Part shown: piece after piece, positions 1 through 64,000 of the stretch
Position numbering within the stretch: the first letter of the stretch is position 1
Layout: every line of letters starts with the position of its first letter
NCBI GenBank assembly: GCA_003971905.1
Contig: RSEE01000001.1
Span: 992,001-1,056,000 of the forward strand
Reading direction: 5' to 3'
DNA length: 64,000 nt
DNA from: Moniliella sp. 'wahieum'
Taxonomy: Eukaryota
Program-made: the position numbers and the translations under genes
The notes under the pieces: model-generated
What the model saw: only the letters and a program-made list of their open reading frames with translations
Told to the model about the DNA's origin: nothing
The model's database searches: none

Positions 1-2563
1 GACTGTGTGCCTGATCCTCCAACGGTGCACTTGTTGCCTCAACTGGAACCGAAGGCGAGGCAGGCCGCTTCAACGATCTCCTCCTTCCGCGGTCGCGCGA
101 AGGCGTCAAACCCACGTCAAGTTCCAAAGGTGGCGGCGTAGGGTTGGTGCCAGGTCAGGCTCCCCGCCCGTCCTCCCTGGTAAGAGCAGAGCAGGCTTGG
201 AAGGGGATGCGGACCGAGCACGCTTCCGCCCCGGTGATTTGACCCGTTTGACCGGCGAAAGAGAACGGAGCAGGTTCTCGGACCAATCACGCAAAATGGC
301 TCGGTCCGAGTACGGAGCAGGCGTGTGTTTCATCACGGACGCCCGCAATGGCGAGTTGAGGCTGCTGGCCAAAACGTTCACCTTGGCCTCGCCTTTGTTG
401 GTGTGCGAAGGGGTCAGAGGTGTCCTCATTGACATACTGGGCATGGCATTCTCCTTGTCGTGCATGGCTTGCCGTAGAGCACTGGCACGCGCACGGGTCA
501 CGGGCCCTGGGCTAGACGCAGCCATGCGAGGGCCAGGTGGGCTCCCCAGCGGGGGAGGATGGGGAGATCTGTTGTCGGAATGAGAAGGAAACAGATCCAT
601 CTCTCTTTCTAATTCCTCCATTGGCAATTCAACAGGACGAACAGCGGCAGGCTTTCCCATTCCGGGGAGGAGAACATGCTCATGTCGTCAAATCCACCCT
701 CAGGCGTAGGCGAGAGACAGGGTTGGAGAGAACGTTTGGCCAAGATAGCGGCAAAGTCAGGTACGCGACCAGGGACGTGAGGCCCAGAGAGCGTCTGCAG
801 AAACCCTCGTAGGGAGTCTGTGACACCCTTGATCGAGAGTGAGAGAGAGAGGTTGGACTGCTCAGGGCCCAGGATTGGTACAGATCCGTGATTGATCTAA
901 AGTCCTCCGAAGGAGAAGTTGCTGGTTGCACGGCGACCCGAAGGGGAGTAGGAGATTGAAGTGGCGTCTTGTCCAAGCTAGGGGGCGCAGCAATAGCACT
1001 GGCTTGCAGAAGGGTCGTCGGTGAGGGTGAGCAGATGGTCAGGTCTTGATCCGTTGCCACGGTCCCATCTGCGCATAAAGATGTCAGTTACCGTAACAAG
1101 GGTAGACAAAAGGGGGCATGGACACATACCGTCGGGAGATGGATTGAACCAATGGGCGACAGATTCGAGCATGCTCAAGTTGGCAGTTGCCCCAGGACCA
1201 TCGATAGAGCGAGAATGAGACTCATCAGCCATGAGTTGAGCTTCAAACATGGCCAAGGCATTCCACATAGGGGAAGAAACCTTGTCGTCATCCGAATCTG
1301 AGTCCAGCCCTTCGTCTGTGTCCAGCTCAGTTGAGCAATCCTCCTCCTCCTGCATCGGGCCAGCGTCGGACGTAGGCTCGAGCACCAAGTTATCGTGGTC
1401 CAGATGGGAATTCAGAGACCGAGAAGAGGGGCAGGGGAAAGGGGCCGAACGTCGTGGCTGACTAGGTCGTTCCCGATGGCTCTCCTCATCATCTTCTTGA
1501 CCATCTTGTTGACGTAAAAACATGGACGGATCCAACGTTCGGCGCCGGGCACGAGCAAAGTCCAGGCTGTCTCGACGCAAGCGGCGATGTGTACGGATAT
1601 GGGCTTCGGCACGCCAATCCTCTGTTCCCTCATTCTCGTCGTCTTTGTCCACTTCCTCGGGAACAGATTGAATCTCATCCTGCGTCCGCTCAACTTCCGA
1701 CTCTGTGGGAATGGAAGATGGAGGAAGCGGTGACTGTTCATCAGACAAGTTGGGCGGATGATTCAAGTGGACCGCACCGAGAGACGAGCGACCGGGACGG
1801 CGACTAGGTGCATCGCCAAAGTAGGTCACCGGCATGGACCTCCGGGATGAACGTCTCCATTTCCTGGAGCGAGTGGAAGAGGAGGTTGGGGCTGGGCAAG
1901 AGGGGGCGAATGCTGCTCGAGGTGAAGTACGATTAGGAACCGATAGTGTATGTTGAGGAGACTTGCGAGAATACGTCGATGCGATTGCCAACGAGTGACG
2001 CACTCGCGGCATTTGTACTAGGGGGGAAAAAGATGGCCGAACAGTAGAGATTGAGCCATCAGCAGCGATGCTGCCCGCGTCTGGTTCTTGGTCATCCTCT
2101 GGCATCCCTGACGTGGCGACAGCAGGCCGTGGAGGGGACAGATTAGGGGAGAATATGGAGCTTTGATCAAATAGGCTGGTAGGAAGGTCGATGGTCGATC
2201 CGCCGGCTGAATCTAGCGACATGCTGGTGTCCACACTGGCAGCAGGGATGGACAGTGAGCCATGGAGTCGTCCAACACCGCTCCTGCACCTCCCATTGGC
2301 AGTTCCGATGTAGTGGCGGGGGATAGGGGTTATGGGAGGATGCGGAGCTCGTGTCAAACAGACCGGCTGGAAGGTCGATTGTCGAACCATCGGCCAAGTG
2401 CATCGAGACGCTCGTGTCCGCGCCAGCCGGGCGGGGGTGAGGGAGGCCGACGCGTCGATGTTGTCAGAGCGAGGACTGGGGAGGGACAAGGCGCGCGCGC
2501 GAAGACCGAGGGCACAGGGAAGGACACGGGCGCCGCGGGCGGAGGCTGGGGTGGGGTCGACAT
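1..2563 (-). CDS. Hypothetical low-complexity S/P/D/E-rich protein, frameshifted, probably runs off the window edge
   Basis: Chain of overlapping minus-strand ORFs (2354-2728, 2167-2403, 978-2717, 680-1060, 106-660) with disordered-protein composition. No recognisable domain, and the start is uncertain. Confidence 0.55.
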
Positions 2564-2869
2564 GGGCCGGCCAGCGATCATCGATCCAGCTAAGCCCCGA
2601 CTCGCAAGCGGTGGTGGTGGGCACGAGACAAACGGGGGCGAATGTTGATTTGGGCGCGGGCCGGCGCAGCGGCACGTGACCATAGTCCGATTGCAAGTAT
2701 GAAATGTAGCGCTGCATTCAACATGCAACCGCGTGCTTAGATAATCATTTCAGCTGGGGCTCCGCTTCTCAAGAAGAAAGAAGACACCCAGGTCCCAGGT
2801 GGCCCGGCGCCACATCCATCCCCACCTCCTCCTCCACCAACACCGGTGCCATCGCCACCTGCAGCAGAT

Positions 2870-4038
2870 ATGACTATGGGAATGGCCCCACTTCTGTCAC
2901 TGCCCCGGCACCAGGTCCTGTCACGGGCTCAATTGCTACCAAAACCAGCTTGTGCGGTGGCTTCTCTGACAGGATGCCCTGCACGCCTGCTCCACACAAC
3001 CACCGCTGTACCCTCCGGTCACAACAAGGTACGATGACCCATTCCCATTCTCCTTCTCGTCCAGCGATTGACCTGTCTTTCCTCTCCAGTGGTCCAAATC
3101 AAACACAAGAAAATGGCCAACGATGCGGCGCGCGGAAACCAGTTCTCTTCTTATCCCGCGAGATCATTGCATCCATTCGTTCGTTCAGGCCGCCTACCGC
3201 TGGCCGCTCTGCAGTCCAGCTAGCTCCAGGTGAGCTGGCACCCGGAGCTACCAGCACAGAATCCAATGCTCGTTTTGCCGCTGCCGTACTCAAGGCCAAG
3301 GAGATTGGCTACCCTAAGGCCAAGATGGAGGCCTCCATCGCCAAAGCCGGGGGCAAGAAGACAAGCAACATGGCAACGACGACGTACGAATTTTTCGCTC
3401 CGCCTCCCCCAAGCGGCGGACAAGCGGTGGCGTTGCTGATTGAGTGCATGACCGACAGTACCGCTAGGACGAACGCGCGGGTAAAGGAAGCCGTGAACAA
3501 GCACGGCTGTCGGTTCACCAAGACTGCGCATTTTTTCAACCGCATCGGCTATGTGCGGGTGTTGTGCCAGCCGGAAGAAGGGAAAGACTTTGATGCGTTG
3601 TTCGAAGCGGCGATCGAAGCCGGTGCCGACGATGTTCAAGAACTGGGATCAGATGACTTGGACGTGGACGAAACGGCTGCGGTAGGCGAGAATCCGCCAG
3701 AGGGCAAGTTCATTGCTGAAGTGTTGTGTCAACCAGCCGAGTTGCACAGCGTCATGTCGACCATCGCCGAAAAGGGGTTTACGGTTGTTGGATTCGACCG
3801 CGAACACCGTGCCAAGGGAGGCTTGTTCTACCAGGCGTACGAACCTAACGATGATGCCACCAAGGAGGAGTTGGCTGAGCAAGATGCCCTCCGAGCCGAG
3901 ATTGAGCAAGACCCCGAATTCCTCGGTTGGTATGAGCCGAGCATGGTGGAGAGGTTGGACAAGCTGGCCTCTTTCCTCGAAGCTGAGGCTGATGTAACGG
4001 GTATCTACAGCAACTTGGACCACTGGCCTCCCAAGTAA
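2870..4038 (+). CDS. YebC/PmpR/TACO1-family protein, probably mitochondrial
   Basis: N-terminal presequence-like stretch, then SGHNK | intron 3029-3089 (GTACGA..CAG) | WSK(I)KHKKMANDAARG. Also LLIECMTDSTART and AIEAGADDV. Two small indels near 3097-3150. Confidence 0.9.
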
Positions 4039-4491
4039 GGATACTAGAGCAAAAACAAATATATGCACCATGACTTGGTGGGCAGTCTACATTCGTTTTG
4101 CATCATCAGCGTCCTAATACGCTCGCTGGTGCGCTCGCGAGGTGTGTCAATTATGTTGAACTCTGCAGATCCTAGAAATCCCATATGAGGACAGGCGTAG
4201 GACATCCCATCTGTATGGAACCAGCGGTCAATGCGATGACTCTCTGAAAACATGTGATGACTCTTCGCATATGACAATTCATCATTCATCACTGAACTGT
4301 GAGGCGATCCACACCTAATGAGGACGGTCCTGTGGCCGTGTCATAGGGGTAAGACCATCAGCAATCGAGGTCATACCCCCTGTCAAAATAACCTGATTCT
4401 CCCCGACATCCACTTCCATCCCTGTCGCTCTGGCTATGTCTGCCACTCCACTACTGGCCTCGAGGTGGAGCCCACGCCTGCCCCTTAATTT

Positions 4492-6361
4492 TTACGCAGC
4501 CGTTCTCTGAGTAAGCACAACCAGGCGTGGCTGAGGTATAGTATACGCTCCATTTGGTCCTTGCCACGAGTTACAGAGTTCAAATTTGCAATGGCTGGTG
4601 GAAACCATGATGAGCAAAATGTTGAGGTTCACTTTCTGTACCCACAATTCGGGGGCAATACAAGACCACCGAGGAACCATATCAAAAGAAAGAAAGAAAA
4701 GGGATACGAGGCGACCGAAGCAATTATTGGGAGTGGACCAACGGGGTATTCTCATCATGCCCACCCACATGGGTTTCGGGCTCCGAAGGGGTATCGGCGA
4801 AGCCTGCATGGGCACCGTCGAAGTAGCAGATGGGCTGGTAGTGTAGACCGGCATGTATGGTTGAGCCGGCATCAAAGAGGTCTGTTGGGCATAGGGATAG
4901 GGATATGCGTTCTGCTGTGGGGGGTATGCGTAACCGCTCGACACGTTGGATGCACCACCCTCGGACGGGTAGAAGGCATTGTAGTCCGATGTAGCGCCAC
5001 AGCCGTGCCGACGGCAGACGAGGCGGCCGCTGCCTCGGCCGCCTCACGGGCACGCTGTTCTTGGAGCTCGGGCGGATCAAGGTGGGAATAGTCCGGGTAA
5101 TGTGATTGGTCCGATGACAAGACACCCTTCGTGCCACCGGGCGCAGAGGAGGCCGCCATCGTCGACTCTTGACGGTGCAAATTCGCCCCACCTCCGGCTG
5201 CGCCGTCCACGTCATGGTCGAGATCAGCGTCGGTATAGAACTCGGGGAGGGTATCCGACTGCATTTCGTGTGCCCCATCGCGACCCGACGGATCAAAGGA
5301 GGGCCAGTTAATCAGCATCATGGAACAGATCCGTCCTCTCCCGTACTTGGGCCGCTTTCCGAAACACATAAAGTATGCCGAGCCCGTCCGACTCTTCCGG
5401 CGACGCAGAAGGCAAGCTAACAGCAAAAGAAGTGTCAACACTGCTACACCGCCAACCACACACCAACAACACCACCAATCACACCCCCACTCGTCCCTCC
5501 TCCCGAATGTGAGGACAAATTATTGCCCGAACGGCCTGTCGCAGTCACCACCACAACAGTGGTCCCGTAATGGGGACCAAGGAGCCGTCACTGTTGGTAC
5601 TCGTGGAGGTGAAGAGACTGGTAAAGCTAGAGGTATGAGTCGAGGGTGAGGCATCACTAGTGCTCTTGGTAGTCTTGGTCGGTGTTGACGAGGATGTTGG
5701 ACCGCTGGTAGAGGGGCTGGTGCTACCGTTGTCTGAACTCGGACTGGTACTGGGCTGGGTTGACGGTTGGGTCGAAGGCTGGGTCGAAGGGCTCGTGCTC
5801 GGCCCAATAGTGGACGGTTGCGTTGAAGGTGGGGTGGATGTGTCATGGGTGGACGGTTCAGTCGAGGGCGATGTAGAGGGCGATGTAGAGGGTGGTGTAG
5901 AGGGTGAGGTAGAGGGTGAGGTAGAGGGTGAGGTCGAAGGGGTGGTTGACGTATCGGGCGAAGTGGAGGTGGGACTTGTAGAATGGGTCGGCGTATTGTC
6001 CGTGCTAGGGGGCTTGTGTCGAGTGGGTTCTTGGGAAACAGGTTCGCTATTGACAGGGGTGTTGCTTTCTGAGTGTTGATCTCCACTTTGCGACCCGGGC
6101 TGGCTATTGGCTTGCCGACCAAAGAGGCAAGCGGAGGCACGCACCGGAACTGGGGCCCGCTGGGTTACAAGGGGACCTGGGGTGGGTACTGTGCAGAAAG
6201 AAAATCAACGTCAGTGGACATCCAATCGACTCGATTGGTTTGCGCGCTCCGTATGGCTGGCGGAGGAAGACTTGGCCGAAATGGGCGCAAGGGAGTGGGA
6301 GGAGGGTGGAACGCACACACTGGGGCTGCACGCGCAGCAGGGAGCAGATGGCTTTGCGCAT
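4492..6361 (-). CDS. Ser/Thr/Pro-rich single-pass membrane protein (Mid2/Wsc-like cell-surface sensor architecture)
   Basis: PSTS/PSTQ repeats (5545-6144), TM segment VVGGVAVLTLLLLLACLL followed by RRRK, and a Tyr/Pro-rich cytosolic tail. Probable intron ending near 6190. Frameshifted. Confidence 0.7.
5735..5950 (-). repeat. 12-bp coding tandem repeat encoding PSTS/PSTQ
   Basis: Plus strand reads gtagagggtgag, gtcgaaggctgg and variants in tandem. Confidence 0.85.
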
Positions 6362-7673
6362 GGCAACGGGATGCTGGAGCAGCAGCAGAGGAGGAAGGAG
6401 GTGGTGGGAAGGAGAGAAAAGCGAGCCTGGGGCGGATGGCGTGGCGGCGGTTGGGCGCTGCGGGGGCGGCGCGCCCTGCTCCGTCCTGCTCCGCCACACG
6501 CACTACGCCTCAGTGTGGACCGGTTCCTGGGCCCTCTCCTCCACACTGGCCCCATGCCAACCCGCAGAGGCTGCGGGATCCCGATGTTGCGAAACTTTCA
6601 GAACGTGTGCAGATCAAGCCACCTGCGCTTTCGGCCTCCACATGTGCTTCCGGCTCTTCAGTCCATCAAAGCGTTTGCCTCCGCCCGCATTCTACACTGG
6701 CAGCACCCGGCATGTAGAAGGCCAGAGAGCACGTGGTTCCTGGTATATTGCATTGCACATGAGCTGCAAGCCAGAGAATAGGCCCTCCCTCATCAGGCGA
6801 AGGCCTCACGATGGACTTCTCCAAGAAATGCAGAAAAGGGGGAGCCGTGGGCTTGGGGTACGACCTGCTGCTACTGCCACTACGCCAGGGTGGCTCCACG
6901 CGGTACTCGCTACTAGTTACTGAGACTCTCAAGTCCAATGCAAGTACTCCAAGCAGGGGTGTTGCACTTGATAGGATAAAAAAGCCGATATACATCTCAC
7001 CCCGATAAAAAGGCCCAGGACAGCTAACTATGTGCCCCGCGAAAAGAATGTGCTGTGCTGAGGTGCTGAGGCGCTGAGGCCTCGGCACGATCTCAGTGGA
7101 CACCGATGCATGATGCCTAGCCAAGGCGGGCTGGTGCCTGCTGATGCACTGGCACCAAGTGGGGAGCGACATGGACACTCGCCAGAGCTTGGCTTGAAAG
7201 TGCAATTGAAACAAATGAGAAACAAATGATCTATTGCGATGCTGGAGACACACTGCCCAGATGTTGGTGATAAAAGGATGTGTCACACATGCATGTTGGG
7301 TACTGTGGCACTGTGGATGTGTCACCTGTGAATCATTAACCATCGCAATCATCTTAATCATCCACCATTATTCGGTAGCCACCAAGTAACTCGCAATTGG
7401 TGGCTGAGCCTCAGCGCTGACCATTCCAAGCAGAGCATCCGATCGATCGGCTGGACGAGAGCAAGAGCAACTGTACTGACAGTGCTACTAAGTAGCTGAG
7501 TACACTGAGTACTGGGTCTGAGTGCTGGCAGCCTGCTCCAGCAGGTCCAGCTGCTCCAGCCACCGTGTTAGGCGAGAGGATCAGCCAAGCGTCCCCGCTT
7601 CGTCCTGCATATCGCTCGCTGCGACCACCACCGCTGTCGGCTTGGCTGGATTAGTTGGCTCCGATTTGCTGTC

Positions 7674-10600
7674 ATGCTCCCCCCCGCACATCCCGCCCGC
7701 CGTTGACTACCCACGAACGCACGTGCCCCGCGTCGACAGCCTTGCCACCGCGCCGCAAGAAGCAGCCGCCACTCCTGTCTCCATCGCCTGCGATGGCTTT
7801 GCTCCTGCCCAACCTGGGCCTCAATCCGATCGCCAGCGCGCCGGACTCTGCGTTGTCGCCTGTGCCAGCGTCGGGCACTCCCCCTGCCCCTGCACCTGAG
7901 CATCCACCTGTCCTTACCTCCGCAGCTCCTGCGCCCAAACCCACGCGAAAGTCCTCCAGCGCTGCCCGCTCTACCCTGACTCCTCCCGACAACCTCAAGG
8001 AGCGTGGCCACTATCGAGCACGCAAGGACGCAGAGCGTGCACGCGAGCGCCATTTTGAACGTGAGCGCGAACGCGTGCGCGCCCACCTCGCATCCGTCAC
8101 CCTAACCACTCCGATCCCGGTCCCTGGTCCGGCTCAAGTCACGGCTGCTGCCGTTGCAGCGGGGCAAACGCCGCTTCCCTTTACCCTACCGACCCCAGCG
8201 CTGTCCACGCCAACTATTCCTCCAACATCAGCTTCCCCATCCCCTCGTCCGCAGGCTCAACAGCTTGTCCAGGCCCCTCCTCCGCAAACTTCGACCAGCT
8301 TATGGCAGTTTATGTTTAGCCCTACGTTGGGCTTTCGAAGGTCCACCGATGTATCGCCTTCCGAGCAACCCAATGTTGTGGCTGCCCCCTCGTCTGCTTC
8401 TGCCCCAGGTCCCTCCGCCATACCAAACACCTCGGGTTCCAAGGGAAACAGCCGTCTCCCAGGCCCTGATGGTCCCGTTCCCGTCCATGACGGTCAAACT
8501 GCCTCGTCGACTGGGGTCCCCGTGCGGCCCAATCCAAGATCGAGGCGGACCATTGCTGCGGCGTCCCAGGCCCGTACGAATGGCCCATCGAGGCGTTCAG
8601 CACAAAAATCCTCCTCTTCTCATGGAAGGAACCCTGCCACTGTGTCTACCGCTCCCGCACGGTCAGTTCGCCGTCGGCGTCGCCGAACTAGTCCAGCACC
8701 AGCGCCTAGGCCTATGACTATGCCTACATCCGCTGCTGGGAGACGAACTGCTGCCGCAGGTGCTCTGTCATCTACCGGTGGAAGGGACGAGCCCGCAGGC
8801 CTGGCTTCTCCTCGCCCCTCAACCTCTGTGCCACCTAATCCGGCTCTTCAGCGTACCTCCGTACCTTTGGGCCCTTCGACCGCGTTGCGCCCGCGGCGCA
8901 GCGTATGGGATGACATTGAACCCCATCCCCGCGCTATGATGGAGGATGAGGCATTCGCAATGCAACACCCGAGTAGCCAGCACTCCCTCTCCCTCCTACG
9001 AACCCATCCTCTGACACCAGTTGCCGTCCCCGCCTACAGTCACGACCCCCCACCTGCCTGGCAACCACGCAGCCCTCCACCACCGTTTTCCACCGACTCG
9101 GAATCAAACCTGGAGGAAGACTTGCCGAACCACCGTGGACACTCGTCTGTGGCCTCCTCGCTTTCGTCGTGGACGCGGCAACAGGCCCGCACCGCATCCG
9201 CTTTATCGTCATCCAGCGAGTCGGAACGCGGGTTCAGTTCCGAAGCAGAGGAGAGCGAATCCGTTCTTTCCCTCCAACACGTTACACCCGGCCACTATGC
9301 GCGGGAGTTCGATCGTCGTGCCGACCTGTCTCTTTCCATCCGGAATGCGAGCGAAACGGCCCGGGTCCAGAATCAAGCCACGGTCGTCGATCCTGCTTGC
9401 TCCAACCCCGATTTCGTTTTTCCCACGCGCGCCAGATCTTGGCGGGCGCATCACTGTCATGATCTCCCCAGTGCCAGTGAAGGCGAAAACAGAGACGAAG
9501 GGGAGGGAAGCGGATCAGCCCCAGAGGTGGAGCCGGACGTGGAAGTGGAACGAAGAACCCATCACACTTCGCGCCTGTCCGATTTGGCAGCTGCGAAGCA
9601 GGAGGGCATACGCCTGACTAGCCCCTGCGTTGACTCGCCTTCTCCCCCGGCGCCTTCGTCTTTGACCCGCCGATGGTTTCCGAGGGAGAGAATACTGGGA
9701 TCGACTCGTTGGGTAATGACCCGCTGACGAGTTCGGATGACTCGGTAGGGGAGTTGGGTCCCGAGTCCGGATGGACCCCGCCCAAGACGGGGCCGACTGA
9801 AAGTGAGACGGTCGCGGATGCGAATGGGTCCTGGGCCTCCACTTCATCCGAGAGGGAGGGAGAGCAATCCCCACCATGGCAAGACCCGGGGGATGAATCA
9901 AGCTACGATTCTGATTCGGATGCGGACTGGGAGGTGGAGCTGACTGCACTGGGGGAGATGCGTGCGACGGAGCGGCAAGAGCTGCGGGACGCGGCAGCGG
10001 CGTACTTAGCCCGTGCAGATGAAAGCAGTGACGACGACCACATGCAGGCGGCGAGGGTGCGACAAGAACGCCGGGAACGGTTGGCCCGTGCCTCCGAGGA
10101 TCGCCTTGCGCGACGCGCTGATCGAGTGGCTACTCCAGGCTTCACTGTGCCCGGCTGGAACGTCGAGCTTCCCCGTGCGCCCACGCCTCTGTACGATAGT
10201 GAGGGACACAATCGTGTGGCACGCATGCCTACGGCCTCCCCTCCCTCTAGTATCGGGTCGGAGTCAGACTCTGGCTCCGATTCTATCCTCCTCTCAGGAG
10301 TTCCTCCTCACGACGTAGCCGTAGCCCGGTCGTCCCCGCTTCTTCTTCCCCCAATTGCCGCGCCGCCCCAGGCACCGCCCCAGGACAATGTGCTGGTTCC
10401 TAACCCCCCCCAACCACCATCAAATTCATCCGAGCTGCGATGCGCACACTCCCTCCTTCGCCGCGCCTGTCCGTCCCATACCTCGTTTGGCCAAGGCAGT
10501 GAACCTTCCGGTCGCCCTCTGCTGCTCGTGCTGTCCCACTCGGCCCTTCTCAACTCGCCTTGGCCCGTGCCAGCGCCGACGCCCGTGCCGACTTTTTGGC

Positions 10601-11753
10601 GCGAAGCGACCTATCCCGCCGTCGCTCGTTAGCCCAGCGATCCGTAAATGATGTCAGACATCAACTTGCCTCCGCCCGCCCATCCATCCGCCCTGACCCT
10701 ATCCCTCAGACGGCATCTATATCGGGAGGGATCTCGGCCGCACCTCGTACAGCGGAGGGAGATGCGATGGTACGACTCTCATCTCGGCTTGGGGGGGTCA
10801 GAACATCAACGACTGCGGCAGTGGCCACGGGGGCATCTGCAGCCGATCTTGAAAGGGCGCGAGCTAGTATGCTGGATTCCATCTCTCAGGCGAGGGATGC
10901 GGGTGCAGGCGGAGCTCGTCAGAGAGAAGCGCTAGCCACGCTGGAACGGATGATTGGCGGTGCCTCTCGTCTGCCTCCTATCACCGTTCCCACACGGCAT
11001 TTCCCTCCCTCATGTTCCGAGGGCACTAACTTCGCGCGTAACCACTGCGTTGGCCACGCGGGTCACGCGGGGGAACGCCATGGTTCAAGATCCAGACGCG
11101 AATCTTACCCGCCCCCTGGATGTGGTACAGAATGTGCCTGTTCGCCGTCGTCCTTCGCCTGTTGCTTCCTCCCAAGTAGATGGGCAAAGCGCACCTCCAA
11201 CCTTGCCCGAAAGTGCACCAGCGCCATCGTCCGGAAGGGAGTGGACAGAATTGGACCTGCTTGCTCTGCAGTTGGAGCAGCCGGGGGACCATTATGAGGC
11301 ACTCACTTTGCTCGGTGGTCCTTGGGCCTGCTCACTTCCCCCCATGCCCGCCACTCAGAGACGGGGGCCAGTCCAGACTCGGATCTGCCTCTCTCCCGTC
11401 GTGGGGTGCTGACCGAGGCAGAAATTCAGACGTTGCCTGTCGCGCCTGTTGCACTCATTTACCGTCGCACCACCCCGAGGGGCGCACGAAACAAAAGTTG
11501 GACGTGATGGGCGTACGGGTAGAAGGGTGTGCGATCTGTTCAAGCCAGTACCGGCTGGTCAGTGGCGTGTGGCTACGTGCCTTCATGTGTACGTCCTTAT
11601 CGCTTCCCTGGCCTTACCCCCTCTTATTGTGACAAAAAAAGATGAACTTGAATCGGGGTTGAGCTTCCATGCCGACTGTGTCCAGCGGCTCCTCCGTCAT
11701 GCCCGCGTTTGTCCCTGTGCCGCCACGACATGATGGAACCGGTGCCGTCATGA
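7674..11753 (+). CDS. Large disordered protein with C-terminal RING-H2 zinc finger (putative E3 ligase)
   Basis: Consecutive plus-strand ORFs ending in CAICSSQY...CLHV|FHADCVQRLLRHARVCP(L)CRHD. Intron donor GTACGT near 11589. Several indels. Confidence 0.75.
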
Positions 11754-12371
11754 TCTTGATTGTCGCGTTGGACGGTCCAGGGATGCAAAGCGATAGGTCT
11801 CCATCCTGTCAGGTTCCTACTATTGCAGCATATGGCATTTCGATCTCAATTCGTTCTCACTCGTTCCCTTTCTAGCGTTAAGCCTTAGTAGTCCTCCCTC
11901 CGGTCTCTCCTCCCCCCCTGTGTCAGCGGCACGACATACGTCACTGGCATGTCACTCCATGTTCATCGTCATGCTGTCTACGACTGCGTGCTTCTGATCT
12001 CCCCCCTGGAATCATCGGGCTCCCCTTTAAAACCGAACCGCCTTCTCCTCTGTAACTCTTTCTCACGCTCCAATGTAATAGCACACACCGTCGTTCAAAC
12101 CGATGGGCTGTTGTAGTGTCTGCCATGCTTCTGTTCATTGCATTGCCATGTGTCTTTCTCCCCAAATCTGAGGACCATTGAGAGGCAGATCATGCAGTCA
12201 GGCCCCGAGGGCTCAGGCCTAATGGGGAATGAAAATAAAGGGCGAGGAGCAATCGGGAATGGGACGACTAGAACACCCGAGCCCAGTCTGGCCAGATCAT
12301 GCGAAACGGGGCCAACGGAGGGTAGGTTAGACCAGGGGGAGGACACAGTCACCCCGCGTCCAGCAGCCAGC

Positions 12372-12818
12372 TTAAACCTGGAAACGGAGAGTAAAGTTGA
12401 TGACCACCGCAATCAGCAGCAGCACCGAGAGCATAGTGGGACCCAACCGGTCGTCGTACGGCCCCGAGGTCCGGTTGCGGATCGCATGGGGCGCCAGTGG
12501 TAAATGATCAGCGCGTACACCATAATTGCCATCGCGACGAAGCTAAAGAGCGATGCACTGATCCGACCCACCCGATCACCAAAGTTGAGCAGACCCACTG
12601 CCAGCGCCGAGAGGGTGACGGTGAAGGAGAGCCACGAAAGGACTGGGGAGCCAGGGGGTCAGCGGCGGAGGGGCAAGTGGCACGGCACTGAGGGGGCGGA
12701 CGAGGAGACAGAGCACATACAGGTACGCTCGTTGGCAAAGAAGACCTTGGGCTCGACGCGGACAGGAAGCGCAATGCGCTTGCCGGCGGCTGCGCTGCAA
12801 AAGCGGCTGGGTGGACAT
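12372..12818 (-). CDS. VTC1: Vacuolar transporter chaperone 1 (polyphosphate VTC complex)
   Basis: [65 protein letters not shown]. Intron 12643-12720. Confidence 0.95.
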
Positions 12819-14820
12819 GGCGGCAGAAGGTGGTGGGAGAGCAGCAGCCACCATGCGCTGGGGCCAAGTCCAGGCCTAGATGAGCAAAAGCATGGTCACT
12901 GTCTACTGAATTTGTCGGGGGCTGGTTATGTAAGCCCGCAGTGGCCCTCTGTCCGTACTCAGTGCGATGCATTTGCTTGGGCACGTGGCCCATCGATCAT
13001 CTGAACGCGATCGATGATCCCAACGTTGAACGTTCAGGTTGAACTCTGAGATCTGAAAGTCTGAACGTTGAACCAGGCCGAGAGGGCGCCGGGAGCTTCA
13101 CCGCTACAAATCGGAACTCCGCCTCCGTTGCTGCCACTTTCTTCCAGTTGGCGCTGGCGCCGCCGCCTCTGTGCTTCCTGCCACCTTCATCTGGGGCAGT
13201 CGAGCTACAGGTCCATATATCGGTTTAAATACAAGAAAAAAACGCCAGGAATGACCACCTTTCGCTCACCACTTCACGTTGCGCCCAGATGAGAGACAAG
13301 CAAGAGCGTATGATTGTGCAAAAAAGTATACGGGCGTGACGGCAGGTGCCCGAACCCGGCCGACCCACCCTCTCCCCTTTCCTCCCTTGCCTGAGTTAGG
13401 TCTACGTCAAAACTAGGCTGCCTTGTCTGAACGTTGAACAAACGTTGGGTTCAAACGGGGGATGTTCCCATCGATCTATGCAACTAGGATCAAGTCGATG
13501 AAGTCCCTTTCGTGCAGCTGAGGTGATCCTTGCGTGAGCATCTGAGTCCCTAATTGCATCCTGCTTCAATTAGTTGGTATTTGGTCTTGGACACAAGTGA
13601 GCCCTCCGAAGTTGAGCCAACGGGTCTGGACGACAGTTTCCTGATCTCTGCGCTTCCTGTTTTCGTTGTGAGATTCTCCGCTCATGCCTGATTGCCCGAT
13701 TCCAGATGAGAGCGAAGAACCTTCCTTAGTGCCTTGGGCATTTCTGTGGGTTTTGAGTTCTCCCGCTTGCGGCTGAGTGTGGGAACCTTTTCGCCTTGAT
13801 CTGTTCTCCTTTCAAAGAAGTCGATGATCTCGATTCTCGTTTCCCCTTTCTCCGTGGAGTTGTCTATCCCTTATATAGTTTCCTACCTGTATGAGCCTTG
13901 ACCCATGTTCCTTTCCTCCTAGCGAGTCATTTCGTCTTGTTCGGCTTTTCCTACGTCTATTTCGTCTTCTCTGTCCACATTTCCTCTCTTCCTCTCGTAT
14001 TTCGTCCTTGTACAGCGTCCTTTGTCAATCCGTCGTTAATCCACGGGGCAGCGTCCGTGTTACGCTTAGTCCACCAGTATTCCCTCCGATCTGCTTCCAG
14101 TGACCACCGCATCTTCATTCCGTATCAATTGGATAGGACATTCATTGTCGTCGATCTCCACCTATTGCTAGTCTCCGCTGTGCGGGGGTCCCCTGCGGCG
14201 ATTTTACAAGAGTTGAATTTTGTTCTATCAGGTAGTACCTGTCCTACCTCGTCTTTGCCTATATCAACCTTTCTCCCAACGCGTTAGAGCCACAGATTAT
14301 CATACAAGCTCTCTGGTTAAGTCCTGCTCGTTCCCGTGTGCATATACGCAACTTGCCACGCCCTCAATTCAGAGGCCTCACTTCCTCTGTAGCACCGGTC
14401 GTTACTGCTACAGTAGTGTTCGGGCTCAATCAAGCGTGAGTACTGAGTGGCCTGCCCTCCTTCAAGGGAAAGCACCCCTAATCTATGGGTCGGGCTCCTG
14501 TCCGGGGACCGCCCATGACGAAAAGTCCCAAAAGGACAGCAATATAAACTGTGGGGAAAGCATCTCCCGGTTCTATTTAGATCCAATATCCAGCGGCCAT
14601 ACCTTGGCCGGCCCTTTCGTCATCAGACCATACCGTGCACTCATCGTTGTCAAGGACATGGCCAAGAGTCCCGCAAGGCCAACACTTTTATCTCTTCGTT
14701 CGCCGCTGCAAGGCCAATTGGATACCCCCACACAACAAAACATTATCCACTCACCCTACTGCTATGGCTTGAAAATAAAAAGCCGCAACACACGTTTCAC
14801 ATTTTGGAACTGTGGGGTCG

Positions 14821-14891
14821 CCGGTCACCGGTCACACGGTCACCGGTCACTAGTCACTAGTCGCTTGTCAGTGACCGGTGACCGGTGACCG
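14821..14891. repeat. Heptamer array with inverted repeat: (CCGGTCA)n (CTAGTCA)n ... (TGACCGG)n
   Basis: 15-bp perfect arms cggtcaccggtcact (14837-14851) and agtgaccggtgaccg (14870-14884). Confidence 0.9.
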
Positions 14892-15664
14892 CCCGATGTT
14901 CAATTATTAATTAGGAGAGTGTTTTGGCCCCGCACCCGTCCCGCCGGATCCAAGCGTCAGCTCCGTCCTAGCGCAGCCCGCGGACATCCCGAGAGTTACG
15001 GCAGCGGTACCCCCTCCTCCCGACCTCCCCGCCGAATCGGCCTGCAGACGCCCGAGACTTCAGGCTTCAGGGGAAAAAGGCCTGAAGCTTGAGCCTGAAA
15101 GTGAGGCTCAGGCCTCAGCCTGAGGTCCTGTGGGGTCTGTGGGGCTCTCAGCATATTGGCGCACCGCTAGCACTGAGGCGCTCAGCCTGGCCAGCAGCTG
15201 ATGGTCTCCGATCTGAGCACAGGCAAGCCCAGTATGGATGGCACTTGGGCGGGGTAAAAGCGCTCTGGGCGGCCTGTAGGTCTTGGTCGTACATGGACCT
15301 ACTGTAATATAAGGGCCGTAGGATTCAGGGTGACTAGGTGACTGACAGCCATGTCCTACCCCAACGGCGGGGGCGCGTGAAAATATCAAATGCGTGTCGC
15401 CCAGCACACTGCCGCCATGGTGGCACCTTGCCGCCGTGGAGCGTGCTACGTATTTCGTTGCCTCAGTCCCCAGTGAACCAGTGACGCAGAAGCTGAAGCT
15501 GCAGGCTACGAAGAGTTGGGGTCGCTGGTTGCAGCAGGCGGCTGGATTCACGTGGAGCAGGCTCGCGTGTACAACAAGTGCGTCCGTCGCCTGCCCACGC
15601 CTCCTGCTCCCGCGACACCCACCACCACCACCACAGCCCCGCTCCGCTCCGCTTCCTCTGCGCC

Positions 15665-16219
15665 ATGTCTCCCGCACCCGCCTCCATCTCAGTCGCCGCT
15701 CTGGCCAAGCACAACACCGCAGCTGACTGCTGGATGGCGATTGATGGCAAGGTGTACAATGTCACCGAGTTCCTTGATGAACATCCAGGCGGCGACGAGA
15801 TCCTCCTCTCGGAGGCTGGCAAGGACGCCACCGAGGCGTTCGATGAGGTGGGACACTCGGACGACGCACGGGAGCTCATGGTCCCCATGCTGGTGGGCGA
15901 ATTGGAACCATCTCAGGTATGTATCCGTCTCGGGCTACCCCACTACCGGGACCCCTCTCCCTTCTTTCCTCTTCGACCCCAGTCAACTGACGCGCATTTG
16001 TCTTTCGTTCTTTTTTAGGATGCAGGCCAGGCCTCGATAGGGAAAAGTGGGCCTAAGGCCCGGCTGACCCAGAGGTGAGTACCGAACGCCCTGGTTTTGT
16101 ACATGCACATGACTGCTGACCTTCTTCATTGTTGTTTCATTCCTATTAGCTGGTTCCTTCAAGTGATCCCCATTATCGCTGTGGCCGCTTCGTATGCATA
16201 TCAACACTATTATGGTTAG
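15665..16219 (+). CDS. CYB5: Cytochrome b5, tail-anchored
   Basis: KHN..DCWMAIDGKVYNVTEFLDEHPGGDEILL..AGKDATEAFDEVGHS. Introns 15917-16018 and 16075-16149. C-terminal TM WFLQVIPIIAVAASYAY. Confidence 0.95.
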
Positions 16220-16454
16220 CGACCGCAAGAGGAACCAGAAACGCACGTGCCTAGCTATACCATATCATTACACCCATGCCCCCCCCCCCTTCCTTCCATG
16301 CCATGGCTCACATTCTGCTCCTTTCCATCCCATCTCCCATATCCACGCTAATACTGTGGGGTGCGTGACGCACCTCGCGTTAGGTTCTACACATAGGGTG
16401 CTCAGTAAAAGAAATGAAGTATTGTTATACCATAAACGACACCAACCCCAACAT

Positions 16455-17466
16455 CTAAGCACAAGAAAGGACACGGTGAGCGTGGTATCCAACAGCGGGA
16501 CGTACAAGCCGTGCATTCGCTTTAGCGCTTTTGCCCATACGCCTTGCCCGTGTGTGGGTTGCGCAAGTTTTACCGATCGCACCGCCCAGCTTGGTCCGTT
16601 GAACGTATGCGTCGTAGCGGTTGTTGGAGGCCAGGAGACGGTCCTTGCGATAGTTGATATCCACTGGTTGAGCTGCCTCGTCGTTCGCTTTCTTAATCTG
16701 GACTGGGCGTGATCCAACGTGCTTGCCATCCATTTGTTTCCATGCCTTGAGGAAATCCTCAGGGTCGGCAAAGGCGACAAAGCCGTACCCTTTCGTCTTT
16801 TCGTCCCACTTCTTGCGCACCACACGCGCCTTACTGAATGAGGGGTACTTCTTAAACGCGTCCGCCAGAACTTCATCCGTCACATCGTTTCCCAAGTTGC
16901 CAACAAAGAGTCGCTTGTGGGCTGGAAAAAAGGAGGAAAAGGGGATGCCGGGTCAGTAGGAGCTCATGGGGGTCAGCCAGGTCCAGGGTCAGGAAGGGGC
17001 ACATACAAGGATCCCAGTCCAATAGCGATTGGTCCTCCCACACTTTCCCTGCTGCCTTGCGTAGCACCGTCTTCCTCGTCTGGCCCTTTTTGAGGTGGCC
17101 AGCAATCGCCTTCCCATCTTCGTCCTTGGGGCCGGGCACCCACTTCTTTTTTGGTACCCGCCCACCCTGGGACGCCGTCGACGACTCGCCCATGTCAGCC
17201 GCCGCAGACAGGTCGGCGTACACCCTATCGGCATGCGTGCCAGACGATGCACTGCCTTCGGTGGAGGGGTACATGCCGTAGGTCTGGTAGAAGCCATCGT
17301 AGTCGAACGTCCAATTCCCGCGCGAGCTGTCCCATCGATAAAAAGGCGTGTACATGTCGTCCCCGCCGGCACCGGATCCGGCAGAAGGAACCGAGGCCGA
17401 AGCTGAGGCCGAGGCCGAGGGGTTGGTACTCCCATAGGCACCGTAGGCGTAATCGTAGCCAGACAT
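16455..17466 (-). CDS. RBM42-like RRM RNA-binding protein
   Basis: RKTVLRKAAGKVWEDQSLLDWDP|SHKRLFVGNLGNDVTDEVL..KGYGFVAF. Intron 16922-17006. The 3' end is uncertain. Confidence 0.9.
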
Positions 17467-17695
17467 GGCGAATGCAACGAGCGCAGTGGTGGCGGTTGGG
17501 TTGGGCAAGGTGCCGTCAGCGGTCAGCCGAGCAAAAGAGGCAGGGCGAGCCTGTTCGGTCGTATGCACCCATATTCCGCTGTTGTATTCCGCCCCGTGGA
17601 CAACCCGGCGGGGAGACAAAAAATACAGTGCGCCACACTCGAGGGCGGTGGGGCTCTCAAGCGGCGCACCGGCCTACCATCCTAACTTGTGCCCC

Positions 17696-19559
17696 ATGGC
17701 GCCTTTACTGTGCCTGCGTTGCCCACGGCCGGCCCTCTTTTGGGCCACCAACGGACGACCCTGCAGCAGATGTGCCGCAGGAGCTCAAGGGGATTCCCTT
17801 TGCTCCATTTGCCATGGCCGATCCGGTGGGCCGCATCGCCGACTGGAACAACATTCTTGGCCAGGGCCAGGACGAACGCGCGCGGCGGCAAACCCAACGT
17901 CCGACCCCACCGACTGCCCTCGCTGGCTCGGCAGCAGGCAACACATTTGGATACACGCATGCCCAAGATGAGGCTACGTTTAGCGTGGTGCACAATGTTC
18001 AGCGCGTGGGGGACCGTTCCAAGGGCTTCAGTTCCCGCGGCGGCGCTCGTTCCAGTGCTCGGGCTGGCCGGGGCAGCACCAAGCTCGGAGGCGCTGCGCC
18101 TGTGTACACCCCCCGCCCTGGCCATGCTGGCAGTGTGTGGTGCCCATGCTGGTCGTGGTGGCCGGACAGGCGGAGGCGGTGGTGGTCGTGGCGCGACTGG
18201 GGCCGCAGCGGACGCGGGAGTCCTCGGTTACCGTTCGGTCCGCTTGGAAGTCGGTGGAGGAGATTGAGTTTAGCCGGCTGGGCAAACTGCGTTTGGATGT
18301 GCGTCCAGGTGCGACGCTAAAGCAGTATGGTGTGTTGGCTGAGTACAATCGGACCTATGACCGGACAGCGACGGTGCGGACGCCCCAGCCGCTCAAACCT
18401 CTGGACCGGACCAAGTTCCAGTTGACCACGTCGGAAGATGAAGTGTTGCAGCAACTTGCCGCGGCAGACCCTGTCTTCCCCCCCAAGTGAAGATGTTCCA
18501 ATCTCGGCTGGTTCAGGGGTGATGGCCAGCGCCGAAGGCCCCAAACCGCATCGCATCTTCCTTACGGACTCCATTTTGGCCCTGCTCATGTGCATGCCCC
18601 GTTCGGTCTATCCCTGGGACCTAACTCTGACTGTCGAAGATGGCAATGTCTACTTTGACAAACGGGATGGTGGCGCGTTGGACTATGTGACGGTGAATGA
18701 GAACGCGGCGGATCCCCCTCTGGAGCCGGCGGAACTAAAGGACGAGAAGAACGAGGCGAATTCAACGATTGCAGCCGCTACCGCTGCTGCCGCAGCCAAA
18801 AGCGATCCGATCAACACACCTTCCTCCTTGGCACTGGAAGCAACCTATGTCCTCCATAACTTTGCTTTTTGGCGGTCAACGAGAAAAAAGAAGTCAAGTT
18901 GCCTGATGGACCGTACCCTGCGCCCCAGTCGGCCGACGATGTGGATCCGCCTGCGGCAGTGGGTTATCGGTACCGCCAATTCGACCTTTCTTCCGAGGCA
19001 GAGGATCCGATCCAGTTGGTGGTGCGGACAGAGGTGGATGCTTACTTGCCCTCCACGGCAGGGAACAAGAAGCGCCAGCTGGTGAGCATCAAGACGCTCA
19101 ATGAGTTTGACTCCAAGGCCCAAGGAGCTGGTGGGGCACCCGACTGGCGCAGCCGTCTGGATAGTCAACGTGGTGCAGTCGTCGCGACAGAGATCAAGAA
19201 CAATGCGTTCAAGTTGGCTCGGTTTGCCGCCCAAGCCATCTGGCCGACTCGGATGTCCTCAAGCTGGGGTACATCTCGCGTGTCAACCCCAAGGAGTCCG
19301 GGCGGCATTCGATCTTGGCAACACAGACGTTCAAGCCACGGGATTTGGCAATGCAGATGAACCTATCCCTGGCGAATGGGTGGGGAATCGTGCGCACGAT
19401 CGCCGATTTGGTCCGCAAGGAAGACGGTAAGTATGTATTGATGAAGAACCCTAACAAGCCCCTCGTCAGTCTTTACAAGGTCCCCAACTCATACCCGACG
19501 AGGAGGAGAGCGAGGAGGAAGAGGAGGAAGTGGACGAAGGCGAGGACGACGACTACTGA
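17696..19559 (+). CDS. EIF3D: Eukaryotic translation initiation factor 3 subunit D
   Basis: [81 protein letters not shown], and an acidic tail. Multiple indels. Confidence 0.93.
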
Positions 19560-19806
19560 GTGAATGGTTCTTCTATGCTTGGGCTACATCGGTGCTTTGG
19601 TGGCTGCATTTATGTCTACCAGACGATCGCACGCTTCGTCCCAGAGCTTGTTCCCCGAGTATGGGTTGTACGATATACGAAGGAATGAGTTACAGGTAAC
19701 CATGCAGATTATCCTAGCAGAGCGATTGCCAGCGCTCTGCCGGTCCAGGAGGGGGAAACAGACAATATGGATTCCGTGAATAGAATGGAAGTAATGTCCA
19801 TGCAAC

Positions 19807-21341
19807 TCAATGTAATAGTACCGCACACCCGGCCGCGAACCCTGAGGCAATAAGCATGACGAGGCTGTGGGGAGCGCGCAAAGTAGAACCCGGGCTGGAT
19901 GAGCCGCCCGACGCATTGCGCACGGGGGAGGAGGAAGCTCCACTGGCCGCCGGGGACGCCGCGACGGCCGCACTGCTGGCAACAGATGAGGGAGAGGCAG
20001 TGGGGGTACTGTTGGAAGGAGCAGGGCTGGGGAGGGGCCTGGTGTTGTTCAAACCAATGCTAAAAAGACGCATTTGGGTTTCGGGGTTGGAGTAAACCTT
20101 GTAGTCTTGATGCGCCGTACTGGAGGAAGGCAAAACTGTGATTGGCACCGGCTGGGTTGCCCGGGATGCCTTCGATGGATTTTTGGAAATTGAGACACCG
20201 GTTCAGGTGCGTATCGCCCTCGCACTGGGCCGCCGGATGGGTGTCCCCGCACCATCGTCCGACAGGCCGCAGACGGTGGTGACCTGGCGCGAAAAGAAAG
20301 TGGTGAGCGTTGCATTTTTGGCCGCGGTTGCGTTGGCAGTGTAGGTAGCGTTTTGGTACGATGGAATGTTGCTGTCAAGTCCATAGGGCCATGCGGTATA
20401 GTTTCCACCGGGTTGGCAACGGACAGGTTGGTGACCGCAGGTTGAGTGGTAACTTCCACATACGCGCCGGGGTTTCCGGAAAGGAACGTCATGTAGGGAT
20501 CTTGGACGGGGTTGGGCTTGCGCGACGGCGTACCGCTGGGTGAAGGAGCCTCCAAGACTATGGCCGGCCACGATGACAGAGTTCAAGTTGGGGAAGTTGG
20601 TCTGGTTGAAGAAGAAGTCGACCAAGAGGTCCAGCGCATCAAACGCACTTGCATTCGTGGCACCGGGGCCAGCAGCCATGCTGCCATCCGACCAAGATTC
20701 AAAGTACACATCGTTCGGCCCGGCAGCGCCCGCACTGTGTTCCAGCGGGCCCATCCACGCCACTCCTCCCACAATCACATCTTCCATGCCGACTCCCATG
20801 GTGTCGTTGGTTGCGGCGCAGATGAGGGAGTTGCGGACCAGGCTCATGTAGCTCCACACGTCCCGGGCCAATCCGGGGTTGACGGCAATTGCGCGCTTGA
20901 TCTTGCTCCAGTCCTTGCGCTCAATGTAGTAAGGAACGACAGCACCCGTTGCCGGGTCCAGGACCAAGTCGCGATGAAAGTCAAAGCCGGTCACGTTGGG
21001 GAGCTGAGTCCAGCCAGTGTTGACACTGCCCACCGCCTCGGCGGCGCCAATAAAGATGGTGTTGCACCAAGGGACCTGGGACGCGCTGTCGTTTCCCAGC
21101 TGCGACGAGGCGCCTACCTGGACGGTCTGGCCGAGGGAATCAATGGACCAGGCACCGGGGGCGAGGTTGCCGTTCTGGTAGCCAGTGGCGTAGTACGAGG
21201 CGATGGCGGTGGGATCGCGCGTGTTGTTGCCTGGCGTATTGCCGGGGCCGCCGTTCTGGCGGGCGTCGAGGGCAGGGCGAGCGACCGCGACACCGAGGGC
21301 GGTGAGGACTAGGGCGATGGGCAGGCGCGAGACGGACACAT
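19807..21341 (-). CDS. Secreted, probably GPI-anchored alpha/beta-hydrolase-fold protein
   Basis: Signal peptide LPIALVLTALGVAVA, nucleophile elbow VAGHSLGG, WPYGL motif, Ser/Ala-rich stalk and hydrophobic C-terminus (LVMLIASGFAAGCAVLLH). Indels present. Confidence 0.75.
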
Positions 21342-22688
21342 GGGCACAGGGGATGGTGGGAAGCTGGGATCTGCGCGGGAGCATGAGCAGTGATGTCAAC
21401 GTTGCCCGCATTGTTGTTAGCATGGCCAGGCATGGCCACGGCCAGCGCTGCGGCCTGCTGCTTGCTGCCCACGCAACATTCGAGTTCAGGCCGAAGCGAA
21501 CAGCCGATCGGCAGAGACTGGCCTGCTGGGGCGCAGAGCTGCGAGGGGGCTCGGGCCGGCGTCTCCACACTCTCCGCATTTCTCCCGCACGGCGGCTGAG
21601 CAGTGCGGCCCAGTGCGGCCCAGTGCAGAACCATGCTGAGCCTCCGCGCTGAGGCTGAGTGTGCCTGCTGTGCCGGTGCTGTGCCAGGCACTGCCCATGC
21701 AGCTGCGAGCAGCAGCCACAGCGAGTCACAGTGCCACACCAGTGCCACACCAGACCACACCTCCCATTGGGTAATTCAGCAAATACTCACAGTCACTACT
21801 GACTTGTGTTCTGTCCAAGTCACTCTGCTCACTAGCTCACTAGCCACTCCCGCTACTCATTACATAGATTCCGCCCCGTCATCCGCGTCATCATCTCACC
21901 ACCACGCCAGTGCGATTGCATCACCCTCGAGGACCATCATGCATCAGGACTCCAAGTCTCCATCAGCTAACGCGCTAACGCTGTCACAGTCAGGGTTAAG
22001 GCGAGGGAGACCAGAATCGGGACTAGGCCAAGGGGCGTAGCAATTGTTCGTGGGGAAGAAGCAAGAGCAGAGGACATGATGCGAAAGTGGAAGACACAGG
22101 GAAAGAGCGAGACGCTCGAGACGAAAATTGGAAATGGGAGCGATACAGCCATACTATGACAACGTATGCTAACGTCCATCTGGGACCCACTCACAGTCGA
22201 ACAGTTGAGAACCCACTGCACCTCTACCGCCACCTCATTGTTGGGTCCGTTCCCAGTCTTCACCATTGGGGGCGGGGAATAAAATCGAAAATGTTTAAGG
22301 CCACAGGGAAATTGGGCCAATGGGCCGCATCAATGGAGTAAGGGAGCTGCCATAAACTTGCCTAGTTCGAGCACTGAGGGAAGCTGGAGACTGACAAGTC
22401 TTGGGGGAGGAAATGGAGGTAAGATGGACATCGTCGCTGCTCGTAGCGGTGATAGTGGTGGTGAGGAGGTGTGGAAAGGGGGCGCAGGGACAGCGCCTGG
22501 GGCGGACCAGCACACTGTGATCGATAATTAATCCTGCTTCCCAGGATGCAGAGAAATACGGGCGGAATGAGCATCCGGCGCGGCCAGCCGGAACAAGCGG
22601 CCCAGCTTAGGTCAGCGCTGGGTGAAGATTCCCGTGCGACTTCGACTGCGGCTTAACCACCAGCTAACTGCCCTCGTCGTTGCCAGCC

Positions 22689-23636
22689 ATGCCGGCCCCG
22701 TTCTCCATGCTCGGAGGGCTTGCTCGTGCGGTGGGCCTTCGCCCACCACCTTCCGCTGTCCCTGTGGGTGTGCGCTCCTTCAGTGCCTCGGCGCCGGTGG
22801 CAGTGCTGCCCCGCGTGCTCAAGGCCAAGGCCATCAAGCGCACCAACTTGGAGCGTCGCAAGGCCACTGAGCAATTGCTCAAGCAGAGTGTCAAGCGCGA
22901 TGCTTGCCGCGGCCACACCCTCACACCCGAAGGATTTGCTCTCTGGGAAAACTCGGACCTCAAGTCTCTCATCCTAATTCCAGAGGAAATCTGGAAAGGC
23001 AATGTGCCCCCGCTTCCCAAGCTCTTGGAGGGCGACCCTGAGTCGGAAACCTTGACCGCAGTGATGGGCAGGCCTCAGATGCTCAACTACGGCTGACTAA
23101 GGCGATTCGGATTCATCTTTAAGCAGGTCCCCCAGCTTATGGCTGAGGACCGTCTGCTGGACTTTCCCGAGGCAGTGAATGACTTGGCCGACTCGGAGAG
23201 TCAAGCGAAGAGCGCCATGTTTACCGAACTGCTCCAGACCGAGCAAGCTGGCGCAGAAACCTTGTCGCGCATCTTGGATTTGCGCAACGCTTCTGGACAA
23301 CAAATTGAACGGGAAAATCTACGGCGGATCGTCAAGGTGTTTGGGGACGGCTGGAACGTGGGCTCGCCCGAGTGCCAGGCGGCCGTACTGACCTACCACA
23401 TGCGCCGTCTGATGGACCATCTGAAGCAAAAGCGCAAGGACACCATTGCTCGTGTTCGCTTGGGTCACTTGATCCACAAGCGCGCCAAGATTCTCAAGTA
23501 TCTCCGCCGCAAGAACTTGGCCGGATACTATGCCCTGCTTCCCCGGTTGGGATTGGAGCCACTGGGTGTCGAAGGCTCGCTCCCTATGCCCCCCATGGAG
23601 AAGATTGCTCCCAAGTACAAGATGACCAGGCGCTAA
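22689..23636 (+). CDS. Mitochondrial ribosomal protein uS15m
   Basis: Presequence VRSFSASAPV and S15 motif VGSPECQAAVLTYHMRRLMDHLKQKRKD..LIHKRAKILKYLRRKN..Y..LLPRLGL. One indel near 23095. Confidence 0.9.
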
Positions 23637-23847
23637 AATCGCATTCTACCGTATGCATCATCGCTGCCATCATATCAATTGGCAGGAAGGGTTTCATGTT
23701 GGAATGTTAGGTAGAGTGGAGCTACGACAATATGTCACAAGGATGCCCAATACTTGGTCTCGAGATGACTTTTGACGGCTAACTTTGACGGAGCGCAGAG
23801 CAAGGCAAACGCAACTACTCAGTTTGGAATAGCTGGTAAGAGGAAGG

Positions 23848-24612
23848 CTAGAGGTCAGCCTTCGCACCCTCAGCAGCAGGCTGCTCACTCTTCACTCCGC
23901 CGTCGAGGGTGCGTCGTCGAACAGCTGGCCCGATTTGACAATCGTGACGTCCTCCTTGGGACGGTCCGCGGGGCCCGTGGGAACCTTCTCGATGTACGAC
24001 ACAACGTCCATCCCATCAAGCACGCGGCCGAAAACAACATGACGGCCGTTCAACCAGGGCGTGGGAACGGTGCAGAGGAAAAACTGGTTCGACACAAGTC
24101 AGGACAGGAAGTAGGATGAATGCAGTCAAGGAAACGTACTTGGGAACCGTTCGTGTCGCGACCAGCGTTGGCCATCGACAGAACACCGGGCTTGTCGTGA
24201 CGGAACTTGAAGTTTTCGTCGGGGAAACGGGCCGTAGATGGACTTGCCACCGCGACCATCACCCGAAGTGAAGTCGCCTCCTTGGATCATAAAGCTGGGG
24301 ATAACGCGATGAAACTTGGAGCCCTCGTAGCCAAACCCGTGCTTCCCGGTGCTAAGTTCGAGGAAGTTGGTCGCGGTCTGTTAAGGTAGAGTTAGTCGAT
24401 GGCCTTTGTTCTTTGGGGAGCAGAGCGGATCGACATACCTTGGGCACATCCTTGCCGTAAAGGCCAACGACGATACGGCCAATGCTCTTGCCGCCGTGCT
24501 CCATGTCAAAGAAGACCTTGTCGGTGACTTCGGGCTCGGGATCGGCGTGGACACCGCCAAAGAGGCCGAGAGCGAGTGCCAGGAAGAGGGTGGCGAGGAC
24601 GAACAGACGCAT
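23848..24612 (-). CDS. Cyclophilin B (ER peptidyl-prolyl isomerase)
   Basis: Signal peptide, [48 protein letters not shown] and [12 protein letters not shown]. Two introns. Confidence 0.93.
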
Positions 24613-25116
24613 GAGGGAGGGGGGGAGAACAGGGGTGGTGGAGAAGAAATAGCTTCCACGTGCCACGTTGGGTGGGTTGCGTGGATGCGGGGCGCTCACA
24701 GGCTCCGCTCTTGCGCGCTTTTACGGCTGCGACCCGGGGGATTCCGCCAGAGGAGTTTCAACTTTCAAATGCAACTGAATACGTTTCAACTTTCAACATT
24801 CAACTGATTCTTCAACACGACCGGAAGGCCCCGGGACGATCCAGTTTCGAGCGAATCTGCACCACACTGCTTGCATCTCTACGTGACGAGACGAGGTGCC
24901 AATAAACGTGTAGTCATTCTTCATGCCAGAAAGATTCAAAGGGGCACGAAAGGCATCCGAAAAAATGGAGCGAGAGAAGCCGTGCACGGTTCACGGTCAA
25001 AGGAAAAAAGTGTATAACGGGTATCAACGAAAAAAGACAAAGTAAAAACAGGGCTGCACTCAATTGCGAGCAGCAATGGTGGATCAAGGGAAGGGTGAGA
25101 TTTGCCAGAGAAATCA

Positions 25117-27640
25117 TTAAAGGGTTGCCAGTGACGTCCGAGTGGGCTTCTTGAGCGTCTGCTTTTTGGCTAGTGCAACATCGTGAGGCAGCGCTACCAC
25201 GATATTACGAGAGTTGTACCCATATTCGTCTTGGACGACCGTATCGGCGTAACGACGAATTTGGTAGTCGTGCGTTTTGCCATGCTTAACCGACTCGAAT
25301 GACCAGGCAATAACAAACGGGCCCGACGACGTCACGATCGACGTTTCGTCATTCTCTCCTACGTCAAACCGGGCCGGGGTAAACTGGACGCCTTGGCCCA
25401 TGTAGGCGACATGATGTGGTTTGAGCTGCAACCGACGTGGAATTGGCTTCGAATTGGCAGGGAAAGACCTGTCAAAGCCCAGACTCCCCGCCCAGCGACC
25501 ATCGCCAATGAGCGTGTCGATAAGCAAGAGATAGGTTTTGCACGTGGCCAGCACGTACCGCCCGTCGGACGTGACGTCAACCCTGTGATCGGGTCGCCCA
25601 GAGCTGGCAGAGCCGTCTTTGCATTCTTGCCAATCTTGTCAAACAGACGCAAATCACCCTTGCTGGACGCCACCACGAGCCGTCCAGACGCGTCGGTGGC
25701 AGCGGAGGAAAAGTCGGCCTTTGTAGCATACTGCTTGAACTGCTGTCGACCAGCTTCTGGCCCGATACACGAGGATCAATCCGATAGACCGCGTTGTGGC
25801 TTGTACCCACCAGCGTCTGTTCCGATGTCATCTGAGCAAACTTGGCCGAGGGAATCACGTTGGCCACTTGCACGTCTTCGTGGATACCCCACTCCTCTAC
25901 CACCTTTCCGTACTCGAGATCCATCTTAAAGACCGAGTGCTGGTTGCTAGGATCCATCAATACCATAGCTGTATCCGAGTCGTGAAGCATGGCCTTGCGC
26001 GGATTAAAGGCTTTACCCCGGGCGTAGAGACATTGTTGATCGTTGTGGAAAATTCCAAGCCGGGCTGCCCCTCAGAGCCATTGGACGTCTTAAATACCCC
26101 GATCCGATTACCGCGGACAACGAATGCGCGATCGTTCTTATAGCCGATCGCAAGCTGAGAGTTGAGCTCGCGAGCCAAGGCGTCTGTCTCATTGGGCATC
26201 CCCTCGGGGGTATCCCCTTGATTGCCCGCGTCCTCCTCTGGCTCTTCTTCTGAAAACTCTTCTTCCTCCTCGATTGGGTTGATGGTATCACCCAGCGCCT
26301 GGTCGATCGCTGCATCATCCTCTTCGTCTTGCTCAGCGTCAGGCATGTCGACATCTTCTTCGTATGCTTCGTAGAGGTACTTCTGCTCGTCCGGCTTGAG
26401 CTTGGAGAGCGGAAGTTCATTGAGTGTTTGCCACAGACAGGCACTGAATCCGTGTTGGAACTGCTCATACGCTGGACGCTTATAAAAACGCAAGAGCCAC
26501 GAGTAGTATAGCACCAGGCCTGCGTCATTCGTGGTAAAGTAGTTCCACACGGCGCTCAGATTATCCGCGGCAAAAGTCATGTTCATGTCTGCCGACACTC
26601 GCTGGGAAAGCCAGAGACGGCACGTCCCGTCCTCGTTGGAAGTAGACTGGATAGTCAGCCAGAACATGTACTGTCCTGCCTCAACGACCTTGGCAACAGC
26701 GTTCTTCTCCTGGCTCATGAATAAGCCCGAAGCCTCATCGTACAGATACAGGTCGGCCACCGCTTCTACTGCCACCGGGTTACCGTCTCATCAGCTCCGG
26801 CACGGTGGGTGGAAGGTCCTCTCGGTTGGGGCAGCAGGCACCAACGGCTTGCTCTCCCGCATAGGGGCAGCGGCAGCTGATACGGTGCTGACACTGGTCG
26901 GCTCCACACCCTCGTGTTCTTGGGGGGGTGGCAGGGACCGAAGCCGTGGGCACCGACTTGGCAGTAGGTGTGCCAGGCTGCCTCGGTGGCGCGACCGTGG
27001 GGCGCGCTGGACTGGCAGGGATAGCAGGGACCGAGGGGTAAAGACGTGGGGGCTGGTACTTGAGGGCATCAAGATCCTCATCGGAGGCTTCTTGGTGAGG
27101 GCGGCTGTACTTGCGCTCGTAGCAACACTGGAGGTAGGTCACCTCAAAGATGGAGCGTGTTACGCATTGACTCTGACCATCCATCACAAACTGGTACAAA
27201 TCTTGGTCGGGCGTTTCAGCAGCCGATGTGGTAGGGGATATGAGCGGTGACGAGCTCATGTCCAACTCATCACCCAAATCGCGCCACCAGGGTCGGCTCG
27301 TCCGGCTCGTCGGTATCATGCGCGCCAGGGTCAGAGCGCAAGGTAGAGAGGCGGAAGGCAAGCGAGGGGTCGATGAGGAACGACTTTTCATCGTCCGACT
27401 CATCGTCATCGTCAAGAAGGGCTTCGTCACCTTCGTCGTAGGCGCGTGTGATAACCAGCTGGTAGTTGAAGGGGATGCTGGTGCGGCGGATGGTGGCCAC
27501 AGCGTCCTTGTAGATGCACTCGCGGTCGCTCTTGATGGCCCCAGAGCGGACGATGTAGAGGGCTCCGCAGGGATCTGAATGAGCTCGGCGTTGTTCTCGT
27601 CGCCCCAGATCTTGCCGAAGAGGGACTTGAGCATGAACAT
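25117..27640 (-). CDS. VID27: Vacuolar import and degradation protein 27
   Basis: [70 protein letters not shown] and [15 protein letters not shown]. Indels present. Confidence 0.92.
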
Positions 27641-27879
27641 GGCGGGCGCAGATACCAGCGAGTGGTGGGTGACCGGTGATGCGGCAGCGCAGAGGCCAGC
27701 TGGGTGGGCGTGCGAGGGGCGCAAGTTGAACGTTGCAATTGGCGCGGGGCTCCGTCGAGAGAACGGCCGACCTGGGAAAAGAAACATTGCAGGCGCACCA
27801 CGCAGCACAATTCCGCCACAGGCATCGCCCCAGCGGAATCGGTGCTGGCGACGCGTGGACTGGCACCCACGGCGACTGC

Positions 27880-29359
27880 ATGTTGGGCAGGGCCGGGCGC
27901 CTCCTCCACCCCGACTACCGCCGCACCGCCGCCTCTCTCTCAGCAGCCCAAGGCCGACTGGGAAAAGTACGACAAGCCCGATCAGGACTCGATCGAGGAC
28001 GATGGTCCCATTGCGCCTGGACGAGAGCGACATCCAGATCCTCAAGACCTATGGCCTGGGGCCCTATGCCCGTGCGCTCAAGGAAATTGAGAAGGAGATC
28101 AGCGACGTTCAGAAGCGGGTCAACGACAAGATGGGCGTGAAGGAGTCTGACACTGGACTCGCTCCGCGCAACTTGTGGGATCTGGCTGCCGATAAGAAAC
28201 AACTCGAAGAAATGGGCCATCTGCAAGTCGCCCGCTGTACTAAGATCATCCGGGGTACCCCCCCGACCCAGCTTCCGGAGGCGCGGGAGGGCGGGGTGCG
28301 GCCGGTGGAGGTGGCGGACTGAGCGATTTGATGAACTCCATGGCGCCCTTTGGCCGCTCCCGCGGCCCGACGGTCGACGAAGAAGACAAGTATGTGATCA
28401 ACATTAAGCAGATTGCCAAATTTGTTGTCTCGCTTAACAAGAATGTTGCTCCAACGGACATTGAGGAGGGAATGCGCGTCGGTGTGGACCGTAACAAGTA
28501 CCAGATCATGCAACCCCTTCCCCCCAAGATTGACCCTAGCGTCACCATGATGCAAGTGGAGGAGAAGCCCGATGTCACCTATTCCGACGTGGGCGGGTGC
28601 AAGGAGCAGATTGAGAAGCTGCGTGAAGTGGTGGAGACGCCACTATTGAACCCAGAGAAGTTCGTGGATTGGGGATTGACCCACCCAAGGGTGTGCTTCT
28701 CTATGGTCCGCCTGGTACGGGGAAGACGCTATGTGCCAGGGCGGTGGCCAATCGAACCGATGCTACCTTCATCCGCGTCATTGGTTCGGAGCTGGTTCAA
28801 AAATATGTGGGTGAGGGGGCTAGGATGGTACGAGAACTGTTCGAGATGGCACGGTCAAAGAAGGCATGCATCATCTTCTTTGATGAGGTGGATGCGATTG
28901 GTGGCGCTCGATTTGACGATGGTGGGTGGGGACAATGAGGTACAACGGACGATGCTTGAGCTTATCAACCAGCTTGATGGTTTCGATTCGAGGGGCAACA
29001 TCAAGGTCCTCATGGCTACAAATCGGCCCGATACACTGGACCCGGCCCTCTTGCGTCCAGGTCGTCTAGACCGTAAGGTCGAGTTTGGCCTTCCAGACAA
29101 TGAGGGAAGGGCACATATCCTCCGTATTCACGCACGCAGCATGTCGGTTGAACGCAACATTCGCTTTGAACTCATTGCTCGTCTCTGCCCCAACACGACC
29201 GGTGCTGAGCTCCGATCTGTGGCCACCGAGGCTGGCATGTTTGCCATCCGCGCACGTCGCAAGGTTGCTTCAGAACGTGACTTCCTCGATGCGGTGGAGA
29301 AAGTTGTCCGCCAAGGGTCCAAGTTCTCCTCTACGTCGTTGTACGCCCAGTACAACTAA
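27880..29359 (+). CDS. RPT1: 26S proteasome AAA-ATPase subunit 7 (Rpt1/PSMC2)
   Basis: [56 protein letters not shown] and [19 protein letters not shown]. Start inferred as an ATG micro-exon plus intron. Indels present. Confidence 0.95.
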
Positions 29360-30032
29360 TCCCATGCAGCTGGTCACAACCACGTTTGTGAAGATTGCAG
29401 GCACCACGCGTCATGCCATCGTCGTAGCCAATCCAGGACATTAACATAACAAGGTTCATAGAAACGAGTGAAGTCATCATGATCGATCTCAAAATCCCAT
29501 GTGAGCTAGTGAGACCGGGGGCCAGGATGAGGGAAATGTGTTCACCCTATTTTGCAGTTGGCAGAATCCCTTCGCTGTTGCTTTGGAGCGTAAATGCGTA
29601 AATGCGAAGGAATACGTTCTTCGCTCTCCAGTGCGCCAACCCAAGGGTAGTCCAGTGCCGATGCGGCCCTCTCTCATTATGAATCTCGATTTCTCACACC
29701 ATCAAACCCCCTTCAGTGGCTTCTATCCCGAAAAATATATATGCCGCTATTGACAAGGAAAAGGAGATGTGAGGAGCTTGCTCGGATGCGTAATACACCA
29801 ACCGCTACGCATGCAAACACTTGCCCTTATGTCTTTTGCCCTCACGAGAATCATCATTGCACACACATCAGAGATGAGAAATGAGAACTGGGAAATGAGA
29901 AATGAGAGACGAGACGAGAGATGAGAGATGAGAAGGATGAAAATCAGTAGACGGATGAACAGAGCGGCCCGTTAGGCCATACTGTAGGGGGGAACGAGAG
30001 GGAGGAGAGGGGGGGTAACTAACTCTTTTGCT

Positions 30033-33000
30033 CTAGTAAGGGGGGCGCGCGGCTGCGCCGGAACCGAAGGGCCGACAACGGGAGGATATATGTTCGGGTG
30101 CGGGTGCCAGGGAGAGGAAGCCACTCAGAAAAGCTAGAGGGAGGGGTGCGAGATCATGGTTCAGCCGTCGAGAGACCAAGGGTGTCTCGATCACGATGAT
30201 AGTAAGAGGGGGGAGGAGATCTGGCAAAGGGGTGAGTGAGAAGGGTGAGAGGGACCCCCGCCTGCATGAGGCCAAGAGCTTTGAAAATTCGCTTGGCAGC
30301 ACGGAGGAGTGCAGGACTGAATATTGGAGAACATCGTAAACCAGAAACGGGACCCCAACAGGGCCAACAAAGAAACCAGAGAGCTCCCCAATAACATCAA
30401 AGGGATAGCTTGGTGGGGAATATAACGCCGTCCTGTCGGACGAGGAGAAGGGGGGCAGGGAGAACCGCGTCAGGGGGCGGGGGCATACGATACAGGCGGA
30501 GCTAATGACTCTCGTCTCCAGAGCCGGTGTGGCACCCCAAAATACATACAAGTGGGACCCGAGTTGGTCACCGTGAAGAAACAGCACATGGCCCCCAAGT
30601 GCCGCCTCATACCCGAATCGGATCCCGTAATATGAGGAAAGTGGAGGATGGGCGCAACAAGCGAGTGAGCCATGTGCGCTAACGGAGGCAAGGGGTCATG
30701 GGGCTATGTTGCGCTCCTGCTGCCAAGTTCGACGGGTGGGCGAGTCAAAGTGACGCGGTAAGGAGGCAGGCGATGAACCAGCCAATAAGGGATTGGCATC
30801 ATTTTTGTAAGAAGAAAGGACAGTAGGATCCGATGAGTCCCGCTGCTTCTTCACGTCGCCCGTCAAGTTGGGGGGAACTGAAAATTGTACTCGATCGCCT
30901 CCGCTCCGACAATGGACCACACGTTGGCCTCTGCTAAATCGACCGTCCAAGCATGAAGTTCAGCAGGAATGGTCATTGAGGCCGCACGCTCCGTTCCCGA
31001 ATTTCGTCTTGAAAGGATCGAAGACGAGCTAGACCGGCGGAGTCCTTCGCTGGCCAAGCTGGGAATCGAGGGAATCGTCTTTGGCCCGAGTGCCAAGCCT
31101 GACCCGCGTGGTGAACCTACAAGCCCAGCATCCAACTTCTCATCGTTTCTACCCTCAGGATATGGGGATGCTGCTGTTGGGACCGCGGAAAGAGTATGGC
31201 CCCGAACCCGTTGTAGGCGTGGCCCCGGTGTGAATGGGATGATGCTAGGCCAGAAAAAGAGTGTAGGGTAGAGCGGATGGGTCCGCTGGAGGAAGGAAGC
31301 ATTTTGTCCCGGTCCATGTTTGGATCCAATTGCATCCCTCTTGTTGAACCCGCCGGATAATAGGACGGGTCAGACGACACTGAGTTTGTTGTCAATAAGG
31401 GCCCAAGTGTGGCGGCATTCTTGGTAGATTCAGACTCCGATGGGTCTCGAATATCAGACCCAGAAGCCGCCACATCCGTCTCCGTGACGTCCATTTCCGA
31501 ACGAGCATGATGAGGAAAGGGGGTTGGGATGGCTGCTTGCGGTCCAGCAGCTGTAGGAATTGTTGAAGAGGACAGCGACGGCCCGCCTGGGGGTGGCATT
31601 TGAGACGAAATGCGTGGCCCAGAATAGTGGACAGGGAGCGAGACGGTATCCCCGGAAGGTTTCAGTGTCCACTGGAGACTTACCCGGTGCTGCATCCCAA
31701 CCAAGTGGTTGGAGCAGGCCAAAAAGCTTCCCGAAGCGTTGCGGGGCGCTGGGTTAGACGGTGGTTCAGTCTGTGTGAGTGGAGGACCAGTTGGATTCGA
31801 ACAGGGGATGTGGGATTGAGCTGCCAATCCGATGGGACCTCGGTGCCGCTTCGTTTGTACATCTCCAGCGCCACCTTATGCAACTGAAGGACAGGCGAAT
31901 CTGACGGTTCCCTGGATTTACCGTGGCGGTAAGTGTGAAGGTACTGCGGCTGATGTTCCATAGTGGGCGAACAGGATTCAGTAGAGTTCGTCATTCCAGC
32001 TGTACTAGACCTGGGGGAAGAGGTAGAAATGGGAAGAGCTGAGAATCCTCCAAAGGCAGTCGTCCCGCGGTCCACTCGACGGAGAAGCATGGTAGGGCTA
32101 ATCAACCCCGTCGTGGAACACTGCAACACAACCGGTCGGTTGTACAAGATGGCCTGTGGAGGACCTTGGTGCTTGACCGGCAAGGCGTTTGAGGGCGGCG
32201 GCGGGAAGGCAGGATACTGGGCGTCGGTTTTACGTTCCGCCTCGGTAGCCGGTGCCTTCGAGCTTTTGGTAGGATCCACCAGGTAGATGACAAACGAATC
32301 CCAACAGTTACTGGAGGCAATAAATGAATTGTCCTGTAGATTCTCCAAATCGGAAGGAGGAATCATATCATCCGTCTTGAATCGTGTTTCCAGAATCGAG
32401 CGATACACACACAGGTGCTTGGTGGAGGCGCCTTGGGTACGGTGTCGGTGAAACAAAGATATGATTGAACCATGGGTAATGAGCACTGTACAGAGAGAGG
32501 AGGGGCGGGGGAAGACAAGGAGGTCAATTAGTAACGTTGCTCTTCTGGATAAGATAGTAGATTCACTCACTTTCTGTTCCTCGGATCGACTGCCGTTTCT
32601 TGGAGGGCTTGGATATAACCCGGATCGGCCGGGAGAGGAAGCGAGCCACCAGCTTGTGCTCCCCCGGATGTATGGAAGAGGGAGCAGTGACAGCAAACTC
32701 AGCATGCACGTCCTTCCGCAACCCCTGGTCCCCCGGGTCGAGACCAGATAAGGAACGTGTAGTCACGTTGCCCGCCTGCTCGGAGATGGCCATCTGCTTA
32801 TATACCACCTTGGACATGACAAATTCATCAACCTCTGTCTCCTGCCCTGAACGAGGATGAGCAGGATCCTCCTCCCACCCCGTGTCAGACGGGTGAGGGA
32901 CTGAGATAAGGCCCTCGTCCCCCTGGGGACCGTGCCTTGTATCCCCCCCGAAGTCGGTAATCGCCCTGTCCAACTTGGTCTTATGGGCCTCTTGTCTTCC

Positions 33001-35027
33001 TCCTGCCTCTTGCCTTTTCCCGGGAGAAGGGTGTTAATGTCTGTTACCTTCCCTTGGGCCTGCACCCCCGGAGCGGCATGCCAAACTCCTGCCGCTCGTG
33101 CAAATCTTGCCACTTAGAATCATCTCGCGATGATCTTGTGGCCGGCGCGGACGGGGATCTTCCCCTTTGCTTGATTGATCTTTTGGGAGCGCTTGCCTCC
33201 TTCTCTTCTCCAGCGCTGGATTCAATACCGTTCGAGGAATTGGTGGGGTGGGGGAGACACTGTCATCGGCAGGCACAGGAACGGGGGTGTACCAATTGGC
33301 CCCAGTTAAAAGCACCATTGGCGGAGGGCACATGAACCTTTTCTCTCTGTCCCGTACGACTTTTGCGCGACCTTAGGCGTCAAAATGCGAATTTGACGTC
33401 CAGAGTGGCGAGACCCTGACGGAGCAGCGAGGTATTGCGCAACCAACTGTGATAGTTGGGGCAGAGGAGAGGGTGGGAAACTATTTCCTCCACAGGAGGT
33501 GAGGCGGTAACGGCAACATCCTCCACTTTGTGAGAGTAAGCCACGGACCGGTCAGACGCGAAAGAAGAAAGCTGCCGCTCGGTGAGGTAATAAGGCGAAA
33601 GTCCCCATCTGCAATGGAAACGTGCCCGAATGTCATTGAGAATCGTGGGTCTTTTTCCGGATCCTGGGACATAAAAGTGCGAGCTAAAAGGGAGGTGATC
33701 TTCGTCTGTATACCCAAGGCTCGACCCTTTTTGCACATCATCTGGGTTTCCACTGGAAAAATGTGCATGGGAATGAGACCCAATCGCTTGATGCGAAGGA
33801 GGATCCATGTCATAGGAAACGGATTGAAAGTCTTGTTGGGACCCATCCCATACGGTCCTGTCCGCAGACCCAAGGTGGAATGCAGGAGTCACACTCTCCT
33901 GATGGATTACCGGGGTCGAGGTTGGTTCAAAGATGGAAGGCTGTTCTGGAGAGTGGACAATAAGTGTTGGCGGCCGCTTCATCTCTTCGCCAGGGGGCAG
34001 GCTGTGGTCCAGGAGACGAGGCCAAGCGACGTTCGCATCACTCGGAAACGTTGCAACGTAGGGATCAACCGGCGGAGATGTGTATATGCGGCCCGGGCGT
34101 GAAGGTCATATGGTCACTCTCACGAGCACGAGCCGTAGGGAACGCAGGCTGCGAGGCGAAACGTGGCTCTTCCAATGTGGTATGTGGGAAACCAGGGACA
34201 ACCTCCTGAGGGCTGGAAGAGGGCAGGAGCATGTGTACGTCATCTCTCTTTGACCAGGTGGGATCTAAGGTGCTCAGGGTGGAGGGTATATTCTGTTGGC
34301 GAGGTGTCCAATGAGGATCAGGGTTGAAGGGCACAGTAGGAACTGCACGGCGATACTGGTGAGGGCTGGCAGCCGCTGCAAAAGGGGATCTTATCTCGGT
34401 TCCCATCATTGTTATTGGGTTGGGCACGAAATCAGGCCCGAAGGCGCGGTCAACGGTATTGCTTGCCCCCTGCAGAGCGGCTATAGGTGCCAAAGAGTCA
34501 TCCTCCTTGTTGGGACCTACAAAGGGCATTCGGGGGCTCAAAGTCGACATGGTGGTGGGGGGATTTGGATGCGTTTCTGTTATCGTATCGTTGAACGAGT
34601 CGGAGAAGAACTGATGCGAGATGGTGGGGTGCTTCTCTGGTGCCAGCCCGTACTCCGATGGAGGAAAAAGAGCCAGCAGGTACTGGTAGGCCCCCTGCTC
34701 CGTCCCCCATTTTTTGCTCCTTGAGCGTACCCAGACTCAGTGGCGACGCGGACATCGTGTCGGGAATGGGACGATGGCCTGGCAAGACGGGGCGGGGGCG
34801 ATGGGCGGATGGAGAAAATGCTGGACTGGGTCGCGTGGGGGTGCAAGCTGCGGCGCAAGCGCAGGCGCATCAGGCGCAGACGCCGCCGAAGCAGGCGCTG
34901 ACATGGACGCCGCCAGCGGCATTGCGCCCACCATGTCGAGGTCTGTGCGCGGCAGGCCAAGGGGGATGGGGGCGCGGATGGGGGGCGGGGTGGAGGGGCG
35001 CGGGCAGCGGGGGCGGAGAGGATGCAT
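30033..35027 (-). CDS. CSL-family (CBF1/Su(H)/LAG-1) transcription factor, fungal Cbf11/Cbf12 type
   Basis: KSYGTE.KRFMCPPP, FLSRPIRVISKPSKKRQS, ISLFHR, WDSFVIYLV, YNRPVVLQCSTTGLISP, PVLQLHKVAL and WSIVG. Long low-complexity N-terminus. Ends approximate, many indels. Confidence 0.88.
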
Positions 35028-36730
35028 GCGGGCGAGCGGTGTCGGAGGGGATGTGTGCAAGGGGGCTTGCATCAGAGGCGTGCTCTATAATGCTGGCAGC
35101 CCCGGCCGAAAAGCCGCGGGCGAGCGTAACAAAAAGAGCGCAGCGCTCTCCGGCTCCTCCGGCTCCTCCTGCACTCGTACAGCTCCTACACCTGCAGCGC
35201 CTCGCCCACACTCCTGCCCTGCCCGCCCTGCCACATGTCACACGTGCCTGTCACATGTCAACACCCAATGACACATTTCACACCCCCATCATGCATCATG
35301 CATCATGCATCATGCACGCAGCACAGGCCACAACCCGCCGCAGCACTGCCCCCCCGCCGCAACGATGGACAGGCAGCTCACTTGCACAGAGCCGCTTAGA
35401 CCCAGGCCTTAGGCCACAGGCCTTGGGCTTGGCCGTTTGACGTGCCCACTATGTACTGTACAGGCACGTCCAGCAGGGTGTGACGGTGGCAAGCAGATTG
35501 ATGCGGTGCCAAGGGGCGCCGTTGTCGATTCTCGTCGATTCAGAAATGAAAACGTGTGTGTACATACCGTCCTACATTCGATGAAGAAGCCACCGGGCCC
35601 TCGAGCTTAGGGCCCAGCCAGCAGCCATATGTGCCTTTTGGCCACCCTCCCAGCACGCGATCCTCGTTTTTCTTAGTCTGGACGCGATCGAAAGAAACCA
35701 AGTCGAGAGGTCGAAGAGATGGCCAAGCTCTGTTTTGCCACTGGTGGGCACGAGCGCCATTATCGATTCCCCTTCCTCTCCAGCAGAGCGCATCGGCATG
35801 TGCGCGCACAATGCATATGTCTTCAGGGCAAGCCCACAGACAGTACTATTAGAGATTATGCTTCATGCATCAGGCCCATCAGGCCAGGAGACAACACAAG
35901 TGTGTTTATGGGGCCCAAAAACGTCCACACATATCCCTGTGCTACCATACACTGTATATAACAACCTCTGCGTTCTGGGGCGCGCAAAAGCACACTACAT
36001 GGGGAAGAGATGCTTTGCGCTATACTCTGCATAATGGAACTGCGGACAGCTTTGACGACAGGAACGAGGCCTATGGAACGGTGGACCAATGGGGAAAGAT
36101 GGCCGTGTATCGTCGCCATCAGCACGAGGACAGGCTGGAGCAAAGTCCCAGCAGATCGTGCTGTAGGCCCGGTGGCCTCTTCGTTGATCATTTGCGTCGA
36201 TGTCCTCCCTGAGTCTTTCCCAAGCGCACTGCTTGTCACACGTTTCGTCACTATAGTACTCCCAGATAGCAGATCGATGCAGGTCGATGCCCAACCGATT
36301 CACCTCCCCTAACCACTGTCCCGTGGTGCTAGGGCCTGATTTCGTACGGAGCTCCCGGTCCGTCCTTTCCACACCGCTTCCTGCCCTCTCGGCTGGCGCT
36401 GCCCAATGACCTCTGCCCCCGGTCATCGTCTCACACTTTGAGTACGTATTGCGGCGCCTCATCAGCGTTCAACCCCAATTGCTCTCTCTCCCCATCCAGC
36501 CAGCTAAGAGCGGAGAGCAAAATAAAAAAACCGATAACCGTGATACAGGCGGAGCATTGAGGAGATTGTGGGAAGAATGAGTGCGGAGGCCGCTGAGCCT
36601 GAGCGGTCTCCATATGGGAAGAACAGAAGAAGGAAAATACAGGATGACGACTACTCGAGGCGGTCGTAACACAAAAAAGAAGCAAGAAAGTAAGGGGGGG
36701 GTACCGCTTCGCCTTACGTGCCATTGGGCC

Positions 36731-38235
36731 TTAGGTTGCCACTGCCGGAGGCATGGCATCGATAGAGGCAGGCACACCAGACGGTTCGTGCGCCTTGACC
36801 TCCGGGCTGCCCACTGCGGTGCTCCCCTGCGACGGGACGACGGTGCTCCCCTGCGACGGGACGACGGTGGCGGAAGAGGTGGCCTCCAGCCAGCGTTGGT
36901 GAGATGTGGCAAACGATTCGCCCGCACGATGCTCGAGGTTGACCCGCCAGAGGGAGAAGATGACTCAGGGGCAACGAATAGTACCGCCAGGTGGTCCAAC
37001 GGAAAGTAGGGCTGATGTATTGGCGTACGTGCCGGCAAAGTCCTCCGTCATCTCGCGCCGCAGCTGCTTAAACTCGTCCGTGCGGTCCGTCAGAACAGCC
37101 GCGACACCCCACCGTGTCGCTTCCACCATCTCATCCGGCCCGATTCACCGTCCAGACCATCACGTCCTTCCCAGCCGCCTTCACCTCGCGGATAAACTCT
37201 TGTCCCGAGGCAGGAACGAGCGAGGCAAAGTACATACTGAAGCCGTCACAGGCATCCCAAAAGTACTGTTTGGCCAGCGCAGGCGAACCACCAATGTGGA
37301 TCCGACGAAGACGGGGCACATGCTCTATGGCCGGGGCAATGAACTTGGGGTGCCAGAGCCCGAGGATGATCCGTGGCGCCAGGAGTGTCTCAAAGTCTTC
37401 GTGCTGGCTCACTACAACCCTTCATCAACCGGAACAAGCGATCGGATCGTTGTCTGGCTTGATATCGATCTGGTCGTAGTAGAGGAAGAGTTCGTCAGTA
37501 AAGGGATGGTGCCGTCGAAAACAGCGCGAAAACACATACGTTGGCTTTGACGTGACGGTACTCGGGCTTCATGAGAAAGTCACACAGTCATTGAATGTGG
37601 GATTTGCTGGACGGGCTTGTGCGCCGTGCGCACATGTTCCAATTGGCCATAGTAATTTTGCTGAGCAATCTTACCCGAGCCATTCGTTGTCCGGCACAGC
37701 ACAGCATCGTGGAACATGACAATCACGTCATCCGCCGTCATGTGCACGTCTGAGGGTGGGAAATGGAGTAGACGAAACACGGCATGGAGGGGAAGCAAAG
37801 AAAAGAGGAACATGAGTTATGGCCCACAGGCGATAGTTCGCGCAAGCAGGGCACATGGGAGCAGCATAGAACATCTTAGGCCAGGGACGGCCCCGCCTCA
37901 GATGGACAACAGTAGGATGAGAGGATGGGGGTTACGAACCAGTCTCAACCGCATCGGCTCCGTCCTTGGCGGCCATCTCAAAGGAGGCCATGGTGTTTTC
38001 TGGGAACGCAGCTGAAGCCTGTCCGGAAGCGTCTAGCAGTCAGTAGCCCCTTCTGGGCAGCCAGAATCACTGATGCTGGCGGCATGACGAAGTCAATACT
38101 TACACCGCGGTGGCCCCAACACTCTGGCATCTTAGCCGGGGCAACAATCTCGGACTGAAGAGTCTGTATGGGGAGGGGAGATCAGTACAGAGGCGGAACC
38201 GACAAGGACCAAGGAGAGGTGCTCACAGTGGGCAT
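36731..38235 (-). CDS. Glycerophosphodiester phosphodiesterase family (Pgc1-like phosphatidylglycerol phospholipase C)
   Basis: PECWGHRG|ASAAFPENTMASF, DVHMTADDVIVMFHD, IDIKPDND, RIILGLWHPKFI and VMVWTVN. Several introns. Confidence 0.9.
36817..36869. repeat. 24-bp perfect tandem duplication encoding TVVPSQGS twice in the GDPD tail
   Basis: cggtgctcccctgcgacgggacga at 36817-36840 and 36841-36864. Confidence 0.95.
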
Positions 38236-39184
38236 GGTTCAAAATGGAAATGCGGGTAAAAGGATGATCGATAAGCTCCAATCCAATGCGAGGCGGGGGA
38301 TAGTTACTGGTTGCCGATTAGGTGGCCGCGCGTCCAACGGGTTGTGTTGAGATTGGGGGCGGCGGCTGTGGCTGAGGCTGAGTCTGGAGCGGAGGGTGGA
38401 CGATAGTAATGAAGTACACACGTGCAAGTGGTGGGCAGGCAGGATGCTGGCTGAGTGTTGGTGGTGAAGGCTGGGAGAGGGGAGGCAAGTGCAGGCCGGC
38501 CGGAAGCAGGGGTGATGGGAGTAAGCAGCGGGCAACCAGGACTGCTCCTCCCAACATGCACACTTGCGTTGGGCATGTCTTGCCTCTGTTTTCCGCCAGA
38601 CAGTGCGAGTCATCGACTGTCGGCATCATCGCACCGCAAAGCGCTATCGGGCGGAGCGCGTATCACGGATCGGTCACCCATCCGCTATCATATATCATGC
38701 ATAGCATGCATCATGCATCATGCATCATGCATTCACCGAGCGGGCCAGACTGGCTTGCCATGGCTTGACACTGCCCCTGTTCGGCCGCATGGCACGTGCA
38801 TCGCCGAGCGGGCTCTGACTCGTGCACTACTCGGAGCCATACAGCCGCCTCGGCCAAACGATAGGATGCACTGCAGTACTCGGACGTACTCCGTGGCGAC
38901 CTCTATCGTTTCAACTTTCAAGCCACTGCCAGCAGCCTACCAAACGATTCCTGTTGTTCCACGTCGCTGGCCAGCACCGCGGCGTCATATCCGCTTTTGC
39001 CCCCACCCCCGCCTCCACATCCTAGCACCGTCGATCGCACATCTCCCTGGCGTCCCATCTGCCCATGGCTGGGAGCAGGCATCCCTATGCCGGCTACGTT
39101 GATCTACGAAAGCAACATCCTTTGCCGTCTTTCTTGTGTGCAATGGAGATTCATAAGGTCGTCAGGTAAGCAACGCTTCCAACC

Positions 39185-40580
39185 TTAGGCCTTGTGCTGG
39201 TTGGTCAGCACCTTGGGGGGCTGGTTGTCGCGGGTGAACGAGTCAATGCCAGCGTACGTCGACTCGGGCTCGAGGTGCTCAATGCGGAGCAGCTGGTTGT
39301 ACTTGGCCACACGCTCCGAGCGAGCGGGCGCACCCGACTTGATCAGGCCCGCGCCGAGACCAACGACAAGGTCGGCAATCGACGTGTCCTCCGTCTCACC
39401 CGAGCGGTGCGACACCATGACGGCCCAGCCATCCGACTGGGCGAGCTGCGCAGCCTGGATCGACTCGGAGATGGTGCCAATCTGGTTGATCTTGAGCAGC
39501 AGACCGTTGCACGCCTTCTTCGAGATGGCGTCCTTGATCCGGAGCACGTTGGTCACAGTCAAGTCGTCACCAATGACAGTCACGCCCGCATTAGCGCGGA
39601 AGTGGCTCCAGGCCTCCCAGTCGTCCTGCTCGAAGGGGTCCTCAATCGAGGCAATCGGGTACTTCTTAATGTAGCCAAGGTACACTTCAGCGAGCTCCTT
39701 GCCAGTGAGCCACTTGCTGGGGTCCGAGTTGGGGTTCTTGAAGTCAAGGTCGTACTTGCCGTCCTTGTAGAACTCAGACGAAGCAACGTCGAGAGAGATG
39801 TGGACCTTGCCCGTGTAGCCAGCCTTCTCAATGGCAGCAGTGAGGAGCTCAAGCGCCTCTTCAGCGCCCTCGACGTTGGGGGCAAAGCCACCTTCGTCAC
39901 CCACGTTGGTTGCGTCAATGCCGTACTTGGCCTTGATGACCGACTTGAGGTTGTGGTACACCTCCGTGGCAATTTGCATCGCCTCCGTGAAAGTCTTAGC
40001 CCCCGTGGGGACAATCATGAACTCCTGGTAGGCGAGGCGGTTGCCAGCGTGCTCACCGCCGTTGATAACGTTGCAGGCAATGCTGGGCAAAACGTAGGGG
40101 CCAGTGATGCCAGCCAGCTTGGCGTAGTACTTGTACAGGGGAAGGCCCTCCTCGGCGGCACCGGCCTTGGAGGCAGCCGTCGACACACCGAGGATGGCGT
40201 TGGCACCAAGCTTGCCCTTGTTGGGGGTACCGTCAAGCTTGATCAGGAAGTCGTCAATTGCCTTCTGGTTGGTGACGGGGATGCCCTCCTTAATGAGAGC
40301 GGGGGCAATAATGTCGTTCACGTTGGACACAGCCTTGGTGACGCCCTTGCCCATGTAGGCCTTGCCACCATCACGCAGCTCGACGGCCTCGTGGATGCCA
40401 GTCGACGCACCCGAGGGCACAGCAGCACGGTACAAGCCCTTGTCAGTGACAAGGTCAACCTCGACAGTGGGGTTACCACGCGAGTCGAACTGAATGAAAG
40501 GGTCAGCATCGGCAGAGAAACCAAACAAGACAAGACGTTCCACATACAATCTGGCGGGCGAAGATGCTCTTAATGGACAT
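39185..40580 (-). CDS. ENO1: Enolase
   Basis: [11 protein letters not shown] | intron 40490-40547 | [29 protein letters not shown] and SHRSGETED. Intact frame. Confidence 0.99.
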
Positions 40581-41334
40581 GGCGAATCGGCGTGAGACGA
40601 ACACGGTTGGTGTGGGAAAGAGCTGGTATGAGAAGAGTGCCGCACCAGCTTTTATACGCCAGCAACGATGGGCGCGGTTGTGCGCCTGCCGCACCAGCCC
40701 AGTCCAGCCCCCAGGCGGTCCAGGGGGCCCCTGGGCGCAATCGGAAGCTGAGTGAAGCTCGCCAAGCTGGAGGCCACGAAGGGGGGGACGGCCCATGTGA
40801 GGCCACTGGCCCCGTGCCCCGATCGGACGGTACCCCTGGCCCGTGCGCCCCCTCGTCTGCTCCGGCCCCGTGCGAGGCCGCAGCGGGAAGGTACGCCCCA
40901 CTGGCGCCATGCCAGCGCCAGGATTAATTTCAAACTCCTGGGTGCCAAAATCCGCACCACCTCGGCCAACTCTCGTTCGGTCGTCGAGATTGAATCAAAT
41001 CAGACTCAGCCTCCCTCCAGAACAAAATGCCCCCCCCCCGCCAACGATGGTCCGTCCAGTTGGGCTCTGTCTTGTCCAGCCGCTCTCGCCCCCTTGCCCC
41101 TGCCTCGAGCATCTCGGCTGACTCTGTCCAGGCAAAATCCCATTCATTGTTGGGTGGAGCTCGGAACGAGGCACCGGCCATCAGTGCACACTACACTGTG
41201 CACAGTCGCCCCTCTGCGCAGTTCGCTTCTGCTGACAACACGTTCTGAGCCTGGGCACCTGAGCCTGCCTGAGCATCACACCAGGCTGACAATATCATCC
41301 TGTAAGTTCGGTCACCATCGGGCGCCAGATCTAC

Positions 41335-41790
41335 TTATTCTTCGGATAGGTGCTGCGTGGTTGTGATTATAGCGCTGGCCACCTCTGGCCTGGCAGTCTA
41401 CGTTTTTGGAGCCTTGGTTGGTGGGTGCTCGGCCAAGCAGCACGTGGTGGGACGCGGCACGGGCGACTCGTATGTGGCAGCCAGTGAGGGTGTCGCCCAC
41501 GCTATGGCGCTACGTGAACTGTTGGTGGAGCTTGGTGTTTTTCCGGCAGGTGTTCCTTTTGCGCTTCGATGAGACTCGTCCGTGGCTTTCGTCTTCGCCA
41601 ATACTTGGGGCGGCGCCAAAGGAACGCGCCATCTTCTTGCTCCTCACTAGACGTGAGAGCAACCGAGCGGGTACTGGTTCCCCTGTGCCCATCAAACGTG
41701 TGGACAATGTCTCCGACCTTCACACCAAGAGCCTGGGATACAAAAGGTCTTGGAGCCGCTGCGACAGCGACTTGGGTCCTATTCCTGATA
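41335..41790 (+). mobile_element. Decayed Ty1/Copia retrotransposon RNase H fragment
   Basis: TSGLAVYVFGALVGGCSAKQHVV..YVAASEG..LRELLVELG..*DSSVA..GTRHL..RE..DNVSDLHTKSLG follows the Copia RNase H consensus (STSGY..SW.SKKQ..EY..LL.EL..DN..RTKHI..N.AD..TK.L), with stops and a frameshift. Confidence 0.85.
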
Positions 41791-44246
41791 TCCCCCCACC
41801 TGGCCACTCCGGGGCTTAGGTTTTGGCGGCGATTGAGCTGGAGAGCTTTTGAGGGAAACCGTCGGTACCGTCCTTGGGCTGGTGGGGATGTGACGCCACA
41901 CGGGTGTGGTAGTGTGCGCGGTATAGCCCAAGCCCGGATCCTTCCGGTGCATTCCTTCTTCCAATATATTCCTTCTAGGAGGGCAGCAATTATTCTCTAG
42001 CCTCTGTAGCTGATATGTAAAATGCAATCTACCAAGTGCCTCCTCTCGGTCTTCTACACGTGCTAAATACACAGAGCTGTCGGACGCGAGAGATGCTCAT
42101 TTCAGTAGTGAGGAGAAGGTGCACTAGACTCTGATCCGATGACTTGTTTTAGTTTTCCCGCCACGAAATGAATGTGGCGCACAGCTGGTATATATTTAGC
42201 GGTATAGATATACTAGCGCTCTTGCATTCAACGAGGAAGTGCCATCTTTTCTTCCAGCCATGCTGCTTTTCGCAGGCATCACACCTCCTTTTCCCTCTTG
42301 ACACGTGTCAGAATTTACTTGCAAGTCGGGTTTTGTTACGGGCTGCGGTGGACCCGAGATGGTCCGAGATCCAAGCTAAGGCCCACCTGCTCCGCACACA
42401 TGCCCACAGTAAAGCGTGCTCCCCATCCCAACCAAGTGCGATGACGGGGTTGGTTAAATTATGTATACCGTGGCCCGAAGGGCCATGCATCCGCACGACA
42501 ATAGTCGGCCACCGCTCAAGTCCAAGTCGGCCGGCCGAAATGAAGCCACTGAGCTTCCGGTATCCTTGCAACGACTGTCGCCTCAGTCCCTGTCTCGTTT
42601 TCATTTCCCGGTCGCGCCTGCGGCGACCAACCCCCACTCTTTTGACTTGTCTTCCTTTCTACAATCTAGCCAATTGATCCAGTACAGGCAGCCTCCTCTT
42701 GTGTTAGCTCCTGACTCCTCTTCCGACGTCGTTCTCCAGCACTCCATCAGCCCAATGGCGCGAGCCTTCCTTCAGCCGCATCGATTTCCTGTCCCTGTCT
42801 GGTCTCAGTTAAGGCAGTGTTTGACCGCCACTGCCTCCTCCCGCCCCTAAGTCCCGGAGGCTTCATCAGACACGTTACTACGGCCCAAGCCGGTGCAGAC
42901 GCAGCCTTGCCACACGTGCACAGCCGCCCCACCAAAGGCCTCTCCTCGTTCCTAGCTCCGCTCGGATCCACCAACTAGTCTAAGCCCGAAACTACCGTGA
43001 GTTGACTTACCGTCTCCTAAGGGATCGTACCCCCAAACCCCGGGCGACCTCCCTGGCGGGGCCCGCCCCGTGACAGGTCTATAAACAGGAGGAGGAAAAC
43101 CGACAACAAAAGAGTATATAGCCGGACAGCTTTTTCCTCAACGCCCTTGATAAGCAGCCTGAGTGGGGGCGTCATCAGTGCTGCTGCTGCTCGTAGCAAC
43201 GAGGTTCCTTTCACCAATATATGTTGTCGGTCAATATAACAGCTCGTGCGGGTTTTTAAATTGGGGGTGTATATATTGCAGGGCGTCCCGACCAGGTCAC
43301 AGAATCTGTCACGATGCCACGATGCCCCATGGCGCATGTCACACCTGGTCACCATAATGCATAATGCATAACACCGTCACGCATCACGTGGCTATCAAAC
43401 GCTGTGACGAGCCGGCGCCTGATGGCAGTGGTGGCGGCCTCGGAGTGCTGTGCTGCCCAGAGACCGCGAGCGCGAGCTAGCGCTTCGCGCTTATTAGCGC
43501 TTAGCTAGCCACTAGGTCACTGTACGGGTAACCGGTACGAGGTACCTAGGTACCCAGGCACTGATCGTGCTGATGCATGATGTATGGTGAATGATGCAAT
43601 GATGTTAACCGAGTAACCACTGTAACTGCGTGCTGAGTCTCAGCACTGAGCGAGTACAAGTACTGAGTACTGACATGCGGTGTATATGATAGTGGAGGTG
43701 CTGAGGCGGGGCGCTGAAGCAGCGTGGCCTGGATCGAAGCTGGATCCTAGAACAGCAGCAGCGAACAGCCAGTCGCAGCCACCGTCCAGCGTCCCCCAGC
43801 ACCAGTGTTGGGCATGAATGGGGGGCGCACGGCGCACTCCAGTGAGCGAGTCAGGCCACAGGACGCTGTGTTGTCGGCTGCGACGCACTGCCCAACAGGC
43901 GGTCGCTGCGTGCAGCCGCTCAGCCGGAGCGCTCATCTCAGCGCGCTCAGGCCAGGACTTGTGACAAAAGTACGCTCGTACCTACACAGCACCGGTCACA
44001 GCGTTCACAGTGCTGCTGCTGCGCTGCGTGCGCTCCCTGCCTGCGGCTGCGTGCTGGCGCACAGAGCAGGCAGCATGCACTGCCCCCGCACTGCCTCCCT
44101 GCTGCTTGCCAGCCATGCGATGCATGTGATGCGGGCGGTTGACGATGCCCAGCACAGAGCTCTCCACACGCTCTGTGGTCTGCTTCCCCGCCCAGTTGCT
44201 CGCTCTTGCCACCCCTCGTCACGCCTACTTTCGTCCCACCACCAGC

Positions 44247-46172
44247 ATGCCCCCGCATCCTTCTGTCCCCTCCAACCTGACCCATGAGTTTGCCGAGCTC
44301 AACCCATTTCGTGAGCGCGGCGACGAGGGCGGCGAGGAGCAAGGCAGCTTAGTGCAGGCGACCTCCATTGGCGGCGGCGGCCGTCGCTTTGGCCCGCAAC
44401 ACGAGCGCGATCTCGCCGCGATCCATCAAGCCAACCCAGCCACACCGCTCCCCAAGCACCTTCTCCCCGTCAGCTATGCCCTGCGTCAGATCCTCTCTAC
44501 CACCCTGGGTCTGTTGTCGCCGGCCGATGTAGGCCCGGATGAAGAAGGCGCCGTTCCGTCCCCAGGCTCTCCGAACTCCTTGCCCGCCCGAGGTTCACGT
44601 GCCGGCTGCAGTGACCGACCCGCGCCATCCGATCTCATCCTACTTTATCTCGAGCAGCCACAACACCTACCTCATTGGACAGCAGCTGATGGGAAAGAGT
44701 AGCGCTTTGGGTATGCGCATGTGCTTCGAGCGGGTGCCCACTGTGTCGAGATTGATGCGTGGGACAATGAGAAGGACGCAAGCGAGCCCAAAGTGACCCA
44801 TGGAATGACGCTCGTCTCCCATATTCCGTATCGCTCTGTGCTCCAGACGATCCGCCAAGAACTGGACCAGGCCCAATCCAAACTCCCCCCCGGCGAGCTC
44901 CAGCCACCACTGCTGGTCAGTCTCGAGTGTCACTGTTCCCCCCATGGTCAAGAACGACTTGTGGCCATTGCTAAAGAAGAGCTGGGGTCCCGTCTGGCCT
45001 ATTTGCCCAAGGACGATCCAGCAAAGAACACGCTAGCGGACTTGGCTGGGCGCGTGATTTACCTGGTAGAATGGTATGGGAAGGATGAGACGCCTGAAGA
45101 AGAGCAAGGAGGAGGTGGAAGAGGAAGAGGGCAATGAGCCCAAAGAGAAGGATCCACGCCCCCGTACCAAGGTAAAGATTATCCCCGAGCTGCAAGCGTT
45201 GGGGTTGTACGCCAACTCGATCAAGCCCAAGGGTAATGTATGGCTGAAGGGCGGACTTGCAGAGCCTGAGAACCATTTAATCAACATCGGAGAAGGAGCA
45301 ATTGCTACCATCATCAAGAACGACAGTCCGGACTTGACGGCCCACAGTACGTTGTTACTCTCATTCTTCTCATGGCCAAAATGGCGCGAGTGGTGTCTAA
45401 CCTTCATGATAGATTGCCAGAATTTGGTACGGGGTCTACCCAGCAGGGACGCGGATCACGTCTCACAACTTGTACCCGATCGACATTTGGAATTCGGGCG
45501 CGCAAATTGCCGCACTCAACTGGCAGACGTTTGACGCGAGCCTACAATTGAATGACGCGTTGTTTGCAGGGACGAACGGGTTTGTGCTCAAGCCGGCGCA
45601 CTTGCGCACCGATGAGGCGGGACATGTCCCCATCCAGATCACGAAGACTGGCGAAAGTGCAGCTGAAAATCCATGTGGTAGGCGCAAAGCAACCTGCCCT
45701 TTCCGCGTGGCCACACCGACGACTCCTTGCGTCCGTACGTGACGGCGTCACTGTACCACCCGGATTACCCTAAGGGCAAACCGCACAAATCCAAGACCTC
45801 TGTCTACCATAAGCACCATGGCCTCGGCACCCTGCTGGGCGTCCATCACCACCCGCCCCCACCCGCCCCCTCACGAGCCGTCTGGGACGAGACGTTGGAA
45901 TGGGAGTATAATGCGCAAGGGGCGGATCTTACCATGGTCCGTTTACTGGTCAAGTCGGACGACCGGTTTTCTCGCAATCCTCTGTTTGCGGTAACCTCGA
46001 TCCGTGTGGCCTACGCGCCTACGGGTACGTGACCCCCTTCTGTTCCCCACGTTCTTCATCTGACCCTACTCTGCACTTTGTTTCCAGACTATGTCTTCCT
46101 CCGTCTTCTCGATCTCTCAGGTACAGAGACGGATGCCACCATTCTTGCCCGCTCCAGGTCAATGCGGCCTAG
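44247..46172 (+). CDS. Phosphoinositide-specific phospholipase C (X-box, Y-box, C2)
   Basis: YFISSSHNTYL, CVEIDAWD, VTHG, LVSLECHC, GTRITSHN, WNSGAQIAALNWQTFD and GFVLKP, followed by a C2 domain. Two introns, indels present. Confidence 0.92.
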
Positions 46173-47132
46173 TAGGACGGCTCGCATTGTGGCCCCAAGA
46201 GGTGCTCGGTTGTCCTTGGTTCGGATTAGTATTGTTCCCTGTAGTGTTCCTGTATCATGCTAATCGTATGTGCATAGCCATGATCGGTCCGTAGGTGCTT
46301 CCACAGTGTTGCATTTTTGCAAGCGCATCCAACATGGATGGAATGGGGCGCAGCCGCCCTGTTGATTCTAGGGACTGGAACAAGGCCCGTGTCGACAGAG
46401 GTCCCAAGTTAACTGGTAAGAACAATGAAAGGGCGGCAACAGAGCAAAAAAATATAGGCCTAAGAGAGATGAAGAGAAACGAACTGACAGTGATGCTGCC
46501 CCTTGCTCTCGACAGCGAAAGGAGAGACAGCTGCTGTGTGGTGTAGAGTGGGCACAGCGAAGAGAAAGTATAGCGCATCCAAAGAAAATGACAGGCATTG
46601 AATCGCCATGAACCAAGACCGTCCACATACTCAGCTAGGGGCTTCTAGATCTGTTTTTGAAGAAGAAACCTCACCGGAGCGCTGGGCCGCCTACTGCGCC
46701 AGGCCTCATGTGCATCACGAGCGCGGCAGACGCTCAACTGGAGGACTAAAGTACAGTGCTTCGCATGGCCTGGTGCGAGCTTCCTGTTAACGTGGGGAAA
46801 GGACAGGGATGAAATATGAAAGTTGGAATCGTCGGCGGCCGTTCGATCCCAACCCTATTGCAGGAGGAGCGCCTGCGGCGGCCAACCCTACCGCCACAAG
46901 GGACAGCGGCGCTGTGCTGGCTGCGCGTGCTCAGCGGGTCGTCACGCGTCAGGCGGAGGGAAGGCCGCTGGGCCAACCAGTCGGACTGCTTCTGCCGGGT
47001 GGGGAGCGGCGTGCTCGTCGCTGCCAAGCCCATCTCACCCGCGCTCTGGTACGTGTCTCGTTGGGCGGCGGTCCTGCTGCCTCCGACCCGCGCGCTGTTC
47101 TTGCTGACCCCGTAGTGTTGCCCCAGCCCACC

Positions 47133-47715
47133 ATGTCGGTGTCCACCAAGATTTTCCGCTCGGCCAACGCGCCCACCACGGCGCCCTCGGAGATCGAAAC
47201 GTCGGTTGCCCAGGCTCTGCTGGACCTGGAGACGAATGTGTCGGAGCTGACGGCGGAGCTGCGTCCGTTGCAGATCTCGTCGGTGAAGGAGGTGGAGACC
47301 AAGGCGGGCAAGAAGGCGATTGTGGTGTTTGTGCCCATGCCGCAGCTCAAGGCGTTCCACAAGATCCAGGTGCGCCTGGTTCGCGAGTTGGAGAAGAAGT
47401 TCTCCGATCGCCACGTCGTCGTCATCGGCCAGCGTCGCATTCTCCGTAAGCCCGCCCGTGCCGAGGGCACCAAGCAGCCCCGCCCGCGCTCGCGCACCTT
47501 GACGGCCGTGCACGACGCGATCCTGGAGGACCTCGCTTTCCCCGGACATTGTCGCGCGCCGGACCCGCTTTGCCGTGGACGGATCCAAGTTGATCAAGTG
47601 CTTCCTCGATGCGAAGGACCTCACCGCGCTCGAGTACAAGACCGAGTCGTTCAGCGCCGTGTACAAGCAGCTGACGGGCAAGGAGGTGGTGTTCTCCTTT
47701 GCCGAGAGCAACTAA
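47133..47715 (+). CDS. RPS7: 40S ribosomal protein eS7
   Basis: [68 protein letters not shown]. One indel near 47543. Confidence 0.97.
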
Positions 47716-48527
47716 CCAAAACAGAGCTTGCTTGCGCGGGTAGGAGCCAAGGAGAAATCGGGCGCCTCACGCAGGCGCCCCCCCTGCCCGCCTTCACGTC
47801 TCCTTCTCGCCCGGGTGTCCTCGCTCCTCGCTCGGACCACATCGCGCCCGTCCTGGTCCTCGCCGGGGCTAGGGGAGGAAGAGAGGCAGTGGTCCCCCCT
47901 TGCGTGCACCCGCTCACCGCAGAGGAACTTGCCCCTCCATGTCCTCGTGTGGGATTCACGTTTCATTCACCTGTCGGTCCCCTTCCATGCACACTCAAAA
48001 TTCATCGTCTCCTGAGACCCCATCTTGGCCCTTGTCTGCTTACCTTTGTATAGGATCCTGTGGTCTGCTCTGCCTCACAGGTGACGCTGTGCCTCTTTGT
48101 GCCCACGCGCGGACGCAATCCCCAAGTGGGTCGAAACGGGGGCACGACAGGTAGAGACAGCTTGCGAGGGAAAGGAGCACAGGGGGGTGAAAGATGGGCG
48201 CGCTTCATCTTGTTCCTTCGCGCTAGAAAATGGGAGTAGGGGATCAACAAAGATAGTACCATGCTTTGCTTAGAGGGGAACTACCTAACGGGCCTGAGAG
48301 GGTGAATTCGTGGCATCCAACATCACGCATCAGCAGGGATCGTTCGAACCAAGAAAGATGGAACAGGCTCGCTGGCAAGGTGGGAAGCACAATGGGACAG
48401 ACTGGACTGACTGGGAAAACACAATCTAAACGATGACAGATGACGAAGACAAAACACAAGGACCTAAAGGACCAAACCGAGGACCGAGCAGAGTAGACTG
48501 AAGATTATATGAACGCATGGCGGTGGG

Positions 48528-51500
48528 TCAGACGAGGGAGCACATGAGGCGCGGGGGGGGGGAAGCTAGAAAGAGCGTGCGACGACAAAGGGAAGTAGAG
48601 AGGGGGACAGCGCACGGGCACTGAGATCGAGAGCGCAACCAGCCCCGTAGATCTCGATCGCAGATCAAACCAAACAAATGGGCTGGAGTGGGGTACGGTT
48701 CCGATTCAATACTCATCCCAGCTCAGAACGCAGCGGTGGAGTTGGCACAGTCCCTTTCGCTCATCGATAGCCCTCCTACCGAACTAGAAGGACGGCGGTA
48801 AATGTCTCGAGGAAAGGGGCGAAGAGGTCGGTAGGGGGGGCTCGTGGAGGGTCACGGCCGGTACACCAACAAGCAAACCGGGAAAGGTCCAGTTCCATCG
48901 TTGGGTAGGGGCGCGGCTGGAGCCCCACGGTCGAGAGCGAGGTGGGGTGGGTCATCGAGGCCCGACGCTGGGGCGTGAAGTGCGTTTCGACGGTAGGGAG
49001 CGGGACGGTGGGCATGGGGGTACTGCGGAAAGTGAATTCGCGGAACCCGTCGGCAAGCACCGAAGTGGTCTTGGCCTGAAGAGGGAGTATGGGGCTAGAG
49101 AATGTGCTGGAAGAGTAGGGCAGGTCGTTCCTGTCTGACGAGAGGGGCGAAACGAACAGGGGTGGCGAGCCAAGAGCTGTCGTGGTGGCTAGGGAAGAAG
49201 CGGCGACACCAAGTTGGGTCTGATAGTCGGATACGGACCGTGTCATTGGCGTTTGCGGATCCTTCTTTTCCAGATGATCAGTCGGCGTCTGAAGCAGGGG
49301 AACGGGAGTGGGAGGCAGACTGCTTTCGAGTGGCGAAGAGATTGGCGCCTCGGAGCGCAGTGCCCAAATCCCAGTGTCCACACCGGACACGCCTCCTGGG
49401 CGTGGCATGCTCAAGGTAGACGGCGTACCAGTCGCGGTCTTCTTCTGACCAGTACCTTCTGGGCAAGGGCCGATGGCACGGGGGGTGGGTGAGACCGAGA
49501 GTTTAGTTGGATACGCAGTACCGTTCGGATCCCGTGAAGCAGTGGACAGGACACGTTTTCGCAGAGTGGGTGCAGCCAACAGGTTGGCGTGTTGCGATGA
49601 GACGGAGTCATGGCCTGGGAGCAAGGGAAGCGGAGACAAGATGTCATGCCAGCATGGATTCCTTGGGCGGAAAGTGAGTGGGACAAAGCCTGTGGCGTGG
49701 TCGGGTCAAATGGCGCCCTCCCGACCGCATGAGAAGACTGCAGATGCTCAGGTGCACTGGGTGAATGTGCCATACAGGGCGCTCCGAACCCGGGCGCAAC
49801 CGGATTGGGAGGGAGATGGAGCATGCGAGCGTGAGCGGGTGGGGCGGCGTGTCCTGTACTGGGTAAACCAGGGGCAAACAACGCCGGTGACGCCGGTGAC
49901 GAGCCCATGAATTGGGGATACTGCATTGGGTACGGTGGAGCCGGGAGGGTACAGGCCATCTGCTTCCTTCCATCCACCCAATCCAGCGGTGAAATGCCTG
50001 TGTCGGTGGGAGAGGTTATGAGCGAGATTCGCGGGGTAGGGACGAGCGGTGAGCTTTTTTCTACGCACTCCATGTCCCAGACCAAGACCAGCCTCACTGT
50101 GCCCACCCTCTGGCCGGGTGGGGTCAAGGCATCATGTCCTTCAGTCAACACTTTGCGCGATTGTGGCAGCACGCGTTCATCCGCCACAAGAAACTCTTGA
50201 ATCATAGTAATACCAGCAACGGCCATACCCAGTGCAGCACGTTCACTCGGTTCCTTTCCTTCCAAACGTGGGTGATTCGTTTCCGGACGATAAAGGAATG
50301 GGGTGACTGCGGCTCAGCAGGTCGGCCCAGAAGTCGGTGGCAACGGGGCAAAGTGCTCAAAGCAGTGCGGGAGAGCATCTGTGCTGGGGGTGGGTGGGAG
50401 TGAGATACGCCGAGGCGGTTCCAGCGGCTCGATCAGAGCGAGAATTGCTTGCCGTGGGAAAAAACGGTGGTGACGGAGGTCAATCGTTCATCCGAAATGC
50501 TAGTGAGGGTGAGTTTCGTGCTGAACTGGTCAAAGGCGGACAGGAGGGCATCGTCGTCATGCGGGATGCTCAAGGGAGCATGAAGGTGCAAAAAGGGACA
50601 GGACAGCTTTTCAAACATGTGTCTCAAGTGGGGGTAGCGTATTTGGCCCAAGTGGACCGTGCTGATAGGCTTGCTGGCAGCAACCACGCTTGAGATGGGC
50701 TCTTCCACCCCCTTGTCCATCTGAAGATAGGTGTGCCGCGCATCAGTCTCGCTGCTGTGAACCCACATGGAAAAGTTGGTGGGAATGATGGAAGGCATGT
50801 TCTTGGGCAAAGGGGGAGCAGTCAAGGTAGGGTCCGTGATAGAGTGGACGTTGCCATGCAAAGAATCACTGATTGCTTCCCACCCTGGCAGACCGTATGG
50901 CCCGCTTAACGCGCCGTAGCCTGCACTGGCCAGCATCAGTAAGTACATCGCCCCCCCGCCTGGGACGTAAAAGTCATCCTCCGAGGTGGGCTCCGCAATC
51001 AGATTCAAGAATTCGGCATCGTTCTTGCGCACATGCTTGAGGACTTGGATGTGACTGGAGACTTGCTTGCGGGAACGTTGTTTGCCCGTTTTCCGCTGAA
51101 TGTGGTCGGCAATCAGCTCGTTCCGACCACACGCCTTGCCATGGACCAGCACTTTGCGGCGGCCCAGCTTGGGAAGGAAGCGAAGAGCTGCAAGGACAAC
51201 GAGTCAGTCATGAGTCCATTCCAGGAATCCATACCAAGGTGTGTGCTCTTACCTTCCCAAAACGCCACTTCCACATCATCTGGCCAAACGTCCGTGGTTT
51301 TTGATGCGGCCGCTGCCTGGTTCGCAGGCGAGGTCGTCTTCCGGCATTCCACCGCCTGGCAGACGGGGTAGGCACAGGAAATCTGTCAGGATCAGTCGTA
51401 TCCGAGGGAGAGATGTTGATGCCGAGCGAGGCAGCGCTGCATGACGGAGATGTGAGGGCAAAGCGTTGCAACCCGTCTCCGGGGAGGACTCCTCTTGCAT

Positions 51501-51765
51501 TCCGGACGCAGCGCCCAGCCGCTCAGGATGCTTGGGCGAGTTGAAGGAGGCAGATAACACGTGGTGGGATGTGTGGAGAGAAGATGGAGGCGAGGCGATG
51601 TGGGCCGTCAAGCGCGGGGGCGAGTGGATGATGCGGGAGCTAGGAAGAGGAGGGCACCTATCCTCATCGTCGTCCTCCTTCGCAACAGCGCCAGCAGCGC
51701 GAGGCGGAGGGGGCGTGGAGGGAGGGGGGAGGCCGGGTGAAGGGGGCAGGCCCGACAGCAAGCAT
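48528..51765 (-). CDS. TEA/ATTS-domain transcription factor (Tec1/AbaA family)
   Basis: DVWPDDVEVAFWE|ALR..PKLGRRKVLVHGKACGRNELIADHIQRKTGKQRSRKQVSSHIQVLK. Both ends approximate. Confidence 0.9.
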
Positions 51766-52635
51766 GCGGAGTGGCGATGGGGCAGAGCGATGGAGAGTCG
51801 ATGGGTTGTTGTGAGTAGTGGTGTCGACGGCGGCCAGGCCGAGGGTGTTGCTCTGGCCAGGCGTGGTGTGGCGTTGGAAATGGGATCTGGGATGGTAGGT
51901 CGGATATAGCGCGGACGGCAATGCTACCCAAGCGCTCGAAAGCACTGCGGCCTGGTGCGGAGTCTGTGCCTGAGGCCTGAGTTCCACTTGGCCCTCTCGT
52001 TGTACTTAGTCACTGTTACACCGGTGGCTGTGGTGGGCCAGGGTGGGCTGGGCGGATGGCACCAGAGGGGCAGTGTGGATGAGCCCAAGCATGCAACTCA
52101 TCCTCCCTGGTCCCTTTTTGTCCCTCGTATGTGCGTACTCGCGACGTAGGACTCAGAACGCAGGACTCAGTAACACTCAGGAGGACTCCGGCCTCCGGGC
52201 TAACTCAGGGTGCTACTCAACCACTCAACGTTCAACTCAGTTCCTCAGTCTCAGGGCCCCAGGTGCTCTCAGTACTCTCATCAGTTGCATCAGTACTCAG
52301 TGTACTCAGTGCGCTCCGTACTCTCAATACTCACTAGTCGGCAACCATGACACGCGACACGCGTGGCAATCACATGTTCGTCACGTGCGTAGGCAGGGGC
52401 TGTCTCGATATGCGTGCACTCTCGGACCCAGGACGCAGGTTATACTTTTTCGCTTGCGCTGGCTCGAAACAGGATATACTCCCCTCTCGGATCCAGGCTT
52501 GGGTGCGTAGCTATGTGTTGTGCATAGGATGTTGAAGCACACTTCATGATTGCATGATTACACACCCACCCACCCTGCACATGCTCTCTACGCCGAGTAT
52601 GCCCAAAGGGAAAGAAGATGAAAGGAAGCCACCGG

Positions 52636-52711
52636 GGTATTCTGCATGGTGCCAGTTGCCTGTTTCTCCAACAGGTATTCTGCATGGTGCCAGTTGCCTG
52701 TTTCTCCAACA
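52636..52711. repeat. 38-bp perfect tandem duplication
   Basis: ggtattctgcatggtgccagttgcctgtttctccaaca at 52636-52673 and 52674-52711. Confidence 0.95.
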
Positions 52712-53035
52712 CAGCTGACGGCAGAACTGTGAGAGTTGAGGCGTTGGTGCTTCATCGGGCAGGAACTTCCTGGTTATATAACCTCTCTCGTTGGTTGTCA
52801 CAATTGGCTATACGCACCTACTTCACGCACTCTCTATAACAACCAGCATTTGCAGCAAAGTCTAGGGATGGAATTCTGGACAGCCATACGCACCTGCATG
52901 ACAAACACCAAAGAAAGCCTTGCCACCGTCGATTGTCTTCCCAGTCGCGCGCGATCCGCCAACAGACGTGACCACTTGTCCCGGGTCCAGGGACGTCACT
53001 AGGGCGCAAGCCACAACGCAATCCAGGCAGGTCTG

Positions 53036-54090
53036 CTAATGCACACAGAAGACACACGAAGAGATGACAGGTGAGCATGACATGCTCCAAGGCCAAGGCA
53101 TGACTTTGGGTTTACGGGCAGATGAGGGGTCGGTTACCCACCTCACCCGCCCCTTACATGCCGTGACAACAGGTCGGTTTGTCCGACCTAAGCATATCCA
53201 ATCAAACACAGGCGTACCCCCCTCTCTGGGGATGCTCTCCTCGTCTGAAGCAGAGGCAGACAGAGGAAACGCCAACTCATGCTGTTGTTCTATCAGCTCC
53301 GCCTCACGGACCTGGGATTGCAGCGCGTTGGCATCTTTGTCAGACAGAAACTGAATCGTCACAGGACGGTGGGCCGACACGGAAGGACAGGCACGAGGTG
53401 CCGAGAGGGGATCTCGAGACTCAGACCGTCCAGCTCGGCCATGAGAGCACGCTCGTCACGCGCGGCAGGATCAAGCGAGGCGTGTTCCAAAGAGGCCTCG
53501 AGATCGGCCAACGCCAAGCGCTCCGACAAGAGCTGCTGCAGCGAGGCTACCCCAGCCTCCAGTTGGTGGCGGCATTCGACTGGATAGGCCGTGATGTTGG
53601 GCGCATGCAGGGTCGCTTCTCGCTGCTTGATCGTAGCCCGTAGCTCGGCGATCGACATGCGCCGAGGCGACTTGGAAGCACCGGTGTGGCGGCGCGGAAT
53701 AAAAACACTTGCCCGGGCACGCATCCGAGGGTGCATCGCATCCAACTCAACTTGAGCACGGGTTACCTCTGAGGGAGGCGAGGCACTCAGCGCACTCGTC
53801 GCCACCGTACTCGCGCTCGTGGGCGACGAGCAACGCGAAGTAGAGTCCGCGGTGGACCGGGAGGGAGAGCGCTGGGTGCCAGTTGCGGCACGGGCGCGGC
53901 TCAGAATGGGCGACCGCTCGCGTGGAGGGGAAAACCCATAGGGGGCAGTGCTGGAGCGCACGCCGCCCGCGCCGGGAAGGGCAATAGAAAGACCACCGGT
54001 AGACCAAGGAGAGCCAGAGGCGGGGATGTTGTTCAAAGTAGGACTGCGGCGAACAGCTAGATCGGCTTGCGTCGTACGGATGGGAGCCAT
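53036..54090 (-). CDS. Hypothetical protein with Ser-rich N-terminus and coiled-coil-like middle
   Basis: ORF MAPIRTTQADL.. joined by a frameshift to ORF 53036-53380. TATA box (CATATAAAAG on the minus strand) at 54301-54310. Confidence 0.6.
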
Positions 54091-55480
54091 GATGGACAGA
54101 CTGCTGACCACATAGACAAAGCCGAGGTGATAGGGTGGGGCAGGCGCAGAGACGACCGGGTAAGGGTCGTGCAAAACGAAACAGATAGGCGGTGGGGGGC
54201 GGGGGAGGGGCGAGGAGCGCTTGGAAGAAAAGGGGGAGGAGGAGCGAGGGGGTGAGGGGGCGGTGGGATGGGTAGAGCGGGAGGTGGCCTGCAGCCGGTG
54301 CTTTTATATGCCCACCGTGGCCCAGCATCGTCCAGCGAGCCAGGAGGAGGTGAGGCCAGCAGGAGGTGAGTGTGGGCGCCCCAGCCGACTGGAGAGCAAG
54401 GACGTGGTGCTGCCGCCTTGCGTTGAGCGGCTCAGGTGTCTGGTAGCCCACGCTGCCGCCGTGCAGGGTCGCCGCAGGCAGCCGAGCTGCAGTGGCCCAG
54501 TGCCTCATGGCCCGGGTGCTGCACTGCGCCAAGCGGGCGGCGGGCACCCGCACGGGGCCAGTTCGTGGTGCCCAGACCACCGGCCCCCGGCCCTGTGGCG
54601 GTGCGCCCGCCGCAGCCAGCAGGCTGCCACCCTGCGCTAAGCGCGAGGCCCCATAGCAAGCAGCAGGGCCCAAGCGCCTCCAGCCCGGATCGTGTCACAC
54701 CCACCGACAGCAGCCCCCTGCTGCCAAATTTCTTTTCTTTTTTTTCCACACGGGAGCCGGCGGAATGAGCGAGGTGAACGTTGAACGTTTGAACGTTGAC
54801 CCGCACGCGCAATTCCGCGCGGCTTGAAAAGGCTTGAAGCTCTTGAAGGCTTGAAAGAGTGGCATGGTGACGGGGTGACGGCGTGAGGCGCGCGTGACAC
54901 GTGACGCGTGACGCGTGACGGTTGATGCTGGCGCAGAGCTCAGCCGGAGCGCCGGCCGGAGCACAGAAATAGGGAAGCGTGGGAGACTTTCCGGATACCC
55001 CGCAGGGGCAGGGGCGGCCGGCACGTGGTTTCATATTTCAGCCGCTGGGAGCTGCTTGGGCGGCTGGTACCTGCTGGTTGGGACATGGTGAGGCGTATGT
55101 AAGCGGGCGGCGGTAAGCCGGTGGGGCTGCAGGCGGCGCAGGCGGCGGCCAAGCCCAGGCGTCACGCGTCACGCGTCCTAGTCACTGGACTAGGGACTAG
55201 TCTCTGGATAGCTTGACTAGCCAGCAAGGTGTCAGCTGGTCAGGGCCCCGGCGGGCACGGGGCCGGTGTGGGCAGCGGCGGCCGAATGGCCGATGGTCGA
55301 TGGTCGATAGCCAATATCCAATCCCAATGGCGCGCCGCATGGCCCAGGCAGCCCCCCAGGCCCCATCAGGCGGAATTGGCAACACAGCCAACACCACCGC
55401 CACTCGCCCCGCTTGCCACCGCTCGCCCCCGCTTGCACCCCATCTCTCCCATCCGCCTGCCTCCTGGCGCCAGTGCGGCC

Positions 55481-56976
55481 ATGTCCCCATCCGCCCCGCC
55501 CCGCAAGCGAGCCAGACGCCTTGCCTGCTCCCGAGCCCGCCGGTCCGCCGCCCCAGACCACCCGCTTCTCCCGCCAGCCTCCCCCGCCTCGGCTCCTACT
55601 CACCCTGCCCCCCCCCTCGACCCCTCGCCCTCTTCGCCTGCTGTCCCCGCTTCGCCTAACCCTGGTGCCCACGTTTTCTTTGACGCCAGCTCGTCCTTCC
55701 CCGACCCCGACCGTCCATACGATGGCGGGGCGTTGCCTTCAGCCGAGGCCTCCTCGTCGACCGCAAGTCGCAGCTTATCTCCGCCTCCCGCGTACGGACG
55801 CGGCTCGACTCGGTCCGCATGGCCCTCGGCCGGTTTGGTCGCTTCGTGGGCATGCGTGTTCCTGGCGCCGTTTATACCTCCGTTTCCCAGTCGGACGACG
55901 ATGCTGGTGCGCACCCGCGCCGTCGTGTTGTTGGCTCGGGCTTGGGCCAGGACGGCGTGTTCTCCAACATGAATGCCAAGCCCGAACGCCGCCGCCCGTC
56001 ACCCCAACGCCGGGATGGAGGGCGATCGTGGCGAAGATGATGATCTGGTGCGTTGCTCATCCCGATATCCTCCATGACATACGGTACAAAACGCTGACCA
56101 CTTCCTTGCCAGGTCGACGAAGACGAAGTGCCTCCGTCGTATGCGCAAGCGGCCGCTGATGCGGCGCCCCCCTATTGGGAGACAGCTTCGGTCGGTGGTC
56201 TTCCCCACCCTCTTGCACCGGGCGGCAATGGCTGGACCCCTGGCTCCTCCTCCGTAGGGGCAGTGGAGGACTTGGTTGTTGAGGGACTGCCGGTGGGCAA
56301 CCTATTCGGTCTTCTGTGGAACCTTCTGGTCTCGGTGAGCTTCCAGTTTGTCGGCTTTCTTCTTACCTATCTGCTACACACAACACATGCGGCCAAAACT
56401 GGTTCGAGAGTGGGGTTGGGGATCACCTTGATCCAGTATGGCTTCTCCTTGCGTGCCTCGGCGGAAAAATTGCGGTCCGAGACTCCGAACGCCAGTTCAG
56501 GACAGGAGGATGCGGCGGCCAAGGCAGCCCAAGACAAAGATATGTCCTCGACCGATTGGCTTTCACTGTGCCTTGTCGTCCTGGGTGGACTGATTGTCAT
56601 GATCAGCACCGTGTCGTACCTCAAGCTCTTGCGCTATGGCCACCGTCTCGTCAAAGAAGCCCGACGCGAGCAGGAAGATGCCGAGGCTGCTTTGGAAACT
56701 GATGCAGACACCTTGCCTTCCAGCTCGGCAACTACACCGAACACTGTTCACCTTCATGCCTCACGCAACGTCCTCTCTATGCTTCAAACCATCGTGCAGC
56801 ATACCCAGGCCCAACTCCTATCCTCGACTTCCCCCGCCAGGGTGGAGACCGGTGGGTCGAACCGGCTCGTGTCTTTGAGCTGGAAGATCTGGAGGAACCA
56901 CCCGGCCGCTCTGGCTAGTAACGTTATTCTGGTCGACCTGTCTTTTTGCCTCTCGTTTGTTGGCAGTTGGTGCTGA
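55481..56976 (+). CDS. BSD2: Bsd2/NDFIP-family Rsp5 adaptor (metal homeostasis)
   Basis: QDGVFSNMNAKP, PPSYAQAAADAAPPYWET and LPVGNLFGLLWNLLVSVSFQFVGFLLTYLLHTTHAAK.GSRVGLGITLIQYG. Confidence 0.92.
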
Positions 56977-57437
56977 TACAACCTCTATTTTCCTTTTGTA
57001 CCCTTTCAATCTGGACATTACATTACCATCGCGCTCACGTTCGTGCCCAATTGGGCCGCATGCACAGGACCAAGCGGCGCCAGAAAGCACGATTCATGCC
57101 CATGAATGTATAGCCCAAATCTTAGAATGACTTTCAATGGAATGGGTCCCAATCGGGGTCTCTAAGCGATACTCGTATCAACGTTATCCACAAGCTCGAG
57201 AGAGAGAAAAGAACATGAATGGCTGTCGCGGAGGCGGCCAGGGAGGGTAAGAAGTGAAGCTTGAAGGAGACTGAGTGCTGAGTCAGATTTGACAAGGGAA
57301 GACATAGCCAGAAAAAAGTCAAAGCCGGGTCATATGTAGAGAGCATCGGTGTAAGGCCAAATTCTCAGGCTTAAAGGGTCCGAAACGTGTGGGAAGATAA
57401 AAGGCGGAGCGTTGGGGAATGAGCATACTGAGAGCTT

Positions 57438-57472
57438 AAAACGGAAACGGAAACGGAAACGGAAACGTGAAA
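57438..57472. repeat. (AAACGG)n microsatellite
   Basis: aaacggaaacggaaacggaaacggaaacgtgaaac. Confidence 0.9.
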
Positions 57473-57566
57473 CTTGGCTCCTGTGTTCATCGGCAAGGTT
57501 GCTGACCGGTGACATGTCGGCCGCGATGGTGGACAGCCACTTCTAGCCACTGGCCAGTAATCCGGC

Positions 57567-58401
57567 CTAACTCCTGACGGCGACCGTCGTTACGCCCTCG
57601 GCCTTACGCTGGCGCCAAGTGTGCACGCCTTGATGAAACGCCTCGACGTCCACCCCCTTGGGCACATGAACAAAAGTAGGACCGAGATGAGTTTCGACTT
57701 CGCCGTTGCGCCGCTCGTCATCAAAGAAGATCATGTCCTCGTACGCCAAGCCTGACTGCTTTTGCAGCTCGCCAAAGTGTTTGATCTTGCTGCCAGGGTA
57801 GATCTCAATGAAGTCGAACAAGGCTGGAAGCGACGGTCAGTATGGAGCTGTGATAAGGATGGGATGGTAGAAAGGGGAAAGCAAAAAACGCACTGATAGC
57901 TTGGATCAGCTTGGTCTTCCCATTTGCGTGCGTGTCTTGCAACAGCATCGCCTCCAACGCCATCTTTGCCGACGGCGGAGCCAGCGTGCGCGAGGCAGCG
58001 GCAATCTTGACGCCCTGCTTCTTGAGCCAGATAAGAATGGTCGGCACATGGGGGAAGAAGGAGATGGGATACCCGTAGGGATCTTTGACCAAATTGATCG
58101 GGTTGCCGTCGGGGCGGAGGATAGGGCGACTGACGTGCGTGTCCATAAATAACGGCCAGAGACTAAAGTCGAGGTCAAACACTGCCATCTTGGGCAAGTC
58201 CCCCGAGCGCGCCAATGCGTTTAGGGTCTTGCGTACTCGCACCTCTTCTTGGGCCGGACTCAAGTCGCGCGGCTTGCGCGGTTTGGCGCCCGCCATATTC
58301 ACATAGGCCAGCATCGTCGACCCCCCCACAAAGCAGGCAAGAAGGAAGGAGGTGATCAGATCCATGGACTGCGGCGGCTGCGACATTGTGGAAAAGGGCA
58401 T
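57567..58401 (-). CDS. MDP1: Magnesium-dependent phosphatase 1 (HAD family)
   Basis: PKMAVFDLDFSLWP, AAASRT, EIYPGSKIKHF and MIFFDDERRN. One intron at about 57826-57893. Confidence 0.9.
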
Positions 58402-60180
58402 GGTTGTGGTTGATCGGTGGAGCGGAGAAGTGTGGGTGTGGGTGTGTTTGGGGAGGGAAAACGGACGGGCGACAGCTGGGCAAGCGGAGGGGAGGCTCTA
58501 GAGAGGCCACACAACCAACACAATAAATGAAGAGGAGAAAAGTCAGTGGGTGTGCTTGGAGGGGGGACATCAAACAGGCTGTTCTGTGTGAAATAGTACG
58601 TAACTGGAAGGAAGATTGGTGAGGATGGAGGCCGAAAGTGAAAGGCGGAGGCGGTGGTGCGGACAAAGTAAAAGGCCAAAAGAAGGAAGAGCGTGTGCTT
58701 TAAATACTGTGTGTTGGTCTGTGTGTGCCCTCTGGCTCTCCACACAACCCACCCTCATACGCCCTTACTGAGGTCTCGTCCAAGGCGGATTTCTTCCGGA
58801 CAGAGGACGTTTCAAAAAACTTGTGTGGCCCAAAGGCCGCTCTAACCTTGAAAGCGGTAGAGCCCAAGTGTGTGTGGCGTAGGAAGACAACGCCCACGAC
58901 AGTATTATATGTGCCCTTAGCCCCGCCTGCCCGCTATCCCCGCTGTGGGCGGTGTCGGGCTCCGCCCCCCCTGCGCACCACCCCTCAGACCTAGGCCCTA
59001 GGCCTCAATAATGGGCCTCGTTCAATATCCACCCCGGCCACCCCTCTCCAACGCAAGGCAAAACGGTCTATACGCCGCATCGCAAAACACACTGTGCCCA
59101 CCACTCCCGGATGCGACGGACGAAGAAGAAACCTTATCTCGCCGCTTTTCACCGTTACCGGCGCGTCCCGATTACCGTCAAAGTTTTTTGCCGTCGCCGC
59201 CAGCACCCTCGCGGCTGACTACTGTCTGCGCCCAGCGACCCCTATCGCCCAAATTGCATGCTATATACGTACCGTTACTTCCACCGCACGACAGAAGCTC
59301 GATCCTCCATCCACCATCCCTCTCCCTACCACCAGCGCCACTCTCCATGGAGAGAAGTGTAGGCACGTGGGCAAAAAACACGCGCACACCACTCTCTCAA
59401 TCGCAATGCACGTTGGTCCCACCCCCTGCTAGATACCCATTGAGCTCAAATCGCGCCCAAGCAGCTTGGCAGCGTAAGCGGAGTTACCGGTTATGCGGTT
59501 ACGCTTTGCCAAGCAGGGAGGGCGCTGGCGCGGACCCGCGCGGACCCTCCGCGGTATGACGAATACCAATGTAGAGGAGGTCCTGCGTCACACTTTGGCA
59601 GCGAGACACAACAGCAAGCTCACGGTCGAACTCTCTTGAGAAGGCCAGGGAGATTAGCTTCTTGTCCAACGGGTGCAGTACAGGCCAAGCATACTAATAG
59701 TCGCTGCAGTACCCATAATTGGGTTCATTGCTTATTTGGCAGGGGGGGGGAGGGACAATTGAGCTGAAGAAAATGCGGCTTGATAGGAATGCGGGTGGCT
59801 AGGCGGCCACCATGGCTCCCGATGCGTATGAGGGGTTTATCCCGTAGAGAAGAGCGAGGATATCGCTCGGGGAACAGGTACTGGAGGGGGTGAGATAACA
59901 TAATACGTGGGAATCAGACCCTTCGTGGGAGCGATCGAGGAGTATCGATGACGAAACGTTGGAGAGCGTTGGTAGGGATACACCTGTGAAACCGATCATG
60001 CTGGTTAAGGATACTGGCTTTGAGGATGAAATGATGATGGGCCAGCGGCGTAGCATTGCATGAAACGTGCTGGAGATGAAAGCCGATGCGGGTGGAACTA
60101 AGACATCTATATTATTGAGGTTTTGCAGCAGCATCTTTCAGCCCGTCATGCGCGTCATGCCATCATGGGGTTGCGTACTG

Positions 60181-61240
60181 TGTTGGGAGTGGCCGAAAAG
60201 GGGTGGATTGCACGTTGCTGAAGGAGGAGTGGAATGGAGGATGTGGTTCTGAGGAGAGGTACAGGAGGCCATGAGAAGGGTAGGGTCTTATATAACCGAG
60301 GGTACCGCGGAGCTGAGCGTCCGGGCGGATAAGAGGGGTGATGCCTATCACGTGAATGGGCGCGAGCGGCTGGACAGGGGGATAGTAGGAACTTTGCGCT
60401 CGAAGCCACGATTTTTCCCCAACTACGTGAGTTGTCTCTTGTAGGAAGGGAGCCCAGCGAGCGCGGCCCAGTCAATCTGGCCAATATTATCCTTGCTAGT
60501 GTGACGTCTTGAATTCAAGTCCGTCATCCACCTCTGTTGTGGCAACGCCGAGACGAACCGGGTGGACCTCCTTTTGATCCTAACCTTGACGAAATTCTCA
60601 TTTGCGCCATTCGGCTGGGTCGAGCATGCCAACAAGGAGGAGAAACGTATCCTGTATGTCTTCATCAACCTCACACACAGCACAGCACAGCTCAGCCCTC
60701 CTGGTTATAGTCTTTCCCTTTGGGAGGGTCCAAGGAGAGGACTCCCATCGCTTCACGGCCAACAGAACCTACCCAGCAAGAGTTATCGGTTAGCAACCTC
60801 CATCTATTCATTGGAGTCAGGCAAGGCAGGGCGTACTTTGCCACACGCCTTGTTGAGTAGTAGGATAGCCCCACATACAGGCACCTGTTTTTTTGGTACT
60901 TTTGATAAAGTCGTCAAACGAGGTGCTAAGCTCACCGTGGTTGACCGAAAGGTACTGCTGGGCTACCGGGGAAGGGGAATTGCGACTCTGGTGGCCTGAA
61001 GCAAGTGGATTGAAAATGTGTGCGCGTCCAAAAGTTGGGGTTGCACATTCGGACAAAATCCTGAAAAAACCGAGTGGCTAGACAGAGAGAAATCAATGTG
61101 ATTCCTGAGATCATACCGCAGCAAAGCAAGATTAGAAGGGACACACGCTGCTGACACATAGAGTAGATGTGCTCCATGTTGGTCACAGCTGGGTCGCAGG
61201 CGGAGGTTGATGACGGATCGGGCAAGGAGGGTTTTATCCA
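60181..61240 (-). mobile_element. Decayed LTR-retrotransposon integrase fragment with possible downstream LTR
   Basis: Motifs in integrase order across frames: QDFVRMC, QYLSVNH, RLLTDNS, and YRIRFSS..STQPNGANENFVK..RW. These are followed by a purine tract and a TATATAA-containing segment ending CCCAACA. Confidence 0.5.
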
Positions 61241-61760
61241 TGAGATCTCACTGAACGTCATGTGGACGAACGGAACAGCCCCCTTGGCCAGCAACACATG
61301 CCTGTGGGAAGATCGACAAGGGCAACAGTAGTCATGCCGACAGTCGAGATGGTTGGCAGGTCATGACGAAAGGGCCGGAATGTGTGGCGCACATCGCCGA
61401 CGATCAACAGACGGTGGGCATGGGCACCCCTGCTGTTGTGCGTGGAAGGGCATTCTCCGACGAGCAGTCTACAGGAGAGGTTCCAGTCGATAAGTCACAC
61501 AAAGAGCGGGAACGAGGTTACGAGTGAGGTGAAGAGCAGAGCGGTGGAGGAAGATAGGACACCAACTGCAGAGAAGGAGGACAGCAAAGGCGGCGCGAGC
61601 TGCGGCATGAGCTGGCCTAGTGTCCCTGAGCCATGGCACCAGCCAAGACAAGCTATCACCTCTACATCACACCATCCATCCCAGGAATTACCCGTCACGT
61701 GATGGCTCACCGTGGCCCAAGCATCTCCACCTACCACCACAGCTTGCCTCTCGCTGTGCG

Positions 61761-61774
61761 GCATGACGTCATGC
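61761..61774. promoter_or_regulatory. CRE (ATF/CREB) site inside a 14-bp palindrome upstream of YME2
   Basis: GCATGACGTCATGC, about 160 bp before the ATG. Confidence 0.45.
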
Positions 61775-61933
61775 GCCTGGCCTCGGGCGATCTATAAGAT
61801 CGATGCCGATCATCCATCATCGGGGACATCATACATCGCCTATCGTCTGGGCCTGGGCAGCTTGGGTCTGCCGAGTTGCATCGTTGCTCGTAGGGGTTCT
61901 GCTCTTGCCGCGGCACCACCACTGCCTCTCACC

Positions 61934-64000
61934 ATGCTGGCATCGACCGCGTTCGCGCGGACGGTGCGGTCACGGGGTGTTTGGCCTGTGCCGCATCCCT
62001 CGCATTATGCCCGCCCTGTCTCCTCCTTCCCCGCCCTGCGTAGACAGCAGTACGCAACCAACACCGCCCCCCTCGACCCGTCCAAGGCCGAGCAAATCCG
62101 TCACGCCATTGGACAAGAGGAGCCCAAGCCCGAGGTTGATCATTCCTACCGTGCTGTCACCCAGCCCGACACAGCCACCATTCTCGCTCAACCGGGCATG
62201 CAGCAGGGCACATTTTACCTTGACTCGATCTTCTCCATTGCCATCGGAGCCTGGGACTTGCGCCGGGGCATGACCAAGCTGGAAGCGCCCAACCTGTTGG
62301 AGAAGGTCCAGTCTGCCTTACCTAACAGCAAGGAGATTGGGTACGATTTCCAGTTGCTTAGCGTTAGGGCTCGTCCTCGAGATGGGGGAGCGTTCCTCTA
62401 CTTTGCGTATCGGCCTGCTCAGGATGCGCCTACGCTTGCCGAACAACAAGGGGATTCGCTCGCGTCCATTCAACAGAAACTGGACCAGGCTTTTTCCACC
62501 TCATCGGAAGCCACTCGATTCACCTCCTTTACCCCGGCCTCGCGAGTACACATCGTTAAGGGAACGCCTTGGATCGAAGACATGGACCAATGGCCCTCCA
62601 GTCGGCTCAATGTCAAGCTTTCCTCCGAAGCAGGTGAGCAGGCGGTCTGGGAAGCGCTCCGGCCATACGGCAGGATCCGCACCATCCAAGCCATTACCCC
62701 AGGCACCCAATATATGGTTGTCTTTTCCCGTCTTCGGCGGCGGCCGCAGCCAAAAATTCGGCGCACCTTATGCGCCTTCCCGCACTCCCTGGCGCCGAGG
62801 TTGGCACCCTTGGCCCAACCATCCGCCTAAACTACGAGCAGCGGTCTCGCTCCACCGAGTTTGCCCAGTGGGCCAGCTCCCACCCCAAGGTGATGATGCC
62901 CATTATCTTTGCCCTGCTTGGCATTGTATCTGTCACGCTGCTCGACCCGCTGCGGGCCTGGATGGTGGAGTGGAGCAGCACATCCGGGACGTATTTGACC
63001 CAAACGCATATCAGCTTTGGCGTTGGGTCAAGCAAACAGGGGAGCGGCTGCGACTTGAAAGCGATGCACTGCTTGGTATGTCTTCGGATGACGACTCCTC
63101 GGCTGATGCGCAATTGTGGCGCGACCGGAGTGCAGGTACGCGTACCTTGGTCCGCTTGCTGCAACAGGCGCCTACCACGTTCATCACTCTCACCGGCCCT
63201 CGCGGGAGTGGGAAAAACGAACTGTTGTCACAAGCGTTGAGGGAAAATCACCTGGTCCTCGAGCTGGATGCAGCAGTGGTGGCCAAAGCGGGGCGAAAAG
63301 GCGACGTGGCGCAACTGGCGGCACTGGCCCAACAAACCGGCTATTGGCCTTCCCTTTCTTGGCTCAATCGGTTTGCAGGGATTGCCGATATGGCAGCAGC
63401 AGGGCTAATCGGATCCAAGCCGGGCTTCGCTACCCCGTCCGACCAACAGCTCAAGCAGCTCCTGACCACGGTCACCCAGGCTCTTATGACCATCAATCTC
63501 CAGGAGGCCAAGGCCGCTGAACAGCGGGAGAAGAAGGCAGCGATGCAGCGGGCCAAGGCGCAAAAGTCTCCGCCGCCTCCTCCGAAACATACCGACACGG
63601 CACCAGAGGAAGAGGGTGTGGCGTCCTCGGTTGAGGAAACGGTGGAAGGAGCGTGGAGCAAGCTGACTAGCTTCCTTCCATCCTTTTCCACCCCGGAAAA
63701 GGAGCAAGCCCCTACCTCATCTCCCGATCAGGCGGCCACTAAAGCAGCTGAGGTGGGCGAAGCTACCCTCACCACCTCCAAGGGGGATACGGTCGAGCTC
63801 GAGCACGCCGAAGAACCTCCATCGGCTACTACCTCCGTCGAAGCACGACGCTACCCTGCCGTGGTGATTCGTAACTTCCACCTCTCGGGGGTCAAGGACG
63901 AGGTGCTCTACACTGCTCTGGCCGAGTGGGGCGGCGAACTGATCCAGTCCCAGATTGCCAATGTGGTGTTTGTGAGTGACGACCCAGCTGGGATGAGCAA
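61934..64000 (+). CDS. YME2: Mitochondrial escape protein 2 (Yme2/Rna12), truncated by the window end
   Basis: Presequence, RPRDGGAFLYF, VKGTPWIEDM..WPSSRL, LRPYGRI, SHPK..PI, GPRGSGK, TGYWP and LAEWG..IANVVFV. Indels present. Confidence 0.92.

Follow-up and report, generated by a model that had tools for sequence, protein, structure and literature searches.

Heptamer repeats are known from bacteria, where cyanobacterial STRR heptamers and heptamer-armed hairpins are prokaryotic, use other units and are often tied to small mobile genes. The fungal arrays described here share with them the period of 7, the intergenic position and sometimes inverted arms, but the host is eukaryotic, most arrays have a single arm, and we saw no gene associated with them. 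TGA half-sites are also familiar from the bZIP AP-1/CRE sites (TGA-C/G-TCA, TGACGTCA) and from the Ustilago maydis b-binding site (TGA-N9-TGA, 12-nt spacing); those are dyads or have a 12-nt spacing, whereas here we found direct repeats of period 7 with no dyad excess and no base preference after TGA. The yeast promoter repeats of Vinces et al. 2009 are reportedly AT-rich and without a unit rule, in contrast to the A-NNNN-T plus C or G format at period 7 in this locus.

Variable short tandem repeats in promoters are the subject of a review (PMC3899988). Like them, the present arrays are short head-to-tail repeats in promoter-containing intergenic DNA, where perfect copies imply instability. 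Template switching between short inverted repeats homogenizes their arms and leaves the spacer inverted (PMC8604942), and quasi-palindrome mutations are known from highly transcribed yeast DNA (PMC3820800). At inverted repeats and quasi-palindromes such events would preserve the palindromic cores and exchange C for G; however, the known cases involve single inverted repeats and clustered mutations rather than tandem arrays, and do not predict the T-S-A rule (TSA, that is TCA or TGA) observed here (PMC8604942, PMC3820800, PMC7202029). Transposon excision footprints also place a direct repeat around a short, often palindromic filler: mariner/Stowaway excision leaves target-site duplications and element-end bases, Ac/Ds footprints are palindromic, and mPing (PIF/Pong), with its T-N-A target, requires a 3-bp duplication with T first and A third, a middle C/G being tolerated (PMC4561436). 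Footprints are single events, unlike the present locus with no element in the window, eleven filler types and perfect multi-copy arrays. A literature search returned no description of such heptamer arrays, and among the matches listed none, judged by title and abstract opening, dealt with DNA heptamer arrays, so that the ATTCACG-type arrays which the sequence-only reading had suggested for Ustilago were not found.

Period-7 repeats in non-coding DNA

The 64-kb window, the whole stretch of DNA analyzed, comes from the nuclear genome of a Ustilaginomycotina-like fungus, whose enolase is 82% identical to that of Tilletia. Patterned heptamer repeats lie between its genes far above chance, and every patch cited in the sequence-only reading was recovered at or near its coordinates. 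The 7-nt period claimed there for T[CG]A was evident from 107 pairs at lag 7 against 64.3±8.3 in 50 dinucleotide shuffles (z 5.2), and lag 14 showed no excess (64 vs 64.0 in dinucleotide shuffles). The lag-7 excess was wholly same-strand (TGA-TGA 38 vs 15.9, TCA-TCA 41 vs 16.0), and TCA and TGA ranked as the top two of the 64 trinucleotides for lag-7 enrichment; among the 64 words the effect was specific to these two. The excess of same-strand TSA pairs peaked sharply at a spacer of 4; TSA was retained around fillers between 3 and 6 nt long, the count being maximal at 4. Exact lag-7 runs of at least two copies numbered 28 against 3.8 expected and those of at least three copies 4 against 0, and TRF listed period-7 arrays with as many as 9.6 copies. 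Among lags of at least 4, lag 7 had the most arrays of at least three copies. The arrays consist of 7-nt units copied directly, head to tail, and with several copies of so short a unit the lag-7 runs qualify as microsatellites. Short tandem duplications were in excess at lags 5 to 12 across the window, which fits a slippage-prone genome; exact tandem duplications of 38 nt and 24 nt were also present. TCA/TGA was also more frequent than expected in arrays that are not palindromic and in those of period 8 and 9. The rule was missing from 1.09 Mb of mostly bacterial control loci (palindromic in 42 of 499 pairs, unit class in 4 of 94 runs), so something lineage-specific is at work.

Coding and non-coding DNA were separated by our own codon-statistics map of the window, with partial Pfam support (matches in 25 of 55 predicted exon ORFs and in none of 135 gap ORFs). 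Predicted non-coding DNA contained 69 same-strand TSA pairs 7 nt apart against 18.9±4.1 in dinucleotide shuffles, 33 of them palindromic against 1.2 expected (maximum 5 in 100 shuffles). Predicted coding DNA held 8 pairs, 0 of them palindromic, where 13.9 and 0.9 were expected, consistent with the earlier impression that the patches are missing from CDS, and all 11 strongly periodic lag-7 segments were non-coding. The description of a window-wide grammar was overstated, however, with palindromic pairs confined to 9 of 30 non-coding gaps. Most palindromic pairs (31/34) were in gaps with at least one gene 5' end; this 5' bias was not significant at the level of gaps, of which 6 carry arrays, convergent gaps making up 22% of gap DNA. 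Dyad (cross-strand TGA..TCA) pairs in non-coding DNA showed no excess (21 vs 19.2 expected). On an approximate gene map, the 16 non-coding chains had no consistent direction with respect to the nearest gene 5' end (6 TCA-sense, 10 TGA-sense); initiator (TCA) arrays at transcription start sites, which should carry TCA on the sense strand of the gene downstream, are therefore not supported.

The heptamer unit and its palindromic core

The unit comprises seven bases: six form a palindrome, A-NNNN-T, and the remaining one is C or G. TCA/TGA occurred in 17 of the 28 exact lag-7 runs, and a palindromic hexamer plus one base in 13; 11 of these 13 were A-NNNN-T plus C or G, and 12 had the outer pair A..T. 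The A-NNNN-T plus C/G class accounts for ~1.4% of heptamers (224/16384, our own arithmetic) but for 11/28 lag-7 runs. The proposed bias toward palindromic cores held up, with 34/79 (43%) of same-strand TSA-N4-TSA pairs having a palindromic core against a baseline of 147/1853 (7.9%); among cross-strand TSA pairs, 4/28 had such a core. Eleven different palindromic cores share one common format, and distinct cores adjoin, with one-step intermediates such as GGCT (between GGCC and AGCT), CTTG and CACG. Some units turn up at more than one locus (AACGTTG at three, ATGCATC at two, AGTACTS at three), and the C/G base is uniform within any one array. No preference or constraint was seen in the bases following TGA.

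The sequence-only reading held that TSA stays constant while the core changes. Some of the patches behind this claim were picked out by their TSA, however; in five imperfect arrays detected independently of TSA, 4 of 14 mismatches fell in TSA against 6 expected, which is not significant. Isolated 10-mers of the form TSA-palindrome-TSA, amounting to fewer than 2 units, were also enriched: two lie within 57255-57512 (TGAAGCTTGA at 57255 and TGACCGGTGA at 57503) and others at 14437, 21937, 27670, 35863 and 46942.

Patches along the window and their folding

A loose TGA patch at 7405-7525, ~130 nt upstream of a long ORF (7655-9724, plus strand), combines AGCGCT (7410-7420) with AGTACT-type units (7470-7525). 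AACGTT-G-type units form a degenerate TGA array at 13022-13074, with a TGA chain of five members (units TGAACGT, TCAGGT, TGAACTC, TGAGATC, TGAAAGTC, TGAACGT), and a short patch at 13428-13453 (TGAACGTTGA). The TCA arrays at 14816-14870 consist of (ACCGGTC) copies, (ACTAGTC)2.4 and decaying units, contain a TCA chain of five members, and show a symmetric double change from ACCGGT to ACTAGT at 14837-14862; the adjoining (ACCGGTG)3 at 14871-14891 is their exact inverted counterpart, and together the two make a 75-nt hairpin (14816-14891). The mixed patch at 15058-15130, with several strand flips, holds CTTCAGG twice, TGA units with cores AGCT and GCC, and TCAGGCCTCAG; its cores GGCT, AGCT and GGCC are one substitution apart. 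A divergent gap contains a loose TGA cluster (21597-21660) and a TCA cluster (21726-21860), with 10-11-nt repeats mixed in (21597-21860). Non-palindromic cores characterize the TTCAAC-N array at 24758-24815, between a cyclophilin gene and a VID27 gene, and the TGAGAAA/TGAGAGA array at 29868-29945, in the convergent gap of an Rpt1-like gene and a CSL-type gene.

ATGCATC is the unit of a perfect array of 4.3 copies (35287-35316) that follows a TCACA cluster within 35238-35316, and of a (ATGCATC)4 array that follows a TCATATATCA unit within 38688-38735 and is perfect at 38705-38732; a degenerate TGATGCA patch at 43571-43598 is inverted relative to the array at 35287. The (ATGCATA)2.7 array at 43353-43371 is the sole palindromic hexamer array with A as the extra base, and (CCTAGGC)2.1 at 58990-59004 the sole one with outer pair C..G. 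Shorter patches are (AGTACTG)2.1 at 43647-43675, a TCA patch with AGCGCT and AGCGCGCT at 43915-43950, and (AGGCCTG)2 at 51968-51982. The strand-asymmetric TCA patch at 52150-52335 (~185 nt, variable spacing) is built chiefly of CTCAG and AGTACTC-type units and contains TCAACGTTCA and TCAGTACTCA. Further along, (AACGTTG)3.4 at 54766-54800 is followed by a CTTGAAGG-type array of period 8-10 with conserved TGA (54825-54857) and by 2.6 copies of GGTGACGG and (ACGCGTG)4.3 (54891-54920), the latter two within 54866-54925, where a TGA chain of five members occurs. The inverted counterpart of 54891-54920, (ACGCGTC)2.7 at 55159-55177, lies ~240 nt off in the same divergent gap.

In folding calculations, the region 14812-14896 reached -29.1 kcal/mol (z -5.0, 0/200 shuffles equally stable), the AACGTTG array at 54768-54805 z -4.7, and the patch at 15058-15130 z -2.5. 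Only these 3 of 10 patches folded better than shuffles (z ≤ -2.5) and the other 7 did not, so hairpin formation is not general; 13022-13074 gave z -1.6, and 7405-7525 (z -0.3) and 52150-52335 (z +0.5) folded no better than shuffles.

Origin of the arrays

The earlier interpretation, which offered either arrays for a factor reading TGA half-sites or scars of fold-back/template-switch synthesis supposed to act in open chromatin, is partly supported as a whole. Its first alternative found no support in the direct repeats only, the 21 dyads against 19.2 expected, the unconstrained flanks and the orientation of 6 vs 10. A broader version, in which TGA/TCA spaced by 7 nt is recognized by an oligomeric regulatory or chromatin factor, or the different palindromic hexamers by several factors, appears unlikely to us. 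Such arrays would set promoter activity or exclude nucleosomes, with ACGCGT a possible MCB-like box. Their restriction to non-coding DNA, the 31 of 34 palindromic pairs in gaps holding a gene 5' end, the leading lag-7 enrichment of TCA and TGA among 64 trinucleotides, the identical units at separate loci (AACGTTG, ATGCATC, AGTACTS) and the persistence of TGA as spacing shifts from 6 to 9 nt (for example, 54825-54925 and 52150-52335) would all suit cis-elements. However, a homodimer site needs the dyad excess that is lacking, 3 bp with unconstrained neighbors is too little specificity, and eleven cores in one format would call for many factors built on one architecture. The palindromic cores themselves argue against a reader of TGA alone, which would not produce them. 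Moreover, the arrays show no preferred direction with respect to genes, the 5' bias falls short of significance per gap, TSA is not demonstrably better conserved than the core (4/14 mismatches in the independently found arrays), and the perfect arrays speak for recent turnover. Arrays of homodimeric bZIP-like sites in particular, which should have dyad half-sites with constrained flanks, are not supported, as neither a dyad excess (21 vs 19.2) nor a flanking preference was seen.

Accreted footprints of a cut-and-repair enzyme, a cut-and-paste transposase or a nuclease with a 3-nt T-N-A target that leaves a duplicated TSA and a ~4-nt palindromic filler, 7 nt per visit, seem improbable. The minimal form, a 3-nt direct repeat around a 4-nt palindrome, does occur in isolation, TSA persists around fillers 3 to 6 nt long with a peak at 4, and the mariner/Stowaway, Ac/Ds and mPing features resemble it (PMC4561436). 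Yet in the 64-kb window we found neither a transposon or MITE nor any inverted-terminal-repeat pair flanked by a 7-9-bp target duplication, eleven fillers would require many element families, and runs of identical units, such as four TGCA cores in a row, suit copying over independent visits. PIF/Pong excision is usually precise (PMC4561436), and hAT flank-derived footprints would, by our own inference, give TS'S'A-type fillers (S' being the complement of the middle base S), of which none was seen. Excision footprints should come with source elements of matching target duplication and with a filler taken from one element end; the 64-kb window held no such element and no dispersed repeat, and the palindromic fillers are of eleven kinds. 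We consider it more doubtful still that the patches represent small mobile elements, foldback-like hairpins with heptamer-array arms that would correspond in eukaryotes to the heptamer-armed hairpins of bacteria and the STRR repeats of cyanobacteria: the inverted pairs at 14816-14891 (z -5.0), 15058-15130 (z -2.5) and 54891/55159 and the fold of 54768-54805 (z -4.7) agree with it, but 7 of 10 patches fold no better than shuffles, one-armed arrays are the majority, and the window holds no conserved core, target duplication or dispersed family. An assembly or sequencing artifact is scarcely credible, given that the arrays sit inside unique sequence, vary in unit between loci and, unlike any artifact, avoid coding DNA.

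We give roughly even credence to the patches being heptanucleotide microsatellites of non-coding DNA that grow by slippage, with template switching keeping them self-complementary and occasionally inverting an array. Replication slippage would lengthen and shorten arrays in 7-nt steps. Recent duplication is implied by several arrays that run without a mismatch for 3 to 4.3 copies (perfect multi-copy arrays lie at 35287-35316, with 4.3 copies, 38705-38732, 14871-14891, 54900-54920 and 55159-55177). The uniform C/G within each array points to growth by direct duplication, since under fold-back copying C/G would alternate; thus the scar alternative of the sequence-only reading fails as to fold-back growth, while the palindromic cores, symmetric double changes and whole-array inversions (14825-14870 against 14872-14891, 54891-54920 against 55159-55177) fit template switching. 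The unit is self-complementary save for the C/G base, and template switching between neighboring units or strands could therefore homogenize the two half-units. Palindromic cores would be preserved via symmetric double changes (ACCGGT to ACTAGT, ATATAT to ATGCAT), and the same switching may at times invert the spacer or a whole array, turning TCA arrays into TGA arrays and building the long hairpin at 14816-14891 and the inverted pair 54891/55159. Owing to the odd seventh base, such arrays may persist under conditions that would destroy perfect palindromic arrays of period 6. We also count for slippage the presence of direct repeats only, the non-coding location of all 11 periodic segments, the lack of gene orientation, and the absence from the window of transposons and of dispersed repeats of at least 24 nt.

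Slippage alone, however, predicts no sequence rule such as the one that 11 of 28 lag-7 runs follow, and the isolated 10-mers of fewer than 2 units could be remnants or products of another process. Also unfavorable to this reading are the surplus of TCA/TGA in non-palindromic and period-8 or period-9 arrays, the 7 of 10 patches without a better fold than shuffles and the lack of the rule in the control DNA. Slippage with template switching would account for the period and the palindromes, not for the preference for outer A..T or an extra C/G. The window analysis found no evidence of a dedicated function. In our reading, the patches are mutation products rather than dedicated binding arrays, and promoter effects, if any, would be incidental, like those of other promoter tandem repeats.

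Period-7 repeats and palindromic cores in non-coding DNA

The window has a G+C content of ~58% and is eukaryotic nuclear DNA, carrying intron-split housekeeping genes: TACO1/YebC-like, eIF3d, VID27, proteasome Rpt1-like, CSL-type factor, enolase, RPS7 and Bsd2, as well as cytochrome b5, an RRM protein, mitochondrial S15, cyclophilin, GDPD, PI-PLC, a TEA/ATTS factor, acid phosphatase and RNA12. The enolase ORF shows at most 82% identity to named proteins, the best being from Tilletia, Sporisorium, Violaceomyces and Malassezia, which points to a Ustilaginomycotina-like basidiomycete as the source. This ORF (39188-40651, minus strand) is missing the N-terminal residues normally present, and no start codon precedes its conserved stretch; the probable gene structure includes a short first exon and a 5'-proximal intron. 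A rough exon map built from codon statistics labelled 43% of the window as coding and superseded an earlier codon-usage map that was too strict (20% coding). Pfam supported 25 of the 55 predicted exon ORFs and matched none of the 135 ORFs of at least 90 aa in the gaps, the non-coding intervals between predicted genes. These gaps, of 1 to 3.6 kb, are long for this fungal group.

All of the patches cited in the sequence-only reading were present when we re-read the window, and autocorrelation confirmed their proposed periodicity: T[CG]A pairs at lag 7 numbered 107 versus 64.3 ± 8.3 (z = 5.2), with no excess at lag 14. The lag-7 excess is confined to the same strand (TGA-TGA, 38 versus 15.9 expected; TCA-TCA, 41 versus 16.0 expected), and TGA and TCA are the top two in lag-7 enrichment among all 64 trinucleotides. 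Same-strand chains with at least four members at 6-8 nt spacing occurred seven times versus ~0.12 expected, each time in non-coding DNA. At the level of exact copies, 28 lag-7 runs of at least two copies were found versus 3.8 expected, and the four arrays with at least three copies are the most among lags of 4 or more. TCA or TGA is contained in 17 of the 28 runs, while 13 are repeats of a palindromic hexamer with one extra base; eleven of these 13 have the form A-NNNN-T plus C or G, a class that by our own arithmetic comprises 224 of the 16384 heptamers.

Non-coding DNA (36.6 kb) contains 69 same-strand pairs of the form TSA-N4-TSA (TSA, TCA or TGA; N4, the 4-nt core) versus 18.9 ± 4.1 expected. 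The N4 is palindromic in 33 of them versus 1.2 ± 1.1 expected (the highest count among 100 shuffles was 5), which bears out the suggested bias toward palindromic cores. Cross-strand TGA..TCA pairs showed no excess in the same DNA (21 versus 19.2 expected). The sequence-only reading had noticed no such patches inside CDS, and predicted coding DNA (27.3 kb) agrees: it holds 8 same-strand pairs versus 13.9, none of them palindromic versus 0.9, and 6 cross-strand pairs versus 12.4 expected. A spacer of 4 nt gives a sharp peak in the counts, with smaller excesses at 5, 6 and 8 nt (36, 30 and 34 versus ~18-19). The rule of a word, a palindromic 4-mer and the same word again is specific to TCA (17/41) and TGA (17/38); CAT, at 9/39, reflects the ATGCATC arrays read in another register, and no other word exceeds 4. 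Outward GA or CA flanks were present at 112 of the 340 readings of non-coding A....T palindromic hexamers, versus 10-13% for other classes. Eleven of the 16 possible palindromic 4-mers serve as cores, no base preference was found next to TGA, and the minimal form, a 3-nt direct repeat around a 4-nt palindrome, is also found isolated. We considered and dropped a general enrichment of palindromes, as window-wide counts of odd and even palindromes lie close to expectation, the sole departure being odd palindromes with an arm length of 6 (29 versus 13.8 expected). The effect sits in arrays, not in palindromes generally.

As controls we used 80 metagenome-contig loci, probably bacterial for the most part, from an enolase search in which the best identity was 67% and most were ~50%; no close relative was found among the 80 loci. 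In these 1.09 Mb of unrelated loci, same-strand pairs were palindromic in 42/499 cases (8.4%), equal to the cross-strand pairs (42/488), and only 4 of 94 lag-7 runs belonged to the class of A..T plus C/G.

Array anatomy and genomic setting

Each array keeps the same C/G base throughout, and several run through 3-4 copies without a mismatch, indicating growth by direct duplication of entire units. Copying by fold-back would produce alternating C and G; the earlier suggestion of fold-back or template-switch scars thus fails for array growth, while the palindromic cores and inversions fit switching. Palindromy is widespread all the same, and symmetric double changes maintain it: ACCGGT adjoins ACTAGT (14837-14862), and TATA cores adjoin TGCA cores (38688-38728). 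One-step intermediates occur as well, as at 15058-15130, where GGCT lies between GGCC and AGCT. Two pairs of arrays are inverted. The TCA arrays (14825-14870) and (ACCGGTG)3 (14871-14891) face each other, with a folding energy of -29.1 kcal/mol (z = -5.0), and (ACGCGTG)4.3 at 54891-54920 faces (ACGCGTC)2.7 at 55159-55177. Seven of ten patches, on the other hand, fold no more stably than their shuffles, so a hairpin is not what the patches have in common. Among the 14 mismatches of five imperfect arrays, which were detected by periodicity alone, 4 fell in TSA versus 6 expected, no significant difference; these arrays do not show TSA to persist better than the core.

The sequence-only reading also saw a window-wide grammar that is not one dispersed repeat family. 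The latter point agrees with our search of the 64-kb window, in which neither a dispersed repeat or transposon of at least 24 nt nor a MITE was found; inverted-terminal-repeat pairs with a 7-9-bp target duplication were likewise not found in the window. The former is an overstatement, as the palindromic pairs are confined to 9 of the 30 gaps. The 11 class arrays (direct 7-nt repeats of A-NNNN-T plus C or G) all sit in gaps that hold a gene 5' end; these gaps number only six, and with convergent gaps making up 22% of gap DNA as the baseline, the promoter bias is not significant. Nor did the 16 chains favour one orientation with respect to the closest gene 5' end (6 TCA-sense versus 10 TGA-sense). 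This count argues against an initiator or transcription-start role for TCA on the sense strand, an idea prompted by two divergent gaps, and the same absence of orientation led us to drop three-frame stop codons arising from TGA every 7 nt.

Several other repeats and motifs lie in the window. A 38-nt unit is duplicated exactly in tandem (52636-52711; 2.0 copies, 100% identical) in the gap that also holds the TCA patch at 52150-52335. The longest hexamer array of the window, (AAACGG)5.7 at 57439-57473, separates the convergent Bsd2-like and acid-phosphatase genes, in whose gap it adjoins two isolated TSA-palindrome-TSA 10-mers. The heptamer GGTCGAT (ATGGTCG in another register) is tandem at two distant loci, 2186-2199 and 55286-55308, and contains neither TCA/TGA nor a palindromic hexamer. 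Window-wide, the 8-mer ATGACGAA, which resembles a CRE half-site, occurs at 9 loci versus 1.4 expected (89% non-coding) and CGTTCAAC at 9 loci versus 1.8 expected (mostly non-coding); both may be real cis-motifs. An exact 24-nt tandem repeat (36817-36869; 2.2 copies) lies inside or beside a predicted minus-strand exon of the GDPD-like gene and, if coding, would add 8 codons per copy. Within a predicted plus-strand exon, the 12-nt repeat GAGGGTGATGTA (5864-5931; 5.7 copies) probably encodes a 4-residue protein repeat.

Possible origins of the arrays

The excess of palindromic pairs over shuffles, 33 versus 1.2, means that a specific DNA-level process or factor must underlie the unit rule. We give roughly even chances to the patches being heptanucleotide microsatellites whose copy number rises and falls through replication slippage, with template switching. 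The arrays have a direct-repeat structure, perfect copies, palindromic cores and inversions, from which we infer the slippage and switching events themselves. A unit is self-complementary at all but one of its bases, so that template switching, from one unit to its neighbour or between strands, could make half-units alike and now and then flip a spacer or an entire array. Two reports describe template switching that homogenises inverted-repeat arms and inverts spacers (PMC8604942) and template switching at quasi-palindromes in transcribed yeast DNA (PMC3820800). Slippage and switching leave unaccounted for the outer A..T pair and the odd C/G base, each found in 12 of the 13 palindromic units, and do not cover the enrichment of TCA/TGA in arrays that are non-palindromic or have a period of 8 or 9. 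One might speculate that survivorship plays a part, in that slipped hairpins would be destabilised by weak A:T pairs next to the C:C or G:G mismatch, and the arrays less often destroyed.

A regulatory or chromatin factor reading TGA, as the sequence-only reading had proposed, would fit the restriction of arrays to non-coding DNA and the recurrence of identical units at separate loci. We nevertheless hold it unlikely, as the missing dyad excess counts against a symmetric protein site, the flanks are unconstrained and many cores share one format. It is similarly doubtful that a lineage-specific, sequence-anchored process adds 7-nt increments (a T-C/G-A direct repeat plus a 4-nt palindrome) to the intergenic DNA of this Ustilaginomycotina fungus, through accumulating visits of a T-N-A-targeting transposase or nuclease, domesticated or active, or through a chromatin factor selecting arrays. 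Accreted cut-and-repair footprints would explain the isolated minimal form, and passages of PMC4561436 offer parallels: mariner-type excision keeps target duplications and element ends, Ac/Ds footprints are palindromic, and the 3-bp duplication of mPing requires T and A at positions 1 and 3 while tolerating C or G between them. However, no such element is present in the window, the eleven fillers would require many families, and the runs of identical units look copied, making this origin improbable. Foldback-like hairpin elements are less likely than either the TGA-reading factor or the footprints, and an artefact, which also ranks below those two, is very improbable.

Novelty and implications

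Within the portions of the literature reached by full-text searches, such arrays are undescribed in fungi, and the heptamer arrays suggested for Ustilago did not appear there either. Tandem repeats are known; what is new is a statistically strong unit rule, seen in a single 64-kb window. Simple-repeat surveys usually end at hexamers, and they would therefore miss a genome in which heptamers obeying a strict unit rule lead the longer microsatellites. A sequence-anchored 7-nt addition, if true, would represent a new class of eukaryotic intergenic repeat, with the arrays as a readable record of where the enzyme or factor acted. If the cause is mutational, the arrays would be a natural system for the interplay of slippage and template switching, and could show why odd-length near-palindromes outlast perfect palindromes; if it is enzymatic or regulatory, they would flag where that activity works.
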